Virus record (IMG/VR): IMGVR_UViG_3300046694_000296
Coordinates: 1 to 64,000 of that record
DNA length: 64,000 bases
Strand: one strand, 5' to 3'
In this document: positions 1-64,000 of the stretch, piece by piece
How positions within the stretch are numbered: position 1 is the first letter of the stretch
Layout of the letters: each line of letters opens with the position of its first letter
Notes under the pieces: model-generated
What the model was told of the DNA's origin: nothing
The model's database searches: none
What the model saw: only the letters and a program-made list of their open reading frames with translations
Translations under genes and position numbers: made by a program

Positions 1-1
1 C

Positions 2-760
2 ACCCTGCCGGACGCAGAGTTCTACGACGTGAACGACGAGCTGGATGAATCGGCTGGCACGTTCACCGAGGTCGTGGCGAAGCTGCGCATCCTCGCTGGT
101 GACGTGGACGTCGACAAGTTCCTGCAGGAAACCGAGTCCGACACGAACGATCAGCGCGCAACGCAGATCGGTCTGAAGGCGAAGGCGGTTGCCCGCAAGT
201 TCAAGCGCACGATCGCCCAAGGCGACGCGACGGCCAACGCGAAGGAGTTCGACGGTCTGCCGAAGATGGTGTCGGCCGCTCAGACGCTCGACGCAGGCGG
301 TGCTGCAAACGGCGCGGCGCTCACGCTATCGATGCTCGATGAGCTCGGCGATGCGGTCATCAACGGCGCGGACGCATACGTGATGCGCCCGGGCACGATC
401 CGCGCATACCGCTCGTTGCTGTATGCAACCGGCGGCATCCAGCCGGCGATGGTCGAAGTGCCGAACTTCGGTCAGGCGATCCTCGGCCACAACGGTATCC
501 CGATTCTGCGTAACGACTTCCTGTCGAACGCGGAAACGAAGGGCACCAACACGAACACCTGTTCGGTGTATGCAGTGCGCCTGAACGAACTGGATGGCTT
601 TCACGGCCTCTGGGGCGGCAAGCAAGCGGGTATCCGCGTCGAGGACATCGGCACGGTGCAGAACAAGGACGCAGACCGCATCCGCGTGAAGTGGTATTGC
701 GGTTCGGCGCTGAAGAGCACCCGCTCGCTGGCGCGTCTGCGCGGCGTGACGAACGTCTAA
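2..760 (+). CDS. Major capsid protein (HK97-fold), 5'-truncated by window edge
   Basis: Frame open from base 2; EFDGL motif and C-terminal 'RIRVKWYCGSALKSTRSLARLRGV' typical of phage capsids; followed by a terminator and neck genes. Confidence 0.85.
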   Translation, partial: TLPDAEFYDVNDELDESAGTFTEVVAKLRILAGDVDVDKFLQETESDTNDQRATQIGLKAKAVARKFKRTIAQGDATANAKEFDGLPKMVSAAQTLDAGGAANGAALTLSMLDELGDAVINGADAYVMRPGTIRAYRSLLYATGGIQPAMVEVPNFGQAILGHNGIPILRNDFLSNAETKGTNTNTCSVYAVRLNELDGFHGLWGGKQAGIRVEDIGTVQNKDADRIRVKWYCGSALKSTRSLARLRGVTNV

Positions 761-773
761 ACTTCGTCTGCGA

Positions 774-797
774 AGGTAAGTCACCCGTGACTTACCT
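774..797. promoter_or_regulatory. Perfect copy of the dispersed palindromic box (AGGTAAGTCAC-CC-GTGACTTACCT)
   Basis: 11-bp perfect inverted arms with 2-bp spacer; TAAAAT at 802-807. Confidence 0.75.
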
Positions 798-807
798 AGC
801 GTAAAAT

Positions 808-838
808 AAAGGGCGTGGGCTTCGGCTCATGCCCTTTT
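808..838 (+). terminator. Rho-independent terminator after capsid gene
   Basis: AAAGGGCGTGGGC-TTCG-GCTCATGCCCTTTT hairpin with UUCG loop. Confidence 0.7.
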
Positions 839-856
839 GCACATCAGGAGTCACAT

Positions 857-1330
857 ATGAAGATCAAGATGGTCCAGCCGGGCTACGAGCAGTTCACGGG
901 CAACTTTGGCGGCGTCGAGTTCGTCGATGGCGTCTCGGTGGTCGATGTCGCGCCGATGATCGCGACGCGCATCGCCAACGTCGTGCGGGTCGAGAACGCC
1001 GAAAATGGCGTGAACCCGTCGGCCTCGCAAACGGCGCTCGACAGCTACTCGACGCCGATGGCGTTGCGCCCGCAAGATGTCCCGGCCGCCAAGCCCCAGA
1101 AATACACCGAAGCCGAGCTCGAAGTGATCGCCAGCAAGGAAGGCATCAAGGGCGTGCGCAAGATCGGCGATACGTTCGGCGTGAAGGCGACCGGCATCGC
1201 CGAGCTGATCGCGCTCATCCTGCGCGCGCAGGCGCCGGACGAGAAGGCCGACTTCCTGGGCGAAGTGCCCTCGGACGTCGTGAAGGCAGAAGAGCCGGTC
1301 GTCGAAACGCCGGCCCCAGCCGCGGAGTAA
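857..1330 (+). CDS. Phage head-associated hypothetical protein
   Basis: AGGAG RBS before ATG 857; position right after capsid gene. Confidence 0.7.
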   Translation: MKIKMVQPGYEQFTGNFGGVEFVDGVSVVDVAPMIATRIANVVRVENAENGVNPSASQTALDSYSTPMALRPQDVPAAKPQKYTEAELEVIASKEGIKGVRKIGDTFGVKATGIAELIALILRAQAPDEKADFLGEVPSDVVKAEEPVVETPAPAAE

Positions 1331-1333
1331 GAC

Positions 1334-2122
1334 ATGGAACGGTATCTCGCCGCAGCGGACGTGAGCGTGACGATCGCGCTCGTGGATAGTGCGGGCAACG
1401 CGTTCACGCCGTCCTCGGCGAGCTACCGCGTGCTCGATGAAGAGGGCACGGCGCTGCTCGAAGCGGCGCCCGTGCCTTACCTGGACCCGAACGGCGGCCC
1501 GCTCGGGATTCTGATTGGCGCCGATCTGAACGTGCTGCCAGCGGGCGCCGTGCGCGCGCTGCGCGTGGTGGAGGTCATTGCGAAGACCGACGCCGGCACG
1601 CGTCTGGTCACCCAGAGCTACATGATCGAGGCGAGCGAGCCGCTCGTTGTCGGCGTCAACTCGTTTCAGACCATCACGAAGGCCGAATTCGTCGCGATGG
1701 ACATTCCGAACCTGCCGGGCTGGACGGCCGCCGACCGGGCCGCGCGCGCCGCCGCGCTGATCCAGGCCCGTGAGAACCTCGGCCAGCTGCGCTACCGTTA
1801 CCGGTTCGACGACAACTGGATGAACTACGTGATGCCGGAGTTCGCGCTCTACTCGATCACGACACTCACGCCCGAGGAATACCTGGGGCTGCCCGCGCCG
1901 TTTCGCCGCAACCTCGAACGCGCACAGGTAATCGAGGCCGACGACCTGCTTAACGCCGACCCGGTGCTGGAGAAGCGGCGCGCGGGCATCGTCTCCGAGA
2001 CGGTGGGCGACTCGACCACCTCCTTTAACCCCGTGCGACCCAACCGCGGCCTCGTGTGCCCGCGCGCCATGCAGGAGATGACGCGCTACGTGCTGCGCCG
2101 CACCCGCCTGAGCCGAGTATGA
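1334..2122 (+). CDS. Head-tail adaptor/connector-like protein
   Basis: 'NSFQTITKAE..W...AALIQA' and 'GIVSETVGDSTTSF' resemble adaptor families; synteny. Confidence 0.6.
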   Translation: MERYLAAADVSVTIALVDSAGNAFTPSSASYRVLDEEGTALLEAAPVPYLDPNGGPLGILIGADLNVLPAGAVRALRVVEVIAKTDAGTRLVTQSYMIEASEPLVVGVNSFQTITKAEFVAMDIPNLPGWTAADRAARAAALIQARENLGQLRYRYRFDDNWMNYVMPEFALYSITTLTPEEYLGLPAPFRRNLERAQVIEADDLLNADPVLEKRRAGIVSETVGDSTTSFNPVRPNRGLVCPRAMQEMTRYVLRRTRLSRV

Positions 2123-2880
2123 AAAACGTCATCATCGACACGATGGGCGAGTTCGCCGCATCGCAGATCATCGGATACCAGAGCGCGCTCGCGGGCCTGG
2201 TCACCGAGGCCATGAACCCGAACCCGCAGCCGCGGCGCGTGCTGCTCGCGACCATCCAGCGCATGCAGGCGACTACGCTCACGGCGCTCGCCGCGGTGTT
2301 CGACACAGCCGTCACCGATGTCGCGCACAGCGCGGTCGTGAACGCCTACCCCGACACGCCCGATCACGTCGCGGCACAGGTCGCGACCGACGCGCGCGCC
2401 ACGCGCGACGCCGCGCTTGGCACCGTCTCGCAGGCGCTCGCCCGGGATGCAGAGGTCGCGCACGGTCGGATTCGTGACTTTCATCTGAAGGTTGAGATGC
2501 TGCTCGCCGCGGGCGGACGTGGCTACAGCTCGGCGGTGATTGCCGCGGGCATCAGCGAGCGCACGCGCGGCATCACCTTCGGGCAGACCGACACGCTGGG
2601 GCGCCGCTGGAAGAGCTCGCAATTCGTCTCCGCGACGCTCAAGGGCGCCTTGCAGGGCATCTACGCAGACGCGTTCGTGCGCGCCGCCGCAGCGCACGGG
2701 GCAAGCTCGGTCGCGCTGCAGTATGCGGACCCCGAGCACGAGGGTCACGGGCAGATCATCCCGTTTGCCGAGAGCGACGACGCGCCCGGGTATCTGTCCC
2801 TGCGCAACGAGCTTTTTCATCCGAACTCGCGCGCGACGCTCGCGCGGGTGGAAGGGGGCGGCGATGTTCCGGGGCAATAA
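2119..2880 (+). CDS. Minor capsid/head morphogenesis-like protein
   Basis: ATGA overlap; 'DTLGRRW' and 'FHPNSR' motifs resemble minor capsid protein families. Confidence 0.5.
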   Translation: MKNVIIDTMGEFAASQIIGYQSALAGLVTEAMNPNPQPRRVLLATIQRMQATTLTALAAVFDTAVTDVAHSAVVNAYPDTPDHVAAQVATDARATRDAALGTVSQALARDAEVAHGRIRDFHLKVEMLLAAGGRGYSSAVIAAGISERTRGITFGQTDTLGRRWKSSQFVSATLKGALQGIYADAFVRAAAAHGASSVALQYADPEHEGHGQIIPFAESDDAPGYLSLRNELFHPNSRATLARVEGGGDVPGQ

Positions 2881-3205
2881 AAACTGCCAGATCGCGCTGG
2901 CCGGCGAGCGCAACCTCTACGGCGAGGAGACGCCCGGCACGAGCAAGACCGAGCGCTGCGCGGTTGTGGAACTCGTCCAGAAGGTGTCGGTGACCAACCA
3001 GCGCTCGCAGATGGCGGGCTCGATGGCGCACGCCGAGGATCTCGGGGTCACCGCCAAGATCAAGCTGGAGCCTGGCACGACGGCCGTGCTCGGCGCGCAA
3101 CTCACGGTCGATGGGGTGGCGCTGCGCATCGTCTCGATCACGCCGAAGAACACCACCTTCGGGCGCCTGGACCACTACGACGTGGAGTGCGCGCCGTGGG
3201 CCTAG
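2864..3205 (+). CDS. Head closure/stopper-like protein
   Basis: About 113 aa, beta-rich, neck-gene synteny. Confidence 0.55.
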   Translation: MFRGNKNCQIALAGERNLYGEETPGTSKTERCAVVELVQKVSVTNQRSQMAGSMAHAEDLGVTAKIKLEPGTTAVLGAQLTVDGVALRIVSITPKNTTFGRLDHYDVECAPWA

Positions 3206-3654
3206 TCAAAAGCAACTTCAACCCGGAGCTGCTGGCGGTGAAGCTGAACCGCACGGGTGACACTGCCGCGCGCAAGATTCTCGCGGTCATGCGCGAGGAG
3301 GGCGACCGTATCGTCGAAGAGGCGCGCGCGAACGCGCCGGTCGATGACGGCGAGCTCGAGGAGGCCATCGAAGCGGTCGAGAACCGCAGCGGCGCCAACG
3401 GCCGCGTGGTGGTCACCGTGCAGGTCGATCCGAGCGCCGTCGATAGCAAAGGCACGCCCGTCATGCAATACGCGCGGGTGATGCACGAAGCACTCGCGCC
3501 CTACGGCACGGGCGCATTCAGCCTCGGGCCCGCCTCGCGCGCGAAGGATGGCGGCGGCGGGCGCGTCGGGGGCAAGTTCATGGAGCGCGCGATGCGTTCG
3601 CGCATTGGCGAGATGGGCAAGAGAGTCAAGCAGATCGTGAAGGAGTCGGCGTAA
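3196..3654 (+). CDS. HK97 gp10-like tail completion protein
   Basis: 'ARANAPVDDGELEEAI', 'YARVMHE', 'KFMERA' motifs; GGAG RBS before GTG 3196. Confidence 0.75.
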   Translation: MGLVKSNFNPELLAVKLNRTGDTAARKILAVMREEGDRIVEEARANAPVDDGELEEAIEAVENRSGANGRVVVTVQVDPSAVDSKGTPVMQYARVMHEALAPYGTGAFSLGPASRAKDGGGGRVGGKFMERAMRSRIGEMGKRVKQIVKESA

Positions 3655-4040
3655 TGCACCTGGAACCGATTGCGGCGTTGCTCGAGCAGGAAGGCATCGG
3701 CACGCGCGCGAAGACGATTTTCATCAACACGATGCGCCTCGAGGACACGGGCATCCTCCTCAAGCCCGACTACCGGGGCACGGCGATCGACCCGGAGCTG
3801 CCGGGCTACTTCAAGGGCAGCTTTGCGCTCGTCGTGCGCGCGAAGAGCTACTCGGCGGGCGCGGCGCTTATCAAGCGGGCGATGGACGCGCTCTGGATCG
3901 AGGGCGAGACGACGCTCGCAGACGGCATGCTGGTCAAGTGGTGCCGCGCACGCACGCTGCCGATCAACTACCCGGTGCCGGCCTCGGGCGTCACCGAGTT
4001 CGTGGCTAACATTGACTGTTGCTATGTCGAGCCTGTATAG
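3654..4040 (+). CDS. Tail terminator-like protein
   Basis: 128 aa immediately before tail tube gene. Confidence 0.6.
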   Translation: MHLEPIAALLEQEGIGTRAKTIFINTMRLEDTGILLKPDYRGTAIDPELPGYFKGSFALVVRAKSYSAGAALIKRAMDALWIEGETTLADGMLVKWCRARTLPINYPVPASGVTEFVANIDCCYVEPV

Positions 4041-4093
4041 TTAAGCTACGAGTTACTTACCGTAGCTTGGTCCTCTTTGCAAAGGAGTTTTGA

Positions 4094-4609
4094 GTGGCAA
4101 GCGATACAAAGAACGTAAAGATGGGCGTCTGCCTGGTCTATTACAAGGGCGTGGATCTGGGCTACACCCAGGGCGGCGTCCAAGTGACCGTGACCACGGA
4201 AACGCACAAGACGAACGTGGACCAGTTCGGCAAGACCACCGTCAACGAGCAGATCATGAGCCGTGACGTGTCGGTGAAGGTGCCCTTGGCGGAAACCACG
4301 CTGGAAAACCTCGTCACGACCATGCCGGGCGCGACGATCAGTGGCACGGGCTCGGACAAGAAGGCGATCGTCACGACCGGCGTGGGCGTGTCCCTGCTCG
4401 ATCTGGCGGGCGAACTGCGTCTGCACCCGAAGGGCATCCCGGCCGACGACTACAGCGAGGACTTCGTGATCCCGCTGGCGGCGACCTCGGGCGGCCTGAA
4501 CTTCGCCTACGAAGTCGAAAAGGAACGCATCTTCGACGTGACCTTCCAGGGCTACCCGGACCCGGCCACCGAAGAGCTGTTCCAGATCGGCGGCGCGCCG
4601 ACGCCGTAA
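4094..4609 (+). CDS. Major tail tube protein
   Basis: 'DLGYTQGGVQVTV...DQFG' siphovirus tube motif; AAGGAG RBS. Confidence 0.8.
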   Translation: MASDTKNVKMGVCLVYYKGVDLGYTQGGVQVTVTTETHKTNVDQFGKTTVNEQIMSRDVSVKVPLAETTLENLVTTMPGATISGTGSDKKAIVTTGVGVSLLDLAGELRLHPKGIPADDYSEDFVIPLAATSGGLNFAYEVEKERIFDVTFQGYPDPATEELFQIGGAPTP

Positions 4610-4633
4610 GAAAAAGTTACGCGTTACTGACCA

Positions 4634-4654
4634 AGGCCGGCGAAACGCCGGCCT
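4634..4654 (+). terminator. GC hairpin after tail tube gene (possible terminator/processing site)
   Basis: AGGCCGGC-GAAAC-GCCGGCCT; weak U-tract. Confidence 0.45.
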
Positions 4655-4674
4655 GCCTACATCGGATACCCATC

Positions 4675-5016
4675 ATGAGCAACGTGAAAGTCCTGAATCT
4701 CGACACTCTGCCGACCAGCGCGCCGCAGCGCGTGGTGACCATCGGCGGCGTCGAATACCCGGTGAAAGAGATGGACGTCGAGGGCTTCATCGAGACGAAC
4801 CTCGCCGCCGACCGCCTGAAGGATCAAACCGACCCGAAGGTGCAGATCGAGGAAATGATCGCTTCGATCAAGCGCGCGGTGGAGATCCCCGACGCGGTGC
4901 TGAAAAAGCTTTCGCTGGAAAAGCTCGGCGTGCTGGTCGCCTTCCTGCGCGGTCTGTTCGACCCCGACAAGAAGGACGTCGAGGGCGCCGAAGGCGGAGA
5001 AGCTGAAAAAAACTGA
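4675..5016 (+). CDS. Tail assembly chaperone (lambda gpG-like)
   Basis: Between tube and tape measure; ends at slippery A AAA AAC. Confidence 0.8.
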   Translation: MSNVKVLNLDTLPTSAPQRVVTIGGVEYPVKEMDVEGFIETNLAADRLKDQTDPKVQIEEMIASIKRAVEIPDAVLKKLSLEKLGVLVAFLRGLFDPDKKDVEGAEGGEAEKN

Positions 5017-5072
5017 CGCCGCCGGGTGAGGAGAAAGAGCAGGAGCTCGACTTTAGTCTGCTCTTCACCCGG
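5007..5072 (+). other. Programmed -1 ribosomal frameshift signal (slippery heptamer plus stem-loop)
   Basis: A AAA AAC at 5007-5013; -1 frame open into ORF 5091-5357; downstream CCGGGTG/CACCCGG and AAGAGCAG/CTGCTCTT pairings. Confidence 0.85.
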
Positions 5073-5357
5073 GTTCAGCGGCATTACCGCATGACGTATT
5101 GGGAAGTGATGAGACTTCCCATTCGCGCTTTCTGGACCCTGAACCGCAACATCAACCGGCTGCTCGCGGAAGAAGACCTCCGCGCCCTGATGCTGCACAC
5201 GGCCCGCCAAAGCCGAGAGGGCGCGCAGGGCCATGAAACCAAGCTCCGAGCCGAGCTCTATCAGACGGAAGAGAAGCGATTCGATCCGCTGAACGAGGAA
5301 AGAGACGAAACGGGCTTCGCGGAGCTTAAGGCGATGGTGGCCCGTCCGACAAAGTGA
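5013..5357 (+). CDS. Frameshift extension of tail chaperone (gpT-like part of gpGT)
   Basis: No stop from 5013 to 5357 in the -1 frame; 'MTYWEVMRLP' gpT-like motif. Confidence 0.8.
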   Translation: MTPPGEEKEQELDFSLLFTRVQRHYRMTYWEVMRLPIRAFWTLNRNINRLLAEEDLRALMLHTARQSREGAQGHETKLRAELYQTEEKRFDPLNEERDETGFAELKAMVARPTK

Positions 5358-5369
5358 CACAGGACGAAG

Positions 5370-8300
5370 ATGGCAAGCAACCTCGAAAACATTGGCTACA
5401 ACCTGATTCTTGACGACTCGGGTTTTCGCGTCACGGCTCAATCGACCGCCGCCCAGCTGAAGGCGCTCGAAGCGCAGTTCGCGACCACGGGCCAGGGCGT
5501 GAAGGCCATCGAGGCGAAGATCAACTCGGCCGGGGTTGCTTTCCATCAGTGGGTCACCACCATCGGCGCGGTCAAGTTCGCGCTGATGGACATCGATAGC
5601 GTGTTCCTCTCGCTGCCGCGCTCGATCATGGACACCGCGGGCGAGCTGGAGAAGCTCACCACCGTCCTCAAGGGCCTCTCAACTGCTGCGACCGACGCCG
5701 GCCGTAACGCCGACGCCGCGCTCGGCAAGCAGTTCATCCTGAACCTCGAACAGAACGCGCCGTTCAAGCTCGGTGCGCTCACGGACGCGTTCGTCAAATT
5801 CAAGACGGTCGGTATCGACCCCACGAAGGGGTCGCTGGAAGCGCTCGTCAATCAGGTTGCCAAATACGGCGGCGGGTCCGAGCAGCTGAAGAGTGCGTCG
5901 CTCGCGATTCAGCAGATGGCGGGCAAGGGCACCGTCTCGCTGCAAGAGCTGCGCCTGCAGCTGTCGCAGGCGATTCCGAATGCCGCACAGGCAATGGCGA
6001 CCGGCATGGGCATGTCGATGGCCGCGCTCACCAAGGCGATCAGCACGGGCTCCGTGCAGTCGGCGGGCGCCATCAACAAGATGCTCGCGGTGTTTCAGAA
6101 CGACTCGATGGGGGCGGCCGCGCAGCAGATGCGCACCTGGCAGGGCGAAATCGAAAAGCTGAACGTGCGCTGGGAGCTTTTCAAGAACGACGTCGCCGAA
6201 GCTGGCATGTTCGACGCCGCGAAGGCCGAGCTCGAAGAGCTCATGAAGCTCTTCGGCACGCCGCAGGCAAAAGCGTGGGCGACCGACCTGTCCGCTTCGT
6301 TCACGACCCTCATCGGCCTCTTTCACAGTGGCCGGGAGGCGCTCACTGAATACCTTCCGCAGTTGGTGACGCTCGGCAAGGTGCTGCTCGCAGTGTTCGG
6401 CACGAACATGGTCGGGAACTTCCTGGCCGGCATGCGCAATGCGCTCGTGGGCATGAACGCATCGTGGCGCGAATACGCCGCCAACGCGATCATCGCTCAG
6501 GATGCGGTCGCGGCCAAGCAGCTGACGGTCACCGAGCAGATCCTCGCCGCTGACGCGCAGCGCCGCGCGAGCATCGCGCAGGAAAGCGAAATCCGGCAGG
6601 AAGCGCTCGCCAAAGAGATCGGCGACAACCAGAAGCTCATTGCGGCCAACGCCGAGCGCTATGCCGCCGCCGACGCCGCGCGTCACGAGGAGTATGCGAA
6701 GGAAGTCGCCAACAATGAGGCGGTTCTCGCGCAGAAGATTGCGCTCTTCGAGGAGCTGCAGGCGCGCGAAGTCGCCGCCACGCAGTTCGTTGTCGCCGAG
6801 CAATACAAGCGCGCCCAGATGGGCATGGCGAGCAACGCTGCGACCGCCGCCGAATACGCCGCGCAAGACGCCTATACCGCCAAGCTGGAACAGCGCCTCG
6901 CCTCGATGCGCGCGGAGATCGCGCTGCTCGAGCAGGAGACGGTCGCCATCCTCACGCGCAACAATGCGCTCAAGCAGGCGATCGCGCTCGAGACGGAAGC
7001 GATCGTGGCGACCAACGGGCTGACCGCGGCCACCAGCGCTGAAAACGCCGCGCTGGTTGCGAAAAACGCCGCGCTTGCGACTGCAATCACCGCCGAGCAG
7101 GCGGCCGTCGCCAATATGGCCGAGATGACGCGCGGCGCGGCGATGCTCGAGTCCGGCATCATGAAGCTCAAGTTTGCCTTCAACGCGATGGGCGGCTGGA
7201 TCACGGTCGTATCGGCCGCGATCATTGCCGGCATTGCGCTGTGGGAAAAGTATCGCGACACCGCCGCGCAGGCCGCGCGCGCCGCCGTCTCGGCTGCGAC
7301 GCTCAACAAGGCGATGCAGCAAAACAAGGTCACGCAGGGCCAGATCGACGACGCGGACTCGGGCATCAAGAACAAGAAGGCCGAGATCGGCAACATCGAC
7401 ACGCAAATCTCGATGCGCAAGTCGGGGCTGGACGAGCAAGGCAACTGGGTCGGCCGGGTGGGAGACGACGACCCCGAGATCAAGGCGCTGAAAGCCAAGC
7501 GCCAGGCATTGCAGGGCGAGGTGAACAGCCTCTCGGACGTGCGCAAGCAGGCGCAGAGCTCGCTCGACAAGGCGAATTCGGTGCTGGAGAGCCACGCTTA
7601 CGCGCAAGGGCTCCAGGAAAAGTCCGACGAGGAGCTGCGCACGCTGTCGGCTGCGCGTGCGAAGCGCATCGCCGACATTCAAGACGATTTCAAGGATCGC
7701 CTGAAGACGGTCAAGGTCGGCTCCGACCAGGAGAAGGCGATCCTGCAGCAGCAGGCCGACCAGTTGAAGGCGGTCGAGGTGGACATCACCGCGCAGCGCG
7801 TGGCAACGCTCACGCAACGCCGCGACGCGATCAACGATCAGATCAAGAAGGGCTTCGTCGGCAAGGATGCGCAGGCCCAGATGGCTGCGGCCGCGACCGA
7901 GCAAAAGCGCCTGAACGACGAGATTTCGCAGGCGCAGTCGAGCATCGACGCGCTCAACGCGCCCAACCAGATCGGCACGAAGGGTAAGAAGACCGGCAGC
8001 GCGAAGCCGCCGACGGACCTCTTTGCCAAGAAGAACGCCGACATCAGGTCGCAGCTCGAGCAGGCGAAGGCGCAGCTCGCCCAGATCGTCTCGGGCGCCT
8101 CCGAATACGACCAGATCCGCACGCAGGCTGAAGCGAAGATCCGCGCGCTCTGGGAAAACGGCGAACTCGACACGAAGGGTCACGGTAAGGATGCGAAGAA
8201 CACCCGGCCGGACTTCAACGGCTCCAAGGTGCAAGGGCTCATCGACGACGAGACGATGCTCCAAATCACGGAGAACGCCAAGCAGCAGATGGAGTCGCTC

Positions 8301-9854
8301 AAGGGCAAGCTTGCGCCGCTCGCCGAGCAGTATCAGGAAAGCATCACCAAGCTGATGAACGGCGACGTCACGACGCCCGACTCGGACTCGAACAACGGAC
8401 GCGGCGCAATCAAGTTCCTCGAAAAGCTCGCCACCAAGTCGACCGAAGCGGCCAAGGAGATCGCGCCGATCGTCGACTACATGAAGCGGGTCCAGCTCGC
8501 GGCCGACCAAATCGACCTCGTGAACTTCACGCGCGACATCGTGAAGAAGGACCAGGAGACGCAGGCGGCGCTCATCGAGAACGCGCGGGACCGCCTCAAC
8601 GCGCAGATCGCGCTTGAGAACGACGCGTGGGAGAAGGCGGCCAAGGCGCGGCTCGACAAGGTGAAGGCCGACGGCAAAGACCCTTCGCAGGAAGAGGGGC
8701 TGATCGCCGCCGCGCGTGTCACGCGCGACCTGGACAACATGAGGAAGCTGCGCACGCCGATGCAGCAGCTTGCGATCGACTGGCAGGACACGACCGAACA
8801 GATGCGCAAGAAGACGACCTCGTGGTCCGAGTCCACGATCGACGCCTTCGTGAACGTCGCCAAGACCGGCAAGCTCAACTTCGGCAACCTGCTCGAAACC
8901 ATCGGCACCGACATTCTGCGCATTGGCCTGCAGAAGTCGATGGGCGGCGGCCTGCAGCAGCTTTTCGACGGCCTCACCAATAAGGTGACGGGCGCGTTCG
9001 GGGGCAACGGCAAGAGCGATGCGGCGTCTGCCGCCGGCGAGGGTGTCGCGGGCGCGCTGCCGGCGTTTATTAAGGGTCCGCTCGAAAAGGTGGGTGACCT
9101 CTTCACGTCGCTCTTTGGCTCGGGTGAGAAATACAGCACGACGCTCGAAGACAACGTGAAGAACCTGATCGTCGGCCAGACGACTCAGACGAGCACGCAG
9201 AACTCTCTGGTCACGCTCGGCCAGGCGGCGCAATACGTCGCGGCCGCGCTCGCCTCGATCCAGGCGACCTCGGGCGGTGGCGGCGGTGGTATCGGCGGGG
9301 CGCTCGGCTCGATCGCGGGCGCGCTCGCGTCCGCCTACTTCGGCGGCTCGGCCACGGCCACCGACGGCATGCTCGCGCAGACCGCCTCGATGCAGTCCTC
9401 GAGCACACTCATGGGCGTGCAGGGCGGCACCAACACGCTCGGCAACTGGAACTACACCGGCGGCCAGATGAGCAACCAGTATGCATTCGCGGACGGCGGG
9501 ATCATGACCCAGCTGGGACCGCTCGCGCTGCGCAAGTATGCCAACGGCGGCATCGCCAACAGCCCGCAGGTCGCGGTCTATGGCGAAGGCAGCATGAACG
9601 AGGCGTTCGTGCCGCTGCCCGATGGCCGCAGCATTCCCGTGACGATTACCGGCGGCCAACAGCAGCAGAGCGGCGCGGCCGCAGGCGCCGGCGGCGTGAC
9701 GGTCAACGTCATCAACCAGACCGGCCAGTCGGTGTCGGCGCAGCAGCAGGGCCAGCCCCGCTTTGACGGCAAGTCGATGATCCTCGACGTCGTGCTGACC
9801 GCCGCCAGCCAGCCGGGCTCCTTCCGCGACGGACTCAAAGGCGCACTTCGATGA
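5370..9854 (+). CDS. Tape measure protein
   Basis: 1494 aa, Ala-rich helical; N-terminal tape-measure domain; lambda H-like C-terminus (FADGG..GEGS.NEAFVPL). Confidence 0.92.
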   Translation: MASNLENIGYNLILDDSGFRVTAQSTAAQLKALEAQFATTGQGVKAIEAKINSAGVAFHQWVTTIGAVKFALMDIDSVFLSLPRSIMDTAGELEKLTTVLKGLSTAATDAGRNADAALGKQFILNLEQNAPFKLGALTDAFVKFKTVGIDPTKGSLEALVNQVAKYGGGSEQLKSASLAIQQMAGKGTVSLQELRLQLSQAIPNAAQAMATGMGMSMAALTKAISTGSVQSAGAINKMLAVFQNDSMGAAAQQMRTWQGEIEKLNVRWELFKNDVAEAGMFDAAKAELEELMKLFGTPQAKAWATDLSASFTTLIGLFHSGREALTEYLPQLVTLGKVLLAVFGTNMVGNFLAGMRNALVGMNASWREYAANAIIAQDAVAAKQLTVTEQILAADAQRRASIAQESEIRQEALAKEIGDNQKLIAANAERYAAADAARHEEYAKEVANNEAVLAQKIALFEELQAREVAATQFVVAEQYKRAQMGMASNAATAAEYAAQDAYTAKLEQRLASMRAEIALLEQETVAILTRNNALKQAIALETEAIVATNGLTAATSAENAALVAKNAALATAITAEQAAVANMAEMTRGAAMLESGIMKLKFAFNAMGGWITVVSAAIIAGIALWEKYRDTAAQAARAAVSAATLNKAMQQNKVTQGQIDDADSGIKNKKAEIGNIDTQISMRKSGLDEQGNWVGRVGDDDPEIKALKAKRQALQGEVNSLSDVRKQAQSSLDKANSVLESHAYAQGLQEKSDEELRTLSAARAKRIADIQDDFKDRLKTVKVGSDQEKAILQQQADQLKAVEVDITAQRVATLTQRRDAINDQIKKGFVGKDAQAQMAAAATEQKRLNDEISQAQSSIDALNAPNQIGTKGKKTGSAKPPTDLFAKKNADIRSQLEQAKAQLAQIVSGASEYDQIRTQAEAKIRALWENGELDTKGHGKDAKNTRPDFNGSKVQGLIDDETMLQITENAKQQMESLKGKLAPLAEQYQESITKLMNGDVTTPDSDSNNGRGAIKFLEKLATKSTEAAKEIAPIVDYMKRVQLAADQIDLVNFTRDIVKKDQETQAALIENARDRLNAQIALENDAWEKAAKARLDKVKADGKDPSQEEGLIAAARVTRDLDNMRKLRTPMQQLAIDWQDTTEQMRKKTTSWSESTIDAFVNVAKTGKLNFGNLLETIGTDILRIGLQKSMGGGLQQLFDGLTNKVTGAFGGNGKSDAASAAGEGVAGALPAFIKGPLEKVGDLFTSLFGSGEKYSTTLEDNVKNLIVGQTTQTSTQNSLVTLGQAAQYVAAALASIQATSGGGGGGIGGALGSIAGALASAYFGGSATATDGMLAQTASMQSSSTLMGVQGGTNTLGNWNYTGGQMSNQYAFADGGIMTQLGPLALRKYANGGIANSPQVAVYGEGSMNEAFVPLPDGRSIPVTITGGQQQQSGAAAGAGGVTVNVINQTGQSVSAQQQGQPRFDGKSMILDVVLTAASQPGSFRDGLKGALR

Positions 9855-10216
9855 GCTACACGACACTTCCGCACAACGACCTGCTGGACTCGAGCAAATT
9901 CCAGCAGGAGAAAGAGAACCCCGCGATGGCCTCCAAGATGGACGGAGGCTACGTGGTCACGCGCCCGAAGCACACGCGAAAACCCCGGCGCACGTTCACC
10001 TGCGGCTTCACCGACTTCACCGACGCGCAGCGCGCCGACATCGACGCGCACTTCGACGCGATGCACGGCGGCAGCGCGATCTTCTACTTCGTCCACCCGG
10101 TGAGCAAGGAGACGGTCTACGTGCGCTTCTCGACCGACTCCACGCTGCAGTGGTCGTATTCCGGCTCCGGGCGCATGCCGCTCTGGAGCGTCACTTTCAA
10201 ACTCGAAGAGGCGTAA
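9851..10216 (+). CDS. Distal tail protein (gpM/Dit-like)
   Basis: Follows tape measure; ends 'VTFKLEEA'. Confidence 0.7.
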   Translation: MSYTTLPHNDLLDSSKFQQEKENPAMASKMDGGYVVTRPKHTRKPRRTFTCGFTDFTDAQRADIDAHFDAMHGGSAIFYFVHPVSKETVYVRFSTDSTLQWSYSGSGRMPLWSVTFKLEEA

Positions 10217-10852
10217 ATGCCAAACCTGATTTCCGTTGCGAGCATCATCGAGAAGAACAAGATCGGCTCGGACGTCCCGTATCTCGCCTTCATCGACGTA
10301 GGCGTGATCGACCCGACCACGGGCGACGTGTCCGAGACGCTCTACTACGTGAACAACACCGAGGCGGTGGTCCGGCAGGGCATCACGTATTCGCCCATGC
10401 AGTTCTCGCTGGAGCTCAAGACACAAGCGGGCGCCGCGCCCCAGATCACCGTGTCGCTCATCGACTACACGCGCGCGGTGATCGAGAAGATGAACAACTA
10501 CGGCGGCGGCACCGACTTCCCGGTGACAATTCGCGTGTGCCAAACGGGTGGGCTGAACGACACGCCCGATGTCGAGGAGCACTTCGTCATCACGCAAGGC
10601 GCGGTGGACAACTACGTCGTCACCTGGACGCTTGGCGCCGAGAACGCGCTCACCAAGCAGTTCCCGCGCCGGCTGCAACGGCGGGACTTCTGCCAGTGGG
10701 TTTACAAGGACGGGCGCACCTGTCGCTACAACGGCTCGCTTGCATCCTGTGACCGCACGCTTGCCGGACCACTCGGCTGCCGCGCGCACAACAACGTAAT
10801 CAACTTCGGCGGCTCGCCGAATCTGGTTTCAAGCAACCTCGTTGTCGCGTAA
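10217..10852 (+). CDS. Tail tip protein (lambda gpL-like)
   Basis: C-terminal four-Cys cluster 'CQWVYK..CRY..CDRT..GC...NFGG'. Confidence 0.8.
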   Translation: MPNLISVASIIEKNKIGSDVPYLAFIDVGVIDPTTGDVSETLYYVNNTEAVVRQGITYSPMQFSLELKTQAGAAPQITVSLIDYTRAVIEKMNNYGGGTDFPVTIRVCQTGGLNDTPDVEEHFVITQGAVDNYVVTWTLGAENALTKQFPRRLQRRDFCQWVYKDGRTCRYNGSLASCDRTLAGPLGCRAHNNVINFGGSPNLVSSNLVVA

Positions 10853-10853
10853 A

Positions 10854-11246
10854 ATGGATAAGTCACCCATTACATATGTTGACCTGATCGGGACACCCTT
10901 TCGGCGCGGCGCGCGCGGGCCAGACGAGTTCGATTGCTACGGCCTCGTCAAGTTTCTGATCGAGCGCGCCACGGGCCGCGAAGTGCCGGATTACCAGAGC
11001 CCGACGGACAGCGGCGCGACGCACGCGCTAATGATTACCTCGCGCGAGTTCTGGCACCGGCTGCCCGGCCAGCAGGTCGGCTCGATGGTGTTCTTCCGGA
11101 TCGGCCGTGAGGTCTGTCATGTCGGATATGTAATAAGTAACGGGTTATTCATTCACGCGTGGGAGCCATCGGGCGGCGTAACGATCGAGCGGCTCTCGGA
11201 GTGGGAAAAACGGATCGACGGGTTCTATGAATACATCGAAGGCTAA
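10854..11246 (+). CDS. NlpC/P60 tail tip protein (gpK-like)
   Basis: 'GTPFRRGARGPDEFDCYGL', 'HVG', 'FIHA' catalytic motifs. Confidence 0.85.
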   Translation: MDKSPITYVDLIGTPFRRGARGPDEFDCYGLVKFLIERATGREVPDYQSPTDSGATHALMITSREFWHRLPGQQVGSMVFFRIGREVCHVGYVISNGLFIHAWEPSGGVTIERLSEWEKRIDGFYEYIEG

Positions 11247-14200
11247 GGCGGCACCGCAATTCATCAAGGTTCGACGGATCACCAACCCGTTCGAGCCGAT
11301 GCGCGACGTGCGCGAAGAGCAATGGAAGTGGCGCAAGACCTACACGCTTGATCGCTACCTGCCGCTGGTCGAGGCAGCCGACTGCGTGGTGTCGCTCAAC
11401 GGCCGCGCGATCGAGCGCGAGAAGTTCGCCAAGACTCGCCTGCAGCCGAACGATTTCATTGTGATCTGCCCGGTGCCGCGCGGCGGTGGCGGCAAGGGCA
11501 TCTTCCGTATCGTCGGGATGATCGCCATCGCGGTCGCCTCGGTCTACACGGGCGGGCTCGCCGCGATGGCCTATACCGGGGCGGCAACAGTGGGCGCCGC
11601 GACCGCGACGATGGGCGGGATGATGGCGATGGCCGCGGCCTCGGCTGCCGTGACGATCGCAGGCTCGATGCTGCTCAATGCGATCCTGCCGCCGGCGGTG
11701 CCTACTGTCTCGACCGGCAGCGGCCTGGCCGCGAGCTCGACCTATGGTGTCGATGGCGCGAAGAACACTGCCGACGAGATGCTGCCGAACCCGGTGGTCT
11801 ACGGCAACTTCCGCATGGCCGGCAACGTGATCGGCGTGCATACCGAGGCTGCCGGCAACAGCCAGATCCTCTACATGCTCATTAATGCCGGGGAGGGGCC
11901 GATTGCGTCCATCTCCGACATCAAGATCAACGACCGCGCCCTCTCCGAATACACGGAAGTTTCGGTGCAAACGCGCCTGGGCGACGCGCAGCAAACGCCG
12001 ATCGACTGGTTCAGCTCTGTCATCACGCCCTATTCGAAGCAGTTGAAGCTCCCGGCCGACGGCACCTACCTCAATTTCACGACGCAGGGCAACGTCGAGG
12101 CGGTGCGCCTCGACTTCAACTTCCCCTCGGGCCTCTTCTCGGTCAACACGAAGAACGGCGACATCCAGAACAACTCGGTGGCGCTCGAAGCCGACTACCG
12201 GGTGGCGGGAAGCAACTCTGCGTGGACGCCATTCTCGGCATCGGCCCCGCGCTACGTCACCGCGCGCGTGCAGCCGATCACGAATGTCGGCGTGGGTAAC
12301 GTGCCCGGCGCGCTCTACGATGGGATGACCTACCAGTTCGACGGCACGCAGGTCATCACGGACCTCAACATCACGACCAACGACGGCCAGGTGCTCGACA
12401 CCGTGCGCGCCGCGGTGATGGCGAAATTCGGCAGCTACGTGGGCCAGCAAGTGAGCGAGTGGCCGGTCGCACAGGCGGGCGCGGTGAGCATGACCGTGAG
12501 CATCCCGGCCGGCACCGCCGCGCTTGTCGTGACCGAAGCGCTGCGCTCGACTGCGCGGCGCACCTATCTCTCGCCGCAGCTGCAATCGGGCAAGTATGAA
12601 GTGCGCGTGCGGCGCAATCCGAACTACGTCGACTACTCGTCCAACTCGAGCGGCAAGAAGATTACGACCGACACGAGCACGACCGCCTCGTCGGACTGCT
12701 ACCTCGGCGACCTGAACGAGGTCGTCTACGAAGGCGTCGGCTACAACCACACGGCGCTGCTCGCGATCCGCGTGAAGATGGACGACCAGATCAGCGGCGT
12801 GCCGACGGTCACCTTCAAGCACGGCGGGCGGGTCATTCCGACCTACACGCGCACCAACGGCGCGGTAAGCCAGATCAACCAGGCGAGCAACAATCCGGCA
12901 TGGGTGTTGTGGGATGCCCTCACGCACTGGCGCTACGGCGGGGGCATCGACCCTAGCCGCCTGGACCGCTCGGCCTTCTTCGATCTGGCCGAACACTGCA
13001 CGGCGAACAGCTTCACCTTCGACGGCGTGTTCGATACGAACATGAACATGTGGGACGCGTGCCAATACATCGCGCGCGCGGGCCACGCCCAGCTCGTGCC
13101 GGTCGGCACGCGCTACTCGGTCATCATCGAGCGCGCGTCGAACCCCGTGATGATGTTCGGCATGGGCAACATCGTCGAGGGCACGTTCAAGCAAAGCTGG
13201 ATGAGCCGCACCGACCGCGCGACTGAGGTAGACGTCACCTTTTTCGACCAGGACGACGACTACAAGCAAAAGACCGTAAAGGTTGCCGACGCGTCCGCCG
13301 CGCTCGAAGGCCGCCCGCAGAACGCCGCGGCAATCACCGCCTACGGCGTGGTCGACATTCAGCGTGCATACAAAGAGGGCGCGCTCCAGCTCAACATCAA
13401 CCGCTACCTCACGCAGACCTGTGAATGGCAGTCGCCGATCGAATCGATCGCGTGCGCGGCGGGCGATGTGGTGCTCGTGCAGCACGATCAGCCCGCATGG
13501 GCCGAGTCGGGACGTCTCGCGCCGGGCAGCACCTCCACCGTCATCAAGCTCGACAAGACGGTCACGATGGCCGCCGGCAAGAGCTACAAGCTCCTCATGC
13601 TCGCCAACACTGCCGTGCGCGGCACAGGCAGCGTGCGCTCGATTGGCGATCAGTTCATCGGCGTGCTGGGCACGCCCACGAACTACCGCGTGCGCCGCAT
13701 CCGCAATTCGGCAGGCGTCGAAACGGGCGTGACCGCGGTTGTCTCCGATGGCGTCTATGTCGAATCGACCGCGGGCTTTGCCGTGGGGCAGGGCGTCACC
13801 TTCTACGACACGGACGTGATCGAGGATCACGATGTGATTCTGCGCACGGGCGACACCGACACGGTGACGCTTTCGAGCGGCCTGTCGTTTGTGCCGGACG
13901 CATTCACGAACTACATGTTCGGCGAGACGACGAAGGTCAAGAAGCCCTTCCGCATCACCGAAATCTCGCTTGGGTCGAGCGATATGCACCGCGCGATCAA
14001 GGCGCTCGAGTATATCGAGGCGGTCTATGACCTGTCGTCATACGACGAAGTGGCAACGGGCCTCACGCCGCCGGCGCTCGACCCCTCGCAGGCGGCGATC
14101 GGCGTCGTGCAAAGCCTGACCGCGTATGAGGAAACCTACGTGCAGGGCGCGCAGATCCTCTCGCAGGTGCGCACGACGTGGGCGCAGCCGGTCGCTGGCA

Positions 14201-16812
14201 ACTACGCGGGCGCGAAGGTCTTCGTGCAGAAGAATGGCGGGGCATTCAACCTCGCGGGCACGGTCCGGGCCGACACGAGCTTCATCGTGCCGGGCGTGCA
14301 AAAGGGCGACCAGCTGACCATCAAGGCGCAGGCGTTCGACATCTGGGGCAAGGACTCGTCTTACGACCAGTCGCCGATGGTGAGCTACACGGTGATCGGC
14401 ACGGTGACGGCGCTTTCGACCGCCGTCGTCTCGGGCGCCGATTACCTCTGGGCCGGGCGCGACTGCAAGCTCTTCTGGCGCTACAACTCGGTGACAGCCT
14501 CGTTCGAATTCGGCAGCGAGCCGAATGGCGCCGATTCGGGCGCGCGCGACCCGCACTTTCTCGACTACGAGATCCGCGTCTATGAGAAGCCCAACTACGG
14601 CACGAAGAACCAGAAGCTCCTGCGCACCGAGCACACGACGGACAACTCGTATATCTACACCTACGAGAAGAACTTCGCCGACGGCCTGCACCGGGAACTT
14701 GTGTTCGAGATCGCCGTGCGCGACCAGTTCGGCAACATCGGCAAGGCAGCCGTGCTCGACTGCTACAACCCGCCGCCGACCGTGCTGACGGCGTCCACCA
14801 GCGCGAATTTCGAGAGCATCACGCTCAGCTTCACGCACAGCGACGACACGGACTACGCCGGCGCGCGCATCATGCTGCGCTGGTCAGGCGACGTCGGCGC
14901 GCCGACTACGCCCGCCTACGACGGCCCGGACACGACCGTGCTGCTCTCGGGCCTGATGTTCAACGCGGACTACTACCTCACGATCATCCCGTATGACGCA
15001 TTCGGGCTGGACAAGACGATTCCGTCCAACGAGATCCACGTCCACACGCCGTTTCTGGACGTAGAGGCGATCGCCGAGGGCGTTCTCAAGGACAGCCAGC
15101 TCATCCCGGCGCTGAAAACGCGCATCGATCTGGTGGACGCGCCCGAGTCGATCATCGGCTCGGTCAACCAGCGTCTCGCGGACGCCAAGTCGAAGCTCTC
15201 GGGCGACCTGACGGCTGCGATCTCGCAGGAACAGCAGCTCCGCCAGGGCGCGGACAACAGCATGGCCGCGCAGATCACGACGCTCGTGTCGGCAAGCAAC
15301 GCCAATACCGCGGCGATCATCTCTGAGCAGACCGTCCGCACGACCGCCGACGCCGCGCTCTCGACGCGAATTGACACGCTCGCGGCGAACACCGGCAGCA
15401 ACACGGCGGCAGTGCAGGCCGAGGCTACTGCGCGCACGAACGCCGACGCCGCGCTCGCGACGCAAATCAACACGGTCGCGGCCGCCTACGGGGTGGATGC
15501 GACGAACCTGTGCGCGAACCCGGTCGCAGCAGGCGGGCTAAACACCGGCTGGAGCTCGGTGACGGCCCTCGCGGGCACCGCCGGCGACGTGCCGCTTGGG
15601 GCGCCTGCCGCCTACGTGTTTCGCTCGAACATTCGAGACAACCCCTACTCGACACGCACGGTCAACGTCTCGGGCGGCCAGTCGCACTATCTGGAGATGC
15701 GCGCGGCGACCCCTGTGGCAGCCGTCAACATCTCGCTCGGGCTGAAGTGCTCGGGCGCCGGCAAGTCCGATACGTGGGTGTGGGCCGGGTCGCTCGCGGC
15801 GACTTCGACCTGGACGCGCCTCGCAGGCAACGTGACGATCCCCGATGGCTACACAAGCGCGCAGCTTTACGTGCTGATCGACTTCGGCGCGGGCGTGAAC
15901 AACGACAAGAACCGCTGGTATTTCACGGACGTCGAGTGGCGGCCTGCCTCGCAAGTTCAGCCGGCGATGGCGGCGATCAGCGTCGAGCAGACCGCGCGCG
16001 CGAGTGCCGACGGGGCGCTTTCCACCCGCATCGATAGCGTGAACGCCTCGCTTGGCACGACCAACGCGAACGTGCAGACGGAAATCAACGCGCGCGTGTC
16101 GGGCGACAGTGCGAACGCGAGTTCCATCACGCAGATCAACTCGACGCTCGGCGGCCACACGGCCTCGATCAGCACGCAGCAGAGCTCGATCAACGGCCTG
16201 AACGCACAATATTCCGTCAAGATCGACAACAACGGCTTGGTGACGGGCTTTGGCCTCGCGAGCTACCCGATCAACGGCGGCATCGTGTCGGAGTTCGCCG
16301 TCCACGCGCAGCGCTTCTCGGTGTGGATTCCGGGTTACCCCGGCATTCAGCCGTTCACGATCGGCGTGGTCTACGGGCAGCCGCGCGTCATCATCAGCAA
16401 CGCGCTGATCGGCGACGCCTCGATCGACAACGCCAAGATCGGCGACGCGCAGATCAACGGCGCGAAGATCGCTTACGCGGCGATCAACACCGCACACATC
16501 GGCGAGGCACAGATCGATACGCTGCGCATCGGCCAGAACGCCGTCACGACCGGCGTGTTCGCGCAAGGCGGCTCGAACCTCCAGGTGAGCTACTACTCGT
16601 CGGGCGGCTCCTGCACGATTCACTTCTCGGCGCCATTTTCGGCGGTCACCCTGTCTATCGACGGTGCGCAGCGCGCCAACTATGACACGGGCGGCGTCTC
16701 GGGCTACTACGCCGCCTATGTCGCGGGGTTCTACGTGGTTACGCTCGCGCCGGGCTGGCACACGATCAAGACCTCGGGCAACCAACTCGCTATTTTTGAG
16801 GCAAAACGATGA
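11227..16812 (+). CDS. Central tail fibre/tip attachment protein J, with fused gpI-like N-terminus
   Basis: 1861 aa; 'NNPAWVLWD', 'FGMGNIVEG' J motifs; FnIII-like segments; coiled-coil 'EQTARASADGAL' repeats; C-terminal 'IDNAKIGDAQI' repeats. Confidence 0.88.
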   Translation: MNTSKAKAAPQFIKVRRITNPFEPMRDVREEQWKWRKTYTLDRYLPLVEAADCVVSLNGRAIEREKFAKTRLQPNDFIVICPVPRGGGGKGIFRIVGMIAIAVASVYTGGLAAMAYTGAATVGAATATMGGMMAMAAASAAVTIAGSMLLNAILPPAVPTVSTGSGLAASSTYGVDGAKNTADEMLPNPVVYGNFRMAGNVIGVHTEAAGNSQILYMLINAGEGPIASISDIKINDRALSEYTEVSVQTRLGDAQQTPIDWFSSVITPYSKQLKLPADGTYLNFTTQGNVEAVRLDFNFPSGLFSVNTKNGDIQNNSVALEADYRVAGSNSAWTPFSASAPRYVTARVQPITNVGVGNVPGALYDGMTYQFDGTQVITDLNITTNDGQVLDTVRAAVMAKFGSYVGQQVSEWPVAQAGAVSMTVSIPAGTAALVVTEALRSTARRTYLSPQLQSGKYEVRVRRNPNYVDYSSNSSGKKITTDTSTTASSDCYLGDLNEVVYEGVGYNHTALLAIRVKMDDQISGVPTVTFKHGGRVIPTYTRTNGAVSQINQASNNPAWVLWDALTHWRYGGGIDPSRLDRSAFFDLAEHCTANSFTFDGVFDTNMNMWDACQYIARAGHAQLVPVGTRYSVIIERASNPVMMFGMGNIVEGTFKQSWMSRTDRATEVDVTFFDQDDDYKQKTVKVADASAALEGRPQNAAAITAYGVVDIQRAYKEGALQLNINRYLTQTCEWQSPIESIACAAGDVVLVQHDQPAWAESGRLAPGSTSTVIKLDKTVTMAAGKSYKLLMLANTAVRGTGSVRSIGDQFIGVLGTPTNYRVRRIRNSAGVETGVTAVVSDGVYVESTAGFAVGQGVTFYDTDVIEDHDVILRTGDTDTVTLSSGLSFVPDAFTNYMFGETTKVKKPFRITEISLGSSDMHRAIKALEYIEAVYDLSSYDEVATGLTPPALDPSQAAIGVVQSLTAYEETYVQGAQILSQVRTTWAQPVAGNYAGAKVFVQKNGGAFNLAGTVRADTSFIVPGVQKGDQLTIKAQAFDIWGKDSSYDQSPMVSYTVIGTVTALSTAVVSGADYLWAGRDCKLFWRYNSVTASFEFGSEPNGADSGARDPHFLDYEIRVYEKPNYGTKNQKLLRTEHTTDNSYIYTYEKNFADGLHRELVFEIAVRDQFGNIGKAAVLDCYNPPPTVLTASTSANFESITLSFTHSDDTDYAGARIMLRWSGDVGAPTTPAYDGPDTTVLLSGLMFNADYYLTIIPYDAFGLDKTIPSNEIHVHTPFLDVEAIAEGVLKDSQLIPALKTRIDLVDAPESIIGSVNQRLADAKSKLSGDLTAAISQEQQLRQGADNSMAAQITTLVSASNANTAAIISEQTVRTTADAALSTRIDTLAANTGSNTAAVQAEATARTNADAALATQINTVAAAYGVDATNLCANPVAAGGLNTGWSSVTALAGTAGDVPLGAPAAYVFRSNIRDNPYSTRTVNVSGGQSHYLEMRAATPVAAVNISLGLKCSGAGKSDTWVWAGSLAATSTWTRLAGNVTIPDGYTSAQLYVLIDFGAGVNNDKNRWYFTDVEWRPASQVQPAMAAISVEQTARASADGALSTRIDSVNASLGTTNANVQTEINARVSGDSANASSITQINSTLGGHTASISTQQSSINGLNAQYSVKIDNNGLVTGFGLASYPINGGIVSEFAVHAQRFSVWIPGYPGIQPFTIGVVYGQPRVIISNALIGDASIDNAKIGDAQINGAKIAYAAINTAHIGEAQIDTLRIGQNAVTTGVFAQGGSNLQVSYYSSGGSCTIHFSAPFSAVTLSIDGAQRANYDTGGVSGYYAAYVAGFYVVTLAPGWHTIKTSGNQLAIFEAKR

Positions 16813-17183
16813 ACGACATGACGCAAACCGCCTTTGTGATGGCGGACGCGACCGGCAAGATCACCCAGCGCATGAGCATGCCGCGCTGGATGGCTGAGCA
16901 CCAGGCGCCGCCGGAGGGCGGCTGTCTCGTATTCGAAGACGGCGACCTCGACGCTGACTACGTGAAGGAGGGCGCAGTCGTGCCGCGGCCCGCCAACTCC
17001 GCGACGCTCTCGGGCGCGACGCTCGAAAACCTGCCGGTGCCGTGCACGGTGACGGTCGAAGGGGTCGAGCACGCATGCGAGGAGAGCACCGCCGAGCTCT
17101 CGTTCAGTCACCCGGGAACCTACCCGGTCACCGTGTCGGCCTGGCCGATGCTCGACGCCACGTTTGAGGTGATCCAGCCATGA
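16809..17183 (+). CDS. Tail-associated hypothetical protein
   Basis: ATGA overlap with J; synteny. Confidence 0.65.
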   Translation: MNDMTQTAFVMADATGKITQRMSMPRWMAEHQAPPEGGCLVFEDGDLDADYVKEGAVVPRPANSATLSGATLENLPVPCTVTVEGVEHACEESTAELSFSHPGTYPVTVSAWPMLDATFEVIQP

Positions 17184-17368
17184 AGATCCACACGAAGATC
17201 GATGTCGCGCCACGGCGCGCCGCCGACTACATGCCGATTGGCGAGCAGCTCGATGCGCTGATGAAGGGGTTCGCGGCGCTCCAGGAGGCGGGCATCGCGC
17301 TGCCGGCCGAGACGCTCGCATGGATCGAGCACTGCCAGTCCGTGAAAAACGCACACCCAAAGGCTTGA
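17180..17368 (+). CDS. Small tail-associated protein
   Basis: 'Y.PIGEQLDAL.K...W..HC..VK..HPK' motif common after J-like genes. Confidence 0.65.
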   Translation: MKIHTKIDVAPRRAADYMPIGEQLDALMKGFAALQEAGIALPAETLAWIEHCQSVKNAHPKA

Positions 17369-17387
17369 TTAGATTGCCGGTAAGTAA

Positions 17388-22375
<4,988 letters not shown>

Positions 22376-22386
22376 CAGGAGCAACG

Positions 22387-22851
22387 ATGAAAGTAGCGTT
22401 TTTTAAAGGGCGGCACCCGGGCATCAAAGGCTGGCTGGGTGTCATGACGAAGTGGTGGACGGACGGCCCCTATAGCCATGCGGAGCTGGTGGTGGGCGAG
22501 ACGCCCGACGGCAAGAGCATCTGCTGGAGCTCGACCTACCTCGACCGCGGCGTGCGCCAGGCCGAGCTCGAGCTGAACCCGGCCGACTGGGACGTGCGCG
22601 AGTTGCGTCTCACGTCCGCGGAGCAGGCCGCCGCGCTCGCCTGGTTCGAGCAGCATGCAGGCGAACCGTATGACGTGCTGGGCTTGCTCGGCTTCGTGTG
22701 GCGGCGGGAGGAGGGCGCAAAGAGCAAATGGTTCTGCTCGGAGGCGGTCGCGGCGGCTCTCGGCTGGCCGGAAGCCTGGCGCTTTGATCCGAACACGTTC
22801 GCTGCGATCCTCAAGCCGGTGCAAGTCGAGCCGCAGGGGGTTCCGGCATGA
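22387..22851 (+). CDS. Permuted papain-like (YiiX/YebB-type NlpC/P60) amidase
   Basis: His before Cys: 'YSHAELV'...'PYD..G'...'WFCSE'. Confidence 0.75.
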   Translation: MKVAFFKGRHPGIKGWLGVMTKWWTDGPYSHAELVVGETPDGKSICWSSTYLDRGVRQAELELNPADWDVRELRLTSAEQAAALAWFEQHAGEPYDVLGLLGFVWRREEGAKSKWFCSEAVAAALGWPEAWRFDPNTFAAILKPVQVEPQGVPA

Positions 22852-23393
22852 CCTACGCGATCCTGACACTCGTCAACCTGCTCTTCACGGCGCTCGCGAT
22901 GGTGCTCGCGCCGGTCGTCGCGATCTTCTGCAAGGACGACGGCTACCTGCCGAAGTGGCTGTCGTGGTTTCAGACTTTCGACGCGCCGCTCGACGCGGGC
23001 ACGCGCGACGCCTACCCGGGGTTCGATCCAGGCAACTCCCGCTGGTGGAACCGCACGAAGTGGCTCTGGCGCAATCCCGCCTATGGCTTTGCTTACTGGC
23101 CGCTCGGGCAAGTGTTCGACCCCGCGCAATGGATCGTGACCAAGTTCGAAAGCGGTGCCGACTACACGAATTTCCATGCGCGAACGCGCGACGGCCGCCT
23201 CTGGTGCGTGAGCTACAACGGCGCATTCGGGCAATGGAAGCTCGGCTGGAAGGCGTGGAACTACTTCGACGGCATGGACGAGCACGGCAACGCCAAATGG
23301 AAGGGCGCGCCGTGGGGTCCGGAGTGGCGCGTGCCGATCTGCTTCACGCCGAACGTCGTCAAGGCCATCACGCGGCTTTTCTCTAAGGCGTAG
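22848..23393 (+). CDS. Conserved phage membrane-anchored Trp-rich protein
   Basis: N-terminal TM; 'LPKWLSWFQTFD..LD' and 'WLWRNPAYGF' motifs. Confidence 0.7.
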   Translation: MTYAILTLVNLLFTALAMVLAPVVAIFCKDDGYLPKWLSWFQTFDAPLDAGTRDAYPGFDPGNSRWWNRTKWLWRNPAYGFAYWPLGQVFDPAQWIVTKFESGADYTNFHARTRDGRLWCVSYNGAFGQWKLGWKAWNYFDGMDEHGNAKWKGAPWGPEWRVPICFTPNVVKAITRLFSKA

Positions 23394-23477
23394 ATAAGTT
23401 ACGAGTCACTTACTATAATGGTGGATAGGCGGTCATCCCGACGGCCCTCCCACTTCCCACATTCACAGGAGCCATAC

Positions 23478-23816
23478 ATGGCAATCAACAAGGACATCAC
23501 CCAGGACGCTACCGGCGTCGTCGTCGGTTTTCACGTCGTCCAGAGCGTCACGCTCGACAAGGCCGGCCAAACGGCTACGGCCGCTGTGGTGAGCTACGTC
23601 TCCGCCGACGCAAAGGCTGCGGGCAAGCAGATGGTCGGCATGCCGACGCATATCACCGTCGCGGGCCTGCCGGGCGACAAGGAGAACGCCTTCAGCTTCG
23701 TCGAGAAGCAGCTGGTGGCCTCTGAACCGGCCGACGCCGACAAGACGAACCTCGTCTACGGGTTCGGCGGTGCGCGCTACATGTTCGCCGACGGCAAGGT
23801 GGTCGCGGACGTTTGA
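23478..23816 (+). CDS. Hypothetical phage protein
   Basis: AGGAG RBS; upstream palindromic box plus TATAAT. Confidence 0.7.
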   Translation: MAINKDITQDATGVVVGFHVVQSVTLDKAGQTATAAVVSYVSADAKAAGKQMVGMPTHITVAGLPGDKENAFSFVEKQLVASEPADADKTNLVYGFGGARYMFADGKVVADV

Positions 23817-23898
23817 AATAAGTAAGCGGTGACTGGACAAAGGCGGTGCAGAATTGTTAACATCGCCTCTTCACACCATTCCGCGAGAGAGCGACGGC

Positions 23899-24228
23899 AT
23901 GAGTTTCGACCCGAAAGACCAGGAGAACCTGATGACCATCGCCCGAGAAGTTGCCAAGGCGACCGTTGATGAAATGGGCCAGCGCCTGGACGAACGCGAC
24001 AAGAAGTTGCGCGAGAGCATCGTCGAGGACGTCCGAAAGGAGCTGAAGTCCTACTTTGGCGACCAGTCGGCCTCGCAGCACATGATCGAGCACTCGCGCA
24101 TTGCCAAGTTCCTCACCTGGGTGGACGGGCTCGGCAACAGCTTCTGGAGCTCGGTCATCAGCAACGTCATCCGGTCGGCCATCGCCGGCGCATTCGCGGT
24201 TTTCGTCTACACCAAGTGGAAAGGCTAA
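23899..24228 (+). CDS. Lysis-region membrane protein (possible holin/antiholin)
   Basis: Coiled N-terminus, single C-terminal TM; directly upstream of lysis genes. Confidence 0.5.
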   Translation: MSFDPKDQENLMTIAREVAKATVDEMGQRLDERDKKLRESIVEDVRKELKSYFGDQSASQHMIEHSRIAKFLTWVDGLGNSFWSSVISNVIRSAIAGAFAVFVYTKWKG

Positions 24229-24232
24229 CCCC

Positions 24233-24556
24233 ATGCGTTTTCTGAACTCTCTCAAGACCCTGCTGGACGATCGGCTCGTCATCATGGCGGTCCCAGCGTT
24301 GCTGGTCCTCATGACCGATCTGCCAGTGCTCTTCAGCTTGGGCTATGCAGTGGCGATCGTGGTCGCGATCGTCGCGGTGGCCCACTCTCTGCGCCTCTTG
24401 ATCCTGCCGCACATCAAGATGGGCGAACTGGTCGGTTCGGCGCAGATGTCGCCAATGGCCTCCGCAATCATCTTTGCCACCGTGCTCAGCTTCATGGGCT
24501 TGATCGTGCATTCGATGGTTGCCTGGATTCAGGCCGCTGCCGGCCATGTTGCCTAA
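24233..24556 (+). CDS. Putative holin (3 hydrophobic segments)
   Basis: 107 aa, three TM-like stretches, overlaps endolysin start. Confidence 0.6.
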   Translation: MRFLNSLKTLLDDRLVIMAVPALLVLMTDLPVLFSLGYAVAIVVAIVAVAHSLRLLILPHIKMGELVGSAQMSPMASAIIFATVLSFMGLIVHSMVAWIQAAAGHVA

Positions 24557-25160
24557 GCTCGCGTCCCTTTACGTGCCCGTGCTCGCAGCGCAGATTACCG
24601 CGCTGTGGCCCACGATGCCCGCCCCGTCAACGCTCGCCGCGCAGGTCGAGCAAGAGACATGCGTCTCGCTCACGTCAACCCGCTGCTGGAACCCCAAGAC
24701 CGAGCTCAAGACGAGCCGCGAATACGGGTTCGGCCTCGGCCAGCTCACCATCGCCCCGAAGTTCAACAACTTCGAGGCAGCGAAGGGCTGGGACAAGTCG
24801 CTCAAGACCTGGAAGTGGGAAGACCGGTTCGACCCGACGATGCAGCTCCGCGCGCTCGTCGCCTACGACCGCAACCTCTTTAACTCGATCAAGTTCGGCG
24901 CGACGCCCGACGACCGCCTGCAGTTCACCTTCTCGGCCTACAACGGCGGGCTCGGCGGCGTCATCAACGACCGGCACGTCTGCATGGCGACCAAGGGCTG
25001 CAACCCCGAAAAGTGGTTCGGCAACGTCGAGAAGACGAGCCTGAAGGTGAAGACCGCCGTCAAAGGCTACGGCCAGAGCTTCTTCGAAATCAACCGCGGC
25101 TACGTGCGCTCGATCTGGTTCGATCGGCGCCAGCGCTACACCTTCATGGAAGCGAAATGA
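24546..25160 (+). CDS. Endolysin, lytic transglycosylase (SLT) family
   Basis: 'AAQVEQET', 'GLGQL', 'SAYNGGLG' SLT motifs. Confidence 0.85.
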   Translation: MLPKLASLYVPVLAAQITALWPTMPAPSTLAAQVEQETCVSLTSTRCWNPKTELKTSREYGFGLGQLTIAPKFNNFEAAKGWDKSLKTWKWEDRFDPTMQLRALVAYDRNLFNSIKFGATPDDRLQFTFSAYNGGLGGVINDRHVCMATKGCNPEKWFGNVEKTSLKVKTAVKGYGQSFFEINRGYVRSIWFDRRQRYTFMEAK

Positions 25161-25750
25161 GAAACGCCGCACTGATTCTCCTCGCCGCGCTCGCGGTGTT
25201 CCTCGCCGGCGTCATGGCCGGCATGTCGCATTCAAGCACCTCGGCGCTCAAGCAGGAAGTGAAGGCCGAGCACGTCACCGCTCAGCAGAACGCGACGAAC
25301 GTCGCCAAGGCCCAGGACGCGAGCGTGAAGGTCGAGGCGAAGACCGCGGCCACGGCGGCCGCCGTTGACACCAACAAGGTCCAGATCAAGAAGCGCGTCA
25401 CCGCGCAGATTCAGCGGCAGGCCGCTGTCACCTCTACGGAGAACCACCCCGATGCTGCAAGTCCTGAAACGAGCACTGCTGGCAACAGCTGCGGCTTTAG
25501 TCTCGACGTTGGCACTGTGCGCATGCTCAACGCCAGTCGTCAAGGAACCGCTTTTGATCCCGCCCGCGGCGGCAATGAAGCGAGCGACGCCGCTCCAGCC
25601 CTTTGCTTTACCGACTTCATCGACGCCGACCAGGACCTGACGAAGCTCTACCTCGATTTGTCCGAGCGCCACAACGCGCTCGTTGATTCGGTGGAGCAGT
25701 TCCAGTCCGAGCAACGCTCCCGGCTCGGCATCAAGGAACAGAAAGACTGA
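25157..25750 (+). CDS. Inner-membrane spanin (Rz-like)
   Basis: N-terminal TM then coiled coil; 'C...GTVRMLNAS' motif; follows endolysin. Confidence 0.75.
   Translation: MRNAALILLAALAVFLAGVMAGMSHSSTSALKQEVKAEHVTAQQNATNVAKAQDASVKVEAKTAATAAAVDTNKVQIKKRVTAQIQRQAAVTSTENHPDAASPETSTAGNSCGFSLDVGTVRMLNASRQGTAFDPARGGNEASDAAPALCFTDFIDADQDLTKLYLDLSERHNALVDSVEQFQSEQRSRLGIKEQKD
25452..25640 (+). CDS. Outer-membrane spanin lipoprotein (Rz1-like), embedded in +1 frame
   Basis: MLQVLKRALLATAAALVSTLALCA|C lipobox; Pro-rich mature part; lies fully inside the Rz-like gene. Confidence 0.75.
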   Translation: MLQVLKRALLATAAALVSTLALCACSTPVVKEPLLIPPAAAMKRATPLQPFALPTSSTPTRT

Positions 25751-25755
25751 GCACC

Positions 25756-25780
25756 GGCCCGGCACACGTCGGGCCTTTTT
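25756..25780 (+). terminator. Rho-independent terminator after lysis cassette
   Basis: GGCCCGGC-ACAC-GTCGGGCC-TTTTT. Confidence 0.75.
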
Positions 25781-25800
25781 ACTTCCGAGGAGCACTACTG

Positions 25801-26550
25801 ATGGCAAAGCAACCCCGACGCGCCGAACAACAACCGCGCAATTCTAAGCGCCGCACCGAGACGATGCTGAACGAGCTCGAGATGGAGCAGAAGGTGCCGT
25901 TTCGCGCGCCGCCGCCCTTGGCGCCAAAGACCGACTCGCAACGCCGCTACATGAACGCCATCAAGCACTTCCGGCTCGTCTTCGGCACGGGGCCGGCCGG
26001 CACAGGCAAGACCTACATTGCGGGCGCCATCGCCGCACAGCGCCTCGCCGACAAGGAGATCGAGAAGATCGTGATCACCCGGCCGGCGGTTGACGCGGGC
26101 GAGAGCCTGGGTTTTCTGCCGGGAGAGCTCGAGGAGAAGTATGGCGTCTACATTCAGCCGTTTCGCGACGTGCTCGATGAGCGGCTCGGCAAGAGCTTCG
26201 TGGACTACCTGCTGCGCACCGGCCGCATCGAGGCTGCACCGCTCGCATTCATGCGCGGCCGCACCTTCAAGAATGCGCTGATCGTGCTCGACGAGGCGCA
26301 GAACACGACGCCCACGCAGATGAAGCTGTTCCTCACCCGCATCGGCGAGAACTGCACCGTGGTGGTCAACGGCGATTTGAAGCAGAAGGACATTTCCGGC
26401 CCGAGCGGCCTCGAGGATGCCCTGAAGCGCCTCTCGTTCATTCCGAGCGTCAAGGTGGTGGAGTTCGGCCGCAAGGATGTCGTCCGCAGCGGCCTGGTTC
26501 AAGAAGTGGTGGAGGCGTATGAACAAAACGAGGCACTCGCCTATACCTAA
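25801..26550 (+). CDS. phoH: PhoH-family ATPase
   Basis: GPAGTGKT, 'ITRPAV', 'LGFLPG', 'MRGRTF', 'DEAQN', 'GD..Q.D'. Confidence 0.95.
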   Translation: MAKQPRRAEQQPRNSKRRTETMLNELEMEQKVPFRAPPPLAPKTDSQRRYMNAIKHFRLVFGTGPAGTGKTYIAGAIAAQRLADKEIEKIVITRPAVDAGESLGFLPGELEEKYGVYIQPFRDVLDERLGKSFVDYLLRTGRIEAAPLAFMRGRTFKNALIVLDEAQNTTPTQMKLFLTRIGENCTVVVNGDLKQKDISGPSGLEDALKRLSFIPSVKVVEFGRKDVVRSGLVQEVVEAYEQNEALAYT

Positions 26551-26741
26551 AAGGCACGACACAGCGCAGCTTCGGCATCTAAGGCATCGTTGATCGCTTT
26601 GCAGGGCAGCGCGTCAAGCATCAAGACGCGCCGGTTCGCCGGGCGCGACCGTGCCGAGCGGCTGAGTATTAAAGGTATTGACACCAGTGTCGTTATCTAT
26701 CGTTACGGCCTTGTAGCCTCCAAACAACGAATTAGAGAAAT

Positions 26742-27302
26742 GTGATGTCACTGATACCTTGTCCCGAATGCGAAGCTGAAGTCAGCACCAATGCCGCCGC
26801 GTGTCCCAAATGCGGGAATCCTTTGGCGTTCAAAACGGCAGAGCCGCTGAAGAAAATGCCCAGTCGGCTATTTGAGGTGGTCCGTGGAGCGGTAATAATC
26901 CTCCTTGCGTTCATCGCAATTCATTTTTACGTGGAATACGCAGGCAAGCAAACGACTACGAGCGTCGAACGCGAGCCCGCCGCGCGACCTGCCGTAACAG
27001 TCACCGCGGTCAGACTGCTGCACGACTACCAGGAGAATGAAGTAGCGGCTGACGACTACTACAAAGGGCGCGGCGTGTCCGTGGACGGAATAGTCCAAGG
27101 CATTAAGAAGGATTTTAGGGACAACACGTTCATTCAACTTCGCACCGCAGAACGGTTCTCACCAGTTCACGCCTACATTAAAGCGAGCCAAGGGAAGGTC
27201 GCGGCAGACCTTGAACGAGGAGATAAGGTTCACGTCGACTGCACTGGAGCTGGAATGATTGTTGGCTCGCCGATCCTGAACAACTGCGACGTATCGCGCT
27301 AA
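26742..27302 (+). CDS. Accessory membrane protein: zinc ribbon - TM - OB-fold-like domain
   Basis: CPEC..CPKCG ribbon, one TM, 'Y.ENEVAAD..YKG..V.V.G.V' OB-like motif; more AT-rich codon usage. Confidence 0.7.
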   Translation: MMSLIPCPECEAEVSTNAAACPKCGNPLAFKTAEPLKKMPSRLFEVVRGAVIILLAFIAIHFYVEYAGKQTTTSVEREPAARPAVTVTAVRLLHDYQENEVAADDYYKGRGVSVDGIVQGIKKDFRDNTFIQLRTAERFSPVHAYIKASQGKVAADLERGDKVHVDCTGAGMIVGSPILNNCDVSR

Positions 27303-27358
27303 ACCACTTCAGGCACCGAACCCTCCCCGGGCCGCGTGATCTTGTAGGAAGGAGGGGA

Positions 27359-27481
27359 GTGGAACACTTGGGGCTCGGAAGCGCGTCCCTCTATATCTAT
27401 CCCATTTTCAATTCTTTCTATACTGATAAGTAGAAGCTTATTTTAATTTAGGGAACCGCGAGGAAGCCCCAAGTGATCCAC
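27359..27481 (+). promoter_or_regulatory. Long inverted repeat enclosing an AT-rich loop with TATACT; 3' arm covers the GTG start of ORF 27473
   Basis: GTGGAACACTTGGGGCT (27359-27375) / AGCCCCAAGTGATCCAC (27465-27481), 16 of 17 paired; inner CGCG and TCCCT/AGGGA pairs. Confidence 0.6.
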
Positions 27482-28174
27482 CACACCACGTTTTACGGCA
27501 AAGAACTGACGGTCGCGGACTGCGAAATCCTCGCGCTGACCCGCGTCGATCCCTCGCTGCGGGCGGCCGAGAGCCTGCTTTTCGGCCGCAAGTGGTTCGA
27601 CTACCGCGTCTTCCACCCCGTGCAAGCCACCTATCTCTTCGCCCACGAATACGCGGAAAGCACCAAGCGCGCATACGCCCGCCAAAAAGACATTCGCACA
27701 GTCGCGGGCGTGCAGGGGTTCGATGTCGAAAAGCTTTTCGAGAACCGCGAACTCTCCGCGATGTGGCGGGCACGTCAATCCTTTGATGCGATCGGCTGCC
27801 GCTACGACTTCGCCATCGACTTCATCATGAGGCGATTCTGTGAGCGCGGCTGGAGAGTGTGCCCCCGGCCCAACCAGCTCTACGCGGAGGAGGTCGTGCT
27901 CGACGTGCGCGACGCCTGGCAGCGCGAGTGCAAGGCAAAGATGCAGATCGCCAAGCAAGAGCGGTTCGATGCGCGCCGCTACACCGGCCACCCCGACCAG
28001 AAAGCCTACCAGGCGTGGCAAGTCGATCAGGTCAAAACCCGCGGCGGCAACCGAGCCATGCTGCTCGGACGACTGCTGCAGGAGAACGTGCTCGCCGAAG
28101 CGGTAGTGAGCGCGGCATTCGGCGAGGCGACCCTCTTACAAGCACGCAAGTTCGTTGTCTCATCCAATAAGTAA
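27473..28174 (+). CDS. Conserved phage protein heading the replication cluster
   Basis: 233 aa, phage-like codon usage, AGGA RBS; function not recognised. Confidence 0.7.
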   Translation: MIHHTTFYGKELTVADCEILALTRVDPSLRAAESLLFGRKWFDYRVFHPVQATYLFAHEYAESTKRAYARQKDIRTVAGVQGFDVEKLFENRELSAMWRARQSFDAIGCRYDFAIDFIMRRFCERGWRVCPRPNQLYAEEVVLDVRDAWQRECKAKMQIAKQERFDARRYTGHPDQKAYQAWQVDQVKTRGGNRAMLLGRLLQENVLAEAVVSAAFGEATLLQARKFVVSSNK

Positions 28175-28236
28175 TTCGTTACTATACTGGTGAGCAGACG
28201 ACCTAACGTCTCATTCAATTCAACCCGGAGTTTCAC

Positions 28237-28689
28237 ATGAGCCTTACCCCCGAACAAGCCCGCGCCGAACAAGTCGCATATGGCCGCTCGACGCTGCGCG
28301 CCAACCCCGACTACCCGCGTCGCATTCAGCAACCCGCACGCGAAGGTTACGGCTCGCGCCCGCCGCTCGCACGCAAGCCGAACACCGGTGGTCACGACGT
28401 GATCCTGAAGGCGATGCAAGAGGGCGGCCAGAAGGCGACGATTATCACGCAGGGCGACGGCGTTGCGTTCGAAGGCGTCATCACGGGTCGCGACAAATAC
28501 ACGATCACGCTCAAGACGGCGCACCCGGACAAAGAGCGTGCGGCTGCGGGCGAGACGGTTCGCCGTGTGTTCTACAAAAGCGCCATCGAGCAGTTCTGGG
28601 GCGAAGAGGTCCGTCGCAACATTCACGACACCGAGCGCGACGAAGAAGGCTTCCGGTCGCTCGCTGAAATGACCAAGGCGGTGAACTGA
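28237..28689 (+). CDS. Hfq/Sm-like RNA-binding protein
   Basis: HDVILKAM (cf. QDPFLNAL), DGVAFEGVITGRDKYTITL (Sm1), VFYKSAI (cf. MVYKHAI, Sm2). Confidence 0.72.
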   Translation: MSLTPEQARAEQVAYGRSTLRANPDYPRRIQQPAREGYGSRPPLARKPNTGGHDVILKAMQEGGQKATIITQGDGVAFEGVITGRDKYTITLKTAHPDKERAAAGETVRRVFYKSAIEQFWGEEVRRNIHDTERDEEGFRSLAEMTKAVN

Positions 28690-30077
28690 TGACCGCAGCC
28701 GCTCCCGCACTCACCGTGGTGCCGGCGGCGAGGGCGGTCGAGGAACCTCCCAAGTTCAACTTTGACGCGGAGTTCCAGGCACGCATCGCCGCGCTGACGC
28801 TGCGCGACACGACCTTCAACGGAATGGTCGACGGGCTTATCCGTCCCGAATATTTCGAGTCGGAGATCGAAGCCTACCTCGTGGGCACGACGCTGCGTTA
28901 CTTCGGCAAATACAAGAAGGCGCCCTCGGGCTTGCCGATCTACGCCTCGCTCATTCGCGAGGACATTGATTCGAAGGTGCTGCCGAAGAACCTCGCGGCT
29001 GCCGCCATCGGCCGGCTGAAGGAGCTTTTCACCGAAGACATCTCGGATCGCAACTACGTTGTCGATCAGATCGCTACCTTCGCCCGCCACCAGGCGGTGC
29101 AAGAAGCGATGTTCAAGGCGATCCCGATGCTCGACAAGGGCAACTTCGATGCGATCTCCACGCTCATGCGTGGCGCGCTCGACGTGGGCGCGACGACCGG
29201 CGACGACGAGTATGACTACGGCGCCGAGATCGACAGTCGCACGGCCACGCGCTTGCAGCGCGCCGCGGGCACCGCGCCGCCGAGCGGGATCACGACCGGT
29301 TACAAGGTGATCGACGAGCTCCTGTATCACAAAGGCTGGGGGCGCAAGGAGCTGCAGGTGATTCTCGGCGGCCCGAAAGCGGGCAAGACGACGAGCCTGA
29401 TCGACTTCGGCCTGAACGCATGGGCCGCTGGCTACAACGTGCTGTATGCGTCGTGCGAAGTGGGCAAGGACGTCATCAGCGCCCGGATGGACGCGAACGT
29501 CTCGCAGACGCTCTTCAAGGAGCTCGACCACCACACGCACGAAGTCCGGCAGAAGGTGTCGGACTACGTGAGCAAGTGCCTGCGATCGGACGGCACGAAG
29601 TCGGCATTCAAGGTCCACGAATACCCGACGGGCGGGCTGAAGCCTTCGGAGCTGCGGCGTCTCCTCGAGCGCTACAAGGCGAAGGGCGTCAAGTTCGATC
29701 TGGTGATCGTCGACTACGCCGACATCATGTGCCCGGAGCGGCACACCGACAGCGCCATCGAGAACAGCAAGTCGATTTACGTGGACCTGCGCGGTATCGC
29801 CATTCACGAAGACTGTGCGGTGCTGACGGCAACACAAGCGAACCGGGTAGGGGCGAGCGCGAACGTCATCAAGATGGATCACGTCGCGGACGACTTCAAC
29901 AAGGTCCGTATTGCTGACCTCATGATTTCGATTAACCGCACCGACGAAGAGCGCGCAGCGGGCCGGGCCCGGTTGTTCTTCGCGGCGTCTCGCAATCAGG
30001 AGGGTGAATTCACCATCGAGATTGAGCAGGCGCTTGACCGCATGAAATTCATCACCCGAGTCCTCGGGTTCGTTTAA
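28689..30077 (+). CDS. dnaB: DnaB-like replicative helicase
   Basis: Walker A GGPKAGKT, 'LVIVDYAD', 'TATQANR'. Confidence 0.9.
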   Translation: MTAAAPALTVVPAARAVEEPPKFNFDAEFQARIAALTLRDTTFNGMVDGLIRPEYFESEIEAYLVGTTLRYFGKYKKAPSGLPIYASLIREDIDSKVLPKNLAAAAIGRLKELFTEDISDRNYVVDQIATFARHQAVQEAMFKAIPMLDKGNFDAISTLMRGALDVGATTGDDEYDYGAEIDSRTATRLQRAAGTAPPSGITTGYKVIDELLYHKGWGRKELQVILGGPKAGKTTSLIDFGLNAWAAGYNVLYASCEVGKDVISARMDANVSQTLFKELDHHTHEVRQKVSDYVSKCLRSDGTKSAFKVHEYPTGGLKPSELRRLLERYKAKGVKFDLVIVDYADIMCPERHTDSAIENSKSIYVDLRGIAIHEDCAVLTATQANRVGASANVIKMDHVADDFNKVRIADLMISINRTDEERAAGRARLFFAASRNQEGEFTIEIEQALDRMKFITRVLGFV

Positions 30078-30087
30078 GGAGCACGTT

Positions 30088-30426
30088 GTGAAAGAGCGTT
30101 CGTTGATCCTGATTTACCGCGACTGGACAGCCCTCAAGGCGTTTCGTGATACGCACCGCCTTTACGGCGCAATCCCTGCACGCGCCGATCGCCTGCAGAC
30201 CGACCTGATGGGTCGCATGGCGTTCGACTTCATGCTGGTGGACACCGAGCTCGCGCCGCACTGGGAGGACGAGCTCAATCGCCGTCAGTGCGTGCATGTG
30301 GTGCCGGTCGTGCGGCTGCGCTACCGCATCGTCGAGGCAATCGCCAACACCGTCGAGCGCGTGCTGCACCGCATTATCGCGGCCTTCTGCGTCGATCGCT
30401 GCCGGCGCGTGCGGGTGGTGCGGTGA
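30088..30426 (+). CDS. Hypothetical protein
   Basis: AAGGAG RBS; fills gap between helicase and primase. Confidence 0.55.
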   Translation: MKERSLILIYRDWTALKAFRDTHRLYGAIPARADRLQTDLMGRMAFDFMLVDTELAPHWEDELNRRQCVHVVPVVRLRYRIVEAIANTVERVLHRIIAAFCVDRCRRVRVVR

Positions 30427-31520
30427 ACGACGATCTCGGCGAGCTCCTCGAGCGCGTCGACATGGCTGCCTATCTCGACCGCGAGGGCATCTCCTACCGG
30501 GAGACGCACGGACGGTCGGGCCAGCAGTTGAACATTCGCGAGTGCCCGCTGTGCGGCAACAGCGATTGGAAGGTCTACGTCAATGCTGAGTCGGGCGTGG
30601 GCAACTGCTTTGCAGGCTCCCACCCGGCTGAAGAGCGCTTCTTCACGAAATACAAGTTCATCCGTGCCCACCTCGGCTCGCCGATGGGCGGTAAGGTGGT
30701 CGATCACATTCGCGTGTTCGCGCGTGAAATGGGCTGGCGGCCCGCGCGACGCGTCTCAGCCAAGGTCGAGAACGCACCGGGCGCGTGGGAGTTGCCCAAG
30801 CACGTCACGCTGCCGCACAACGGGCAGAACATGCCGTATCTGGAGAACCGCGGGATCGACTCGGAGCTCGCCGCCTATTTTCACCTCGGCTACTGCGCGA
30901 ACGGGGCGAGCTTCCGATACCTGTCTGAGCGTGGCTGGGCCTCGCAGGACTGGTCCCGTCGCATTCTGATCCCGGTCTATGACCTCGACGGCAAGATCGC
31001 GACCTTCCAGGGGCGTGACGTGACGGGCCGGGCAGAAAAGAAATACCTGTTCCCGCCGGGCATCGACGGCTCGGGCGTGCACCTGTTCAACGGGCTGAAC
31101 GTCCGCGACACGAGACGTATCGTGGTGGGTGAGGGCGCATTCGACGTGGCGGCGACCAAGATCGCGCTCGACGGCGACGCCGAGCTGCGCGACGTGGTGC
31201 CGGTGGGCACCTTCGGCAAGCACCTCTCCTCGGGCAGCGAGAACAGCCAGCTCGCAAAGTTCCAGACGTTGAAAGAGCGCGGCGTCGAAGAGGTAACGCT
31301 CATGTGGGACGGCGAGGTCCAGGCCACCGACGACGCGATTGTGGCGGGCCTGCTGCTCAAGTCAGTCGGCTTGCGCGTGCGCGTGGCGATGCTGCCGGCA
31401 GGGTGCGATCCGAACGAGGTGTCGGCCGACGTAGTGCGCCAGGCGTTCTACCAGGCGAGGCTGCTCGACCGCCGCTCGGCGCTGGAAATCATGACGCTTC
31501 GTCGCAAAATGAATGGATAA
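30423..31520 (+). CDS. DNA primase (Zn-finger + TOPRIM)
   Basis: CPLC..C..H zinc site, 'YLENRGI', 'FQGR', 'VGEGAFD', 'WDGE', 'DPNE'. Confidence 0.9.
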   Translation: MNDDLGELLERVDMAAYLDREGISYRETHGRSGQQLNIRECPLCGNSDWKVYVNAESGVGNCFAGSHPAEERFFTKYKFIRAHLGSPMGGKVVDHIRVFAREMGWRPARRVSAKVENAPGAWELPKHVTLPHNGQNMPYLENRGIDSELAAYFHLGYCANGASFRYLSERGWASQDWSRRILIPVYDLDGKIATFQGRDVTGRAEKKYLFPPGIDGSGVHLFNGLNVRDTRRIVVGEGAFDVAATKIALDGDAELRDVVPVGTFGKHLSSGSENSQLAKFQTLKERGVEEVTLMWDGEVQATDDAIVAGLLLKSVGLRVRVAMLPAGCDPNEVSADVVRQAFYQARLLDRRSALEIMTLRRKMNG

Positions 31521-31568
31521 GTTACGCGTTACTATACTGTTACATAACGATAAATCAGGGAGGGCGAA

Positions 31569-32045
31569 ATGCCAGGTTGTCAGATTCGCCGCAGGTTTTC
31601 GCACCACAAGCTCGGCACGAAGGCTTATCAGGTATGGGAAGTCCAGCACAACAACGCCGTGGTCGTGGTCTTCCAATACGGCTCTTTCACGATGGGTCGC
31701 GACGCGGTGACGATGGGCGGCACGATCGACGTGAACGAAGCGATGCACCCGATGAACGCCGACATGTTCGCGACGAAGAAGGTCACCGAGAAGAAGCGGC
31801 GCGGCTATGAGGAGTGGGTCGTCGAGACGTGCCCGTGCAGCGGCTACAACGACTTCCGCGAGATCCTCCAGACGGCATTCGGCAGCGGAAAGGCCAGCAC
31901 GATCGTCGCGAAACTGGATCAGTTCAACCTCGCTGTCGGGTCCAACCCCGCGCCAACGGTCGATCCCGAAAATGATGACAAGGGCAAAGCGAAAGCGCCC
32001 GCAATCGAAATCGAACAATCCTCGCCCGAATGGGGCAGCTGGTAG
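31569..32045 (+). CDS. WGR-like domain protein with C-terminal SPEWGSW
   Basis: 'KAYQVW....VVVFQYG....A..F..KKVTEKKRRGY' resembles WGR-domain pattern. Confidence 0.55.
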   Translation: MPGCQIRRRFSHHKLGTKAYQVWEVQHNNAVVVVFQYGSFTMGRDAVTMGGTIDVNEAMHPMNADMFATKKVTEKKRRGYEEWVVETCPCSGYNDFREILQTAFGSGKASTIVAKLDQFNLAVGSNPAPTVDPENDDKGKAKAPAIEIEQSSPEWGSW

Positions 32046-32056
32046 GAGAGAGAGTG

Positions 32057-32734
32057 ATGACCACCGAAACCGCCGTCGAAGCAAAACCGATTCTGCCGCC
32101 GTCCGTGTCTGCGGACGCGAAGCGCAACGCCTTCTACACGAAGTGCCCGGAGCAGCAATCGACCAAGCCCTACGCGATGTGCCAATACATCGCGGCCAAT
32201 CAGGGCGACGACTCGATCAAGACGCTCTACGGCGATTGTCTGAGCGCGATTCACCGCGGCCGCTGCGTCGCGGTCGGTATGCGCGAGGAAGAGGAGCTCA
32301 AGGGCCAGGCAATTTACTTCGTCGAGCGCGTCAAAGGCGAGGCGCTGGTCGCCGCGCAGACGACGTGGGCCGCAAGCGCGCCGAAGCGCGGGTATCAGCG
32401 CAACAAGTATTCAGAGGGCGCGAGCTTGCAGCCCGCGCCGCGCGTCGCTATCCCGCGCCCGAGCACGCCTGCGCCCGCACCGAAGAAACCCGCGTTCGAG
32501 TTCGACGGCAACATCTACGCCGCCGCGCTAAACGCCGCAGTGAAGAAGGAGCGCAACGCAACTAACGATCAGGCTACGCCTGCAAAGGTGACGCCCGCCG
32601 CTGCCGCGCCGGTCGCACCGACCCCGGCTCCCCAGCCGGAAGCCGCACCCGCACCCATCAACATGACCAGGCGCGCGGGCGAGTCGCCTCTCGAAATGGC
32701 TCGCCGCCTTCGCGCACAACAAGGGAGTAAGTAA
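32057..32734 (+). CDS. Hypothetical protein (4-Cys N-domain, Pro/Ala linker)
   Basis: GGAG RBS; four Cys in N-domain; terminal 'GESPLEMARR'. Confidence 0.7.
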   Translation: MTTETAVEAKPILPPSVSADAKRNAFYTKCPEQQSTKPYAMCQYIAANQGDDSIKTLYGDCLSAIHRGRCVAVGMREEEELKGQAIYFVERVKGEALVAAQTTWAASAPKRGYQRNKYSEGASLQPAPRVAIPRPSTPAPAPKKPAFEFDGNIYAAALNAAVKKERNATNDQATPAKVTPAAAAPVAPTPAPQPEAAPAPINMTRRAGESPLEMARRLRAQQGSK

Positions 32735-32737
32735 CAC

Positions 32738-34168
32738 ATGACTTCGATGACATCCTGCCAGGCATTCAAGGCGATCGAGAAAATCGCCGCGACGTCCCGC
32801 AAGAAAGACAAGGAGGCGATGGTCAAGCAGTTCCTCGCCTTCGACACGTTCAAGCGCGCGATCATCGCCGCGCTCGACCCGCTCGTGACCTACGGCATGC
32901 AGCAGGTGCCGGATCGCATCGACGGCGCAGCACCGGGCGCCAACACGTTCGAGAACGCGCCGATCTGGGAGACGCTCGACAAGCTGGCAAAGCGCACGCT
33001 CACCGGCAACGAAGCGCGCGACGAGGTGCAGCGCCTGATGACCTTCCTCACGCCCGAGTCGGCCGAGCTCTTCAAGCGCATCATCCGCAAGGACTTGCGT
33101 GCGGGCTTTTCCGAATCGACCGTCAATAAGGCATGGAAGGGCCTCATCCGCGAGTTCCCCTACATGCGCTGCGCGCTGCTCAAGGATGCGAAGCTCGACA
33201 CCTGGACGTGGGCCGAGGGCGTCATCTCGCAGGAGAAGGCCGACGGCATGTTCATGAATATCGACCACGAGGAGGGCGGTGTGGTCCGCATGACTAGCCG
33301 GCAGGGCACGCCATTCGATGTCGATGCGTTCGGCGAGTTTGCGGATCGCGTGCGTGCGCTGCTCACGCCGGGCACGCAGACGCATGGCGAGATGGTCGTG
33401 TTCGTCAATGGCAAGCTCGCTGCGCGTGAAATCGGCAACGGCATTCTGAACCGCGTAGCCGCGGGCGGCGCGTTCGGCCCGGACGAATCCCCGCTGTTCT
33501 ACGCATGGGATCAAATCCCGCTGGCTGCGGTCGCGCCGAAGGGCAAATACGAAGTCGGTTATCGCGATCGGCTGGTCGCGATGGCGGCGGGCCTGAAGAA
33601 AGGTGTGCCCACGCTCCAGCTCGGTCAGGCGATGATGATTCAGGTGATCCCGACGAAGCTGGTCAAATCGCTGGAAGAGGCGATGGTTCACTACCGCGAG
33701 CTGCTGGCGAAGGGCAAGGAAGGCACCATCATCAAGAACGGGGCCGCGATCTGGCGCGACGGCACGAGCAAGGAGCAGATCAAGCTCAAGCTCGAAGTGG
33801 ACGTCGATCTGGTCATCACGGGCATCGCACCGGGACGCGTGGGGACGAAAAACGAAGGCCGCGCCGGCGCGTTCAACTGCTCGAGCTCGGACGGCCAGCT
33901 GCGCGTCGATGTGACGGTCAAGAACGAGGATCTCCGGACCGCGGTTGACGCGAACGGCGATGACTTCATCGGTCGCATCATCGCAGTGCGGGCGAACGCG
34001 GTGATGAAGCCGAGCGAGAGCAGCGAGTTTCATTCGCTCTTCCTGCCGCGCATGGTCGAGGCGAGCTACCGGACGGACAAGAGCGAAGCCGACAGCCTCG
34101 AGTCGATCCTCGCACAGTTCGACGCCGCGGTCGGCGCGTCGCCGGCGAAGGTTGCGGAGGCCGCCTGA
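32738..34168 (+). CDS. ATP-dependent DNA ligase
   Basis: Motif I EKADG, 'HGEM', 'FYAWD', 'EGTIIK', 'KLK', 'LFLPR'. Confidence 0.93.
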   Translation: MTSMTSCQAFKAIEKIAATSRKKDKEAMVKQFLAFDTFKRAIIAALDPLVTYGMQQVPDRIDGAAPGANTFENAPIWETLDKLAKRTLTGNEARDEVQRLMTFLTPESAELFKRIIRKDLRAGFSESTVNKAWKGLIREFPYMRCALLKDAKLDTWTWAEGVISQEKADGMFMNIDHEEGGVVRMTSRQGTPFDVDAFGEFADRVRALLTPGTQTHGEMVVFVNGKLAAREIGNGILNRVAAGGAFGPDESPLFYAWDQIPLAAVAPKGKYEVGYRDRLVAMAAGLKKGVPTLQLGQAMMIQVIPTKLVKSLEEAMVHYRELLAKGKEGTIIKNGAAIWRDGTSKEQIKLKLEVDVDLVITGIAPGRVGTKNEGRAGAFNCSSSDGQLRVDVTVKNEDLRTAVDANGDDFIGRIIAVRANAVMKPSESSEFHSLFLPRMVEASYRTDKSEADSLESILAQFDAAVGASPAKVAEAA

Positions 34169-34169
34169 G

Positions 34170-34385
34170 ATGGAACAGCTGACTCTCCCTGCGATCCTCG
34201 CAGCGTCGCCGGCGCCCTGGACCTCGCAGGTGAACTTCGACGGCATCGGCGGCTGCCGCATGATTGATGCGAAGGGTGCCGAAGTGCCGCTGCTGTCTAT
34301 AATCGCGTTCGCGGGCATTCTCACCGCGACCATCGCCATGCAGAAGGCTTCACAACAGCCCGCGCAGGCACAACAGCCCGCATAA
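34170..34385 (+). CDS. Small hypothetical protein
   Basis: GGAGG RBS; follows ligase. Confidence 0.55.
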   Translation: MEQLTLPAILAASPAPWTSQVNFDGIGGCRMIDAKGAEVPLLSIIAFAGILTATIAMQKASQQPAQAQQPA

Positions 34386-34404
34386 CACAGCGCGTTGCAC
34401 CACA

Positions 34405-34431
34405 GAAAGCCCGGCCAAGAGCCGGGCTTTC
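34405..34431 (+). terminator. Hairpin terminator (possibly bidirectional)
   Basis: GAAAGCCCGGC-CAAGA-GCCGGGCTTTC. Confidence 0.65.
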
Positions 34432-34490
34432 GCCGTTGCGGAACGTCGAAGCGGGGCCGTATCATGTGCGCAATTCAGGAGAAAGGGCAC

Positions 34491-34889
34491 ATGACCTACA
34501 AGACCTTCACGCTCGGCGACCTACGCACGCTGCTCGCGCCGCTACCGACCACCCGCAAGCAAGCAGTTCTCTACACGCTCGACACGCGCGGCACGCTCGA
34601 CTACACGACCGTCCTCGGCTGGAAGGAGGCGCTGCGCACGCCCGCGAGCGAGTTCGCGAAGGACATCATTCGCGCACAGCCGCGCCACCTGCGCCTGGAC
34701 TACGTGTTCTGGGAGTATCACGAGACGGGCCAGGCCGCGCCGCTTTTCGGGCTCGAGGATAGCCTGCGGGAAGTGACGATGGGACGGAGCTTTGGCGAGC
34801 TGCAGGAGCTCTACGACCGAATGATCTGGATCGACAGCAGGGTGGAAGCGGAGCACTTCGTGCACACGCTGCTCAAGGAGCTGAATTAG
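34491..34889 (+). CDS. Hypothetical phage protein
   Basis: Purine-rich RBS; coherent codon usage. Confidence 0.6.
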   Translation: MTYKTFTLGDLRTLLAPLPTTRKQAVLYTLDTRGTLDYTTVLGWKEALRTPASEFAKDIIRAQPRHLRLDYVFWEYHETGQAAPLFGLEDSLREVTMGRSFGELQELYDRMIWIDSRVEAEHFVHTLLKELN

Positions 34890-35158
34890 AGATTGCGCCG
34901 GCGTGCGTGCAGGACGTTCAAGATGTCGATCCGCTTTAGCATGATGCGGTAGACGACGATGTAGTTCGGCAGAACGACCATCTCTCGCGTGTTCGGCCTG
35001 CGGCCCTCGCGATAGACATAGGGGTGATCGGGAAGTGTGGCGGCCGCAGCAAGGATCGTCTCTTGCACGAAATCTGCGGCGTCGATGCTGTCTTTGCTTA
35101 TGTGTTCGTGGATTTCGTCGAGTCGGCGTTCAGCACGCGGGGTCCAGTTAACCACCAC
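34886..35158 (-). CDS. RelE/ParE-family toxin
   Basis: 'WTPRAERRLDEI..I...A.......L...P..YREGR..TRE.V...NYIVVYR....I.ILNVLHARR'; GTG start overlapping the antitoxin end. Confidence 0.88.
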   Translation of the reverse strand: MVVNWTPRAERRLDEIHEHISKDSIDAADFVQETILAAAATLPDHPYVYREGRRPNTREMVVLPNYIVVYRIMLKRIDILNVLHARRRNL

Positions 35159-35345
35159 GCGCTTTTCTCCGCTCTGCGGCACGCGCGCGCAGGTTCGCGA
35201 CAACCTGATCGTGCGGGATCAACTCGCCGCGATCAGCTTCAGCCAGGCCCGCTTCGACCTCTTCACGGAACCACTTGTCGTAGGCTTCAGCCTCTTCCTT
35301 CGTGTCATGCCCGCTGACGGCGGGTTCGGTCCAGATATTTCCCAT
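35148..35345 (-). CDS. Cognate antitoxin
   Basis: 'AYDKWFREEVEAGLAEAD.G.LIPHDQV' antitoxin motif, upstream of and overlapping the toxin. Confidence 0.85.
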   Translation of the reverse strand: MGNIWTEPAVSGHDTKEEAEAYDKWFREEVEAGLAEADRGELIPHDQVVANLRARAAERRKARGG

Positions 35346-35566
35346 GAGTCACCTCATTCAGATGCCTTCATGATAGCGCGTGCAGCTTGGCACGTCACCG
35401 CGTCGTCTGCGGCGTGAACCCCTACCTGGTCGTGTTTGTTGATCATCGTTCTTCCTATGTCGTATTGATCAGGAGAAACGTGCTCGCGCTTGACGAAGCC
35501 ACGATAGAATAAAGCGCACCCACCGTCGCGGCCACGTGAGCCGTATGTTCAGCAAAGGCAGATGAC

Positions 35567-36115
35567 ATGAGCGTTGAGGAAGCAAAAAAGAGAGCGCTGG
35601 CAATCGTTCGGGAAAAGGGGCTGGACGTCGCCCTGATAACCGCGTTCCTTGAGACGCGGCATTACGCATCGTGGAGCAAACGGGACGATTTCGCCAAATA
35701 CAATATTGGCCTGTCGAACATATCTGGCGGACCGATGCCCGTGACGGTCGGATTCGCGAGCGGGAACGGCAACTCTGTGACAGCACAGCTGGACGGCATC
35801 GTGTTCACGCTGCGGGGCGTGTGGTATCTGCCTATGTCGTTTGATAGCAGTATCGCGACCGACATCTATGAAGGCGTCGAACTGTTGCTCGGTAACGATG
35901 TCGTGCTTGCTGGGGTGTATCAGGCGCGTGACCACGACGCGTGCATCCCGGCTCAATTTTCGCTGGTCAGCGTTGAGGGTTACCACTCAAGTCCGACGGC
36001 GGAACAGCTGCTCACGAAAATTTCAGATTTGATCAAGGCACACAAAGCGAAGCAAGCGGCCGAGCGCCAGGCCGCGGAAACGGAAAAGTATCGTGGCAAG
36101 TTCTCCTTTGACTAG
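35567..36115 (+). CDS. Accessory hypothetical protein
   Basis: 182-aa ORF with lower GC; no recognised motif. Confidence 0.6.
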   Translation: MSVEEAKKRALAIVREKGLDVALITAFLETRHYASWSKRDDFAKYNIGLSNISGGPMPVTVGFASGNGNSVTAQLDGIVFTLRGVWYLPMSFDSSIATDIYEGVELLLGNDVVLAGVYQARDHDACIPAQFSLVSVEGYHSSPTAEQLLTKISDLIKAHKAKQAAERQAAETEKYRGKFSFD

Positions 36116-36154
36116 GAGTTCCTCTGCGGTTTTCTTTTCACGCCTGCACAGGCT

Positions 36155-36182
36155 AGTTGACATAATACAAATTATCACCGTT
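36155..36182 (-). other. dif-like XerC/XerD recombination site
   Basis: Minus strand AACGGTGATAA-TTTGTA-TTATGTCAACT: 11-6-11 layout, ATAA/TTAT inner dyad, XerD arm 9/11 to TTATGTTAAAT. Confidence 0.75.
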
Positions 36183-36241
36183 TTGGGGCCAGATCATTTT
36201 TTGTCGTCCATGAGCTGGACAAGGCCGGGGAAGCATTAGCG

Positions 36242-36904
36242 TTATTTTTGCTTGTCCGGTTTCAGTTTTATGCCTTGCAGTATGCACATAGCCTCCCTAA
36301 GGTCGTCACCTTCTCGTTTCGGCCGCGCTGCTCGCGCTGCTCGCGCTTCTGGGGTGCACACATCCGCCGAGGTCAGCTTTGTCGCTGAGGCGGGAGCGGG
36401 TGCGCTTGCTGGTGCGATTGGGGGTGCGCTTGCAGTTGCGGGTGCGGTTGCAGTTGTGGGTGCGGGTGCGGGTGCGGGTGGAGAACCTACAGCCTTGGGT
36501 GGTGGACCGGGAGACGGCTCAGCCGGCAGCAACCTATCTAACATCGCCATATACAACTCGGCCTTCTTATCCTTGTCGATGTTGTCTCTCGACATCATCT
36601 GGCAAAAGAGATAGAGCAGTCGATACTTTACATTCGCCTGCTCCGATGTCGGCACGTCGGCGAGATTTTGCGTCACCTGACTCATGTTCCTCTCAACGTT
36701 CCCGCCGATGTCTACAATCTTGTATAACGTTTTTGCTCCGGCGCGAGCCTTTTCCTCGGACCTCTGTGTGAGTTGGATGCGCGGGTCGAGTGGAGAGCAA
36801 TCGTAGACGGGATCGTCGGCCAGCGCTTCGGTAGGACAAGCGACGGCGAAAACCGAAAACGCCGCAGCCGCGATGGAACGTTCCGTGTTCTTCAAATGAC
36901 GCAT
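36242..36904 (-). CDS. Exported accessory protein with Pro/Ala-rich linker
   Basis: Signal-peptide-like N-terminus (ALA|DD), paired Cys, PAPAPA linker. Confidence 0.6.
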   Translation of the reverse strand: MRHLKNTERSIAAAAFSVFAVACPTEALADDPVYDCSPLDPRIQLTQRSEEKARAGAKTLYKIVDIGGNVERNMSQVTQNLADVPTSEQANVKYRLLYLFCQMMSRDNIDKDKKAELYMAMLDRLLPAEPSPGPPPKAVGSPPAPAPAPTTATAPATASAPPIAPASAPAPASATKLTSADVCTPEARAARAARPKREGDDLREAMCILQGIKLKPDKQK

Positions 36905-36951
36905 GATGTTTGCCCCTGCTAACTGGCATTGCCTGTCGGCAAAAAAAGACT

Positions 36952-37248
36952 TTACGCCACCCGGCACCACCATGATTGAGCGTAGGCAGTTCCGTCCACA
37001 AACTCAATGCCAGTCAGCACAAACCCGAGCGGACCCATCCATGACAGCGCTGCGTCGTGCAGCGGCGGGAGCGGCTGCGGATCAGCTGCGCCGCCGGTCT
37101 GAAAGCGCGCGATGTTGGTGTAGCGGTTCAGCGCCGAGGACTTTTCCTGGCCGACCACCATGTCGCCCCGAACACCGGGCGCTCGCTGGACGTCGGCGTG
37201 ATCTTGCGCCTTGCCGCGCACGCGCATGGGTGTAGCTTGAATCAGCAT
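36952..37248 (-). CDS. Conserved small proteobacterial prophage protein
   Basis: 'LPPLHDA.L..M...GFVLTGIE.VDG.AYAQSWWCR' motif. Confidence 0.7.
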   Translation of the reverse strand: MLIQATPMRVRGKAQDHADVQRAPGVRGDMVVGQEKSSALNRYTNIARFQTGGAADPQPLPPLHDAALSWMGPLGFVLTGIEFVDGTAYAQSWWCRVA

Positions 37249-37250
37249 AA

Positions 37251-37670
37251 TTACCAGATGCGTTGAATTGCTGTGACCAGCGTGGCCGCCGCGAAAATAA
37301 ACGCGTAAAAAGCAATCATGGCTTTGACGATGCCAAGTAAGTGCCGGGTCGCGCGGCCCGTTCGTCGTGCCAAAATTTCGACGCCAGGGTCGACGGCCTT
37401 CTCCTCGGTTGTCTTCTGCTCAATTTTTGCGAGAGTTCCGTCAATGAGAGTCTGCTGCGGCTCGCTGACCTCCCGTCTTAACTCTTTCAGCTCGGCTACC
37501 AACTCGTTCATGTCCTTCTGAATTCTCGCTGCTTTCTCGTCTCGGAGCTTCTCAATCTCCAGCAGCCCTTTTTTGATCGTTATTGCACTAGAGAGGATTG
37601 TCGCAATTCCGACCAATGGGACGACGATTGCCGCTAGCACTTTAAGGACGTCGATCAAGCTATCGGGCAT
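37251..37670 (-). CDS. Two-TM coiled-coil membrane protein
   Basis: N- and C-terminal hydrophobic helices flanking a charged coiled coil; lower GC. Confidence 0.65.
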   Translation of the reverse strand: MPDSLIDVLKVLAAIVVPLVGIATILSSAITIKKGLLEIEKLRDEKAARIQKDMNELVAELKELRREVSEPQQTLIDGTLAKIEQKTTEEKAVDPGVEILARRTGRATRHLLGIVKAMIAFYAFIFAAATLVTAIQRIW

Positions 37671-37679
37671 GGTAACAAC

Positions 37680-37895
37680 TCAAAAATTCGATTCCAGCCA
37701 TGCCCTCGCCCACGCGATCCCGCGCTCGAAGGCCGCGGCCTCGGTGTCGAAGTAGCCGATGTCGGTGAAGTGGAAAATGTGCCCCATGTCGTCCTCGCCC
37801 AACGAGCCTCGCTCGACCTCGACCCACGCGTGCCAGTGATGGCCCTTCTTTTGGGGAACCGAGTGGATCGTCCACTCGTGATGCTCGACCTTCAT
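37680..37895 (-). CDS. Small hypothetical protein (Burkholderiales-type)
   Basis: GGAG RBS; 'GYFDTEAAAFERGIAWARAWL' motif. Confidence 0.7.
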   Translation of the reverse strand: MKVEHHEWTIHSVPQKKGHHWHAWVEVERGSLGEDDMGHIFHFTDIGYFDTEAAAFERGIAWARAWLESNF

Positions 37896-37927
37896 TGAAA
37901 ACTCTCCACAGGCTTACCCACCGTTTC

Positions 37928-37936
37928 TGTGGATAA
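37928..37936 (-). promoter_or_regulatory. DnaA box
   Basis: TGTGGATAA = reverse complement of TTATCCACA, just downstream of rep. Confidence 0.55.
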
Positions 37937-37968
37937 GTCGATACGTTCGGGCCTGACAGTTAGTTGCA

Positions 37969-38712
37969 TCAAAGCGGCAGCGTGCCTTGGGGATTGCGCC
38001 GGAATTCGAACCGAATGTCCGTCACCTTGCGCCCCTCCTTAATCGGCGACCACGTAATGTCCCATCCGTCTTTCTCCTGCAACTCCTTCACGGCGACCTC
38101 GATGATCTGCTTGCGAGCGTCCTTGAAGTTCTGCAGATGGCTCGGCTTCGCGTCCATCGCGTGCAGGAAGTCCTTGATGGGCATCTGACGCCAGCCGGTG
38201 TCTTTGAACTGCATGAGGAGCTCGAGCAGCCGCCACGAGTAGATCGAGCGAAGCTCCGACGCCTGGCGCAAGAGATAGGTCGTGTGGTTGCCTCGCAGCA
38301 CCATCAGATACGGCGTCGCTTCCGGCGAGAAGCGCAGCTCCACCCACCCTGCCCTGTCCACGTAAGTCGCCCCGCTCACCCACCGATCCTTGTGGGCCGC
38401 GATCGCACCGCGCTGCACCGGCTCGGTCCAGGTGATCCATCGCTCCGCGAGCCCCTCGACGCCGGACTTCAGTTGCTCGTAGGCGGTCGTGGGATCGAGA
38501 TTGAATGTCTCGGCGTATTCCTTCGCTGTCAGTCGCACCTTGTAGCGGTTGTGACTGTCAAGGCGCACACTGTCGATCTTCGCGGCGCACGACTTGACGA
38601 TGCGCTGCTCGGCAAGCGTCTTGAGCCCATGCGAGGCGACCAGGAGGTCGTTGTGCATGGAGACGTGTCGATCAACGAGACTCAGCCCAGGAGTGGCGTG
38701 CTTGAGCTTCAT
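37969..38712 (-). CDS. Plasmid replication initiator (Rep_3/RepB family)
   Basis: 'NDLL.AS..L.L.EQR', 'W V....Y....G.V.L.FS....PYL', 'L.S.YS.RL.ELL.QF', 'GRKV....F.F'. Confidence 0.92.
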   Translation of the reverse strand: MKLKHATPGLSLVDRHVSMHNDLLVASHGLKTLAEQRIVKSCAAKIDSVRLDSHNRYKVRLTAKEYAETFNLDPTTAYEQLKSGVEGLAERWITWTEPVQRGAIAAHKDRWVSGATYVDRAGWVELRFSPEATPYLMVLRGNHTTYLLRQASELRSIYSWRLLELLMQFKDTGWRQMPIKDFLHAMDAKPSHLQNFKDARKQIIEVAVKELQEKDGWDITWSPIKEGRKVTDIRFEFRRNPQGTLPL

Positions 38713-39137
38713 TGGGAGGAATTCCGGTTTCGCGGGAGCGGCTTATTGGGAGTGATCGGATTTTGCACCCCCTTTTCTCCTTTGTCACTGGGAGGATTTC
38801 CGATTCAATGGGAGGAAAACCGGGTTACTGGGAGGATTTCCGGGTCCGGGAGCCTGTGCATAACCCTACTTCGACCGGCTTTTCTCCCAATGCGTGACCG
38901 GTCGCCCTCCTACTTTGACCGGTCGCCCACCCATTTAACCCGGAATCTCTCCCATTACCTGCCTGCAAACCCATGCTGGGTAAGGCTTTGAGCCGTATAC
39001 AAACGTTTAAGAACGTATACAAACCACGCGCGAGTAGGCTGTGAACAACTTCTCGCATCTCTTTGATTACCCGGGATTCCTCCCAATCCAAATATCCCGG
39101 GAATCCTCCCAATTCGCGTAACCCGGAAATTCTCCCA
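38713..39137. repeat. Iteron array / plasmid origin, consensus TGGGAGGAWTTCCGGG
   Basis: Plus copies at 38713, 38789, 38809, 38829; inverted copies at 38875, 38939, 39070, 39096, 39122; degenerate near 38747, 38898, 38919; DnaA-like boxes at 38855-38863 and 39040-39048. Confidence 0.88.
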
Positions 39138-39175
39138 ATAGGACAAGTCCTAAAAGGCAGTCTGCAAAGGGGTGG

Positions 39176-39547
39176 TCAGTCCATGCCCAGGCGCTTCTTC
39201 TCGCGCGCGACTTCCTTGGCTACCGCCTCGGCGATGAAGTCGTTCTTGGTCTTGCCGAGCGCGAAGCAGAGCAGGTTCAAATCCTCCTTCAGCGCTGGCG
39301 GGATGCGAACCGGCTGCTGCACCGGCGTCTCCTTCTTCGGCAGCGCCGCGCGGATGGCCTGCAGATCCACACCTTTACCCACGCGAACCGGCGCCCTCCT
39401 CTCTGCAACGACCACCGGCTCAGGTGCTTGGTCCTCTATCTCCCCCGCCTGAGCTGCGGGCGCCGGCTCATCAATGGCCGCCGTCTCTGCATTCAGGCTG
39501 TCGAGCCACGCTTTGCTTTTCGGTGCGCTCATCGGGTCTTTGCTCAT
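39176..39547 (-). CDS. Partition adaptor, ParG-like ribbon-helix-helix protein
   Basis: Disordered N-terminus plus 'QQPVRIPPALKEDL......GKTKNDFIAEAV' RHH; downstream of parA. Confidence 0.75.
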   Translation of the reverse strand: MSKDPMSAPKSKAWLDSLNAETAAIDEPAPAAQAGEIEDQAPEPVVVAERRAPVRVGKGVDLQAIRAALPKKETPVQQPVRIPPALKEDLNLLCFALGKTKNDFIAEAVAKEVAREKKRLGMD

Positions 39548-40200
39548 GAAAACACTCCAAGGTAAAGGTCTTTCATTTCGTTGGCAGCGGCACTATCCCA
39601 ATCCCGGCCCGAGAGCTCGGACACCGCCCTCCCCTGCGCATTGGCGAACTTGTAGGTTTCACGCGTCGCGACCAGCTTCGTCAGGACCGGCAGCTTGTCC
39701 TCGAACGGCTCCAACTGTTTGATCATCGACTTGGTGAAGCGCTTGCGCGGATCGGCCTGATTGAGCACCACGCGAATGTCGATCTGGCGTTTGTAGCTGC
39801 CGACCAGTGCGTGTAGATCGGGCACCGTGTCGAGGTCCATCTGCGACGGGATCAGCGGCGCGAGCACCTTCTCAGCGACGGCCAGGCCGTAGCGGAAGCC
39901 GTCCGAGTCCTTGCCGCCGACGTCGATGAAAACGTCCTGATACTGATCGGTGAGACGATCGAGCACCTCGGCGAATTCCTGCTTCGTGATCGGCTTGCGC
40001 GGTTCCCACCGCTCGACATGGACCTGCGGAAGAGCCGGGTCGTTAGCGCGGCGTGCCGCCCACTTCGCGGTGCTGTTTTGTCCGTCGAGGTCGAATACGG
40101 CAACCGTGCGCTTGAGCGATGCCCGGATCGCTGCCAAATTCTGGGTGAAGGTAGATTTGCCCACGCCTCCCTTCTCTGTTCCCACCATAATTACGGCCAT
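39544..40200 (-). CDS. parA: ParA partition ATPase (type Ib)
   Basis: Deviant Walker A KGGVGKST, 'DLDGQ', 'FIDVGG'; no N-terminal HTH. Confidence 0.92.
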   Translation of the reverse strand: MAVIMVGTEKGGVGKSTFTQNLAAIRASLKRTVAVFDLDGQNSTAKWAARRANDPALPQVHVERWEPRKPITKQEFAEVLDRLTDQYQDVFIDVGGKDSDGFRYGLAVAEKVLAPLIPSQMDLDTVPDLHALVGSYKRQIDIRVVLNQADPRKRFTKSMIKQLEPFEDKLPVLTKLVATRETYKFANAQGRAVSELSGRDWDSAAANEMKDLYLGVFS

Positions 40201-40310
40201 AGAAGCCTCGATTGAATGTGTGAATTGTGCGTAGAGTAAAGGCTTGCGCCCCACACTTCAAGTAGATTATGAGCATTTGGAACTACGTCGGAGCAATGCA
40301 AGCCACTATT

Positions 40311-40366
40311 CAACCGAGGTATCAAGGTATGTTGGTATCAAGATACCAACCGAGGTATCAAAATAC
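40311..40366. promoter_or_regulatory. Candidate centromere (parS)/par operator
   Basis: CAACCGAGGTATCAA at 40311 and 40347, palindrome GTTGGTATC-AA-GATACCAAC at 40331-40350, repeated GGTAT; upstream of parA. Confidence 0.65.
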
Positions 40367-40615
40367 CGCCGGACGGAGAAACGCCGTTGTAGCCGAAGCA
40401 AGGTAGATCGGTCTGAGGCGAGGCAACGCGCAACTAAGTTTGTTTGGTCAGTAGGTCGGTCTGCCGAGAGCGAGCGTGAGACGATTCTCTCTATTGTGCG
40501 AGCGCGCACACAAGCCCCAACGCTACAGAGAGATCAATCGATGGCCCTAAGAAGCTGGCAAGGTGAGAGTAAAGCTTGATCGGCAGAACGCGATCAAAGA
40601 AGGGACCAGCCAAAC

Positions 40616-40641
40616 AAAAAACCCACGTCTGAGCGTGGGTT
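40616..40641 (-). terminator. Terminator of XRE regulator gene
   Basis: AACCCACG-TCTGAG-CGTGGGTT with A-run on its left (U-tract on minus strand). Confidence 0.75.
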
Positions 40642-40675
40642 CATATCCAACAAGTATGCGCCAATGGGTGCTCCC

Positions 40676-41095
40676 TTATTTGTCTGTTCGCTTGTTGTAA
40701 TCCTTCAGAACATGGCGAATTGCTCCATTGAACTCAGGATCGTCAAAGTCCACGTCAGCACCTTTGAGCTCTTCCGAGACTATCCGCTGGAAGTCTTTCT
40801 GCGATTTCGTCACGAACTTGTCGCCGAGCACCTCGTCGATGACCTTCCATGCATCCGGCATGTATTCGTTCATCACGAGCTTCAGTAAGTGCGCCGGATC
40901 GACTCCCAACACGATCGCCATTGCTCGGACCTTGTTGATCGGCAGCTTGGTCTTGCCTTGCTTGAACAGCGTGATGACGTTGCGGTTCGGATATTCGAGC
41001 GCATCGCATATCTCAGCCTGCGTCTTGCCGCTCAAGTCGATCGCGCGAGTGATGTATTCCGCCACCGAGAGTGGCTGCTGTTTCTTCGTGGTCAT
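40676..41095 (-). CDS. XRE-family HTH regulator (putative repressor)
   Basis: 'GKTQAEICDALEY.NRNVITLFKQGKTKLP...V..MA..LGVDP' HTH; divergent from lytic genes. Confidence 0.82.
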   Translation of the reverse strand: MTTKKQQPLSVAEYITRAIDLSGKTQAEICDALEYPNRNVITLFKQGKTKLPINKVRAMAIVLGVDPAHLLKLVMNEYMPDAWKVIDEVLGDKFVTKSQKDFQRIVSEELKGADVDFDDPEFNGAIRHVLKDYNKRTDK

Positions 41096-41111
41096 GTTTC
41101 CCCCAGATTGT

Positions 41112-41297
41112 TAGTAATTAGTGACATACAGATTGTGAGAACAAATTGGTAACCGCTAACTTTCCCTCATGTGTTTGATTATAGAACGCAAAATTGGTTG
41201 CCGAGAAAAAAACACTGCCGATGCTGATGGCGATGCTGTTTGCTGAAGTTGCATCGTGTTCGGTCGCGCACACTACAATATAAGTTAGACGTTACAT
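41112..41297. promoter_or_regulatory. Divergent control region with three copies of the palindromic box
   Basis: Boxes at 41112-41127, 41147-41162, 41282-41297; AT-rich; TACAAT at 41274-41279. Confidence 0.6.
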
Positions 41298-41337
41298 AAC
41301 AAGTGACGTAATTCTAACCCTACCGAGGAGTTGCCTG

Positions 41338-41577
41338 ATGTTGCAGAATTTCACCATCGTGTCCCTGAGCCAAGACCAGGCGATCGTTCTGTTGGCCGAG
41401 ACGATCGAGGCCGGGAGCACGTTGGATGGGGGTTCGGTGCAAACGACCGTATGCCGTCATCCCGCGATTGGCGAGCTCATCCTGGTCCAGAACGCACTCG
41501 GGACGTCTGCCGTAGCACTCGACAAAGCCCAAATTCCTGCGTTAAGTGATTGGTTATCTCCTAGTCTGACCCATTGA
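41338..41577 (+). CDS. Small hypothetical protein
   Basis: GAGGAG RBS; first gene of rightward operon. Confidence 0.6.
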   Translation: MLQNFTIVSLSQDQAIVLLAETIEAGSTLDGGSVQTTVCRHPAIGELILVQNALGTSAVALDKAQIPALSDWLSPSLTH

Positions 41578-41650
41578 GCGCCAAGACGCGACCGTTAGAC
41601 TTTTGTCTATCGAATTAAAACCGTTGTTTTTTCTCAATAGGGGAATGACC

Positions 41651-43954
41651 ATGCAGGTGAACAATCGTGTCCTCGTGATGCGCGAGGCGATCACCAAAAT
41701 TGTGCCGATGTTAACTCAACGCTCAGTGCGCGTGACGCAGCAAGGCACGCAAGCATTCGTTGAATACCACGGGACCACGCTGGAGGTGAAGCGCGTCAAC
41801 CTGCCGTATATCCCCGAAGACGCCAGCGACCAACTGCTCGACGCGACGCAGGGCTTCCTCGATCACGAGGTCGGCCACGTCCTGTTCACCGAGCAGCGCT
41901 TTGTGAAAAAGGCCGCGAAGCTCAAGGTCCACTCGCTGCACAACATGGTCGAGGACACGTTCGTCGAGCGGAAGATGGGCGAGAAGTTTCCGGGCTGCGG
42001 CTCGAACCTGACGCGCATGCACGGGTTCTTCCTCACCGAATACATCGACACTCAGCTCGCCGAAAAGCCCGAGCACTCAGCCGCAATCCTGATGGTGGTT
42101 GCGATTCGTGCATGGGCGGGCCAGCCCGCCTTCGTCGACTACATGAAAGACAAGTGGGAGTTGATGAAGGACGTCGTTGACCGTCTCGGTGCCGACTTCC
42201 CGAAGATGGTCCGGGGCGTAGACAGCACCGAGCAGGCGCTCAAGGTCGCGATCGAAGCGAAGAAGCGCCTCGAACCGAAACCGCAGCCGACGCCGCCCGC
42301 GCCGCCGATGACCCCGCCGCCGGCACCGCCCGAGCCGCCGAAGTCGAGCACGCCGCCCGAAGAGCCGCAAGAACCGCAGCAGGGCGGCCAGGGTGACGGC
42401 GAGCCCGACGAGGAAAACGAGAACGACGAGCCGCAGCAGCCCAACGACATGCCGAACTTGGGCGAGCCGGAACCCGAGCAGAGCGCGCCGAGCACCCCGC
42501 AGCCGGAAGGTGACGACGAGGACGACGAACCGAAGGGTGAGGAAGAACAGGAGCCCAACGGTGAGGAGGTTCAGGAGCCGGAACCCGAGCCGACGCCCGA
42601 AGCGGGTGACGAGGAAGACGAGCCCGCACCTGCGCCGAGCAACGAAGCGGGCGATGAGTCCGACGAGGGCGAAGGTGACGACAGCGACGACGAGGATGAA
42701 AACTCGAGCGGTGGCATGTCGGGCGAGGAAGGGGAGAACGACAGCGACGCCGAAGACGAAGGTGCACCGAGCGGCGCGGGTGACGGTCTGCCCGGCGGTG
42801 AGCAGTCTGAGGACAGCGCCGAGAGTGACTCGGGCGACGCAGGTGGTGAGGACGAGAACGGGGCCGGTCAGCAGGACGCGGGCGACCAGCACGGTCACGG
42901 CACGCCGGAAGCAGGGGAGGGCGATCCGACCGGTGGGCGCGATCCGAACGACGATCGCGACTTCATGAAGGAGCTCGAGGACGCTGATATCAAGGAGTTC
43001 GACGAGGCTGCGGCCGAAGCGCTCTCGAAGCAAGCCGTCGAAGCGACCAAGGGCGCGGATTACACCGTGTTCACCCGCGATGAGGACGTGATCGGCGTGC
43101 TCGAAGTGCCGGAGGAGTTCGGGCAAGAGACGGTCACGCACATGCAATCGAAGGTGGACCACATGATCGGCCCGCTCCAGAAAGACCTGCAGCGCGCCAT
43201 TGCTGCCCGCTCGCAAGCAATCTGGACAGGTGGGCACCGGCGCGGCCAGCTGCACGGTGCCTCGCTTGCCCGCGTGCTGACCGGCCGCGAAGACGTGTTC
43301 CGCCAGAAGCAGGTGTCGCGCACGAAAGACGTCGCCGTGTCGCTGCTCGTCGATGGCTCGGGCTCGATGTGGCAGCACGGCAAGATCAAGGTGGCCTCAT
43401 ACGCCGCGTATGCGCTCTCGGCCGTGCTCGACAACATCGGCATCACCAACGAGGTGCTCGCCTTCAGCACGAACGAGTTCAGCTACGGCACGCTCAAAGC
43501 GATGAGCGAGGAGGCCAGCCAGCACCGCCTGCGTTACTCGCGGGGCGCCGCACTTGAGATCCGCATCCTCAAGTCGTTTGCTGAGCGCATGACGCCGATC
43601 GTGCGCCGTCGCTTCGCGCTGCTCTCGCAGGGTGATGCAATGATGCAAGAGAACGTCGATGGCGAGAGCGTGCAAATCGCGAACCACCGTCTCCAGCAGC
43701 AGCGCGCGACGCGCAAGGTGATGATGGTGCTCTCGGACGGGATGCCTGCGGTCAACGGGCACCGTGCCCCGATCCTCGCGAAGCACCTCAAAGAGGTCGT
43801 CAAGCAGATCGAGAAGCGCGGCACCGACGTCGTAGCGCTCGGCATTCTCGACCCGTCGGTTAAACAGTTCTACGACCGCGCGCTCGTCCTGAATTCGGTC
43901 GAGGAGCTGCCGTCGCTGGTCATGAAGGAACTTCACCGCCTCCTGGTGCAGTAA
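41651..43954 (+). CDS. CobT-like vWA protein with N-terminal HExxH domain and acidic linker
   Basis: HEVGH at 41864-41878 plus 'NMVED'; about 250-aa Pro/Asp/Glu linker; MIDAS DGSGS and 'VLSDG'. Confidence 0.85.
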   Translation: MQVNNRVLVMREAITKIVPMLTQRSVRVTQQGTQAFVEYHGTTLEVKRVNLPYIPEDASDQLLDATQGFLDHEVGHVLFTEQRFVKKAAKLKVHSLHNMVEDTFVERKMGEKFPGCGSNLTRMHGFFLTEYIDTQLAEKPEHSAAILMVVAIRAWAGQPAFVDYMKDKWELMKDVVDRLGADFPKMVRGVDSTEQALKVAIEAKKRLEPKPQPTPPAPPMTPPPAPPEPPKSSTPPEEPQEPQQGGQGDGEPDEENENDEPQQPNDMPNLGEPEPEQSAPSTPQPEGDDEDDEPKGEEEQEPNGEEVQEPEPEPTPEAGDEEDEPAPAPSNEAGDESDEGEGDDSDDEDENSSGGMSGEEGENDSDAEDEGAPSGAGDGLPGGEQSEDSAESDSGDAGGEDENGAGQQDAGDQHGHGTPEAGEGDPTGGRDPNDDRDFMKELEDADIKEFDEAAAEALSKQAVEATKGADYTVFTRDEDVIGVLEVPEEFGQETVTHMQSKVDHMIGPLQKDLQRAIAARSQAIWTGGHRRGQLHGASLARVLTGREDVFRQKQVSRTKDVAVSLLVDGSGSMWQHGKIKVASYAAYALSAVLDNIGITNEVLAFSTNEFSYGTLKAMSEEASQHRLRYSRGAALEIRILKSFAERMTPIVRRRFALLSQGDAMMQENVDGESVQIANHRLQQQRATRKVMMVLSDGMPAVNGHRAPILAKHLKEVVKQIEKRGTDVVALGILDPSVKQFYDRALVLNSVEELPSLVMKELHRLLVQ

Positions 43955-44089
43955 ATCTTCCCGCAGGTGAATCACTTTGCCTGCATAGGATAGTAAGTGG
44001 TGACTTGACGTAGCCAAGAGTAACCACTTACTATTTCACCTGTAGCGAATCACAACCAATTTTAATTTTTCTCTGCATCGGAGGATTCA

Positions 44090-45301
44090 ATGAGCGATAC
44101 CGGCGACAAGATCTCTTGCCAGGAGTGCGGCGCGCTGACCCACGCGATCCAGTTGCACCTGCCGGAAGCCCACCCGGGCATGACCCTCGCCGACTACCAG
44201 GCGAAGTTTCCCGAAGCACCTGTGCTGTCCGAGCGCGCGAAAGCCGAGCTCGAGCGCCAGCGTGTCGCAAAGGCCGCTGCAGCGCCCGCAGTCACCGCCT
44301 CGATGGCCGGTAGCGCGCTGCCCGCTAACGTGGTCGCGCTGAACCCCGACGGCAAGACGACCGCCGCGATGCACGAGATCTTCGGCTTGGTCGATGGTCA
44401 TGGGAAACCTGTCGCAGCTGCCTTGAGCTCGCGCAAGGAACCCGTGCCGGTCACGATCTTCGCCTCCCCGCGCGACGCCGACATGGTGCCCGAGATCGAC
44501 GCAGGCTTCATTTTCGACATCGAAAACCTGAAGAATGCGCTGATGGCGATCGAGCTCCGCAAGAACCTCTACGTGTGGGGTCACGCCGGCACCGGTAAGA
44601 CGACGCTGATCGAACAGGTCGCGGCGCGCACCGGGCGTCCGGTCATTCGGGTGCAGCACTCGATCGGCACTGAAGAGTCGCACGTCCTCGGTCAGTGGGT
44701 GGTGCGTGGCGGGCAGACCGAGTTCCAGCCGGGCTTGCTCCCGCTCGCGATGCGCAACGGGTGGACCTACCTCGCGGACGAATACGACTTCGGTAACCCC
44801 GCGGTCCTCGCGGTCTACCAGCCGATTCTCGAACCGGGCAAGAGCCTGGTCATCAAGGATGCGCCCGACGAATGGCGCGTCGTGAAGCCGCACGAGAACT
44901 TCCGCTTCGTCGCAACGGGCAACACCAACGGTTCCGGTGACGACACGGGCCTCTATCAGGGCACGCAGATTCAGAACGCCGCGAACTACGACCGTTTCGG
45001 GATGGTCCTCGAAGCCGCCTACATGAAGCCGGAGCTCGAGTCGGCGATTCTCGTGCAGCGCTGCCGGATTCAGAAGAAGAACGCCGACTCGCTGGTCGAT
45101 TTCGCAAACCGCGTGCGCGAAGCCTACAAGAACAAGGAGATCGGCAGCACGATCTCCCCGCGATGCCTGATCGACGCGGCCGACATCGGTCTGCGACGCG
45201 CGAACTGGCGCGCGGGCGTGACGCTCTCCTTCATCAACAAACTCTCTGCGGTAGACCGCGCTGTCGTCGACGGCGTTGCATCGCGCATCTTCGACAAGTA
45301 A
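44090..45301 (+). CDS. CobS/MoxR-like AAA+ ATPase with N-terminal C2H2-like zinc finger
   Basis: CQEC..H...H; GHAGTGKT; 'ADEYD'; 'FRFVATGNT.G', 'DRF'. Confidence 0.9.
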   Translation: MSDTGDKISCQECGALTHAIQLHLPEAHPGMTLADYQAKFPEAPVLSERAKAELERQRVAKAAAAPAVTASMAGSALPANVVALNPDGKTTAAMHEIFGLVDGHGKPVAAALSSRKEPVPVTIFASPRDADMVPEIDAGFIFDIENLKNALMAIELRKNLYVWGHAGTGKTTLIEQVAARTGRPVIRVQHSIGTEESHVLGQWVVRGGQTEFQPGLLPLAMRNGWTYLADEYDFGNPAVLAVYQPILEPGKSLVIKDAPDEWRVVKPHENFRFVATGNTNGSGDDTGLYQGTQIQNAANYDRFGMVLEAAYMKPELESAILVQRCRIQKKNADSLVDFANRVREAYKNKEIGSTISPRCLIDAADIGLRRANWRAGVTLSFINKLSAVDRAVVDGVASRIFDK

Positions 45302-45325
45302 TCGGATAAGTAACAGGTAACTATC

Positions 45326-45964
45326 ATGCAATTGGCCCAATCGACTGTAACGAATGCCCGCACCTCCACGCGCTACGAGGACCACACGGGGATGCTGCAC
45401 AAACTGGCAAAACGCGGCTGGGGCCGGTTGCAGGAGGCAGGGCTCTCCCTGCCTTACGACGACGTGTTCCAGCAGATGTGCGAGTCGTTCGTGAAGTGTC
45501 AGGCGACCTACAAGGCTGACACCGGCTTCACGTTCTCGGCGTATTACGGTCGCTCGATCTGGAACAACTTCAACAAGTGGGCCGAGCGCCAGATCGAGGA
45601 AAAGCACACGCTTGGCCTCGTCTCGGTCGAGTCGCTGTGCGGCGCTGACGATGAAGGGGAGGGCGACGCCTACGAATTCATCGAGCAAGAGGACGAAGAC
45701 GACACGCCCGAAGATCGCCTGGCCGCGCGTCAGGAGAGCCACCGGCTCGCCCGCATGCTCTCGGACGACGCGAAGCGCATGGTGGCGCTGCTCGCGCACC
45801 AGACCCCGGCGCTTGAGCGCTGGATGGAGGAGCGCAACGCCCGGATGCTCAAGAAGACGCATCACATCAATCTGTGGCTGCTCGGCGAGTTCCTCGGTTT
45901 CGACCGCAACAAGACGAGCCGCCTGCGCCTGGAGCTCGAACGCGTCTACGGCGTGGAGCTGTAA
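45326..45964 (+). CDS. Sigma70-family-like factor (region 2 plus C-terminal HTH)
   Basis: 'DDVFQQ...F.K....Y....G.TFSAY....I.N' region-2 pattern; 'LSD..K' and 'LGEFLGFDR..TSRL' region-4-like. Confidence 0.65.
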   Translation: MQLAQSTVTNARTSTRYEDHTGMLHKLAKRGWGRLQEAGLSLPYDDVFQQMCESFVKCQATYKADTGFTFSAYYGRSIWNNFNKWAERQIEEKHTLGLVSVESLCGADDEGEGDAYEFIEQEDEDDTPEDRLAARQESHRLARMLSDDAKRMVALLAHQTPALERWMEERNARMLKKTHHINLWLLGEFLGFDRNKTSRLRLELERVYGVEL

Positions 45965-46578
45965 TGAGCCACCCTAGCTGCTTCGGGCTGCCGTCGGTAT
46001 TCGCGGCCGGCACGCAGACCTGCACGGCGTGCGCCTCCCGCGCGCTATGCGTGCCCGCCTGCTACTCGATGCTCGTGTCGCTCTCCGAGAAGATCGATGT
46101 GGCGGCACCGCTCGCGCAGCTAGAGCGCACGGCCAAGGTTGTGACCGCGCAGTCGATACCCGCGCCCACGGTCGAAACGACGATCGCGGCGCCCGCACCT
46201 GCCGCGGTGCGCGTGAACCTGGAGTGCGGTGCGCGCGAGCAAGAGTTGCTTGCGAGCCTGCCTGTTCGCGCGCAGAAGGTCATGCGCCCGCTTCTGAAGC
46301 GCGGCGGTGACGCACGCGCACGCCTCGCGCTCGCGAAAGGGCAGAACCCCTTCGACGGGCGCGGCCCGCAGTGGTTGCGGCTTGCGGGCGAGAAGCTCCT
46401 CGCCGGCGGCTTCACGAAGGGCGACCTGCGCCGCGCCTACATCAACGAATACGGGTGGTCGGAAGCGACCGCCTTCTCGCGCGTGTCCATCGTGGTGTCG
46501 GTGATTCCGGCGCTGCGTCTGGGCCGCGTCGCGGGCGATACGGTGCTTCGCACGCCAACGCCCGCCCGCGATCATTGA
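45964..46578 (+). CDS. Cys-rich N-domain hypothetical protein
   Basis: CFG...CTAC...C...C; TAATG overlap; possible C-terminal winged helix. Confidence 0.65.
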   Translation: MSHPSCFGLPSVFAAGTQTCTACASRALCVPACYSMLVSLSEKIDVAAPLAQLERTAKVVTAQSIPAPTVETTIAAPAPAAVRVNLECGAREQELLASLPVRAQKVMRPLLKRGGDARARLALAKGQNPFDGRGPQWLRLAGEKLLAGGFTKGDLRRAYINEYGWSEATAFSRVSIVVSVIPALRLGRVAGDTVLRTPTPARDH

Positions 46579-46609
46579 TACATCAACCCATTCACCGCAG
46601 GAGCTCAAG

Positions 46610-49600
46610 TTGAATATCAAGCATCTGCTTTCCGCGAGGTCGGACTTCTCGCTCGGGGAGTCCACGCTGCAGGTCGGCACCCTGATCGAAACCGCGAAGG
46701 CACAGGGTTACGAGACGGTTGCGCTGGTGGACAACATGTCCATCTCCAACATGGTCGCGTTCACGGACAAGGCGAAGAAAGCGGGGATCAAGCCGATCGT
46801 GGGCTGCACGATCCGCATGGTCGACGATCCGACCTACCGCAAGCCGCCGAAGGCGTCGGGCGAGGTCGAGCGTCCGAACCCGCTCGTCATGCTCAAGGTC
46901 TACGCGAAGACCGACGCGGGCCTGCGCAGCCTCATGAAGCTGCTCTCCAAGGGCAACAGCCCGGAATACTTCTACTATCACTCGCGGGTGGGCCTCGAGG
47001 ACGTGCTGCAGCTGGAAGAGTGCGCGGTCGCGACCGGTGACTTCTACGGCCTGTTCCATCACAAGCGGTGGGAGGAGATCGCGTATCGCCTGAGCGAGAA
47101 GTTCGGCCGCGACTTCTGTGTGGAGTTCGTGCCCGGCGCGACGCCGCTGCACAAGACGCTCAACAAGCTCGCGCTCACCTGCCTCGACCGCTTCACCGCG
47201 ACGCCGATCGGCACCTGGCCCGCGCTCTATGCGACCGACGATCAGGCCGACAGCCTCGACGTGCTGCGCGCGATTCTCGGCAACAACAAGATGACCGACC
47301 GGTGGCTGAACAAGCCCTACCTGCGGAACTTCTCGGTGCGCGCGCCGGGCGATCTGGTGAAGGCGCTCGTCGCCGAAGGCTTGCCCGCGAAAGAGATCAT
47401 CAAAGGCAACCAGGCGCTTGTCGATTCGTGCACGTTCGAATTCAAGAAGCTCGACCCGTGCCTGCCGAAGATGGCAGAGGACGAGTTCAAAGCGCTCTGC
47501 GCCGAAGTCGCGAAGGGCTGGGCGCAACGCTTTGCGGCGCCCGTGCTCGGGCACAAGCCGGAACCCGAAGAGCTGCCGCAATACAAAGCGCGGCTCGCCT
47601 ACGAGCTCGACGTGCTCCGCAAAATGGGCTTCTCGGGCTACTTCCTGCTCGTGCAGCACATCGTCCAGTGGAGCAAGCAAAACGGAATTTTGGTCGGTCC
47701 CGGCCGCGGGAGCGTTGGCGGTTCCCTCGTCGCTTACCTGATGGGAATCACGGACGTCGATCCGATCCGCTTCAATCTGCTGTTCGAGCGCTTCATCAAT
47801 CCGGAGCGTCTCGACTTGCCCGACGCCGACCTCGACTTCATGTCCAAGCGCCGGCACGAGGTGATCGATTACATCGCCACTCACTTCGGGCGCGAGAACG
47901 TCGCGGGCGTGTCCAACTACAACACGATGGGCGCCGCGGGCGTGATGCGCGATACGTCGCGTGTCCACGAACTCAACCCGTTCGACTATGCCTGCTCGAA
48001 GCAGATGGAAAAGCAGCACGGGGTGTCGCTCTCGCTGGAGGAGTCGGCCGCGATCGTGCCAGAGATCGACAAGTTCAAGGGCAGCTTCCCGGACATTTGG
48101 AAGCACATGGTGAACCTCGAAGGTGCCGCGCGCGGTCTTGGGCAGCATGCAGCGGGCGTCATCGTCGCGGGCGAGCCGATCGTCAACCGCGCCGTGGTCG
48201 AAACCCGCACGGGCGGGCCGGTCTGCAATTGGGACAAGCGAACGGTCGAGGACTTCGGGCTCATCAAGATGGACATTTTGGGCTTGACTAACCTCGACGT
48301 GATGAAGCTCGCCGCCGACTACATCAAGGAGCGGCACGGCAAGACGATCGACTTCCTGCGGCTGCCGCTCGACGACAAGAAGGTGCTGGAAGCATTCGGG
48401 CGGGGCGACACCACGGGCGTGTTCCAGTTCGAGTCGCCCGGCATGCGCCGGCTCTTGCGTGAGATGGCGCTATCGGGCGCGGTGACGTTCGACGATCTGG
48501 TGGCGGTGGTCGCGCTGTATCGCCCGGGTCCGCTCGACGCGGGTCTGTGCGACGACTACGTGGCGATCAAGCAGGGTTCCAAGCAGCCGTATTACGAGCA
48601 CCCGAACATGGCCCCTGCGCTCAAGGACACCTACGGGGTGATCGTGTATCAGGAGCAGGTGATGCAGATCGCGCGTGACCTGGCGGGCTTCTCGATGGCG
48701 GGCGCCGACCATCTGCGTAAAGCGATGGGTAAGAAGGACAAGGAGAAGATGGCCGAAATGCGCGACAAGTGGGTGGCCGGTTGCGTGTCGCACTCGGGCA
48801 TGACCGAAGGCTCGGCCAATGCGCTCTTCGACAAGATCGAAGTGTTCGCCGGATACGCCTTCAACAAATCGCACTCAGTGGAGTATGCGGTCATCAGCTG
48901 GTGGACGATGTGGCTGAAGGTCAACTACCCGGCCGAATACTTTGCGGCCTCGCTCACTGAGATCGACAAAGAAGAGAAGCGCGAGCCGCTCGTGCAGGAT
49001 GCGCGGCGCATGAGCATGCAGGTGTTGCCGCCCGATATAAACCGGTCAAGCGCCCGGGTAGAGATCGTGGGCGAGGATAAGCTCTACGCCCCGTTCCAGG
49101 CGCTCAAGGGTTTATCCGAGAAGGCGGCAGGCTACATCGTAGACGCACGCATAAAGTGGGGCAAGCCGTTCGCGAACCGCACCGACTTCGACGCCGCAAT
49201 GAAGGCGGCAGGCTACACCGGCCGGCACATCAACCAGGCGGTCAAGGACAAACTCGTGCTGATCGGTGCCTTCGCCGAGTGCGAGGGCGACAAGGTGCCC
49301 GCCATGCACCCCGATCGGCTGAAAAACCGCATCGAGCTACTGCCAGGTTTCACGGTCGATACTGTGAAAGCTGACCGAACGCTTAACGCTGAGCACCTCG
49401 CCTTGCTGCAATTGGTGCGCATCGGTGAGGAGACGCGCTCGTGCGAGAAGTGCTCGCTCAAGGGCGGCTGTCACCCGATGCCGCGCATCGGGAAGACGCC
49501 GAAGTTCATGGTCGTGTCCGACAACCCGAACTGGCAGGAGGAAAAGGCAGGGAAGCTCCTCGAAGGCGATAACGCGAAGCTCGTCATCAACGCGTTGAAG

Positions 49601-49954
49601 GAAGCGGGGCTCTCGGCACAGGACGGGTATTTCACGACGCTCGTGAAGTCCGGCAAGCCGAAGGATCAGAAGACGCTCACGAACGAACAGATCAACGGTT
49701 GCTCCGAATACCTCAAGCGCGAGCTGGAGATTCTCAAGCCGCCGGTGGTCGTGACACTCGGGAGCAACGCGGCGCGCTTCTTTGCGCCGGGCGTGAAGGG
49801 CGGCTCGATGGAGCTCGCGGGCAAGGTCATCTTCGACCCGAAGCTCGACGCCTCGATTGTTTTTGGCATCAACCCGGGGCAGATTTTCCATGACCCGGGC
49901 AAGTATTCCGTTTTGCAAACCGTGGCCGCGAAGGTGGCCGACCTTATCACCTGA
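46610..49954 (+). CDS. dnaE: DNA polymerase III alpha subunit with C-terminal UDG-like domain
   Basis: 'GPGRGSVGGSLVAY', 'FERFINPER..LPDADLDF', 'HAAG', 'KMDILGL', 'GYAFNKSH'; last ~175 aa resemble family-4 UDG. Confidence 0.95.
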   Translation: MNIKHLLSARSDFSLGESTLQVGTLIETAKAQGYETVALVDNMSISNMVAFTDKAKKAGIKPIVGCTIRMVDDPTYRKPPKASGEVERPNPLVMLKVYAKTDAGLRSLMKLLSKGNSPEYFYYHSRVGLEDVLQLEECAVATGDFYGLFHHKRWEEIAYRLSEKFGRDFCVEFVPGATPLHKTLNKLALTCLDRFTATPIGTWPALYATDDQADSLDVLRAILGNNKMTDRWLNKPYLRNFSVRAPGDLVKALVAEGLPAKEIIKGNQALVDSCTFEFKKLDPCLPKMAEDEFKALCAEVAKGWAQRFAAPVLGHKPEPEELPQYKARLAYELDVLRKMGFSGYFLLVQHIVQWSKQNGILVGPGRGSVGGSLVAYLMGITDVDPIRFNLLFERFINPERLDLPDADLDFMSKRRHEVIDYIATHFGRENVAGVSNYNTMGAAGVMRDTSRVHELNPFDYACSKQMEKQHGVSLSLEESAAIVPEIDKFKGSFPDIWKHMVNLEGAARGLGQHAAGVIVAGEPIVNRAVVETRTGGPVCNWDKRTVEDFGLIKMDILGLTNLDVMKLAADYIKERHGKTIDFLRLPLDDKKVLEAFGRGDTTGVFQFESPGMRRLLREMALSGAVTFDDLVAVVALYRPGPLDAGLCDDYVAIKQGSKQPYYEHPNMAPALKDTYGVIVYQEQVMQIARDLAGFSMAGADHLRKAMGKKDKEKMAEMRDKWVAGCVSHSGMTEGSANALFDKIEVFAGYAFNKSHSVEYAVISWWTMWLKVNYPAEYFAASLTEIDKEEKREPLVQDARRMSMQVLPPDINRSSARVEIVGEDKLYAPFQALKGLSEKAAGYIVDARIKWGKPFANRTDFDAAMKAAGYTGRHINQAVKDKLVLIGAFAECEGDKVPAMHPDRLKNRIELLPGFTVDTVKADRTLNAEHLALLQLVRIGEETRSCEKCSLKGGCHPMPRIGKTPKFMVVSDNPNWQEEKAGKLLEGDNAKLVINALKEAGLSAQDGYFTTLVKSGKPKDQKTLTNEQINGCSEYLKRELEILKPPVVVTLGSNAARFFAPGVKGGSMELAGKVIFDPKLDASIVFGINPGQIFHDPGKYSVLQTVAAKVADLIT

Positions 49955-49970
49955 CACTCAAGGAACAAAC

Positions 49971-50639
49971 ATGAGCACCGATACGCTCTCGATCGAAGAA
50001 ATGGCTGCCCTCGTCGGCGACCTGGAGAACCCGCCCGTCGCCGGCGCGAACGCCGCAGTGACCACGCCCACCGTAGCGGCTGCCGCCAATGCGCCGGCCG
50101 CCACCACAGCGCCGGCGCCCGCGGTCACGAAGTCGGGCCTGAAGGTCTTCGTGGACGTGGCGCAGCTCAAGAAGGATCTGCAGGTCAACCCGAACGATCT
50201 GGACGATGCGGTCATCAGCCAGGCACCGATGTTCGTGCATTACGCGCAGCAAGCCGCGTATGCGCGCCGCCAGTATGAGAAGGCGAAGCTCGCGGCCGAC
50301 ATCCTCGAAAGCCAGCTCGATAGTGCCTGGCGCAAGAAGCTCGCGGAAGACGGCGGCAAGGTGACCGAGAAGATGGTCGAGAACGCCGTCAAAGCGGACC
50401 CGCGCTATGCCAACGCGCAGAACCAGATCATCGAGGCGCGCGCGCTTTTCGACATCGCCAACGATGCGCGCGAAGCCTACATGCAGCGCAAGGACATGAT
50501 CGTGCAGGTGTCGGTCGATCGCCGTCGCGAGCGTGAAGGGCAGCTGCGCATCCTCGCCGCGAAGGAAGGCGAGAACGCTGTGCAGTCGGGCCGCGAAGCC
50601 GCGCTCGCCGCCGAAGCCGCTCGCCGCCAAGCCGCCTGA
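49971..50639 (+). CDS. UvsY-like helical recombination mediator (tentative)
   Basis: All-helical 'L.....P....Y......A......K......TEK.VE..V..DP.Y' pattern; next to SSB. Confidence 0.5.
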   Translation: MSTDTLSIEEMAALVGDLENPPVAGANAAVTTPTVAAAANAPAATTAPAPAVTKSGLKVFVDVAQLKKDLQVNPNDLDDAVISQAPMFVHYAQQAAYARRQYEKAKLAADILESQLDSAWRKKLAEDGGKVTEKMVENAVKADPRYANAQNQIIEARALFDIANDAREAYMQRKDMIVQVSVDRRREREGQLRILAAKEGENAVQSGREAALAAEAARRQAA

Positions 50640-50785
50640 AGGATCTTTCAACCTTTTCGAGGTCCGGTAAGTGACGCGTTACTATACTTGACGATGCAGG
50701 GCGAGACGGTGACGAAGCTGTCACAGCCTCGTCCGCAAAACCTGTGACTTACTACCTCCAAACTCTGACTAAGGAAACAAAAACC

Positions 50786-51826
50786 ATGTCTACTCAAGCT
50801 CTGATGGAACTGCTGCAAAAGCGCAAGGCTGCAACCGGTGGTCAAAAGACGATCAAGCCGAAGGCTGGTCGCAACCGTTACCGCATCCTCCCGGGATGGC
50901 GCACGAACGGTGACCCGACGTTCTTCCATGACTTCGGCCAGCACTTCATCAAGGACGCGGCGGGGCAGGTGAAGGCGGTCTACATTTGCGCGGACAAGAC
51001 CTTCGGTCGTCCGTGCGAGGTGTGCGATGCGGTCGCGCAGGGCATCCAGATGTCCACCGACGACGTGCAGAAGAAGCGCGTCGAGGAAGCGAAGTCGAGC
51101 GGCCGCGTGCTGCTCAACGTCCTCGAGCTCGACGGCACGCAGCCGACGGTGCCGCAGATTCTCGAAGTCGCGCCGACGGTGTTCAACGGCAAGAAGGGCG
51201 TGGGCGGCATCATCGCGCTGTTCGACGAATGGCCCAACATGCTCGACCCGAACACCGGCAACGACATCATCGTCGAAAAGTCGGGCGCGGGCCTCGACAC
51301 GGCCTACAGCGTGCAGATCGCGGGTGCCTCGAAGCCGGTTCCGGCCGAAGCGCTCACGAAGCTGAACGATCTCGACGCCTACGTGATGCAGGAAAACGCG
51401 CAAGCGCAGCAGCGCGCTCTCGCCTCGGTGCGTCAGGTCGCGGGCCTCCCGGCCCCGACGCAGACCTACCAGCCGGCCGCAGCACTCCCGGCAGGTGCGT
51501 CGAACGTCTACACCGCGCAGGGGGCGACACCGTGGGAAGCCGACGAGACGCTCGACATCGGCACGCTCGCGAACCCGGCAGTGGCCGCAGCAGTTGCGAC
51601 GCCCGCTCAGCCGGTCGCAGCAGCGCCGGTGCAGCCCGCAACTGCCGAAGTGGCAGCGGCGGTCGCAGCGGTCGCCACGCAGGTTGCGCAGCCGGTGGCA
51701 GTCGCACAGCCCGCAGTCGCGACGCCTGCACCCGCAGCAGTGGCCCAGCCCGCAGTTGCAGCAGCCCCGGCTGCCGCAGCAGGCACGGGCGACCCGGAGC
51801 TCGACGCTCTGCTCGCGGGCCTGTAA
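50786..51826 (+). CDS. gp32-like single-stranded DNA-binding protein
   Basis: 'G.N.YRILP', 'HF....C....G..CEVC', 'DP..GND..V.K.G.GL.T.Y'; Ala/Pro linker and acidic tail DPELDALLAGL. Confidence 0.78.
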   Translation: MSTQALMELLQKRKAATGGQKTIKPKAGRNRYRILPGWRTNGDPTFFHDFGQHFIKDAAGQVKAVYICADKTFGRPCEVCDAVAQGIQMSTDDVQKKRVEEAKSSGRVLLNVLELDGTQPTVPQILEVAPTVFNGKKGVGGIIALFDEWPNMLDPNTGNDIIVEKSGAGLDTAYSVQIAGASKPVPAEALTKLNDLDAYVMQENAQAQQRALASVRQVAGLPAPTQTYQPAAALPAGASNVYTAQGATPWEADETLDIGTLANPAVAAAVATPAQPVAAAPVQPATAEVAAAVAAVATQVAQPVAVAQPAVATPAPAAVAQPAVAAAPAAAAGTGDPELDALLAGL

Positions 51827-51847
51827 TCGAAGCCTGATGTAACGACC

Positions 51848-51878
51848 AGCGGCGGGGCTCACACCTCGCCGCTTCTCA
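51848..51878 (+). terminator. Hairpin/terminator after SSB
   Basis: AGCGGCGGGG-CTCACA-CCTCGCCGCT then TCTCA. Confidence 0.5.
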
Positions 51879-51894
51879 TTGAGAGGTTTCGATA

Positions 51895-52833
51895 GTGGCA
51901 AACACATTCCTTGTTGACGCGAACTCCATCGGTCGCGCATCGCATTCCGGCACCGTGCTCACGGTCGGCAAGTTCCAGACGCAGGCGGTCTTCGGGTTTG
52001 TGCGCTCAATGGGCGCGCTGTATCGCGACTATCCGGCGTTCGAAAAGTCATTCGTGCTGTGGGACGGACGCGCGGACTTTCGTTACGCGATCCACCCCGG
52101 CTACAAGGGCAAGCGCAAAGACGCGCTGGTCGATCCGGTAAAGGCTGCTGAGCGCGCGGCATACGACGCACAAGTGCCCTTCATCAAGAAGGCGCTCGAT
52201 CTGTTGGGCGTGCCACAGATGGTGAACGCCGAGCGCGAAGCAGACGACCTCGGGGGCTTTCTCGTGCCGCGCTTGACGAAAACGGGGAAGGTGCTGCTAG
52301 TCACGGGCGACACCGACTGGTGGCAGCTCGTCGGCCCGAACTGCGATTGGTTCGATCCTCGCAAAGCGGGCATGTATGTGTCGCTCGAAGACTTCTTCCA
52401 GAAGACCGGCTACTTCACCCCGGACGAATACATCGAGGGCAAGGCGCTGATCGGGGATACGACCGACGACATTCCGCCGGCCGGCGGCATCGGTAAGAAG
52501 GGCGCACCGGAGTTCATGGCGCAGTTTCGCTCGATGCAGAAGTTCCGCGACATGTGCGACGCGGGCGAATTTCAGCCGAAGCTCAAGAAGCACGTCGAGC
52601 TGTGGAAGGGCGAGAGCCGCCGCAACTGGGACAGGAACATGCAGCTCATGGACCTGCGCAACGCGCCCGCACCGGACCCGGCGAAGACCACGATCACGCA
52701 GGGCACGCTCAACGAGGATGGGTTTCGCGCGCTGTGTGAGCGCCTCGCATTTCGGTCGATTCTCGCGCAATGGGATCACTTCATGACCCCGTTTCGCCAA
52801 CGTTACCAGGCGCGTCTCGCGCGCGCCGCTTGA
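51895..52833 (+). CDS. 5'-3' exonuclease / flap endonuclease (T4 RNase H-like)
   Basis: 'LVDANS', 'YKGKR', 'EADD', 'TGDTDW.QL', 'GDTTDDIP..GGIGKK'. Confidence 0.92.
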   Translation: MANTFLVDANSIGRASHSGTVLTVGKFQTQAVFGFVRSMGALYRDYPAFEKSFVLWDGRADFRYAIHPGYKGKRKDALVDPVKAAERAAYDAQVPFIKKALDLLGVPQMVNAEREADDLGGFLVPRLTKTGKVLLVTGDTDWWQLVGPNCDWFDPRKAGMYVSLEDFFQKTGYFTPDEYIEGKALIGDTTDDIPPAGGIGKKGAPEFMAQFRSMQKFRDMCDAGEFQPKLKKHVELWKGESRRNWDRNMQLMDLRNAPAPDPAKTTITQGTLNEDGFRALCERLAFRSILAQWDHFMTPFRQRYQARLARAA

Positions 52834-52845
52834 AGGACAAAGAAC

Positions 52846-53100
52846 ATGGACGACATTGTGATTGAAAAGCACGTCCCGCCGCCGAAGGCAGGACACGGTT
52901 CATGGGGCAGCGTGCTCGCCCGCATGGAGGTCAACGACTCGTTTGTCGCTGACGACGAGAAGGCAGCGCGCGGGGCGATTCGCACCGCGGCCGCGCGCCT
53001 GAACATCGCCCTGACGATCCGCAAGGAAGTGGACGCAGACGGGAAACTTATCGAAGGAAAAATGCGCGTGTGGCGCATCGAAAAGGAGCAAGCAGAATGA
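52846..53100 (+). CDS. Small putative DNA-binding protein
   Basis: 'IEK.VP.P......W...L..MEV.DSF......RVWR' motif. Confidence 0.65.
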   Translation: MDDIVIEKHVPPPKAGHGSWGSVLARMEVNDSFVADDEKAARGAIRTAAARLNIALTIRKEVDADGKLIEGKMRVWRIEKEQAE

Positions 53101-54155
53101 GCATCGCAGACGATCTGGCAAAAGCAATCATGGGTGCAGTGGGTGAGTCCGACGCCGAGCTCGAGGTTCCCGGCTACATCGACACCGGCTACGAGCCGCT
53201 CAACGAGATCCTCTCGGGCGACCCGAAGAACGGCGGCATCGCGATGGGTCGCATCTTCGAAATCTTCGGCCCGTCATCGTCGGGCAAGACGTGGCTTGCC
53301 ACGCAGCTCATGAAGCAGGCGCAGGTGATGGGCGGCATCGCGCTGTTCATGGACCACGAACTGACCTTCCAGCAGCCGTTCGCTGAGAAGTCGGGCCTCA
53401 CGACGGAGTTCCCGTGGTTCATCTACAAGCGCCCCGATACGTGGGAAGCCTCGAACACGATGGCTCTGCAAGCGGCCGACGCGATTCGCAAGAGCAAGAA
53501 GCTCGATCCGCTGGCGCCCATCGTAGTCGTGTTCGATTCGGTCGCCGCGATGATCCCGCAGTCCGTGTTCGAGAAGGGCATCACGGACTACAACATGAAC
53601 GACACGACGGCGCTCGCTCGCGTGTCCTCGACGACGCTCAAGTCCATCAACCAGCAGTCGGCGAAGATGAATGTGACGATCGTCTACCTGAACCAGATCC
53701 GCACGAAGCCGGGCGTGGTCTACGGTGACCCGACGACGACCCCGGGCGGCTCGGCGTTCGAGTTCTATGCCACCGGCCGTCTCGCGTTGGGCAAGAAGTT
53801 CATCAAGGCGAAGGTCAACGGCAAGGACGAGATCGTCGGACAGCTGATGGGCATCGAGACGAAGAAGAACAAGCTGGCTCGCCCGCGTCAAGAGGTCGAT
53901 CTGCGCCTGCAGTTCCTCGACGATGGCATGACGACCGTGAACCTGACGCTCTCGCTGCTCGACCACGCGGTCGCCGTGGGCAAGCTGAAGAAGCTCTCCA
54001 CGGGCCGCATCGAGTGGATCAACGGGTCGAGCTACCCGCCGGGCCAGCTCGCGGACATGATCGACAAGGGCGGCCTGAAGACGGCGCTCCTGCACGTCAT
54101 CTACCCGAACCACTACCCGGCGCCCGCAGTCGCCCCGGTCGCGGCAGCAGCCTAA
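53097..54155 (+). CDS. recA: RecA/UvsX-like recombinase
   Basis: 'GRIFEIFGPSSSGKT', 'VFDSVAAM', 'NQIR.K.GV.YGDP.TTPGG', 'KNK'. Confidence 0.93.
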   Translation: MSIADDLAKAIMGAVGESDAELEVPGYIDTGYEPLNEILSGDPKNGGIAMGRIFEIFGPSSSGKTWLATQLMKQAQVMGGIALFMDHELTFQQPFAEKSGLTTEFPWFIYKRPDTWEASNTMALQAADAIRKSKKLDPLAPIVVVFDSVAAMIPQSVFEKGITDYNMNDTTALARVSSTTLKSINQQSAKMNVTIVYLNQIRTKPGVVYGDPTTTPGGSAFEFYATGRLALGKKFIKAKVNGKDEIVGQLMGIETKKNKLARPRQEVDLRLQFLDDGMTTVNLTLSLLDHAVAVGKLKKLSTGRIEWINGSSYPPGQLADMIDKGGLKTALLHVIYPNHYPAPAVAPVAAAA

Positions 54156-54208
54156 CCCATCCCGCTCCCTATACTCGAAAGCAGGTCAATCGAGATAGGG
54201 AGCGCGCG

Positions 54209-54568
54209 ATGGAACAACACGTAATCGAATTTGCGCCGCCGGCCGAAGGGCTCGACGGCGTTTCTGTTTTCAACACCTTTCGCCTCGGGCGAGTGTGGCA
54301 CGAACGTCTGAAAGAGGGCGACGAGGTGTTCCTCATGTGGGCGAAGAAGATGCAGGTGTTCGGGCGCGCGACGGTCGGCCCGGTGCACAAGGGCAAGCTC
54401 AGGGAGCTCGCCGAAGCGCACGCGCGGTTCAACCACAACCAGACAGCGAACCCCGACACGGCGGGCGCTGCGGATCGTCTGATCGCCAACATGACGAAGC
54501 GCTATGGGCCACACATGGTTCACGACAATAAGCTTTCGACAGTCATTTATTTGCAGAGGATCGAATGA
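54209..54568 (+). CDS. ASCH/PUA-like domain protein (tentative)
   Basis: 'NTFRLG..W...LKEGDEV.L......FGRA.V..V' resembles ASCH pattern. Confidence 0.5.
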   Translation: MEQHVIEFAPPAEGLDGVSVFNTFRLGRVWHERLKEGDEVFLMWAKKMQVFGRATVGPVHKGKLRELAEAHARFNHNQTANPDTAGAADRLIANMTKRYGPHMVHDNKLSTVIYLQRIE

Positions 54569-54816
54569 TCGACATTCCAATCGAACTACCCGCGGGGTGG
54601 CGGGCATCGCGCTTTGACGACGACTGCATCATGGTCTGCGCGCCGGGCCTCGGTCGCGTCGCCGTGACCATCAACGTGAAGGAGCGCTCCTTCGTTCTGG
54701 GCGCGCTGCGTCCGCGTCGCACCGTGCTCGGCGTGGACGTCTATCGCGGGCGCGGCTGGCAGGCGCAACTCTACACGGCCGCCGTCGAAGCATTGCAGAG
54801 GTCGCTCAATGGCTGA
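54565..54816 (+). CDS. Hypothetical protein
   Basis: ATGA overlap; 'Y.GRGW..QL...AV..L' motif. Confidence 0.6.
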   Translation: MIDIPIELPAGWRASRFDDDCIMVCAPGLGRVAVTINVKERSFVLGALRPRRTVLGVDVYRGRGWQAQLYTAAVEALQRSLNG

Positions 54817-55252
54817 GCTCAAGGTCAAAGAGTGGAAGCCCTCGACCTGCGGCAAATTCCAGTGCGCCAAGGTCAAGAAGGGCCACAGCCTCTACGGCGA
54901 GATCCGCAAGTATCCGAACGGCATGTCGATCTACTGGGCCTTTCGCAAGCCCGACGAGGTGTTCGTGGAGCTCGACGCCTGGGCGGTGGATACCGAGACG
55001 ATCTCCGTCATGAAGAGCCGACGCGTCACGCACATCGGCATTCTGGTGAGCAACGGCGACCAATACCTCACGCGCATCGAGACGATGACCGACAAGGACA
55101 AGGGCGCCGTGGTCCTGAACTACAGCAAGCACAAGGGCGCTCGCGGCAAGTTCGGCGCGCGCCAGTGGTATCTGCCGCGCTCGCAGTTCGTGCAGCAACT
55201 CGCGCCGCCGGAGTCGACGCTGGAGCAGATGAAGATCAGAGGGCGCAGATAA
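54809..55252 (+). CDS. Hypothetical phage protein
   Basis: Overlapping operon position, coherent codon usage. Confidence 0.7.
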   Translation: MAELKVKEWKPSTCGKFQCAKVKKGHSLYGEIRKYPNGMSIYWAFRKPDEVFVELDAWAVDTETISVMKSRRVTHIGILVSNGDQYLTRIETMTDKDKGAVVLNYSKHKGARGKFGARQWYLPRSQFVQQLAPPESTLEQMKIRGRR

Positions 55253-55308
55253 GTAAGCCGTTACGTGTTTGCTACAATCGGTCATTCTGAAATGAGGGAA
55301 CCAACACG

Positions 55309-55716
55309 ATGATTCTAGCCAGTGCTCTGCTGTGCCTTACTTTGAACGTGTATCACGAAAGCCGGGACCAACCCATCCTCGGGCAATACGCCGTCGCCGC
55401 CGTCACCATGAACCGCGCGGGCGACGATCCGGCCAAGGTCTGCGAGGTCGTCACGCAGCCGCATCAATTCAGCTGGACGACCACTAAGCTCGCGCGCGAC
55501 CGCAAGGGCTGGCGGCTCAAGACGGCGGGCGTGCCCAAAGACGACTTCGCCTGGATGATCGCGAGCCGCATCGCCTACAACACGCTCACCGGCAAGAAGA
55601 TCGACCTCACGCGCGGCGCGACCTACTTCCACACGAAAGCCGTGCGCCCAAGCTGGCGCGAGAAGTTCATCCGGGCTGTCACCATCGGCGACCACGTTTT
55701 TTATCGCGTCACGTAA
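55309..55716 (+). CDS. Cell wall hydrolase, SleB/Hydrolase_2 family
   Basis: 'CLTLNVYHESR.Q...GQ.AVA.VT.NR', 'QFSW', 'GATYFH', 'IGDHVFY'. Confidence 0.9.
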   Translation: MILASALLCLTLNVYHESRDQPILGQYAVAAVTMNRAGDDPAKVCEVVTQPHQFSWTTTKLARDRKGWRLKTAGVPKDDFAWMIASRIAYNTLTGKKIDLTRGATYFHTKAVRPSWREKFIRAVTIGDHVFYRVT

Positions 55717-55788
55717 GCAACGGGTTACTATACTGTCACCTGTAGCGCACAAGTTTCTCACCTTTCAACCACTCAGGAGTCACACCGC

Positions 55789-56337
55789 ATGTCCATCGCC
55801 TCGTTCTTCTCGAAGCTCTTTCTGCACGCCGCCTCATGGGCGGTGCTGCTCTACGGCCTGCTCGCCCCGGCGCACGGCTACGAAAATCTCGCCGTGTTCG
55901 CGTTGGGCATGATTTCGGTCATGGGCCTCATCAGCACGATCGTCGGCGGCGGCGTCAGTTCGCTCGACGTGCCGGGCAGCTTCTTCGGCAAGCTCATGTT
56001 CCGGGCCTTCCAGATCTCGGCCGCGCTATTGGTCTTTGTCCTCGCCGAGCACGGGCACTTCGTAGCCGCCACGCTCATGACCCTCATGTGGTTCGTGCGA
56101 CAAGCCGCTTTCCGTGAAATGCGCATGCGCGAAAAAGCCTTCAAGGAGATTCTCAAGGAAGCGGCCGCCCGGTTCGACGAATTCGACGAGCAGATCCGCG
56201 CCGGGAAAGAGGTCGAGCAACCTGCATTCGGCACGAAAGCGACCACGGCCCAGGTGAAGGTCAATCCGAACGCCGCCCGTGACCCCGCCTTCGGTTATCC
56301 GTTCACCCCGAGCGACATCGCCGCGACCAGCGCGTAA
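55789..56337 (+). CDS. Membrane protein (about 4 TM)
   Basis: Hydrophobic N-terminal 100 aa; AGGAG RBS. Confidence 0.7.
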   Translation: MSIASFFSKLFLHAASWAVLLYGLLAPAHGYENLAVFALGMISVMGLISTIVGGGVSSLDVPGSFFGKLMFRAFQISAALLVFVLAEHGHFVAATLMTLMWFVRQAAFREMRMREKAFKEILKEAAARFDEFDEQIRAGKEVEQPAFGTKATTAQVKVNPNAARDPAFGYPFTPSDIAATSA

Positions 56338-56355
56338 CGCATCACCAGCAGTAGA

Positions 56356-56378
56356 AACAGGGGCCGAGTGCCCCTGTT
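56356..56378 (+). terminator. Hairpin/terminator
   Basis: AACAGGGGC-CGAGT-GCCCCTGTT. Confidence 0.5.
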
Positions 56379-56435
56379 CAGCTTCCAGAACTTCGTCATG
56401 AAAATGACGCAATCGAATTCAGAACGAGGGAAACC

Positions 56436-57500
56436 ATGCAGCCATACGGGGTGCTTTCCGATTCACATTGTCACGACTGGTCCGCATTCGCGACCGAAAA
56501 CGACGACCTGATTAATACGCGGCTCGCAGTCATCCTCGACGAGATCGAGCGGTGCGCGGCCGAAGTGCACAAGGTGGGCGGGGATACCGTCTACCACGCG
56601 GGCGACCTGTTCCACGTTCGCGGGCGCATCGCGCCGAGCGTGCTGAACCCGACGCGGGATCGCTTCGAACACATCTACCGGACCTACGGCGTGAAGTTCC
56701 GCCTGCTCCCGGGCAATCACGACCTGGAACACAAGCACAGCAATCGCGTGGGCAACGCCATCGAGGCGATGCGCAGCCAGTGGGTCGAGGTCGGCCACGA
56801 CACGCAGGTGTTCGCCGAGCACAACGTCCTGATGGTCCCGTGGGTCGAGGGTGTCGCGGATCTGAAGAAGCGCCTCGAGTTGGAGCGCGACAACCTGCTC
56901 ACGCAGGGCGAAGACCCGGCCAACTACAACCTCATCATCCATGCGCCGATCGACGGCGTGATCGAGGGCTTGCCCGACCACGGCCTCACCGGCGAGTGGC
57001 TCGCAGCGCTCGGCTTCAAGCGGGTGTTCAGCGGCCACTATCACAACCACAAGGAGATCGCGCCCGGCAAGGTGTGGTCGGTGGGTGCCACGACGCACCA
57101 GACATGGGGTGATACCGGCAGCAAAGCGGGCTTCCTGATCGTTTCGACCGAGGACGTGAAGTGGCACTGCTCGCGCGCGCCGCACTTCGTGGACATCGAA
57201 GCGGGCATGGACCCGAGCGAAGTCGCGCTGCGCTGCGACGGCAACTACATTCGCGTCAAGGTCAGCAACGCGAAGCCTTCCGAGGTCAGCGCGATCCGCG
57301 ATGGTCTGATGAAACACGGCGCGCTCGGCGTGAACGTGAACGTGGTGAAGGTGCCGACGACGGGCCGCGCATCGACGAGCACAGTGAAAGCGGGCGCATC
57401 GGTCGAGGTGCAGGTGACGGATTACATCAAAGCGGCGGGCTTCGAGCACGCCGATCTGGTCGCGCAGGGCGCGATCAGTGTTCTCGCGGAGGCAGTGTAA
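56436..57500 (+). CDS. SbcD/Mre11-like nuclease (gp47-like)
   Basis: SDSH, GDLFH, GNHD, GHYH metallophosphoesterase motifs. Confidence 0.92.
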   Translation: MQPYGVLSDSHCHDWSAFATENDDLINTRLAVILDEIERCAAEVHKVGGDTVYHAGDLFHVRGRIAPSVLNPTRDRFEHIYRTYGVKFRLLPGNHDLEHKHSNRVGNAIEAMRSQWVEVGHDTQVFAEHNVLMVPWVEGVADLKKRLELERDNLLTQGEDPANYNLIIHAPIDGVIEGLPDHGLTGEWLAALGFKRVFSGHYHNHKEIAPGKVWSVGATTHQTWGDTGSKAGFLIVSTEDVKWHCSRAPHFVDIEAGMDPSEVALRCDGNYIRVKVSNAKPSEVSAIRDGLMKHGALGVNVNVVKVPTTGRASTSTVKAGASVEVQVTDYIKAAGFEHADLVAQGAISVLAEAV

Positions 57501-59462
57501 ATGGAAATTCTCAAACTTCGGGCAGTCAACTTCCTGACGCTCGGCGACTCGGGCGACCTGTTGCTCAAGGACCGCGGGCTCGTCCTCATTCAGGGCGTGA
57601 ACAAGGACGACACATCAACCGAATCGAACGGTGCGGGCAAGAGCTCCATCGCCGACGCACTGTGCTGGGCGCTCTTTGGCGCGACCGCGCGCGAAGAGTC
57701 CGGTGATTCGGTCATCAATGAGAAGGCGAAGAAGGGCACCTACGTGTCCGTCGTCGTGCAGGACGGCGAGACGATCTACGACATTCGTCGCCACCGCAAG
57801 GACAAGCAGTTCAAGAACGCGACCACAATCACGCGCTGGAACCCGGCCGTCGAGTATCAGAACGGCGCGCAGGGCGAGCGCATCGAGAAGGGCACCGAGA
57901 AAGAGATCCAGCTCCAGATCAACGAGATCGTCGGCTGCAACTACGACGTGTTCAAGTCGGCGATCTACGCGGGCCAGGAGGACATGCCCGACCTGCCGAA
58001 AATGACCGACAAGCCGCTCAAGATGCTGATCGAGAAGGCGTCGGGCATCGAGCGGCTCGAATCGGCCTACAACATCGCGAACCGCAAGCACGACGAGGCG
58101 AAGGCGGCGGTCGAGTCGGTCAACACGAAGATGGGGCTCTTGGAGAACCAGATCGTCAACTGGAAGGTGTCGGTTGCGCAGCTGGAGACGCAGCACGCAC
58201 AGTTCGAGGCCGCGCGCCCGAGCGTGCAACAGCAGTTCCTCGACCAGGCTGCGGCTGCCGCCGATGCGCTCAAGAAGAACTTCGCCGCCTATCAGGGACT
58301 CAACGAGGCCGCAGCAGCGAAGGAACGCGACGAGTTGCAAGCGATCCTCGCAGATCACCGCAAGTTCACCGACCAGCGCGACCAGCTGCTCAAGGCAGAG
58401 CATGCGGCGTCGCGTGCGTATCACGCCCGGAAGGGCGACTTCGAGCGCGCCCGCGCGCAAGTGTTGGCAGCGGTCGAAGCGGTGAAGAACGCGCCGGCTG
58501 CGATGGAAAAGCCCTGCACCGAGTGCGGCAAGCCCCACACCGCCGAAGAGAAGGACGAGTTCGTCGCGCACCAGACCAAGCGCGCGAAGGAGCTGAGTGT
58601 CACCGCCGGTCAGATCCAGACCGAGGTGACGGAGCTGCAGAACGTCGCGGCCGCCGCCGGGAAAGAGCTCGAAGAGTTTACGGCGACGATCCCTGACGTG
58701 TCGGCGACCAGCACCCGGCTCGCGCAGGTGCAGCAGACACTCACCGCGTGCCAGCAGTTGAAGAACGTGATCCAGCGTCAGAAGGCCGACCACGATCGTC
58801 TGAAGGAAGAAGGGCAGAAGGCGCTCGTCGCGGTCAACCCGCACCAGTCGGCGATCGACATGGGCCGGGAGAACGTCGGCAAATGCGAGCAGGCGATCGA
58901 CAAGCTGAAAGCCGACGCGGCCGAGCGCATCAAGGCGGCCGAGGTTGCCGCGAGCGTCGCGAAGGTGTTCAGCCCCGGTGGCGTGCGCGCGCAGATTCTT
59001 GATACGGTGACGCCGTTCCTGAACGACCGCACGAGCGACTACCTCTCCGCGCTCTCGGACGGGAACATCAGCGCCGTCTGGTCGACGCTCACGACGACCA
59101 CGAAGGGCGAGCTCCGCGAGAAGTTCAACATTGAAGTCGAGAACGCCACGGGCGCAAAGTCGTTCGGTGGTCTGTCGGGCGGGGAAAAGCGCAAGGTGCG
59201 GCTCGCGACGATGCTCGCGCTGCAAGACTTGGTTGCCTCGCGCGCGACGAAGCCGCTCTCCCTCTGGGTGGGCGACGAGATCGACGATGCGCTGGACGCA
59301 GCGGGCCTCGAGCGCCTCATGACCGTGCTGGAGCAGAAGGCGCGCGAGAAGGGCACCGTGCTCATCATCAGCCACGAGTCGCTGTCCGATTGGTGTGACC
59401 AAATCGCCACCGTCACGAAGGAGGGCGGGCAATCGACGGTCAGCGGGGCGCTGTCGGCATGA
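57501..59462 (+). CDS. SbcC/Rad50-like ATPase (gp46-like)
   Basis: NGAGKSS, CTEC zinc hook in coiled coil, LSGGE, 'DEIDDALD', 'IISH'. Confidence 0.93.
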   Translation: MEILKLRAVNFLTLGDSGDLLLKDRGLVLIQGVNKDDTSTESNGAGKSSIADALCWALFGATAREESGDSVINEKAKKGTYVSVVVQDGETIYDIRRHRKDKQFKNATTITRWNPAVEYQNGAQGERIEKGTEKEIQLQINEIVGCNYDVFKSAIYAGQEDMPDLPKMTDKPLKMLIEKASGIERLESAYNIANRKHDEAKAAVESVNTKMGLLENQIVNWKVSVAQLETQHAQFEAARPSVQQQFLDQAAAAADALKKNFAAYQGLNEAAAAKERDELQAILADHRKFTDQRDQLLKAEHAASRAYHARKGDFERARAQVLAAVEAVKNAPAAMEKPCTECGKPHTAEEKDEFVAHQTKRAKELSVTAGQIQTEVTELQNVAAAAGKELEEFTATIPDVSATSTRLAQVQQTLTACQQLKNVIQRQKADHDRLKEEGQKALVAVNPHQSAIDMGRENVGKCEQAIDKLKADAAERIKAAEVAASVAKVFSPGGVRAQILDTVTPFLNDRTSDYLSALSDGNISAVWSTLTTTTKGELREKFNIEVENATGAKSFGGLSGGEKRKVRLATMLALQDLVASRATKPLSLWVGDEIDDALDAAGLERLMTVLEQKAREKGTVLIISHESLSDWCDQIATVTKEGGQSTVSGALSA

Positions 59463-60370
59463 ACGCAAAGATCGCGGCGGGTCTGAAAGCCCGCCAGTTC
59501 AGCAACCGCGACGAGCTCATCTGGACCCCGCCCTCGAAGCCGCAGACCGTGGAGGAGTTCCAGAAGGAGTATATGACCGTGATCTCCACCCCGCGGCAGT
59601 TGGGCAAGAGCCACTTCGACGAGGAGTTCAAGAAGTTCGCCGTCGAGCAGATTGAGAAAGCGACGAGCAAGGCGCTCACGGGCGCGACGCTCACCGCGAG
59701 CACGATCACTGTGCCTCCGGTCACGCTCACCGCGGAGGAGCTCAAGAAGCAGTATGAAGAGTTGCGCAAGCTCGCGATGTCCGGATCGCCGGCACCGTGG
59801 GCGCCACCGCCCGCAACCGGCGGCGGGCTGCTTCGCCAGCCGACCGTGTTGGGCGCCGCGCCCGCACCGAAGAAGCCGGGCGTGCTCGACAGCCTTGTTA
59901 CGAGCGCCACCGAGTTCACACGATTTCAGGAGAAAAACCAGATGACAGATGCAGAGAAGGAAGCGGCGAAAGCAGTCGCCGCAGCGATCAACGGGCTGCT
60001 CACGCCGTCGGGTGCGGGTCCGTTCAAGCTCACCGGCCCGGCGCAATTGACGATCAAGACGCGGCAGGGCCAATACAAGAAGAAGGCGTTCATGGGCGAT
60101 GAGGAGATACGCCTCACGACGAGCTATGCAGGCTCGCGCGACGGCGTGATCTGCGTGTTCAAAAACACCGTGCCCGTCGAATACGCCGCGATCGAGATTC
60201 CGCTGATGGAAGCGCGCGAGCTTCTGTCGGGCTTTTCGAAATACGTCGATTCGCTCAACATTGCGGACATGGACAACATCGTCGCGGGCATCGAGCAGAA
60301 CATCGCGCAGGCGGTCGCCGTCGAGCGCGAAGAGGCAATGGCTGTATCCCCCGAGTTTGGTAGCTGGTAA
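59459..60370 (+). CDS. Hypothetical protein with C-terminal SPEFGSW
   Basis: ATGA overlap; possible internal restart at Met 59942 after AGGAG. Confidence 0.65.
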   Translation: MNAKIAAGLKARQFSNRDELIWTPPSKPQTVEEFQKEYMTVISTPRQLGKSHFDEEFKKFAVEQIEKATSKALTGATLTASTITVPPVTLTAEELKKQYEELRKLAMSGSPAPWAPPPATGGGLLRQPTVLGAAPAPKKPGVLDSLVTSATEFTRFQEKNQMTDAEKEAAKAVAAAINGLLTPSGAGPFKLTGPAQLTIKTRQGQYKKKAFMGDEEIRLTTSYAGSRDGVICVFKNTVPVEYAAIEIPLMEARELLSGFSKYVDSLNIADMDNIVAGIEQNIAQAVAVEREEAMAVSPEFGSW

Positions 60371-60381
60371 AGGAAAAGAAC

Positions 60382-60987
60382 ATGAAACTGAAGATAGTTG
60401 GACTCGATCCGTCTTTGACCCACACGGGCATCGCGATCATGGAATACGACACGATCACGGGCACGCTCGGCACGCCGGAGCTGCGCCTGATCGTGACCGA
60501 GGGGCAGGGCAAGAAGAAGGTGGTGCGCCAGAACTCGGATGACGTGCGTCGCGTGCGTGAAATCGTCAAGGGTGTGCATGACGCCTGCAATGGCGCGCTC
60601 TTCGCCGTCTCTGAGATGCCCACGGGCGCGCAGAGTTCGCGCGCTGCGTTCGCGTTCGGCATGGTGATCGGCGTGCTCGCCGGCTTGCCGGTGCCCATGA
60701 TTCAGGTCAGCCCGCTCGAAGTGAAGCTGGCAGCGGTCGGGCACAAACAGGCCGCGAAGGAAGAAATGATTGAGTGGGCACACCAGAAGTATCCGGCGGC
60801 GAACTGGCTGCGTCACGAGAAGAACGGTCGCGTCAAAACCAAGCTCGGCTTCAAGGAATGGAAGGCGGGCGATTTGGTGAACGACAACGAGCACCTGGCC
60901 GATGCCATCGCGGTCGCCGAAGCCGGGTTGCTCACCGACCAGTTCAAGCAGGCGGTGGCGATGCTGTCCTTCGCGAAGGCAGCTTAG
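60382..60987 (+). CDS. ruvC: RuvC-like Holliday junction resolvase
   Basis: 'IVGLDPSLTHTG', 'E', 'P.EVK....G...A.KEEM', 'ADAIAVA'. Confidence 0.88.
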   Translation: MKLKIVGLDPSLTHTGIAIMEYDTITGTLGTPELRLIVTEGQGKKKVVRQNSDDVRRVREIVKGVHDACNGALFAVSEMPTGAQSSRAAFAFGMVIGVLAGLPVPMIQVSPLEVKLAAVGHKQAAKEEMIEWAHQKYPAANWLRHEKNGRVKTKLGFKEWKAGDLVNDNEHLADAIAVAEAGLLTDQFKQAVAMLSFAKAA

Positions 60988-61119
60988 TCCCGGAAGCGGG
61001 CAGCCAACCTATACTGAAGAGGGAAGGGGTCGCGAGCAGCGGCTTATTTTTTGGCTTTGCTGTAGAGTAACCACTGACTTACAATCCATTCCCCCTCCGA
61101 ACGAACCCGAGAAACATAC

Positions 61120-63393
61120 ATGCAAGTTATCAAGCGCGACGGCTCAAGTGAGCCGCTGGACATTGCCAAGATTCAAAAGTGCGTCGAATGGGCCTGTGCG
61201 GGCCTGAACGTGTCGCAATCCGAGCTCGAAACGAGCGTCGGCGACATGCTGTTCGATGGCATGAGCACCCAAGACATTCACCGCGCGACCATTCTCGCCG
61301 CCGCGGGCCTGATTTCCCTCGCCGCGCCGGACTACACGTTCGTCGCCGCGCGCCTCCTGAAGCAACAGATTTTCAAGGAGTCGGTGGGCTCGATCGCCTA
61401 CCCGCATTTGTCCGACTACATCGGCGAGGCCGTGCTGAAGGAAAAGCTGACCCCGGAGATGACCGACGGCCGCTTCGACCTGGAGCTGCTCAACGACGCC
61501 ATCGTGCCGGATCGCGACTACCAGTTCGACTACCTGGGCCTGCAAACGCTTGCCGACCGCTACTTCATCCGTGAGACGCCCGACGGCCGCATCATGGAGA
61601 TGCCGCAGCACTTCTTCATGCGCGTCGCGATGGGCCTGGCGCTGCGCGAGGGCGACCCGACCGAGCGTGCCATCGAGTTCTACACGGTCCTCTCGCGCTT
61701 CGAGTTCATCAACTCGACGCCCACGCTGTTCAATTCGGCGACGCTGCACCAGCAAATGTCCTCGTGCTACGGGAACATGGTCGGCGACACGATCGTCTCG
61801 GACGCGGATGACCACCCCTACAACTCGATCTACGGCGCCATCACCGAGTGCGCGCTGCTCTCGAAGTATGCCGGCGGCATCGGGACCGACTGGACCCCGG
61901 TGCGCGGCAAGAACAGCTACATCAAGGGCACGAACGGCAAGTCCTCGGGCGTGGTCCCGTATCTGAAGGTCTACAACGACACCGCGGTCGCCGTGAATCA
62001 GGGCGGCAAGAGGAAGGGCAGCTTCGCGCCTTATCTCGAAACGTGGCACCCGGACCTTCCCGCCTTCCTGCAGCTGCGCAAGAACACCGGCGACGAGCAT
62101 GCCCGCGCGCACGACATTTTCCCGGCGAACTGGATTCCCGACCTGTTCATGGAGCGCGTCGAAGCGAAGGGCAAGTGGCACTTCTTCGATCCGCACAGCT
62201 ACCCGGAGCTGCATGAGCTCTACGGCGACGCCTTCAAGGCGCGCTACGAGGAGCTGGAAGCGGCCGGCGCATACGTGGGCGAGGTCGAGGCGCTCTCCCT
62301 GTGGAAGGACATGCTGACCGCCTTGTTCGAGACGGGCAATCCGTGGATGACGTTCAAGGACGAAATGAACCGTCGCAATCCGCAGAGCCACGACGGGGTG
62401 ATCCACAACTCCAACCTGTGCACCGAGATCGCGCTGAACAACTCGCCGACGGAAACGTTCGTCTGCAACTTGGGCAGCGTCAACGTGGTGCGCGTGAACC
62501 CGTTCGACCACCCGAAGCGCTTCCGCGAGGTCATCCAGACCGCGATGCGTATGCTCGATAACGTGATCGACATCAATTACTACCCGAGCGACCGCGCCAA
62601 AAAGTCGAACCTGCGTCACCGGCCGGTGGGTCTGGGCCTGATGGGCTTGACCGATCTGATGGCGCAAAAGGGCATCGATTGGGAGTCGCAGGCGTGCCTC
62701 ACGATCAACGACGAGTTGCTCGAAGCGCTGTCGTTCCATGCGATCAACGCCTCGGTGGACCTGGCGGTCGAGCGCGGCGCATACAGCACGTTCGTCGGTT
62801 CGAAGTGGCATCAGGGCATTCTTCCGATCGATACGGCGCGCGACCAGTCGCAATCCGGCGTGTTCGATTGGGAGGCAACCCGGGCACGCGTGAAGCGCCT
62901 CGGGATGCGCAACTGCAACACGATGGCGATCGCACCGACCGCGACGATCAGCAACATCATCGGCGTGACCCCGTGCATCGAGCCGAACTTCGAACTGTTT
63001 TTCTCCAAGAAGAATATGGGCGGCAAGTTCCTCGTGCTCGCACCGTCGCTGCGCTACGCGGCGCCCGGCTACACGGTCAAGACGTGCTTTGACATTGACC
63101 CGGACTGGATCGTGGACGCAGCAGCGCGCCGCCAGAAGTGGATCGACCAGGCACAGTCGACCAACATCTGGATCAAGGCGGGCACGAAGGGCAAGCGCCT
63201 GTCCGACATTTACATCGGTGCGTGGAAGAAGGGCCTGAAAACCACCTACTACCTGCGCAGCCAGTCGGCAGAGGACGCGGACAAGCAGCCCGAACCGACC
63301 TACTCGACGCAGCCGGTGGTCGACGTGATGGAGCAAGACGTCTCGGCGGGCCTGTGCTCGATCGAGAATCCGGACTGCCAGTCCTGCCAGTAA
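61120..63393 (+). CDS. nrdA: Class Ia ribonucleotide reductase alpha subunit
   Basis: ATP cone 'VIKRDG', 'TPTLFN', 'SSCY', 'NLCTEI', 'APTATIS', 'KTTYYLR', C-terminal CxxC. Confidence 0.96.
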   Translation: MQVIKRDGSSEPLDIAKIQKCVEWACAGLNVSQSELETSVGDMLFDGMSTQDIHRATILAAAGLISLAAPDYTFVAARLLKQQIFKESVGSIAYPHLSDYIGEAVLKEKLTPEMTDGRFDLELLNDAIVPDRDYQFDYLGLQTLADRYFIRETPDGRIMEMPQHFFMRVAMGLALREGDPTERAIEFYTVLSRFEFINSTPTLFNSATLHQQMSSCYGNMVGDTIVSDADDHPYNSIYGAITECALLSKYAGGIGTDWTPVRGKNSYIKGTNGKSSGVVPYLKVYNDTAVAVNQGGKRKGSFAPYLETWHPDLPAFLQLRKNTGDEHARAHDIFPANWIPDLFMERVEAKGKWHFFDPHSYPELHELYGDAFKARYEELEAAGAYVGEVEALSLWKDMLTALFETGNPWMTFKDEMNRRNPQSHDGVIHNSNLCTEIALNNSPTETFVCNLGSVNVVRVNPFDHPKRFREVIQTAMRMLDNVIDINYYPSDRAKKSNLRHRPVGLGLMGLTDLMAQKGIDWESQACLTINDELLEALSFHAINASVDLAVERGAYSTFVGSKWHQGILPIDTARDQSQSGVFDWEATRARVKRLGMRNCNTMAIAPTATISNIIGVTPCIEPNFELFFSKKNMGGKFLVLAPSLRYAAPGYTVKTCFDIDPDWIVDAAARRQKWIDQAQSTNIWIKAGTKGKRLSDIYIGAWKKGLKTTYYLRSQSAEDADKQPEPTYSTQPVVDVMEQDVSAGLCSIENPDCQSCQ

Positions 63394-63403
63394 CCTAAAA
63401 GGA

Positions 63404-63423
63404 AGGGCCGGGAAACCGGCCCT
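63404..63423 (+). terminator. GC hairpin after nrdA
   Basis: AGGGCCGG-GAAA-CCGGCCCT. Confidence 0.45.
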
Positions 63424-63431
63424 CGTTACCT

Positions 63432-63695
63432 ATGAGCAATGTCATCGACCTCGGCGCGCGCCGCGCCGCCAAGAAAGCACCCGAACCTATCGCCGAACCC
63501 GCAGCACCGTTGCCCGCGGCAATGGAGCAGGCGATCGAGCAGAACTTCGCGCAGATCGGATTTGCGCACTCGCTCGTCGGCCAGGCGCTTCAGTTCTACG
63601 CCAATCAGGGCTTCGATCATGGTCAGCGCGCACGGACTGCGCTCGCGGCGATGCACGGCGCTATCGAACTCGTTCACGGAGAGTCACAAGCATGA
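63432..63695 (+). CDS. Small hypothetical protein between nrdA and nrdB
   Basis: 'SNVIDL..RR' N-terminus; ATGA overlap with nrdB. Confidence 0.6.
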   Translation: MSNVIDLGARRAAKKAPEPIAEPAAPLPAAMEQAIEQNFAQIGFAHSLVGQALQFYANQGFDHGQRARTALAAMHGAIELVHGESQA

Positions 63696-64000
63696 AAACC
63701 GCAGTTCAGATCATCAACGAACGCCGGCTCGCCTTCGGCCCACGCAGCGAGCTTATGGCAATCTCGCCGGCCAAGCACAAGTGGGCGCGGGACGTCTGGA
63801 AACAGATGCTCGCAAACAATTGGGGGACGCACGAGACGGACCTGACGGAAGACGGCCCGTGCTTTCAGCGCCGGCTCACGGAAGGGGAGAAGTTCGCCTA
63901 CGAGAGCGCGCTCGCGTTCGCCTCGAACCTCGACGGGTTCCAGCTGCACTCGCTCGCCAACGTCGAGGCGTGCATTACCTCGCCCGAGGTGGAGATGTGC
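63692..64000 (+). CDS. nrdB: Ribonucleotide reductase beta subunit, 3'-truncated
   Basis: MKTAVQIINERR...'P.KHKWA...WKQM.ANNW...E.DL..D...LTE.EK......LAF...LD..Q..........ITSPEV'. Confidence 0.9.
   Translation, partial: MKTAVQIINERRLAFGPRSELMAISPAKHKWARDVWKQMLANNWGTHETDLTEDGPCFQRRLTEGEKFAYESALAFASNLDGFQLHSLANVEACITSPEVEMC

What the first reader, a model, noticed from the sequence alone, without database searches (positions are those of the whole stretch)
774..61085. Genome-wide regulon: about 22 copies of a 16-bp palindrome AAGTNAC-NN-GTNACTW at lytic gene boundaries
Seen: copies start at 778 (perfect), 4043, 4614, 10860, 11135, 17382, 23396, 23820, 28169, 31519, 32729, 41112, 41147, 41282, 41544 (weak), 43991, 44018, 45308, 50669, 55251, 55715 and 61065. 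They are AT-rich islands in a GC-rich genome, nearly all at gene junctions. They precede structural, lysis, replication, recombination and nrd genes. None was noticed in the 34.9-40.6 kb maintenance island. Established: dyad sites of this kind bind dimeric regulators, and phage P1 controls its lytic genes through dispersed operators. Inference: one protein controls the whole lytic programme through distributed operators. The best candidate is the XRE protein at 40676-41095, whose own upstream region carries three copies. I know of no description of this box for this phage-plasmid group.
Basis: partly seen in the sequence, partly recalled or inferred. Interest (0 to 1): 0.9.

Follow-up and report, generated by a model that had tools for sequence, protein, structure and literature searches.

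The report
Genome-wide repressor operators in phage-plasmid
An 18-base palindrome recurs about 40 times at gene junctions of a roughly 109-kb phage-plasmid; it is most likely the binding site through which one small phage repressor silences nearly all lytic genes, and relatives, including phage-plasmids of clinical bacteria, carry lineage-specific versions.

Summary
The core is an 18-bp dyad, T-AAGT-N-AC-NN-GT-N-ACTT-A. There are 21 strong sites in the window (about 1 expected) and 38-40 in the whole ~108.9-kb genome. Almost all lie in the ~8% of sequence between genes.

It is a protein site, not a hairpin: the N positions are non-complementary in 13 of 19 sites. It is not a promoter core either. 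The phage's -10-like box (ACTATACTG) lies either over the right arm or directly upstream of the dyad, so the two are separate elements.

The element belongs to the SSU5 supercommunity of phage-plasmids (CobT/MoxR/DnaE synteny, Rep3 iterons, ParA). Relatives keep the dyad:
- Rhizobium phage RHph_X66 has 39 sites.
- E. coli phage Cyrano has a 14-bp version.
- Cupriavidus and Acinetobacter plasmids carry diverged dyads alongside diverged XRE recognition helices.

The best binder is the XRE/Cro-CI-type protein at 40676-41095. It has clustered sites in its own control region and conserved synteny, and its Cyrano homologue is expressed in lysogens. Binding and repression are untested.

This is a new member of a known kind (P1 C1 operators, L5 stoperators). 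I found no description of it in the searchable literature.

The parts
777..794 (.). operator dyad TAAGTCACCCGTGACTTA (perfect palindrome), between gene 29-760 and a terminator-like hairpin
   Evidence: 25.3 bits
4042..4059 (.). operator dyad, 1 nt after a TTGACT-18-TATAGT promoter-like site; precedes the Ig-domain major-tail-like gene 4094-4609
4613..4630 (.). operator dyad, directly after the major-tail-like gene and before a GC-rich hairpin
10859..10876 (.). operator dyad at the tail L-like / NlpC-P60-like gene junction
11134..11151 (.). operator dyad 75 nt before the J-like central tail fibre gene 11227-16812
17381..17398 (.). operator dyad filling the spacer of TTGCCG-17-TACAAT; precedes the tail fibre gene
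23395..23412 (.). operator dyad (exact) overlapping TACTAT/TATAAT boxes
23819..23836 (.). operator dyad overlapping the first hexamer of TGGACA-18-TAACAT
27427..27444 (.). weak dyad (8.0 bits) 2 nt after a TATACT box (27419-27424)
28168..28185 (.). operator dyad whose right arm runs into TATACT (28183-28188); overlaps the stop codon of gene 27473-28174
31518..31535 (.). operator dyad (exact) with TATACT at 31533-31538; overlaps the stop codon of gene 30288-31520
32728..32745 (.). operator dyad spanning the stop of gene 32030-32734 and the ATG (32738) of the ATP-dependent DNA ligase
40676..41095 (-). XRE/Cro-CI-type HTH protein (139 aa), the proposed repressor; it has its own terminator-like hairpin at 40619-40642
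41111..41128 (.). operator dyad in the leader of the XRE gene, flanked by direct repeats CAGATTGT
   Evidence: 18.0 bits
41146..41163 (.). operator dyad downstream (on the minus strand) of a TATAAT box at 41179-41184 that could drive the XRE gene
   Evidence: 15.1 bits
41281..41298 (.). operator dyad 2 nt after TACAAT (41274-41279), a candidate early rightward promoter for orf79/CobT-like; a weaker overlapping dyad lies at 41293-41310
41338..41577 (+). conserved small ORF (79 aa), first gene of the rightward operon; function unknown
41543..41560 (.). weak dyad (6.8 bits) kept in relatives L004-L006
43990..44007 (.). operator dyad overlapping the TTGACG hexamer (44005-44010) before the CobS/MoxR-like gene
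44017..44034 (.). operator dyad overlapping the TACTAT hexamer (44029-44034) of the same promoter-like site
45307..45324 (.). operator dyad (exact) ending 1 nt before the ATG of the sigma-like gene
45326..45964 (+). divergent sigma-70 region-2-like protein; possible reader of the -35-less ACTATACTG boxes, not of the dyad
50668..50685 (.). operator dyad (exact) with TATACT at 50683-50688; precedes the gp32-like SSB gene
55250..55267 (.). operator dyad before the endolysin-like gene 55309-55716 (TACAAT 6 nt downstream)
55714..55731 (.). operator dyad overlapping the endolysin stop codon, with TATACT at 55729-55734
61064..61081 (.). operator dyad between TTGCTG and TACAAT (61080-61085); precedes NrdA 61120-63393

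Best explanation
The 18-bp dyad T-AAGT-N-AC-NN-GT-N-ACTT-A is the operator of a dimeric phage repressor, most likely the 139-aa XRE/Cro-CI-type protein encoded at 40676-41095. That gene sits on the minus strand next to the plasmid-maintenance genes (Rep3, ParA, ParE). In the plasmid-prophage state the repressor would occupy about 40 operators. At most of them it would block RNA polymerase directly, because the dyad either fills the spacer and overlaps the -10-like box, or covers the start site just downstream of that box. At junctions with no recognisable promoter it would act as a roadblock to read-through. Two weaker operators in its own leader would give negative autoregulation, and one operator covers the divergent early promoter. 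The protein has no peptidase domain, so induction probably works through an antirepressor or loss of repressor rather than RecA-driven self-cleavage. What is shown: the motif, its statistics, its placement, its conservation, its lineage-specific variants, and the fold of the candidate. What is inferred: binding, repression, roadblocking and the induction route.
For: 1. Enrichment and placement. There are 41 matches where 2.0 are expected. The whole genome has 38-40 sites with a bimodal score distribution. 18-19 of 21 window sites lie in the ~8% that is non-coding, typically 33-65 nt before a start codon.

2. A protein site, not a hairpin. Positions 5 and 12 are non-complementary in 13 of 19 sites, while the flanking positions are near-invariant.

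3. Separate from the promoter core. CTATACT occurs 12 times on the + strand (2.45 expected) and 3 times on the minus strand. Ten of 13 TATACT boxes touch a dyad, either on its right arm (28183, 31533, 50683, 55729, 64710) or 0-2 nt upstream of it (27419, 66003, 68869, 70023, 78183). Five of the 7 + strand sigma-70-like hits in the first 60 kb overlap a dyad at different offsets.

4. Immunity-region layout. Three to four dyads lie between the divergent XRE gene and orf79. Relatives L004, L007 and L014-L016 keep the same layout.

5. Conservation. Syntenic sites persist in relatives whose sigma-like protein is 77-86% identical to the window's, with the N positions changed. RHph_X66 has 39 near-perfect sites, either in the spacer of promoters with good first hexamers or just after GCGCTATAA boxes.

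6. Variants track the XRE protein. In Cyrano, TAAGT-N4-ACTTA occurs 8 times where 0.1 are expected. In the Cupriavidus plasmid, CAGT-N4-ACTG occurs 15 times where 1.3 are expected, and 0 times in this genome. In the Acinetobacter plasmid, AGTAAGNNCTTACT occurs 5 times where 0 are expected. All of these keep the same HTH(-)/small-ORF/CobT/MoxR/DnaE synteny, and their recognition helices differ.

7. Fold. The AlphaFold model (pLDDT 84) has a five-helix HTH plus three C-terminal helices. Foldseek matches Stl, 434 Cro, P22 c2, ImmR, DdrO and SinR.

8. Expression. The Cyrano homologue CYRAN_45 is expressed 10-fold above local background in lysogens, whereas the ParB-like genes are not listed (PMC9928086).
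Against: - No binding, transcription-start or expression data exist for this phage.
- RHph_X66 shares the TAAGTAA half-site, yet its helix differs from the window's at 7 of 13 positions. There the XRE gene points the same way as the lytic genes, and that phage was isolated as a plaque former. The regulator may therefore also, or instead, time the lytic cycle.
- XRE homologues that share the T-L-x-K-Q-G-K-T-K signature but sit outside the SSU5-like gene order (L017, L025-L027, L030-L034) show no enrichment of the dyad within 10 kb.
- Most promoters in the window lack a recognisable first hexamer, so promoter assignments rest on -10-like boxes alone.
- The 14-bp and 18-bp spacings (Cyrano, X66) are hard to fit to a single rigid dimer geometry.
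- An immunity operator that stays this conserved across alpha-, beta- and gammaproteobacterial phages is unusual.
Confidence: 0.6

Rival explanations
1. The dyad is an operator, but for a different phage protein. The best alternative is the pair of ParB_N-domain proteins encoded just before the terminase genes (contig 99314-99976 and 100460-101101, outside the window). They would act like KorB of plasmid RK2, a ParB-family global silencer with dispersed palindromic sites.
For: Both paralogues are conserved in RHph_X66, Cyrano and the Cupriavidus plasmid (42-48% identity for paralogue 1), which is more than the XRE protein. Their operon has a dyad directly upstream in the window's genome (99281), in X66 (14130) and in Cyrano (105109). 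The model shows ParB_N, an acidic disordered linker, then a conserved extended segment (RFKV) followed by two helices, which is compatible with a ribbon-helix-helix DNA-binding module. From my own knowledge, KorB binds 12 palindromic sites around RK2.
Against: Pfam and PDB sequence searches find only ParB_N and no DNA-binding domain. The putative DNA-reading strand is almost identical in the window and in Cupriavidus (MRFKV / LRFKT; FGFKDV / FGFKDI) although their dyads differ. In paralogue 2 it differs between the window and X66 although their dyads agree. The genes lie in the lytic orientation and are absent from the list of Cyrano genes expressed in lysogens. There is one upstream site, not a cluster.
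Confidence: 0.12
2. The dyad is a positive promoter element: the site of a phage activator or of the sigma-like protein 45326-45964, replacing the missing -35 box. From my own knowledge this would resemble the inverted repeat near -22 of P1 late promoters that need Lpa.
For: Most dyad-linked -10-like boxes in the window lack a first hexamer (and my reading of the flanks). In the arrangement where the box overlaps the right arm, the dyad centre lies about 20 bp before the predicted start. A sigma-like gene is present and is itself preceded by a dyad.
Against: In the second arrangement the dyad lies downstream of the -10-like box, over the predicted start, where an activator cannot work. In RHph_X66 the dyad fills the spacer of promoters that already have good first hexamers such as CTTGCA and TTGGAC. 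The motif is symmetric, unlike sigma-factor promoters. Cyrano has the dyad but no sigma-like gene. Some sites span stop/start junctions with no -10-like box (32729, 4614). Two TATACT boxes stand alone without a dyad (54170, 61010).
Confidence: 0.12
3. A host protein (a global regulator or a nucleoid protein) binds the dyad.
For: The AGT...ACT core is shared by phages of alpha-, beta- and gammaproteobacteria.
Against: The flanking bases and the spacing change between lineages that infect related hosts: Cupriavidus against the window's Burkholderiales-like relatives, and E. coli against Acinetobacter. The dyad does not match the LexA, CtrA, CRP, IHF or DnaA consensus sites as I recall them. The sites cluster at the phage's own regulator gene. 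The host genome could not be examined.
Confidence: 0.05
4. The dyad acts as a nucleic-acid structure (an RNA hairpin, terminator or cruciform), or as a target for restriction-modification, packaging or recombination, rather than in transcription control.
For: It is a palindrome. It contains two GTNAC units. Two copies (778, 4614) are followed by GC-rich hairpins.
Against: The arms are not kept complementary at positions 5 and 12, and a 2-nt centre cannot form a loop. No T-run follows the dyad itself. Where the -10-like box overlaps the right arm, the dyad lies upstream of the predicted start and would not be transcribed from that promoter. There is no Rfam match. Placement at gene starts and next to -10-like boxes is not what a restriction, packaging or recombination target would show.
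Confidence: 0.03

Closest known systems
Mycobacteriophage L5 / Cluster A immunity repressor (gp71) with operators and 'stoperators'
   Same: One small HTH repressor has 20-30 sites spread over the genome. Some sit in promoters; most sit at short intergenic junctions, where they block elongation. Site consensus and repressor co-vary between sub-lineages, and some members are extrachromosomal with parABS (PMC6550527).
   Different: L5 sites are 13-bp and asymmetric, are bound by a monomer, and are oriented with transcription. Here the site is an 18-bp dyad with only mild arm asymmetry, implying a dimer. The hosts are Proteobacteria. The proteins were not compared for relatedness.
Phage-plasmid P1 C1 repressor and its dispersed operators (my own knowledge: at least 17 asymmetric 17-bp operators; late genes controlled separately through Lpa)
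   Same: It is a plasmid prophage whose lytic functions are held down by one repressor acting at many scattered operators, including its own gene.
   Different: P1 operators are asymmetric. C1 is not an XRE-type protein. P1 late and structural operons are controlled indirectly, whereas here structural, lysis and replication operons all carry the dyad. Pfam found no family in the window's protein.
Lambdoid Cro/CI-type repressors (434, P22 c2, lambda)
   Same: The HTH fold is the same (434 Cro TM 0.78, P22 c2 TM 0.82 on the target). Operators are palindromes of 14-18 bp. The repressor gene and the early lytic promoter diverge, with several operators between them.
   Different: Lambdoid phages have about six operators in one or two clusters; this genome has about 40 spread throughout. 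There is no S24 peptidase domain. The C-terminal part is a three-helix bundle that most resembles Stl of SaPIbov1.
KorB/KorA global regulation of IncP plasmid RK2 (my own knowledge)
   Same: Palindromic operators are scattered around a replicon and coordinate many operons. ParB_N proteins are present in this phage too.
   Different: KorB sites lie beside or far from promoters and act with a partner and CTP. Here the sites overlap the core promoter. The ParB_N proteins fit the operator variants worse than the XRE protein does.
Streptomyces phage phiC31 repressor c and its conserved inverted repeats (my own knowledge; not found in the searchable library)
   Same: A GC-rich temperate phage has a 17-bp inverted repeat at many early-region loci next to phage-specific promoters, bound by the repressor.
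   Different: The host phylum, repressor family and motif sequence all differ. As far as I recall, the phiC31 sites are confined to the early region.

Membership tests
SSU5-supercommunity phage-plasmid (SSU5/pHCM2, pKpn, AB_1, RHEph10-like) | Siphovirus structural module together with a T4-like replication/recombination set, including the CobT-like, MoxR/CobS-like and DnaE genes in conserved order | tested here: met
   The gene order is shared with RHph_X66, Cyrano, Cupriavidus and Acinetobacter plasmids. The MoxR-like protein hits about 1000 PLSDB plasmids of these groups.
SSU5-supercommunity phage-plasmid (SSU5/pHCM2, pKpn, AB_1, RHEph10-like) | Plasmid replication and partition genes on the same replicon | tested here: met
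   There is a Rep3 initiator (37969-38712) with at least 8 iterons at 38708-39140, a ParA (39544-40254) and a ParE toxin. Circularity and plasmid state cannot be shown from a metagenome contig.
Cro/CI (XRE, HTH_3) repressor-operator system | Five-helix XRE-type HTH protein | tested here: met
   PHROG families for regulators and repressors match. The AlphaFold model has pLDDT 84. Foldseek matches 434 Cro, P22 c2, ImmR, DdrO and Stl. The Pfam HTH_3 model itself did not score.
Cro/CI (XRE, HTH_3) repressor-operator system | Palindromic operators of 14-18 bp overlapping core promoters, with a cluster between the repressor gene and a divergent early promoter | tested here: met
   Promoters are consensus matches only; no start sites are known.
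Cro/CI (XRE, HTH_3) repressor-operator system | The protein binds the operator and represses | not testable with these tools
   This needs EMSA or footprinting, ChIP-seq and reporter assays.
CI/LexA-type SOS-cleavable repressors | C-terminal S24 peptidase domain | tested here: not met
   The protein is 139 aa with an all-helical C-terminus and no peptidase family hit.
Dispersed-operator prophage repressors (L5 stoperator type) | Twenty or more repressor sites genome-wide, mostly at short intergenic junctions | tested here: met
   There are 38-40 sites per 108.9 kb, placed at junctions.
Dispersed-operator prophage repressors (L5 stoperator type) | Asymmetric site bound by a monomer and oriented with transcription | tested here: not met
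   The site is a dyad. The arms score 11.1 against 9.6 bits, a mild asymmetry explained by overlap with -10-like boxes.
P1 C1 repressor family | Homology to C1 and a 17-bp asymmetric operator | tested here: inconclusive
   No direct comparison with C1 was made. Pfam found nothing, and the fold matches are to Cro/CI-type proteins. The operator is symmetric, so that feature is not met.
KorB/ParB-type global silencer | ParB_N CTPase domain joined to a sequence-specific DNA-binding domain that recognises the dispersed palindrome | tested here: inconclusive
   The ParB_N domain is present. No HTH domain was found, and the C-terminal strand plus two helices is only compatible with a ribbon-helix-helix. 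Variation in that strand does not follow operator variation.
Promoter of a phage sigma factor | Asymmetric bipartite element at a fixed distance from the start site | tested here: not met
   The motif is symmetric, sits in two registers relative to the -10-like box, and is present in Cyrano, which has no sigma-like gene.
Intrinsic terminator / structured RNA | Arms kept complementary, a loop of at least 3 nt, a T-run, or a match to a known RNA family | tested here: not met
   Thirteen of 19 sites are non-complementary at positions 5 and 12. The centre is 2 nt. There is no Rfam hit.

The most novel reading that the evidence does not exclude
The dyad is not just a lysogeny operator. It would be the shared cis-element of a two-layer silencing system conserved across the whole SSU5 supercommunity. 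In this reading the XRE protein marks the sites, and the two ParB_N proteins (a CTPase-like domain, an acidic linker and a ribbon-helix-helix-like tail) load or spread from them. That would be a phage counterpart of KorA/KorB long-range silencing, with the 4-bp-stepped spacings (AGT-N4-ACT, N8, N12) reflecting alternative or overlapping binding registers.
Probability: 0.1. Interest if true: 0.8.

Novelty: new member of a known kind. Interest (0 to 1): 0.55.

Why it matters
SSU5-type phage-plasmids are common in Klebsiella, Escherichia, Salmonella, Acinetobacter and many environmental Proteobacteria, and some carry resistance genes. How they hold their lytic genes silent is, as far as I could find, undescribed.

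A recognisable operator with about 10-40 copies per genome, paired with a syntenic repressor gene, offers three things:
- a direct and cheap handle for mapping their transcription units and predicting immunity groups from sequence, since the dyad variants differ between lineages;
- a way to test induction mechanisms;
- a second, independent example, dimeric and palindromic, of the many-operator silencing known from P1 and Cluster A mycobacteriophages. That bears on how regulons with dozens of sites change specificity.

Tried and rejected
- Megablast of the window against phage and plasmid collections found only an 83%-identical piece of dnaE, so relatives had to be reached through proteins.
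- tblastn of the sigma-like protein against phages found nothing.
- A genome-contig scan with the XRE protein alone found nothing. The alignment-based scan mostly returned homologues in unrelated contexts without the dyad.
- Exact-palindrome counting was too insensitive on 10-20-kb loci and was replaced by a matrix scan.
- I looked for -35 boxes 17 nt before the TATACT boxes and found none that were consistent.
- I considered ECF-type promoters (GTAAC ... CGT) and rejected them, because nothing is conserved 16-17 nt downstream.
- The Roseobacter phage-plasmid repressor paper and the heteroresistance preprint concern unrelated elements.
- The exact consensus TAAGTAACNNGTTACTTA has only 3 hits in IMG/VR.
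- The 11-mer CACCTGTAGCG found after two dyads is not significant by count.
- No tRNA or Rfam family lies in the window.
- I did not fetch the related Yersinia plasmid, because it is a virulence plasmid.

Full report
**Observation.** AAGTNACNNGTNACTW has 5 distinct exact sites where none is expected. At up to 2 mismatches it has 41 strand-matches where 2.0 +/- 1.8 are expected.

Aligning the sites shows that the conserved unit is 18 bp, T-AAGT-N-AC-NN-GT-N-ACTT-A. A2, A6, T11 and A13 are invariant, and position 5 prefers A while position 12 prefers T. A symmetrised matrix finds 21 sites of 15-25 bits in the window where about 1.3 are expected. A matrix built from only the five exact sites recovers the same set.

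Sites 3203 and 47028 are chance hits. By my GC3-based gene map about 92% of the window is coding, yet 18-19 of 21 sites lie in or across intergenic junctions, usually 33-65 nt before the next start codon. Several overlap the stop codon of the upstream gene.

**What the replicon is.** The window has 63% G+C. Almost all genes are on the + strand:
- a lambda-like siphovirus tail module (tape measure, J-like fibre, tail fibres);
- an ATP-dependent ligase;
- after a minus-strand island, a CobT-like gene, a MoxR/CobS-like gene, a divergent sigma-like gene, DnaE, a gp32-like SSB, an exonuclease, a UvsX/RecA-like gene, an endolysin, SbcCD and NrdA.

The island (34.9-41.1 kb) carries a ParE toxin, a Rep3 initiator flanked by at least eight iterons, a ParA, and the XRE-like gene 40676-41095.

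The window is the first 64 kb of a 215,656-bp IMG/VR contig. I walked along that contig. The genome unit is about 108.9 kb, and a second, 78-90% identical genome follows head to tail.

The XRE protein and the gene order tie the element to three groups: Rhizobium phages RHph_X66, B1VFA and RHEph10; E. coli and Klebsiella SSU5-like phage-plasmids; and, through the MoxR-like protein, about 1000 plasmids of the SSU5 supercommunity. The closest named relatives of one conserved protein are in Burkholderia (70% identity), so the host is probably a member of the Burkholderiales. That is not established.

**Whole-genome picture.** The complete unit has 38-40 dyads with a clearly bimodal score distribution: 14-26 bits for the sites, against a background tail below 10 bits. 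Outside the window they precede the nrdB/thyX region, many small early genes, the ParB_N operon and the terminase-portal-capsid module.

**Protein site, not structure, and not the promoter itself.** Positions 5 and 12 are complementary in only 6 of 19 sites, and the centre is 2 nt, so neither RNA nor cruciform pairing is under selection. Rfam finds nothing.

The phage has its own -10-like box. CTATACT occurs 12 times on the + strand (2.45 expected) and 3 times on the minus strand. Ten of 13 TATACT boxes touch a dyad in one of two arrangements:
- the box runs off the right arm (GTTAC-TATACT-G at 28183, 31533, 50683, 55729, 64710), or TACAAT/TACTAT occupy that place (17382, 23396, 61065);
- the box ends 0-2 nt before the dyad (27419, 66003, 68869, 70023, 78183; likewise TACAAT before 41282 and TATAGT before 4043).

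Five of the seven + strand sigma-70-like matches in the first 60 kb overlap dyads, at different offsets. At 44005-44034, both hexamers of one promoter-like site are each covered by a dyad. One symmetric element in two registers relative to the -10 box, over the spacer or over the start site, is what a repressor operator looks like. It is not what an activator site or a sigma-factor promoter looks like. The mild excess of information in the upstream arm (11.1 against 9.6 bits) is explained by the overlap with -10-like boxes.

**Conservation and variants.**
- Close relatives, whose sigma-like protein is 77-86% identical to the window's, keep dyads at syntenic junctions with changed N positions.
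- More distant prophages and phage-plasmids found through XRE homologues (42-48% identity) keep the dyad whenever they keep the CobT/MoxR/DnaE order: L014, L015, L016, L024 and a 113-kb Massilia contig L029 have 4-10 sites per locus where 0.7 or fewer are expected.
- RHph_X66, whose XRE protein is only 30% identical, has 39 near-perfect TAAGTAA-N4-TTACTTA sites. They lie either in the spacer of promoters with good first hexamers (CTTGCA ... TACAAT) or 2-5 nt after GCGCTATAA boxes and just before the ribosome-binding site.
- E. coli phage Cyrano has mainly a 14-bp form: TAAGT-N4-ACTTA occurs 8 times where 0.1 are expected.
- A Cupriavidus plasmid with the same synteny has instead AGTCAGT-N4-ACTGACT (CAGT-N4-ACTG occurs 15 times where 1.3 are expected, and never in this genome).
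- An Acinetobacter plasmid has ATTAGTAAGCGCTTACTAT(AAT).

The invariant core across all of these is AGT...ACT. A 14-base version of the pattern pulls many 95-118-kb contigs out of IMG/VR.

**Who binds.** The XRE-like protein is the best candidate, for these reasons:
- It sits on the maintenance strand with its own terminator-like hairpin.
- Its control region holds the densest cluster of dyads, two of them in its leader and one over the divergent early promoter. Relatives conserve this layout.
- Its model is a five-helix Cro/CI-type HTH plus a helical C-terminal domain. It matches Stl, 434 Cro, P22 c2, ImmR, DdrO and SinR.
- The segment N39-x-x-T-x-x-K-x-G-K-T-K-x-P52 is nearly invariant among homologues that share the TAAGT dyad. 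It is altered in the Cupriavidus (PNLMAMISNGNTR) and Acinetobacter (QNMVSFIVRGKSK) proteins, whose dyads differ.
- Its Cyrano homologue is listed among genes expressed in lysogens, as the putative master repressor (PMC9928086).

There are caveats. The X66 helix also differs at several positions while its half-site is the same. Homologues outside the SSU5-like context lack the dyad nearby. None of this is a binding experiment.

The sigma-like protein is a poor candidate for the dyad, because the motif is symmetric and the gene is absent from Cyrano. It may instead read the -35-less ACTATACTG boxes.

Two conserved ParB_N proteins, with an acidic linker and a possible ribbon-helix-helix tail, are a real rival. 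But their putative DNA-reading strand does not follow operator variation, and they are not among the genes expressed in Cyrano lysogens.

**Mechanism proposed.** A dimeric XRE-type repressor, made with the plasmid-maintenance genes, occupies about 40 operators. It excludes RNA polymerase at promoters, where the dyad lies over the spacer and -10 box or over the start site. It blocks read-through at junctions without promoters (778, 4614, 32729, 45308). It limits its own synthesis through the two leader sites. There is no peptidase domain, so release is probably by an antirepressor or by dilution or loss of repressor. All of this is inference from anatomy.

**Comparison with known systems, and novelty.** The closest known systems are:
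- Cluster A mycobacteriophage repressors, with 20-30 operators and stoperators (PMC6550527);
- P1 C1 with its dispersed operators, and the phiC31 repressor with its conserved inverted repeats (both from my own knowledge);
- KorB of RK2, as a formal analogue.

The protein fold and the dyad are of the ordinary Cro/CI type. What is unusual is the number and spread of the sites, and that lineage-specific versions run through the whole SSU5 supercommunity. Searches of the open literature found no description of it, though subscription journals were not covered.

I therefore file it as a new member of a known kind. It is of solid interest to people who work on phage-plasmids, with the main claim, that the XRE protein binds and represses, still to be tested.

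Noticed in passing
window 1-64000; contig positions 108903 onward (L023): The window is the start of a 215,656-bp IMG/VR contig. That contig holds two related ~108-kb genomes head to tail: window bases 1-2880 reappear from contig position 108,903 at 78-90% identity. This could be an assembly chimera of two co-occurring strains or a real heterodimer.
   Followed up: partly
window 38708-39140: At least eight iterons (core TGGGAGGAATTCCGG, in both orientations) lie directly upstream of the Rep3 initiator gene 37969-38712. This is a typical iteron origin, and none of the TAAGT dyads lies here.
   Followed up: partly
window 40311-40325 and 40347-40361: An exact 15-bp direct repeat, CAACCGAGGTATCAA, occurs twice just upstream of the ParA gene (39544-40254, minus strand). 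It may be a par operator or centromere-like site.
   Followed up: no
window 27419, 28183, 31533, 50683, 54170, 55729, 61010; contig 64710-86000: A strand-biased -10-like box ACTATACTG (CTATACT 12 times on + against 3 on minus; 2.45 expected) has no recognisable -35 box. Two copies (54170, 61010) stand without a dyad. It may be the target of the divergent sigma-like protein 45326-45964.
   Followed up: partly
window 44037-44047 and 55737-55747: The same 11-mer, CACCTGTAGCG, lies 3 and 6 nt after two dyads (after 44018-44033 and 55715-55730) and is kept in relative L004. It is not significant by count, but the position is suggestive of a shared leader.
   Followed up: partly
window 41104-41111 and 41129-41136: The direct repeat CAGATTGT flanks the dyad nearest the XRE start codon.
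   Followed up: no
window 811-838 and about 4636-4655: GC-rich hairpins follow two dyads after the highly expressed-looking genes 29-760 and 4094-4609 (major-tail-like). The first has a T-run and looks like a terminator. The order is stop codon, then dyad, then hairpin.
   Followed up: no
window 32728-32745 and 45307-45324: One dyad contains both the stop codon of gene 32030-32734 and the ATG of the DNA ligase. Another ends 1 nt before the ATG of the sigma-like gene, leaving no room for a separate leader.
   Followed up: partly
contig 99314-99976 and 100460-101101 (L023:8196-8858, 9342-9983): Two paralogous ParB_N proteins have an acidic disordered linker and a C-terminal strand plus two helices (ribbon-helix-helix-like). 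They are conserved in RHph_X66, Cyrano and a Cupriavidus plasmid, always just before the ABC-ATPase/terminase genes and always with a dyad upstream.
   Followed up: partly
contig 95455 and 97029 (L023 about 4337 and 5911): Two dyads in a second minus-strand island (YoeB-like toxin region) share extended flanks: GGGAACATG..TT.CC upstream and GTGTCCTAT downstream. This suggests a duplicated regulatory cassette.
   Followed up: no
L145/L147 (Cupriavidus plasmid NZ_CP090528) and L146 (Acinetobacter plasmid NZ_CP046537): These lineages carry their own dispersed dyads (AGTCAGT-N4-ACTGACT; ATTAGTAAGCGCTTACTAT) at gene junctions, often overlapping TATAAT boxes. Together with the 14-bp form in Cyrano, the family shows spacings stepped by 4 bp (AGT-N4, N8 and N12-ACT), which no simple single-dimer geometry explains.
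   Followed up: partly
window 36384-36479: A 12-nt periodic G+C-rich repeat (GCGGGTGCGxTT-like, about 8 units) lies inside the unannotated minus-strand ORF 36242-36973, which has no family match.
   Followed up: no
window 11227-16812: The J-like central tail fibre protein (1861 aa) also matches a tail-assembly-protein-I family near its N-terminus (residues 61-208). No separate K/I pair of normal size is present, only a short NlpC/P60-like gene at about 10854-11246.
   Followed up: no

What the first reader, a model, noticed from the sequence alone, without database searches (positions are those of the whole stretch)
27359..27481. Long hairpin that hides the start of the first replication gene, with a promoter-like loop
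Seen: a 17-bp stem (1 mismatch) plus inner pairings, enclosing a ~60-nt very AT-rich loop with TATACT at 27419. The 3' arm contains the GTG start at 27473 and flanks the AGGA RBS. Established: T4 uses such hairpins to block translation from read-through RNA while RNA from an internal promoter is translated. Inference: a safety lock stopping read-through (for example from the upstream moron) from triggering lytic replication. Alternatively it is a DNA cruciform/AT-rich lytic origin. It lies one gene upstream of the Hfq-like gene, a plausible remodeller.
Basis: partly seen in the sequence, partly recalled or inferred. Interest (0 to 1): 0.68.

Follow-up and report, generated by a model that had tools for sequence, protein, structure and literature searches.

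The report
Hairpin masking a phage gene start
A long hairpin in a soil phage-plasmid encloses a promoter and pairs with the start codon of the next gene, so only RNA started inside the loop should be translated; this is a known phage T4 trick found here in a new setting, and it is untested at the bench.

Summary
Bases 27359-27375 pair with 27465-27481 (16 of 17), and inner pairs enclose a 59-nt loop of 24% GC in a 63% GC window. It is the only such inverted repeat in the 64 kb (fold z -4.2).

The GTG at 27473 is the only usable start and lies in the 3' arm. The loop's CTATACT belongs to a promoter-like family: 31 copies in the record, 25 of them intergenic.

Among close relatives, 11 of 14 variants keep both arms. 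One of them changed the start from GTG to ATG, with the exactly complementary change in the 5' arm about 105 nt upstream. A 42%-identity relative has the same layout built from unrelated arm sequences.

Opening the ribosome site costs 19.4 kcal/mol in read-through RNA and 8.0 in loop-started RNA. That difference is 11.4, against 1.8 +/- 1.8 at 22 control junctions.

A T4-type translational gate is therefore the best reading (about 0.5).
- The tie to the moron: the hairpin exists without it.
- The label "replication gene": the function is unknown.
- The origin idea: a Rep3-iteron origin lies 11 kb away.
- A role for the Hfq-like gene.

A sister cassette upstream of the terminase genes has a 30-bp stem with no start codon in it, and one relative carries direct repeats of that arm. 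DNA-level or RNA-processing roles therefore remain open.

The parts
27359..27375 (+). Outer 5' arm GTGGAACACTTGGGGCT. Its core CACTTGGGGCT (27365-27375) is the part conserved in relatives.
   Evidence: It is kept in all close relatives and carries a compensatory change in L059.
27381..27390 (+). Inner 5' arm (GCG..TCCCT). TTCCCT is the most widely conserved pairing partner of the downstream AGGGAA.
   Evidence: The inner stem is kept at the second cassette, in L063, in L067 and in phage nickie.
27387..27402 (+). Conserved core CCCTCTATATCTATCC, shared with the second cassette. Its role is unknown. A -10 role for CTATAT is not supported, because L045 destroys the motif.
27391..27449 (+). AT-rich loop of 59 nt at 24% GC.
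27418..27432 (+). Promoter-like element CTATACT followed by the box GATAAGTA. The putative -10 is TATACT 27419-27424, and the inferred transcription start is near 27431.
   Evidence: The motif occurs 31 times in the record, 25 of them intergenic, and nearly all point at a gene 30-110 nt downstream. CTATAmT is kept before the orthologous start in distant relatives. No transcript data exist.
27450..27459 (+). Inner 3' arm (AGGGA..CGC).
27460..27465 (+). Shine-Dalgarno GAGGAA. It lies in the internal loop of the hairpin and is not paired.
   Evidence: It is conserved in all relatives.
27465..27481 (+). Outer 3' arm AGCCCCAAGTGATCCAC. It covers the SD-start spacer, the GTG start (27473-27475) and codons 2-3.
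   Evidence: The probability that the start is unpaired in read-through RNA is 0.00.
27473..28174 (+). The gated gene: 233 aa, PHROG 2500, function unknown, all-alpha, no structural relatives found.
27320..27358 (+). Terminator-like stem-loop (CCCTCC..GGAGGG) just upstream of the hairpin. It is a stronger 10-bp stem, CCTCCCCGAG/CTCGGGGAGG, in relatives L045 and L031.
26742..27302 (+). Upstream moron: zinc ribbon plus OB fold (tRNA_anti-like), PHROG 'Sie-like'. It is present only in the window's own lineage and is not part of the hairpin system.
28182..28689 (+). The next gene's own CTATACT promoter (28182-28188, with the upstream box ATAAGTAATTCGTTA) and the Hfq-like gene (28237-28689).
   Evidence: Pfam Hfq hits are on record for the orthologues in L062, L064 and L065.

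Best explanation
The element is a promoter cassette closed by a long-range RNA helix, working as a transcript-specific translational gate of the T4 gene e / I-TevI kind.

RNA that enters from upstream carries both arms. Such RNA comes from the lysis-PhoH end of the late operon, or from whatever gene has been inserted there. The 5' arm (27359-27390) then pairs with 27450-27481 and buries the GTG start of the 233-aa gene. RNA that starts at the CTATACT promoter-like element inside the loop (start near 27431) lacks the 5' arm, so its ribosome site is open.

What is shown: the helix, its conservation and compensation, the promoter-motif family, and the energy difference. What is inferred: that CTATACT is an active promoter, that read-through RNA exists, and that translation is actually blocked.

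The same helix would also be a plausible RNase III substrate. It is one of two sister cassettes that stand at the two ends of the late operon, so insulation from read-through may be the more general role.
For: 1. The helix is real and unique in the window.

2. In the window's clade (65-100% protein identity), 11 of 14 distinct variants keep both arms.

3. In L059, from a cultured Paraburkholderia, the start changed from GTG to ATG (3' arm AGCCCCACATG). The 5' arm about 105 nt upstream became CATGTGGGGCT. That is two adjacent compensatory pairs that include the start codon.

4. Pair counts on unfitted MAFFT alignments:
- Type 1 alone: 81% of cells paired against 32-49% with slid partners, and 6 double-change cells (0 of 500 shuffles reach this).
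- Both cassette types together: 77% against 34-48%, and 15 of 29 pairs with changes on both sides.

5. L063 (42% identity) has unrelated arms (TTAGGAAG/CTTCCTAA, inner CGGTTTCCTAT/ATAGGAAACCG) but the same layout: ATG in the outer stem, SD in the internal loop, and a -10-like motif in the AT-rich loop (z -6.2). L066 (46%) pairs TGGGCGTCC with GGATGCCCA over its ATG. L067 buries its SD.

6. Opening energy of positions -15..+12 is 19.4 kcal/mol in read-through RNA and 8.0 in loop-started RNA. The difference is 11.4, against 1.8 +/- 1.8 (maximum 5.3) at the other 22 CTATACT promoter-gene junctions. It is 9.5-12.9 in L008, L044, L059, L060 and L063.

7. CTATACT is a strongly intergenic, gene-directed motif (25 of 31 copies lie in the 13% of the DNA that is intergenic). 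CTATAmT is kept 45-61 nt before the orthologous start in most relatives from 39% identity up.

8. The mechanism has a documented precedent (PMC3014915).
Against: - No transcript data exist. Only DNA metagenomes hold the sequence.
- One sub-clade (B, L007) lost the 3' arm and L068 replaced the cassette, so the gate is dispensable.
- L043 and L069 carry the arms, but the ensemble calculation gives a difference near 0, because a local hairpin around the 5' arm competes.
- The sister cassette has an even better stem of about 30 bp with no start codon in it. In phage nickie the analogous stem ends about 80 nt before the start. Start-codon masking therefore cannot be the only reason for such stems.
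- The outer arm sequences are far more conserved than pure pairing would require. In G003 the type-2 arm occurs as three direct copies with no inverted partner.
- Non-Watson-Crick pairs show no strand bias: 19 G.T against 24 A.C.
- Palindrome-templated mutation could mimic compensation.
- Only the first gene of the cluster would be gated.
Confidence: 0.5

Rival explanations
1. A DNA-level element. The two arms are inverted copies of a binding site for a phage or host protein, for example the prophage repressor. The sites bracket the promoter and repress it by looping or occlusion, and the overlap with the start codon is incidental.
For: - The phage is temperate, a plasmid prophage with Rep3, iterons and ParA, so its lytic promoters need repression.
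- The outer arms are nearly invariant within each locus over 65-100% relatives.
- The 5' arm is kept intact where the 3' arm is lost.
- G003 has three direct copies of TTACTTGTCACTTTT about 80 nt apart and no inverted copy.
- Mismatch types show no strand bias.
Against: - The compensatory change in L059 runs through the start codon.
- L063 and L066 rebuild a stem over the start codon from unrelated sequences, which a binding-site model does not predict.
- The inner arms change quickly yet stay complementary.
- The motifs occur nowhere else in four genomes.
- Type 1 and type 2 arms share only CACTTG..CT.
Confidence: 0.2
2. RNA-level, but not a translational gate. The stem acts as an insulator or processing site at a module boundary, either as an RNase III target or as an attenuator for read-through RNA. 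This would make it a PeSL-like promoter-plus-stem-loop cassette, with the start codon in the arm only because the region is compact.
For: - The sister cassette upstream of terS/terL has 28-30 paired bases and no start codon.
- Phage nickie has a 22-bp stem around an AT-rich core right after PhoH.
- The two cassettes stand at the two ends of the late operon.
- The site just upstream is an insertion hot spot: a moron here, GIY-YIG in L059, other genes in L060 and L068. PeSLs behave the same way (PMC2839356).
Against: - No U-tract follows the stem.
- The start-codon pairing is compensated in L059 and re-created in L063 and L066.
- The opening-energy difference is an outlier specific to this junction.
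- The two roles are not exclusive.
Confidence: 0.15
3. A degenerate MITE-like or duplicated relic with no present function.
For: The element is about 120 bp with 25-30 bp terminal inverted repeats and an AT-rich core, as in Correia-type elements (PMC2649163). There are two diverged copies per genome.
Against: - Both copies are syntenic in all relatives and are not dispersed.
- No target-site duplication is seen.
- The arms are conserved and compensated over 65-100% relatives, while the loop interior diverges.
Confidence: 0.05
4. An AT-rich lytic replication origin or DNA cruciform.
For: It has an AT-rich core flanked by an inverted repeat and stands before the DnaB-primase cluster.
Against: - There are no iterons or repeated boxes in or around it.
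- A Rep3 initiator with at least 8 iterons lies at 38.0-39.1 kb. That is the plasmid-mode origin, so a separate lytic origin is not excluded.
- The sister copy sits before the terminase genes.
- A 59-nt spacer disfavours cruciform extrusion (general knowledge).
Confidence: 0.04
5. An invertible promoter (inverton) flipped by a recombinase.
For: Inverted repeats flank a promoter-like core.
Against: - Every variant retrieved has the same orientation.
- Contigs from four samples show no strand-switch joints (contigs only, so rare forms could be missed).
- The invertible segment would be only about 60-90 bp.
- The 3' arm is coding.
- No recombinase gene is adjacent.
Confidence: 0.01

Closest known systems
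T4-type inhibitory hairpins at translation initiation regions (genes e, soc, 49, I-TevI; Aeh1 mobE)
   Same: The start codon is sequestered in a helix in long transcripts. A promoter lies so that its own transcripts lack the 5' strand and are translated (PMC3014915). Here the start is paired, a promoter-like motif lies inside the loop, and the opening-energy difference is about 11 kcal/mol.
   Different: - The host phage is a temperate phage-plasmid of Burkholderia-type hosts, not a T4-like myovirus.
- The pairing is long-range, about 105 nt, and encloses the whole promoter region instead of a compact hairpin.
- The SD is left in an internal loop.
- The promoter is a CTATAmT type with no recognisable -35, not the T4 late TATAAATA.
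- There is no experimental evidence here.
PeSLs (promoter-early stem-loop cassettes) of T4-type phages
   Same: It is a composite conserved cassette of about 100 bp, combining a promoter with a stem-loop in an intergenic region. It ends in the SD and start of the next gene and sits beside gene insertions and replacements between close relatives (PMC2839356; compare).
   Different: PeSLs number about 50 per genome, carry consensus sigma-70 promoters and have short G/C-rich stems that terminate transcription. Here there are two copies per genome, the promoter has no clear -35, and a 25-30 bp stem spans the entire promoter with no U-tract.
Correia repeat-enclosed elements / bacterial MITEs
   Same: These are elements of about 100-155 bp with inverted repeats of about 26 bp around a conserved core. 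They can supply promoters, and they form RNA hairpins bound or cut by RNase III when co-transcribed (PMC2649163).
   Different: The element here is not dispersed or multicopy, shows no target duplication, and has both copies at fixed syntenic sites.
Lambda PR'-tR' late leader (comparison for the sister cassette only)
   Same: A promoter-like region is followed by a short non-coding stretch and a strong intrinsic terminator directly before the packaging and late genes. The lambda layout is from my own knowledge.
   Different: No Q-like protein has been identified, and the inverted repeat has no lambda counterpart. This comparison was not tested.

Membership tests
T4-type transcript-specific translational lock | The SD and/or start codon is held in an RNA helix in transcripts that come from upstream. 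| tested here: met
   In silico only. The start is unpaired with probability 0.00, and the opening energy is 19.4 kcal/mol in RNA starting at 27300. Compensation occurs in L059.
T4-type transcript-specific translational lock | A promoter is placed so that its transcripts lack the 5' strand of the helix. | tested here: inconclusive
   CTATACT at 27418 lies inside the loop and belongs to a 31-copy motif family that is 81% intergenic. It is conserved in relatives. No transcription start data exist.
T4-type transcript-specific translational lock | Translation differs between the two transcript classes. | not testable with these tools
   This needs reporter fusions or toeprinting. Only the energy difference could be computed: 11.4 against 1.8 +/- 1.8 in controls.
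PeSL cassettes | A sigma-70 consensus promoter joined to a terminator stem-loop. | tested here: not met
   No consensus promoter is found in 26500-28500 apart from a weak site at 26872. The -35-like TTG in the 5' arm is lost in L059. No U-tract follows the stem.
PeSL cassettes | Many copies per genome, clustered in hyperplastic regions. | tested here: not met
   There are two cassettes per genome of about 108 kb.
PeSL cassettes | Association with insertion and replacement of genes between close relatives. | tested here: met
   The window has a moron here, and homology with half B resumes exactly at 27361. L059 has a GIY-YIG gene at this site, and L060 and L068 have other genes.
MITE / Correia-like element | Terminal inverted repeats around a short core. 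| tested here: met
MITE / Correia-like element | Dispersed multicopy distribution with target-site duplication. | tested here: not met
   The arm motif occurs only at its own locus in four genomes. The flanks show no direct duplication.
Invertible promoter (inverton) | Both orientations are found in populations, and a recombinase is nearby. | tested here: not met
   One orientation is seen in all variants, and contigs of four samples show no joints. The neighbours are PhoH, the moron and PHROG 2500. Only contigs were available, so rare forms could be missed.
Iteron-type or AT-rich replication origin | Repeated initiator sites next to an AT-rich unwinding region. | tested here: not met
   There are no repeats in the element other than its two arms. 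A true iteron array with Rep3 lies at 37969-39140.
Any Rfam RNA family | A covariance-model match at or above the gathering score. | tested here: not met
   The search covered loci L001 (holds 27359-27481) and L003 (sister cassette). All six matches fall on the sister cassette in L003: microRNA-precursor models at 20-30 bits, against cut-offs of 74-90. L001 had none at E up to 1.

The most novel reading that the evidence does not exclude
The two inverted-repeat promoter cassettes stand at the head of the replication cluster (27.4 kb) and at the head of the terminase/late operon (about 103.9 kb of the record). In this reading they form a dedicated boundary system that keeps a plasmid prophage's lytic modules silent against read-through, by double-stranded RNA formation and/or repressor looping. 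The gated protein, which has a conserved and confidently folded all-alpha fold with no known structural relative, would be the regulator that switches on the phage's CTATAmT promoter family.
Probability: 0.1. Interest if true: 0.75.

Novelty: new variant of a known kind. Interest (0 to 1): 0.5.

Why it matters
Phage-plasmids of the SSU5/nickie type are common in soil and clinical Proteobacteria, yet how they keep lytic modules quiet while replicating as plasmids is poorly known.

If the gate works as inferred, it shows that the T4 solution has also arisen in temperate siphovirus phage-plasmids. In that solution a gene can be translated only from its own promoter's transcript. It has arisen in at least two sequence-independent forms (three if L066's weaker stem is counted).

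It would also explain why the site just upstream tolerates the insertion of expressed cargo genes: a moron here and a homing endonuclease in a relative. In addition, it marks a conserved protein of unknown fold as worth studying, and it gives a usable promoter motif (CTATAmT with GTAAG boxes) for annotating these genomes.

Without bench data it remains a well-supported prediction and not a discovery.

Tried and rejected
- **Transcript evidence.** All 24 sequencing runs that hold the stretch are DNA from rhizosphere or soil. None is RNA, so no transcription start or processing data were available.
- **Rfam.** Nothing real was found.
- **Sigma-70 promoter with its -35 in the 5' arm** (TTGGGG/TTGTCA-N18-TATATA, first read against the rhizobial CTTGAC-N17-CTATAT consensus; papers holding both motif strings were listed but not read, so the consensus rests on my own knowledge). 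I dropped this for three reasons:
  - L059 changes the TTG together with the start codon.
  - L045 destroys CTATAT.
  - The close hosts are Burkholderia and Paraburkholderia, not rhizobia.
- **Strand asymmetry of wobble pairs** as a test of RNA against DNA. The counts were 19 G.T and 24 A.C, which is uninformative.
- **Invertible promoter.** No joints were seen in contigs of four samples, and all variants share one orientation.
- **Origin.** A Rep3-iteron origin was found elsewhere.
- **Small ORF after the sister cassette.** It is not conserved, because frame-breaking indels separate the variants.
- **Function of the gated protein.** All of these came back empty or at noise level: Pfam, PDB by sequence, Foldseek PDB, VIA wide (best Z 4.5) and both Atlas searches.
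- **Phage-collection nucleotide search.** No match.
- **Genome-collection scan for a host.** Only a 28% hit in a Nitrobacter MAG.

Full report
**1. Observation**

The sequence is as described.
- GTGGAACACTTGGGGCT (27359-27375) pairs with AGCCCCAAGTGATCCAC (27465-27481) at 16 of 17 positions.
- The inner pairs are GCG/CGC and TCCCT/AGGGA. Together the stems close a 59-nt loop of 24% GC, in a window of 62.6% GC.
- RNAfold gives -41.6 kcal/mol, z -4.16, and no shuffle out of 200 folds as well.
- A scan of the whole 64 kb for 17-nt inverted repeats (at least 16 of 17) with a 60-130 nt spacer returns this pair only.
- The start codon GTG 27473 is in the 3' arm.
- The SD GAGGAA (27460-27465) is not paired. 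It sits in a purine-rich internal loop.

**2. What the window is**

The window is the first 64 kb of a 215,656-bp virus record flagged as having terminal repeats. Self-comparison shows the record is two collinear, roughly 80%-identical genomes of about 108 kb joined head to tail and closed by a 127-bp exact repeat. Complete relatives are 105-107.5 kb. The second half therefore serves as a natural relative, here called B.

The phage carries a Rep3 initiator (37969-38712, minus strand) next to at least 8 iterons (38708-39140), plus a ParA ATPase. One relative is flagged as a provirus in an isolate genome. Close homologues of the gated gene lie on contigs of Paraburkholderia sp., Burkholderia anthina and B. 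vietnamiensis. So it is a temperate phage-plasmid. It is distantly related to Rhizobium phages such as RHEph10, to Pseudomonas phage nickie and (my own inference from the host and size pattern of the hits) to SSU5-like phage-plasmids. All sequencing runs that hold it are rhizosphere or soil DNA.

**3. Gene order and the start codon**

The order is endolysin, spanin-like, PhoH, [moron], hairpin, a 233-aa protein (PHROG 2500, unknown), an Hfq-like protein, DnaB-type helicase, primase. The order PhoH, this gene, (Hfq), DnaB is kept out to nickie, RHEph10 and Cyrano.

GTG 27473 is the first start after an in-frame TAG at 27449. SD plus start are conserved in all relatives, and conserved residues begin about 8 codons later. 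The start call is sound.

**4. The loop holds a member of a promoter-like family**

CTATACT occurs 31 times in the record. Of these, 25 lie in the 13% of the DNA that is intergenic, and almost all point at a gene start 30-110 nt downstream. There are two subtypes:
- An upstream box: GTAAGTnAnnCGTTA-CTATACT, for example at 28182 before the Hfq-like gene.
- A downstream box: CTATACT-GrTAAGTAAC, as in the hairpin loop and at 66002.

There is no recognisable -35. CTATAmT is kept 45-61 nt before the orthologous start in most relatives from 39% to 100% identity. Even the E. coli phage Cyrano carries GATAAGTAAGTAAC there. The "promoter-like loop" is therefore well founded at the motif level. No transcription start data exist.

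**5. Close relatives (65-100% protein identity)**

Eleven of 14 distinct variants keep both arms: A1, L028, L026, L016, L030, L031, L043, L044, L045/L060, L059 and L069. The exceptions are:
- B and L007, one sub-clade whose sister L016 has the hairpin. They keep the 5' arm but lack the 3' arm and do not fold (z 0 to +1.3).
- L068, which has a different upstream region.

The decisive variant is L059. Its start is ATG and its 3' arm is AGCCCCACATG. Its 5' arm is CATGTGGGGCT, an exact complement reached by two adjacent double changes (C-G to U-A and U-A to G-C).

L043 and L045 turn an A-U pair into G.U. L026 has one mismatch and L030 one bulge.

On an unfitted alignment, 81% of cells pair against 32-49% with slid partners.

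**6. The moron is irrelevant**

The hairpin is present with PhoH directly upstream in L016/L008, L026/L032, L043 and L044. It is also present behind a GIY-YIG gene in L059 and behind other genes in L060. The site just upstream is an insertion hot spot, and homology between A and B resumes exactly at 27361. A terminator-like stem-loop precedes the hairpin in all lineages.

**7. A sister cassette**

The same layout occurs once more per genome:

CACTTGnnnCT, 11 nt, CCCTCT(T)ATATATAACC, an AT-rich stretch, GGGAAmC, then the inverted arm.

It lies at record position 103,818-103,943 (L003 1318-1432) and at the equivalent place in B.
- Its stem has 28-30 pairs, with z from -5.1 to -8.6, in 10 of 11 variants.
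- Its outer arm differs from type 1 in a compensatory way: TCAC/GTGA against GGGC/GCCC.
- Further compensation is seen within type 2, namely ACTTATCAC/GTGATAAGT in L050 and inner-stem variants.
- It is followed by about 200 nt without a conserved ORF. That stretch holds a conserved TTTACA-N17-TATAGT and an invariant intrinsic terminator, and is followed by a DNA-binding (terS-like) gene and the large terminase.

No start codon lies in its arm. The two cassettes thus stand at the beginning and the end of the packaging-structure-lysis operon.

In G003, the type-2 outer arm occurs as three direct copies about 80 nt apart with no inverted copy, and nowhere else in four genomes.

**8. Energetics**

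Opening positions -15..+12 of the ribosome site costs 19.4 kcal/mol in RNA starting at 27300, and 8.0-8.2 in RNA starting inside the loop.

| Junction | Opening-energy difference (kcal/mol) |
|---|---|
| Window hairpin (27418) | 11.4 |
| Other 22 CTATACT junctions | 1.8 +/- 1.8, maximum 5.3 |
| L008, L044, L059, L060 | 9.5-12.9 |
| B (no 3' arm) | about 4 |
| L043, L069 (arms present, a local hairpin around the 5' arm competes) | about 0 |

**9. Distant relatives**

- L063 (42%) has unrelated arm sequences but the same design: ATG in the outer stem, SD in the internal loop, an inner stem, and an AT-rich loop with CTATAAG. Its z is -6.2 and its difference 12.6.
- L066 (46%) pairs TGGGCGTCC with GGATGCCCA across a loop that holds GCTATACT (z -5.2, difference 4.8).
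- L067 buries its SD in a 17-bp stem.
- L061, L062, L064, L065 and L047 have no such stem.
- Nickie has a 22-bp stem around an AT-rich core right after PhoH, but it ends about 80 nt before the start. Cyrano has a terminator-like hairpin.

A stem around the promoter at this boundary is therefore old, while its extension over the start codon is lineage-specific and recurrent.

**10. Weighing the explanations**

The points favouring an RNA-level start-codon mask are the compensation through the start codon, the re-creation of the design from unrelated sequence, and the junction-specific energy difference. This is the T4 e/soc/49/I-TevI logic (PMC3014915).

Several points show that the inverted repeat has at least one further role, or a different one, and that the gate is dispensable:
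- the sister cassette, which has no start codon in its arm;
- the nickie stem;
- the strong sequence conservation of the outer arms;
- the direct repeats in G003;
- the loss of the 3' arm in B and L007.

The candidate further roles are insulation or processing of read-through RNA, or protein binding at the DNA level. Mismatch types give no strand signal. The origin, inverton and MITE readings have little support.

**11. The gated protein**

The model is all-alpha with pLDDT 93.8. It has no Foldseek hit, a best VIA Z of 4.5, and Atlas TM scores below 0.5. Its last 45 residues weakly resemble small helix-turn-helix domains (Z 3.2-3.6), which is not significant. "First replication gene" is therefore a statement about position only.

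The Hfq-like call for the next gene is reasonable (Pfam E 0.002; all of the best named Atlas clusters are Hfq; Pfam Hfq on record for the orthologues). Nothing ties it to the hairpin.

**12. Comparison, novelty and limits**

The element works like the T4 translational locks, and its cassette character and neighbouring insertions recall PeSLs (PMC2839356). It fails the defining features of PeSLs (consensus promoter, many copies), of MITEs (dispersal, target duplication), of invertons and of origins. No Rfam family matches. I file it as a new variant of a known kind of control, in a phage-plasmid.

All functional statements are inferences from sequence. Covariation counts rest on related sequences, and palindrome-templated mutation could inflate them.

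Noticed in passing
whole record G000 (window = its first 64 kb); junctions near 108,902/108,903 and at the 127-bp end repeat: The 215.7-kb 'jumbo phage with terminal repeats' is two collinear, roughly 80%-identical genomes of about 108 kb joined head to tail, most likely an assembly chimera of two co-occurring strains. Complete relatives are 105-107.5 kb.
   Followed up: yes
window 37969-40254 (minus strand): A plasmid-maintenance module: Rep3 initiator (WH1+WH2, 37969-38712), at least 8 iterons TGGGAGGAwTTCCGG in both orientations (38708-39140), a small ORF at 39176-39547, and ParA at 39544-40254. The phage is a phage-plasmid.
   Followed up: partly
window 28182, 31532, 50682, 55728, 61009 and record 64709, 66002, 68868, 70022, 78182, 95098(-), 99283(-), with counterparts in half B: A promoter-like family CTATACT with no -35, in two subtypes: an upstream box GTAAGTnAnnCGTTA or a downstream box GrTAAGTAAC. 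None lies in the structural operon at 1-24 kb. The GTAAG box also appears in E. coli phage Cyrano.
   Followed up: partly
L003 1318-1432 (record 103,818-103,943) and L004 1338-1452: A sister inverted-repeat cassette with a stem of about 30 bp, directly upstream of the terS-like and terL genes. It is conserved in 10 of 11 variants, with compensatory changes.
   Followed up: yes
L003 1433-1615: A conserved non-coding leader of about 200 nt after the sister cassette. It has TTTACA-N17-TATAGT, a stretch like the 16S 3' end (ATCACCTCC), and an invariant intrinsic terminator just before the packaging genes. The layout is lambda PR'-tR'-like, and it could be a small RNA or an antitermination target.
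   Followed up: partly
L053 1342, 1421, 1501 (G003, provirus in an isolate genome): Three direct copies of TTACTTGTCACTTTT about 80 nt apart replace the inverted pair at the type-2 locus, which suggests the arm sequence is also a DNA-level site.
   Followed up: partly
window 26742-27302: The moron encodes a zinc ribbon plus an OB fold (tRNA_anti-like) and matches the PHROG 'superinfection exclusion Sie-like' family. Relatives lack it. The same slot holds a GIY-YIG endonuclease gene in L059 and other genes in L060 and L068, so it is an insertion hot spot.
   Followed up: partly
window 27473-28174: The 233-aa protein is conserved across this phage group and folds with pLDDT 93.8 into an all-alpha structure. 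It has no match in PDB (Foldseek, VIA) or in the Atlas.
   Followed up: yes
window 41603-43954: A large CobT-like protein with a VWA domain (Pfam CobT_C, E 3e-32), at the start of the next plus-strand block.
   Followed up: no
window 27514 onward, runs X6 and X8: Contigs of B-like and L007-like strains co-occur with the window's strain in the same rhizosphere samples. They align only from 27514 on, so the region upstream (N-terminus, hairpin 3' arm) is the strain-variable part.
   Followed up: no

What the first reader, a model, noticed from the sequence alone, without database searches (positions are those of the whole stretch)
28237..28689. Phage-encoded Hfq/Sm-like protein coupled to the replicative helicase
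Seen: residues ~53-120 align by eye to Hfq: helix (HDVILKAM), Sm1 (G..FEG.I.G.DKYTI.L) and Sm2 (FYKSAI vs YKHAI). There is a ~12-aa insertion between Sm1 and Sm2 and an Arg/Pro-rich 50-aa N-tail. The gene has its own box+TATACT promoter and a TGATG overlap with dnaB. Established: Hfq is a hexameric sRNA chaperone, and the YKH His contacts RNA. Inference: a lytic-phase RNA chaperone or a dominant-negative subunit that poisons host Hfq rings, or an Sm ring repurposed for replication. Phage Hfq homologues are rarely described.
Basis: partly seen in the sequence, partly recalled or inferred. Interest (0 to 1): 0.82.

Follow-up and report, generated by a model that had tools for sequence, protein, structure and literature searches.

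The report
Phage-specific divergent Hfq next to DnaB
The 150-residue gene is a real but strongly remodelled relative of the bacterial RNA chaperone Hfq, and it belongs to an unstudied phage-only subfamily that always sits just upstream of the phage's replicative helicase gene, so its job (RNA control or a role in replication) is still open.

Summary
The ORF at 28237-28689 (+) encodes 150 aa. It has a basic, Arg/Pro-rich N-tail, an Sm/Hfq core (residues 51-122) with a 12-residue insertion in loop L4, and an acidic C-tail. Its stop codon overlaps the DnaB start (TGATG).

The protein alone scores below Pfam's Hfq cut-off (17.9 vs 27 bits). A profile of 85 relatives hits 35 solved Hfq sequences (best E 2e-11). 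The AlphaFold core (pLDDT about 90) matches Hfq crystal structures (TM 0.72-0.89). Gly34, Asp40 and Lys56 (E. coli numbering) are invariant, but His57, Tyr25 and the rim arginine patch are replaced.

The gene belongs to a phage-specific subfamily of 361 clusters at 50% identity. In all 54 loci where both flanks could be read, it lies between a conserved protein of unknown, novel all-helical fold (phrog_2500) and DnaB. On the DnaB tree it looks like one old gain, long retention and rare loss. It is absent from the sister SSU5 group, so it is an accessory gene, not an obligate helicase loader.

Some relatives are already auto-annotated "Hfq", but I found no paper on them. My verdict is a new variant of a known kind. 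Identity is well supported; function is inferred only.

The parts
28167..28188 (+). Phage-specific promoter-like motif (ATAAGT box, 10-nt spacer, TATACT)
   Evidence: The motif has 4 copies in the window against 0 expected; all are on the + strand and intergenic. Looser copies are listed. It is conserved upstream of the orthologues in L002 and L004. It is not a sigma-70 -35/-10 arrangement (one search finds none here).
28227..28230 (+). Shine-Dalgarno GGAG, 6 nt before the ATG
   Evidence: Read directly from the sequence. GGAG sits at the same place in L002, L003, L004 and L007.
28237..28689 (+). Hfq-like gene (150 aa), whole CDS including stop
28237..28386 (+). N-terminal extension (residues 1-50): predicted helix 5-21 carrying the family motif PEQxRxxQxxxGR, then a disordered Arg/Pro-rich linker
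   Evidence: AF2 predicts helix 5-21 and gives pLDDT below 50 for residues 25-44. The pI is 10.8. The motif is present in 83 of 168 family members and absent in short members such as nickie gp117 and P0024.
28387..28602 (+). Sm/Hfq core (residues 51-122): helix 52-63 and strands 66-71, 77-85, 89-95, 107-113, 117-122
   Evidence: The AF2 core has pLDDT 88-93. Foldseek top hits are Hfq structures with TM 0.72-0.89 and rmsd about 2-3 A. G52, H53, G80, D86 and K114 are invariant in 85 sequences.
28519..28554 (+). 12-residue insertion in loop L4 (A95-E106, short helix 99-103), on the distal face
   Evidence: Seen as a gap in hhalign against E. coli Hfq and in the AF2 secondary structure. The insertion is shared with nickie gp117. 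L4 points to the distal face (PMC3710371).
28603..28686 (+). Acidic C-terminal tail (residues 123-150, pI 4.8) with predicted helix 136-149
   Evidence: It is present only in the closest relatives.
28689..30077 (+). DnaB-like replicative helicase; its start codon overlaps the Hfq-like stop by 1 nt
   Evidence: phrog_19 E 3.8e-74; Pfam DnaB_C E 2e-13. Adjacency is conserved in 54 loci.
27473..28174 (+). Upstream partner gene (233 aa, phrog_2500, unknown function), always upstream of DnaB in this lineage whether or not the Hfq-like gene is present
   Evidence: phrog_2500 E 7.6e-49. The AF2 model is all-helical with pLDDT 93 and pTM 0.89. There is no PDB structural match (best E 2.0) and no PDB sequence match. 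Synteny is shown.
30288..31520 (+). DnaG-type primase, the next large gene in the same direction; no copy of the promoter motif lies before it
   Evidence: phrog_47 E 1.9e-47; Pfam DNAG_N. The next copy of the promoter motif is at 31517.

Best explanation

Shown:
- It has an Sm fold with the Sm1 Gly/Asp and the Sm2 Tyr-Lys.
- It is under purifying selection.
- It has been kept at one fixed position, as first cistron after a phage-type promoter and directly ahead of dnaB and the primase gene. That covers a deep clade of roughly 105-112 kb SSU5/nickie-like siphophages and phage-plasmids.

Inferred:
- It assembles into an Hfq-like ring. The beta4/beta5 interface residues I117 and F120 are conserved.
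- It binds single-stranded nucleic acid at a remodelled, more basic proximal pore. In E. coli numbering, H53 replaces Gln8, R85 replaces Phe39, K87 replaces Gln41, Y88 replaces Phe42, K114 equals Lys56 and S115 replaces His57.
- The distal A-tract site is not the canonical one: Tyr25 is Ile, Lys31 is Ala, and a 12-residue L4 turret is added. The RRER rim patch is replaced by QEGG. It is therefore unlikely to be a like-for-like substitute for host Hfq.

Most likely role: an accessory RNA-binding protein made together with the replication proteins. It would act on phage transcripts, or on RNAs tied to replication or plasmid-copy control, rather than as a general sRNA-mRNA matchmaker.

Confidence is split. 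That it is a genuine Hfq-family homologue: about 0.9. That it acts mainly on RNA as an accessory regulator or chaperone: about 0.4.
For: Homology:
- Pfam Hfq is the top hit.
- 15 of 22 close relatives hit Pfam Hfq, best E 4.8e-7.
- The 85-sequence profile hits 35 PDB Hfq sequences plus one cyanobacterial Hfq-like protein (3hfn) and nothing else, with E from 2e-11 to 5e-3.
- hhalign gives 96% probability, E 2e-9.
- My own HMM of 170 sequences scores E. coli Hfq at 35 bits across residues 9-71.

Fold: the AF2 core has pLDDT about 90 with alpha-beta5 topology. There are 78 Foldseek PDB hits at E<=1e-3; the 50 best listed are Hfq apart from three entries of one cytochrome.

Conserved sites: G80 (Gly34), D86 (Asp40) and K114 (Lys56) are invariant. 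The Sm2 position is His in 111 and Ser in 32 of 145 scorable relatives. The roles of these residues in Hfq are taken from PMC5379935.

Selection: dN/dS is 0.25-0.46.

Accessory status: the gene is absent in SSU5, V1VFA-S and 17 IMG/VR loci that keep phrog_2500-DnaB. The DnaB tree needs only 3 changes against 25.5 in shuffles.

The phage has its own SSB, polymerase, primase, ligase and recombinase. No obvious replication function is therefore missing that the Sm ring would have to supply.

Precedent for extrachromosomal Hfq acting on RNA: pXO1 Hfq3 (PMC5348863).
Against: - No direct evidence of oligomerisation or RNA binding.
- The protein fails the curated cut-offs: Pfam 17.9 vs 27 bits, and no NCBIfam hit against a TIGR02383 cut-off of 61.7.
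- His57 is lost in this sub-clade. His57 recognises the 3'-OH of U-tails and helps discriminate RNA from DNA (PMC5379935). With Gln8 also replaced, RNA specificity is weakened, and ssDNA binding is equally conceivable.
- The unbroken linkage to dnaB in 54 of 54 loci fits a replication role at least as well as an RNA-regulatory one.
Confidence: 0.45

Rival explanations
1. Replisome accessory. The Sm ring works physically with the DnaB hexamer and/or the phrog_2500 protein. It could help load or stabilise the helicase, bind the displaced ssDNA, or handle RNA at the origin (R-loop or primer RNA annealing) so that DnaB and primase can start.
For: - The gene always lies between phrog_2500 and dnaB, with a gap of -8 to +36 nt to the nearest in-frame DnaB start, in 54 of 54 loci spanning DnaB divergence down to about 41% identity.
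- It shares a promoter motif with the SSB gene.
- The proximal pocket has lost the RNA-discriminating His57 and Gln8 and gained Arg and Lys.
- E. coli Hfq is known to bind DNA (PDB 5uk7 appears among the structural matches; PMC3710371).
- Phage helicase loaders are notoriously non-homologous and are usually encoded beside the helicase (PMC11087808).
- No recognisable loader was found here. DnaC-like PHROG hits occur only weakly on PhoH.
Against: - Sister lineages with the same phrog_2500-DnaB pair (SSU5 group, V1VFA-S, L046) lack it, so it cannot be an obligate loader.
- It shows no similarity to any known loader.
- Synteny inside a vertically inherited phage module can persist without functional coupling.
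- Gene overlaps are common in this genome.
- phrog_2500 is the better positional candidate for a loader or initiator, because it co-occurs with this DnaB type everywhere.
Confidence: 0.27
2. Anti-host device. The protein would be a decoy that soaks up host sRNAs or Hfq partners such as RNase E. Or, it would be a poison subunit that co-assembles with host Hfq and disables host riboregulation during infection.
For: - It is an accessory gene that is gained and lost.
- Its RNA-binding faces differ from cellular Hfq, as expected for something that competes rather than substitutes.
- It has long, lineage-variable basic N-tails and acidic C-tails.
Against: - Only about 19-25% identity to cellular Hfq cores, and there is a 12-residue L4 insertion, so mixed rings are improbable.
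- Takeover genes are usually early, fast-evolving and positionally mobile. This one is fixed in the replication operon and evolves slowly.
- There is no evidence of interaction with host factors.
Confidence: 0.1
3. Spurious or decaying ORF with a chance resemblance to Hfq.
For: The single sequence is below the Pfam and NCBIfam thresholds. It has no PHROG hit and no INPHARED tblastn hit.
Against: - Hundreds of conserved relatives exist.
- dN/dS is below 0.5.
- The promoter motif and SD are conserved.
- The AF2 core is confidently predicted.
- The family profile hits Hfq at E 2e-11.
Confidence: 0.01

Closest known systems
Bacterial Hfq (E. coli, S. aureus, B. subtilis; Pfam PF17209)
   Same: - N-terminal helix plus five-stranded bent sheet.
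- Sm1 Gly34 and Asp40, and the Sm2 aromatic-Tyr-Lys-x-Ala-Ile motif.
- An aromatic residue at the Phe42 position.
- The family profile hits solved Hfqs at E down to 2e-11, and TM scores reach 0.89.
   Different: - A 12-residue L4 insertion.
- Gln8 is His (invariant across the family) and His57 is Ser in this sub-clade.
- Tyr25 is Ile and Lys31 is Ala.
- The rim RRER is QEGG, with new basic residues at the Asn13 and Phe39 positions (K58, R85).
- A 50-residue basic N-extension carries its own conserved motif.
- It is encoded in a phage replication operon rather than the miaA-hfq-hflX context.
- It falls below the curated family cut-offs.
Orthologues in isolated phages: Pseudomonas phage nickie gp117 and the Nickievirus group (Nican01, phiK7B1, ZY21, hairong)
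   Same: - Same position between the phrog_2500-like gene and DnaB, overlapping dnaB.
- Same long L4 loop and the same GH(D/Q) and (D/N)YTIT motifs (93% probability, E 3e-7).
- In Nican01 the gene is annotated hfq.
   Different: They are only 89 aa, lack the N-terminal motif and the acidic C-tail, and share about 30% identity. They are uncharacterised; the Nican01 paper does not mention Hfq.
Other mobile-element Sm/Hfq proteins: pXO1 Hfq3 of B. anthracis; the Sm-like protein of putative cyanophage origin (pentamer); 'Hfq-like domain' proteins of mycobacteriophages Tonenili and Phabba
   Same: These are extrachromosomal or viral copies of the Sm/Hfq fold (PMC5348863; PMC3710371; BFVD hits).
   Different: Hfq3 is a near-canonical Hfq whose distal face is functional. 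The cyanophage protein forms pentamers and lacks the N-helix. None of them is reported to be linked to a helicase gene, and their structural matches here are weak (TM 0.38-0.68).
Phage replicative-helicase loaders (lambda P, DnaC/DnaI-like, T4 gp59, VdhL1/2)
   Same: They are small proteins encoded next to the helicase gene, and they are non-homologous between phage groups (PMC11087808).
   Different: There is no sequence or fold similarity. The Hfq-like gene is dispensable in sister lineages with the same helicase type.

Membership tests
Hfq (bacterial branch of the Sm superfamily) | Sm fold: N-terminal alpha-helix followed by five strongly bent antiparallel beta-strands | tested here: met
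   The AF2 model has H52-63 and E66-71, 77-85, 89-95, 107-113, 117-122 with core pLDDT 88-93. Foldseek top hits are Hfq crystal structures with TM 0.72-0.89. This rests on a predicted structure, not a solved one.
Hfq (bacterial branch of the Sm superfamily) | Score above the curated family thresholds (Pfam PF17209 gathering score 27 bits; NCBIfam TIGR02383 cut-off 61.7 bits) | tested here: not met
   Pfam gives 17.9 bits, E 0.0023. NCBIfam gives no hit for this protein and 15-26 bits for relatives. Some relatives do carry a precomputed PF17209 hit.
Hfq (bacterial branch of the Sm superfamily) | Statistically significant homology to Hfq over the whole Sm domain | tested here: met
   The 85-sequence profile hits 35 PDB Hfq sequences plus one cyanobacterial Hfq-like protein, E from 2e-11 to 5e-3, and nothing else. 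hhalign gives 96% probability, E 2e-9, aligning residues 53-126 to Hfq 8-68.
Hfq (bacterial branch of the Sm superfamily) | Sm1 motif with invariant Gly34 and Asp40 | tested here: met
   G80 and D86 are invariant in 85 sequences and align to Gly34 and Asp40.
Hfq (bacterial branch of the Sm superfamily) | Sm2 motif YKHAI: Tyr55, Lys56 and His57, where His57 recognises the RNA 3' end | tested here: not met
   This protein reads FYKSAI. Y113 and K114 are present (K114 is invariant), but position 57 is Ser115. In the wider family the position is His in 111 and Ser in 32 of 145 scorable members. The role of His57 is from PMC5379935.
Hfq (bacterial branch of the Sm superfamily) | Proximal uridine pocket residues Gln8 and Phe/Tyr42 | tested here: inconclusive
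   Y88 aligns to Phe42, so the aromatic residue is kept. Gln8 is replaced by His53, which is invariant in the family. Whether His can read uracil is unknown.
Hfq (bacterial branch of the Sm superfamily) | Distal-face A-tract site with Tyr25 (and Lys31) in proteobacterial Hfq | tested here: not met
   I70 aligns to Tyr25 and A77 to Lys31. A 12-residue L4 insertion sits on that face (PMC3710371).
Hfq (bacterial branch of the Sm superfamily) | Rim arginine patch (Arg16, Arg17, Arg19) needed for RNA annealing | tested here: not met
   Q61, E62 and G64 align to the patch. In the family, 130 of 167 members have 0-1 basic residues in that hexapeptide. K58 (Asn13 position) and R85 (Phe39 position) put new basic groups in the lateral pocket.
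Hfq (bacterial branch of the Sm superfamily) | Homohexameric ring | not testable with these tools
   Only single-chain prediction was available. The beta5 residues I117 and F120 are nearly invariant, which is compatible with a conserved subunit interface but does not prove one.
Hfq (bacterial branch of the Sm superfamily) | Binds A/U-rich ssRNA and accelerates sRNA-mRNA pairing | not testable with these tools
   This needs biochemistry (EMSA, annealing assays) or complementation of an hfq mutant.
Replicative helicase loader (lambda P, DnaC/DnaI, gp59, DciA, VdhL) | Sequence or fold similarity to a known loader | tested here: not met
   No loader family appears in Pfam, PHROGs or NCBIfam. The structural matches listed are Hfq, apart from three entries of one cytochrome.
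Replicative helicase loader (lambda P, DnaC/DnaI, gp59, DciA, VdhL) | Present wherever the cognate helicase is present | tested here: not met
   19 loci carry the same phrog_2500-DnaB pair without it, including SSU5 and V1VFA-S.
Replicative helicase loader (lambda P, DnaC/DnaI, gp59, DciA, VdhL) | Binds DnaB and stimulates its loading on ssDNA | not testable with these tools
   This needs pull-down and helicase-loading assays or multimer modelling.

The most novel reading that the evidence does not exclude
An Hfq/Sm ring has been recruited as a dedicated component of a phage replisome. It would be made with DnaB from one operon and work with the novel-fold phrog_2500 protein. Its job would be to prepare or hold single-stranded nucleic acid (origin R-loop RNA, primer RNA or ssDNA) for helicase loading. 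That would be a replication role not known for any Sm-family protein, and a new class of helicase-associated factor.
Probability: 0.22. Interest if true: 0.85.

Novelty: new variant of a known kind. Interest (0 to 1): 0.58.

Why it matters
Hfq is the central RNA matchmaker of many bacteria, and phages are known to exploit host Hfq. Phage-encoded Hfq proteins, however, have essentially not been studied. I found no paper on them, PHROGs has no Hfq family that this protein hits, and isolate phage genomes contain almost none.

This work defines a sizeable phage-specific Hfq subfamily of 361 clusters at 50% identity. It has its own signature: KGHD, GRDK(F/Y)TIT, (I/F)YK(H/S)AIE, a long L4 loop and an optional N-terminal motif. 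Its genomic address is strikingly constant, between a novel-fold protein and the replicative helicase.

If it is an RNA chaperone, it gives phages and phage-plasmids their own layer of riboregulation. If it works with the helicase, it would be the first replication role for an Sm ring. Either way it is directly testable, because cultured relatives exist: the Pseudomonas phage nickie group, and a Burkholderia cepacia isolate whose assembly carries an orthologue.

Tried and rejected
- Megablast of the 4.6-kb region and tblastn of the protein against 50,697 phage records found no match. Relatives in isolates were found only indirectly, through DnaB and BFVD.
- phmmer of the single protein against PDB gave only a chance eIF4E hit. 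The 22-sequence profile was still weak, with Hfq at E 0.33. Significance came only with the 85-sequence profile.
- PHROGs gave no hit. E. coli Hfq itself only grazes phrog_13793 at E 0.015.
- NCBIfam gave no hit for this protein.
- The SSB-substitute idea was rejected because the phage has its own SSB at 50744-51826 (phrog_1192, E 1.4e-48).
- The obligate-loader idea was rejected on presence/absence.
- A 5'-UTR hairpin after the promoter is not better than shuffles in the window (z -0.19), though it is stronger in L002 (z -2.9). I did not rely on it.
- The sigma-70 scan finds no canonical promoter upstream of the gene.
- The search for related loci with the broad alignment A2 failed for lack of a conserved stretch. 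It was repeated with A1.
It was rerun without those rows.
- The protein-atlas search gave only sub-0.9 leads, to clusters carrying PF21979 Hfq_1 and PF17209.
- Four literature searches found nothing on phage-encoded Hfq.
- The careful maximum-likelihood DnaB tree did not finish, so the quick IQ-TREE tree was used.
Full report
**1. What is in the sequence**

The ORF runs from the ATG at 28237 to the TGA at 28687-28689 on the + strand and encodes 150 aa. A GGAG lies 6 nt before the ATG. Codon-position GC (GC3 0.76 against GC2 0.48) matches the neighbouring genes.

The stop codon shares its last base with the ATG (28689) of a 462-aa DnaB-like helicase (phrog_19 E 3.8e-74; Pfam DnaB_C E 2e-13). 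Upstream lies a 233-aa gene of unknown function (phrog_2500, E 7.6e-49). Downstream of DnaB is a DnaG-type primase.

The sequence ATAAGTAATTCGTTACTATACT sits 48-70 nt before the ATG. This 21-base motif occurs four times in the window with at most 3 mismatches: before this gene, before the gene at 31569, before the SSB gene at 50744 and before the gene at 55789. All four are on the + strand and intergenic, against 0 expected. Looser copies exist. The motif is retained upstream of the orthologues in L002 and L004. The spacing of 10 nt between box and TATACT is not that of a sigma-70 -35/-10 pair, and the consensus scan sees no sigma-70 promoter here.

The TGATG overlap is not special in this genome, where about a dozen of 65 gene junctions overlap or abut.

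**2. Is it an Hfq?**

On its own the protein is a borderline case:
- Pfam Hfq is the best hit but scores 17.9 bits against a gathering score of 27, and only over Sm1.
- NCBIfam and PHROGs give nothing.
- PDB phmmer gives nothing.

The case is made by its relatives. The word-indexed search found 21 homologues (alignment A1). Of the 22 sequences, 15 hit Pfam Hfq, best E 4.8e-7. An exhaustive profile search found 361 cluster representatives at E<=1e-3 and 70 at E<=1e-10.

A profile of 85 of these (A2) hits 36 PDB sequences at E<=0.01. All are Hfq or the cyanobacterial Hfq-like protein, the best being B. subtilis Hfq at E 2.1e-11. hhalign of A2 against E. coli Hfq gives 96% probability, E 2e-9, over the whole Sm domain. 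E. coli Hfq was taken from NC_000913.

The AlphaFold2 model has a confident core (pLDDT 88-93) with helix 52-63 and five strands, plus a short helix in the inserted loop. Foldseek returns 78 PDB matches at E<=1e-3.

**3. How it differs from cellular Hfq**

The following uses the hhalign register and the residue roles summarised in PMC5379935.
- The Sm1 Gly34 and Asp40 are G80 and D86, both invariant in 85 sequences. Lys56 is K114, also invariant. Phe42 is Y88.
- Gln8, which reads uracil, is an invariant His (H53, in a KGHD motif found in 167 of 168 members).
- His57, which recognises the terminal 3'-OH, is Ser here. It is His in 111 of 145 scorable relatives, so this sub-clade lost it.
- Phe39 and Gln41 are Arg85 and Lys87, which gives a more basic pore.
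- On the distal face Tyr25 is Ile70 and Lys31 is Ala77. The 12-residue insertion (A95-E106) lies in loop L4, which projects from that face (PMC3710371).
- The rim arginine patch RRER is QEGG. Most family members have 0-1 basic residues there. K58 and R85 fall in the same lateral pocket.
- Residues 1-50 form a basic extension (pI 10.8). It has a predicted helix carrying a motif (PEQxRxxQxxxGR) shared by about half of the family, followed by a disordered Arg/Pro linker.
- Residues 123-150 are acidic (pI 4.8).

This is a remodelled Hfq, not a spare copy of the host protein.

**4. Where it lives**

The window equals the first 64 kb of IMG/VR contig 3300046694_000296. It encodes the following:
- Virion and lysis: large tail proteins.
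- Replication and nucleotide metabolism: PhoH, DnaB, primase, ATP-dependent ligase, a large DNA polymerase matching phrog_405 (E 1e-291), SSB and ribonucleotide reductase.
- Recombination and repair: an exonuclease, a UvsX-like recombinase, SbcCD and RuvC.
- Accessory genes: a CobT-like protein (phrog_1576/17276) and an adjacent ATPase matching phrog_249.
- Plasmid-type maintenance, on the other strand: a ParA-like protein and a replication-initiation protein.

By DnaB similarity the nearest isolates are Rhizobium phage V1VFA-S (45%), the Pseudomonas phage nickie group (44%) and the phage-plasmid Salmonella phage SSU5 (39%).

In nickie an 89-aa hypothetical protein (gp117) sits between the phrog_2500-like gene and DnaB and overlaps DnaB. 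It is an orthologue with the same long L4 loop (hhalign 93%, E 3e-7). It was also the second-best BFVD structural match. In the related phage Nican01 the gene is annotated hfq. NCBI names two cellular-assembly relatives "RNA chaperone Hfq". SSU5 and V1VFA-S have phrog_2500 directly followed by DnaB, with no Hfq-like gene.

**5. Survey**

I collected 80 IMG/VR loci through DnaB, 15 through the Hfq-like protein, 6 assembly contigs and 3 isolate phages.

- Every locus with an Hfq-like ORF, where both flanks could be read, has the order phrog_2500, Hfq-like, DnaB. That makes 39 loci plus 15.
- The distance from the Hfq-like stop to the nearest in-frame DnaB start is -8 to +36 nt.
- Nineteen loci have phrog_2500-DnaB only.
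- Twenty-three distant loci (about 29% DnaB identity) have neither.

On a quick maximum-likelihood DnaB tree, the Hfq-positive loci form one large clade sister to the SSU5-like clade. One nested Hfq-negative pair (V1VFA-S and L046) sits inside it, and two long-branch negatives sit at its base. The tree needs 3 state changes, against 25.5 in shuffles.

The simplest history is one old insertion between phrog_2500 and dnaB, long retention under purifying selection (dN/dS 0.25-0.46) and occasional loss.

**6. What it probably does**

Shown: it is an Hfq-family fold, it is conserved, it sits behind a phage promoter motif, and it is co-transcribed or packed tightly with dnaB. Everything else is inference.

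I favour a ring-forming single-strand nucleic-acid binder that acts as an accessory factor. The phage already has its own SSB, primase, ligase, polymerase and recombinase. Sister phages with the same helicase and the same phrog_2500 partner do without it. It is therefore not an obligate loader or SSB.

An RNA-directed role is the conservative reading and has a precedent in plasmid pXO1 Hfq3 (PMC5348863). Possible forms are post-transcriptional control of phage or plasmid-maintenance transcripts, or chaperoning of an RNA tied to replication.

A direct replisome role remains a serious rival, for two reasons. The linkage to dnaB is unbroken in 54 of 54 loci. The residues that make Hfq prefer RNA 3' ends are also the ones changed here.

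The poison-subunit idea has no support and is made unlikely by the low identity to cellular Hfq and the L4 insertion. A spurious ORF is excluded.

**7. Novelty and score**

The fold and family are known. Some relatives are already machine-annotated as Hfq. Viral Sm-like proteins have been seen in structural genomics and phage annotation (PMC3710371).

What is new is a coherent, abundant, phage-specific Hfq subfamily with remodelled binding faces, an optional N-terminal motif and a fixed position ahead of the replicative helicase. Nothing has been published on it in the library searched.

I rate it a new variant of a known kind, with interest 0.58.

Noticed in passing
window 27473-28174 (+): The phrog_2500 protein (233 aa) is predicted with high confidence (pLDDT 93, pTM 0.89) as an all-helical fold. 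It has no structural or sequence match in the PDB (best Foldseek E 2.0). It precedes this type of DnaB in every SSU5/nickie-like locus examined, with or without the Hfq-like gene, which makes it a positional candidate for the helicase loader or initiator.
   Followed up: partly
window 28167, 31517, 50667, 55713 (+); looser copies near 17397, 23414, 55273, 61080: A phage-specific promoter-like motif, (A/G)TAAGT-N6-GTTAC-TATACT, with a 10-nt box-to-hexamer spacing unlike sigma-70. It marks the replication genes, including SSB, and is conserved in related contigs. A weak sigma-factor-like gene lies at 45326-45964.
   Followed up: partly
source contig IMGVR_UViG_3300046694_000296 (215,656 bp); loci L091 and L098: The contig carries two copies of the phrog_2500/Hfq-like/DnaB module 108,345 bp apart. 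They are 100% and 92% identical to the window protein, and relatives are 104-108 kb. The contig therefore looks like two related genomes joined head to tail, either an assembly artefact or a mixed concatemer.
   Followed up: no
window 37969-38712 (-) and 39544-40254 (-): A replication-initiation protein (phrog_4402, E 3e-48) and a ParA-like partition ATPase (phrog_164, E 5e-32) lie on the opposite strand. Together with DnaB similarity to SSU5, this suggests a phage-plasmid lifestyle.
   Followed up: partly
window 26742-27302 (+): A zinc-ribbon plus tRNA_anti-like OB-fold protein (Pfam E 1.3e-20; phrog_8545 'superinfection exclusion Sie-like', E 7e-25) sits between PhoH and phrog_2500. Its GC3 is unusually low (0.60), and it is absent at that place in several relatives, so it looks like a moron.
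   Followed up: no
window 41603-45301 (+): A 783-aa protein matching phrog_1576 (unknown function, E 6e-179) and a CobT-like family (phrog_17276, E 4e-31) is followed by a 403-aa ATPase matching phrog_249 (labelled porphyrin biosynthesis, E 2.5e-87). A CobT_C gene also occurs in the related locus L003.
   Followed up: no
window 28189-28236 (+); L002 9946-10000: A short stem-loop lies right after the TATACT hexamer in the Hfq-like 5'-UTR. It is not significant in the window (z -0.19) but is stronger in L002 (z -2.9) with a different stem sequence. It could be a 5'-end stabiliser or a site for autoregulation.
   Followed up: partly
L066 and L042 (IMG/VR relatives): In L066 the open frame holding DnaB is about 2.8 kb, roughly twice the usual length. 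In L042 only a C-terminal piece of DnaB matches in one frame. These could reflect an intein or insertion, or a frameshift, in dnaB.
   Followed up: no
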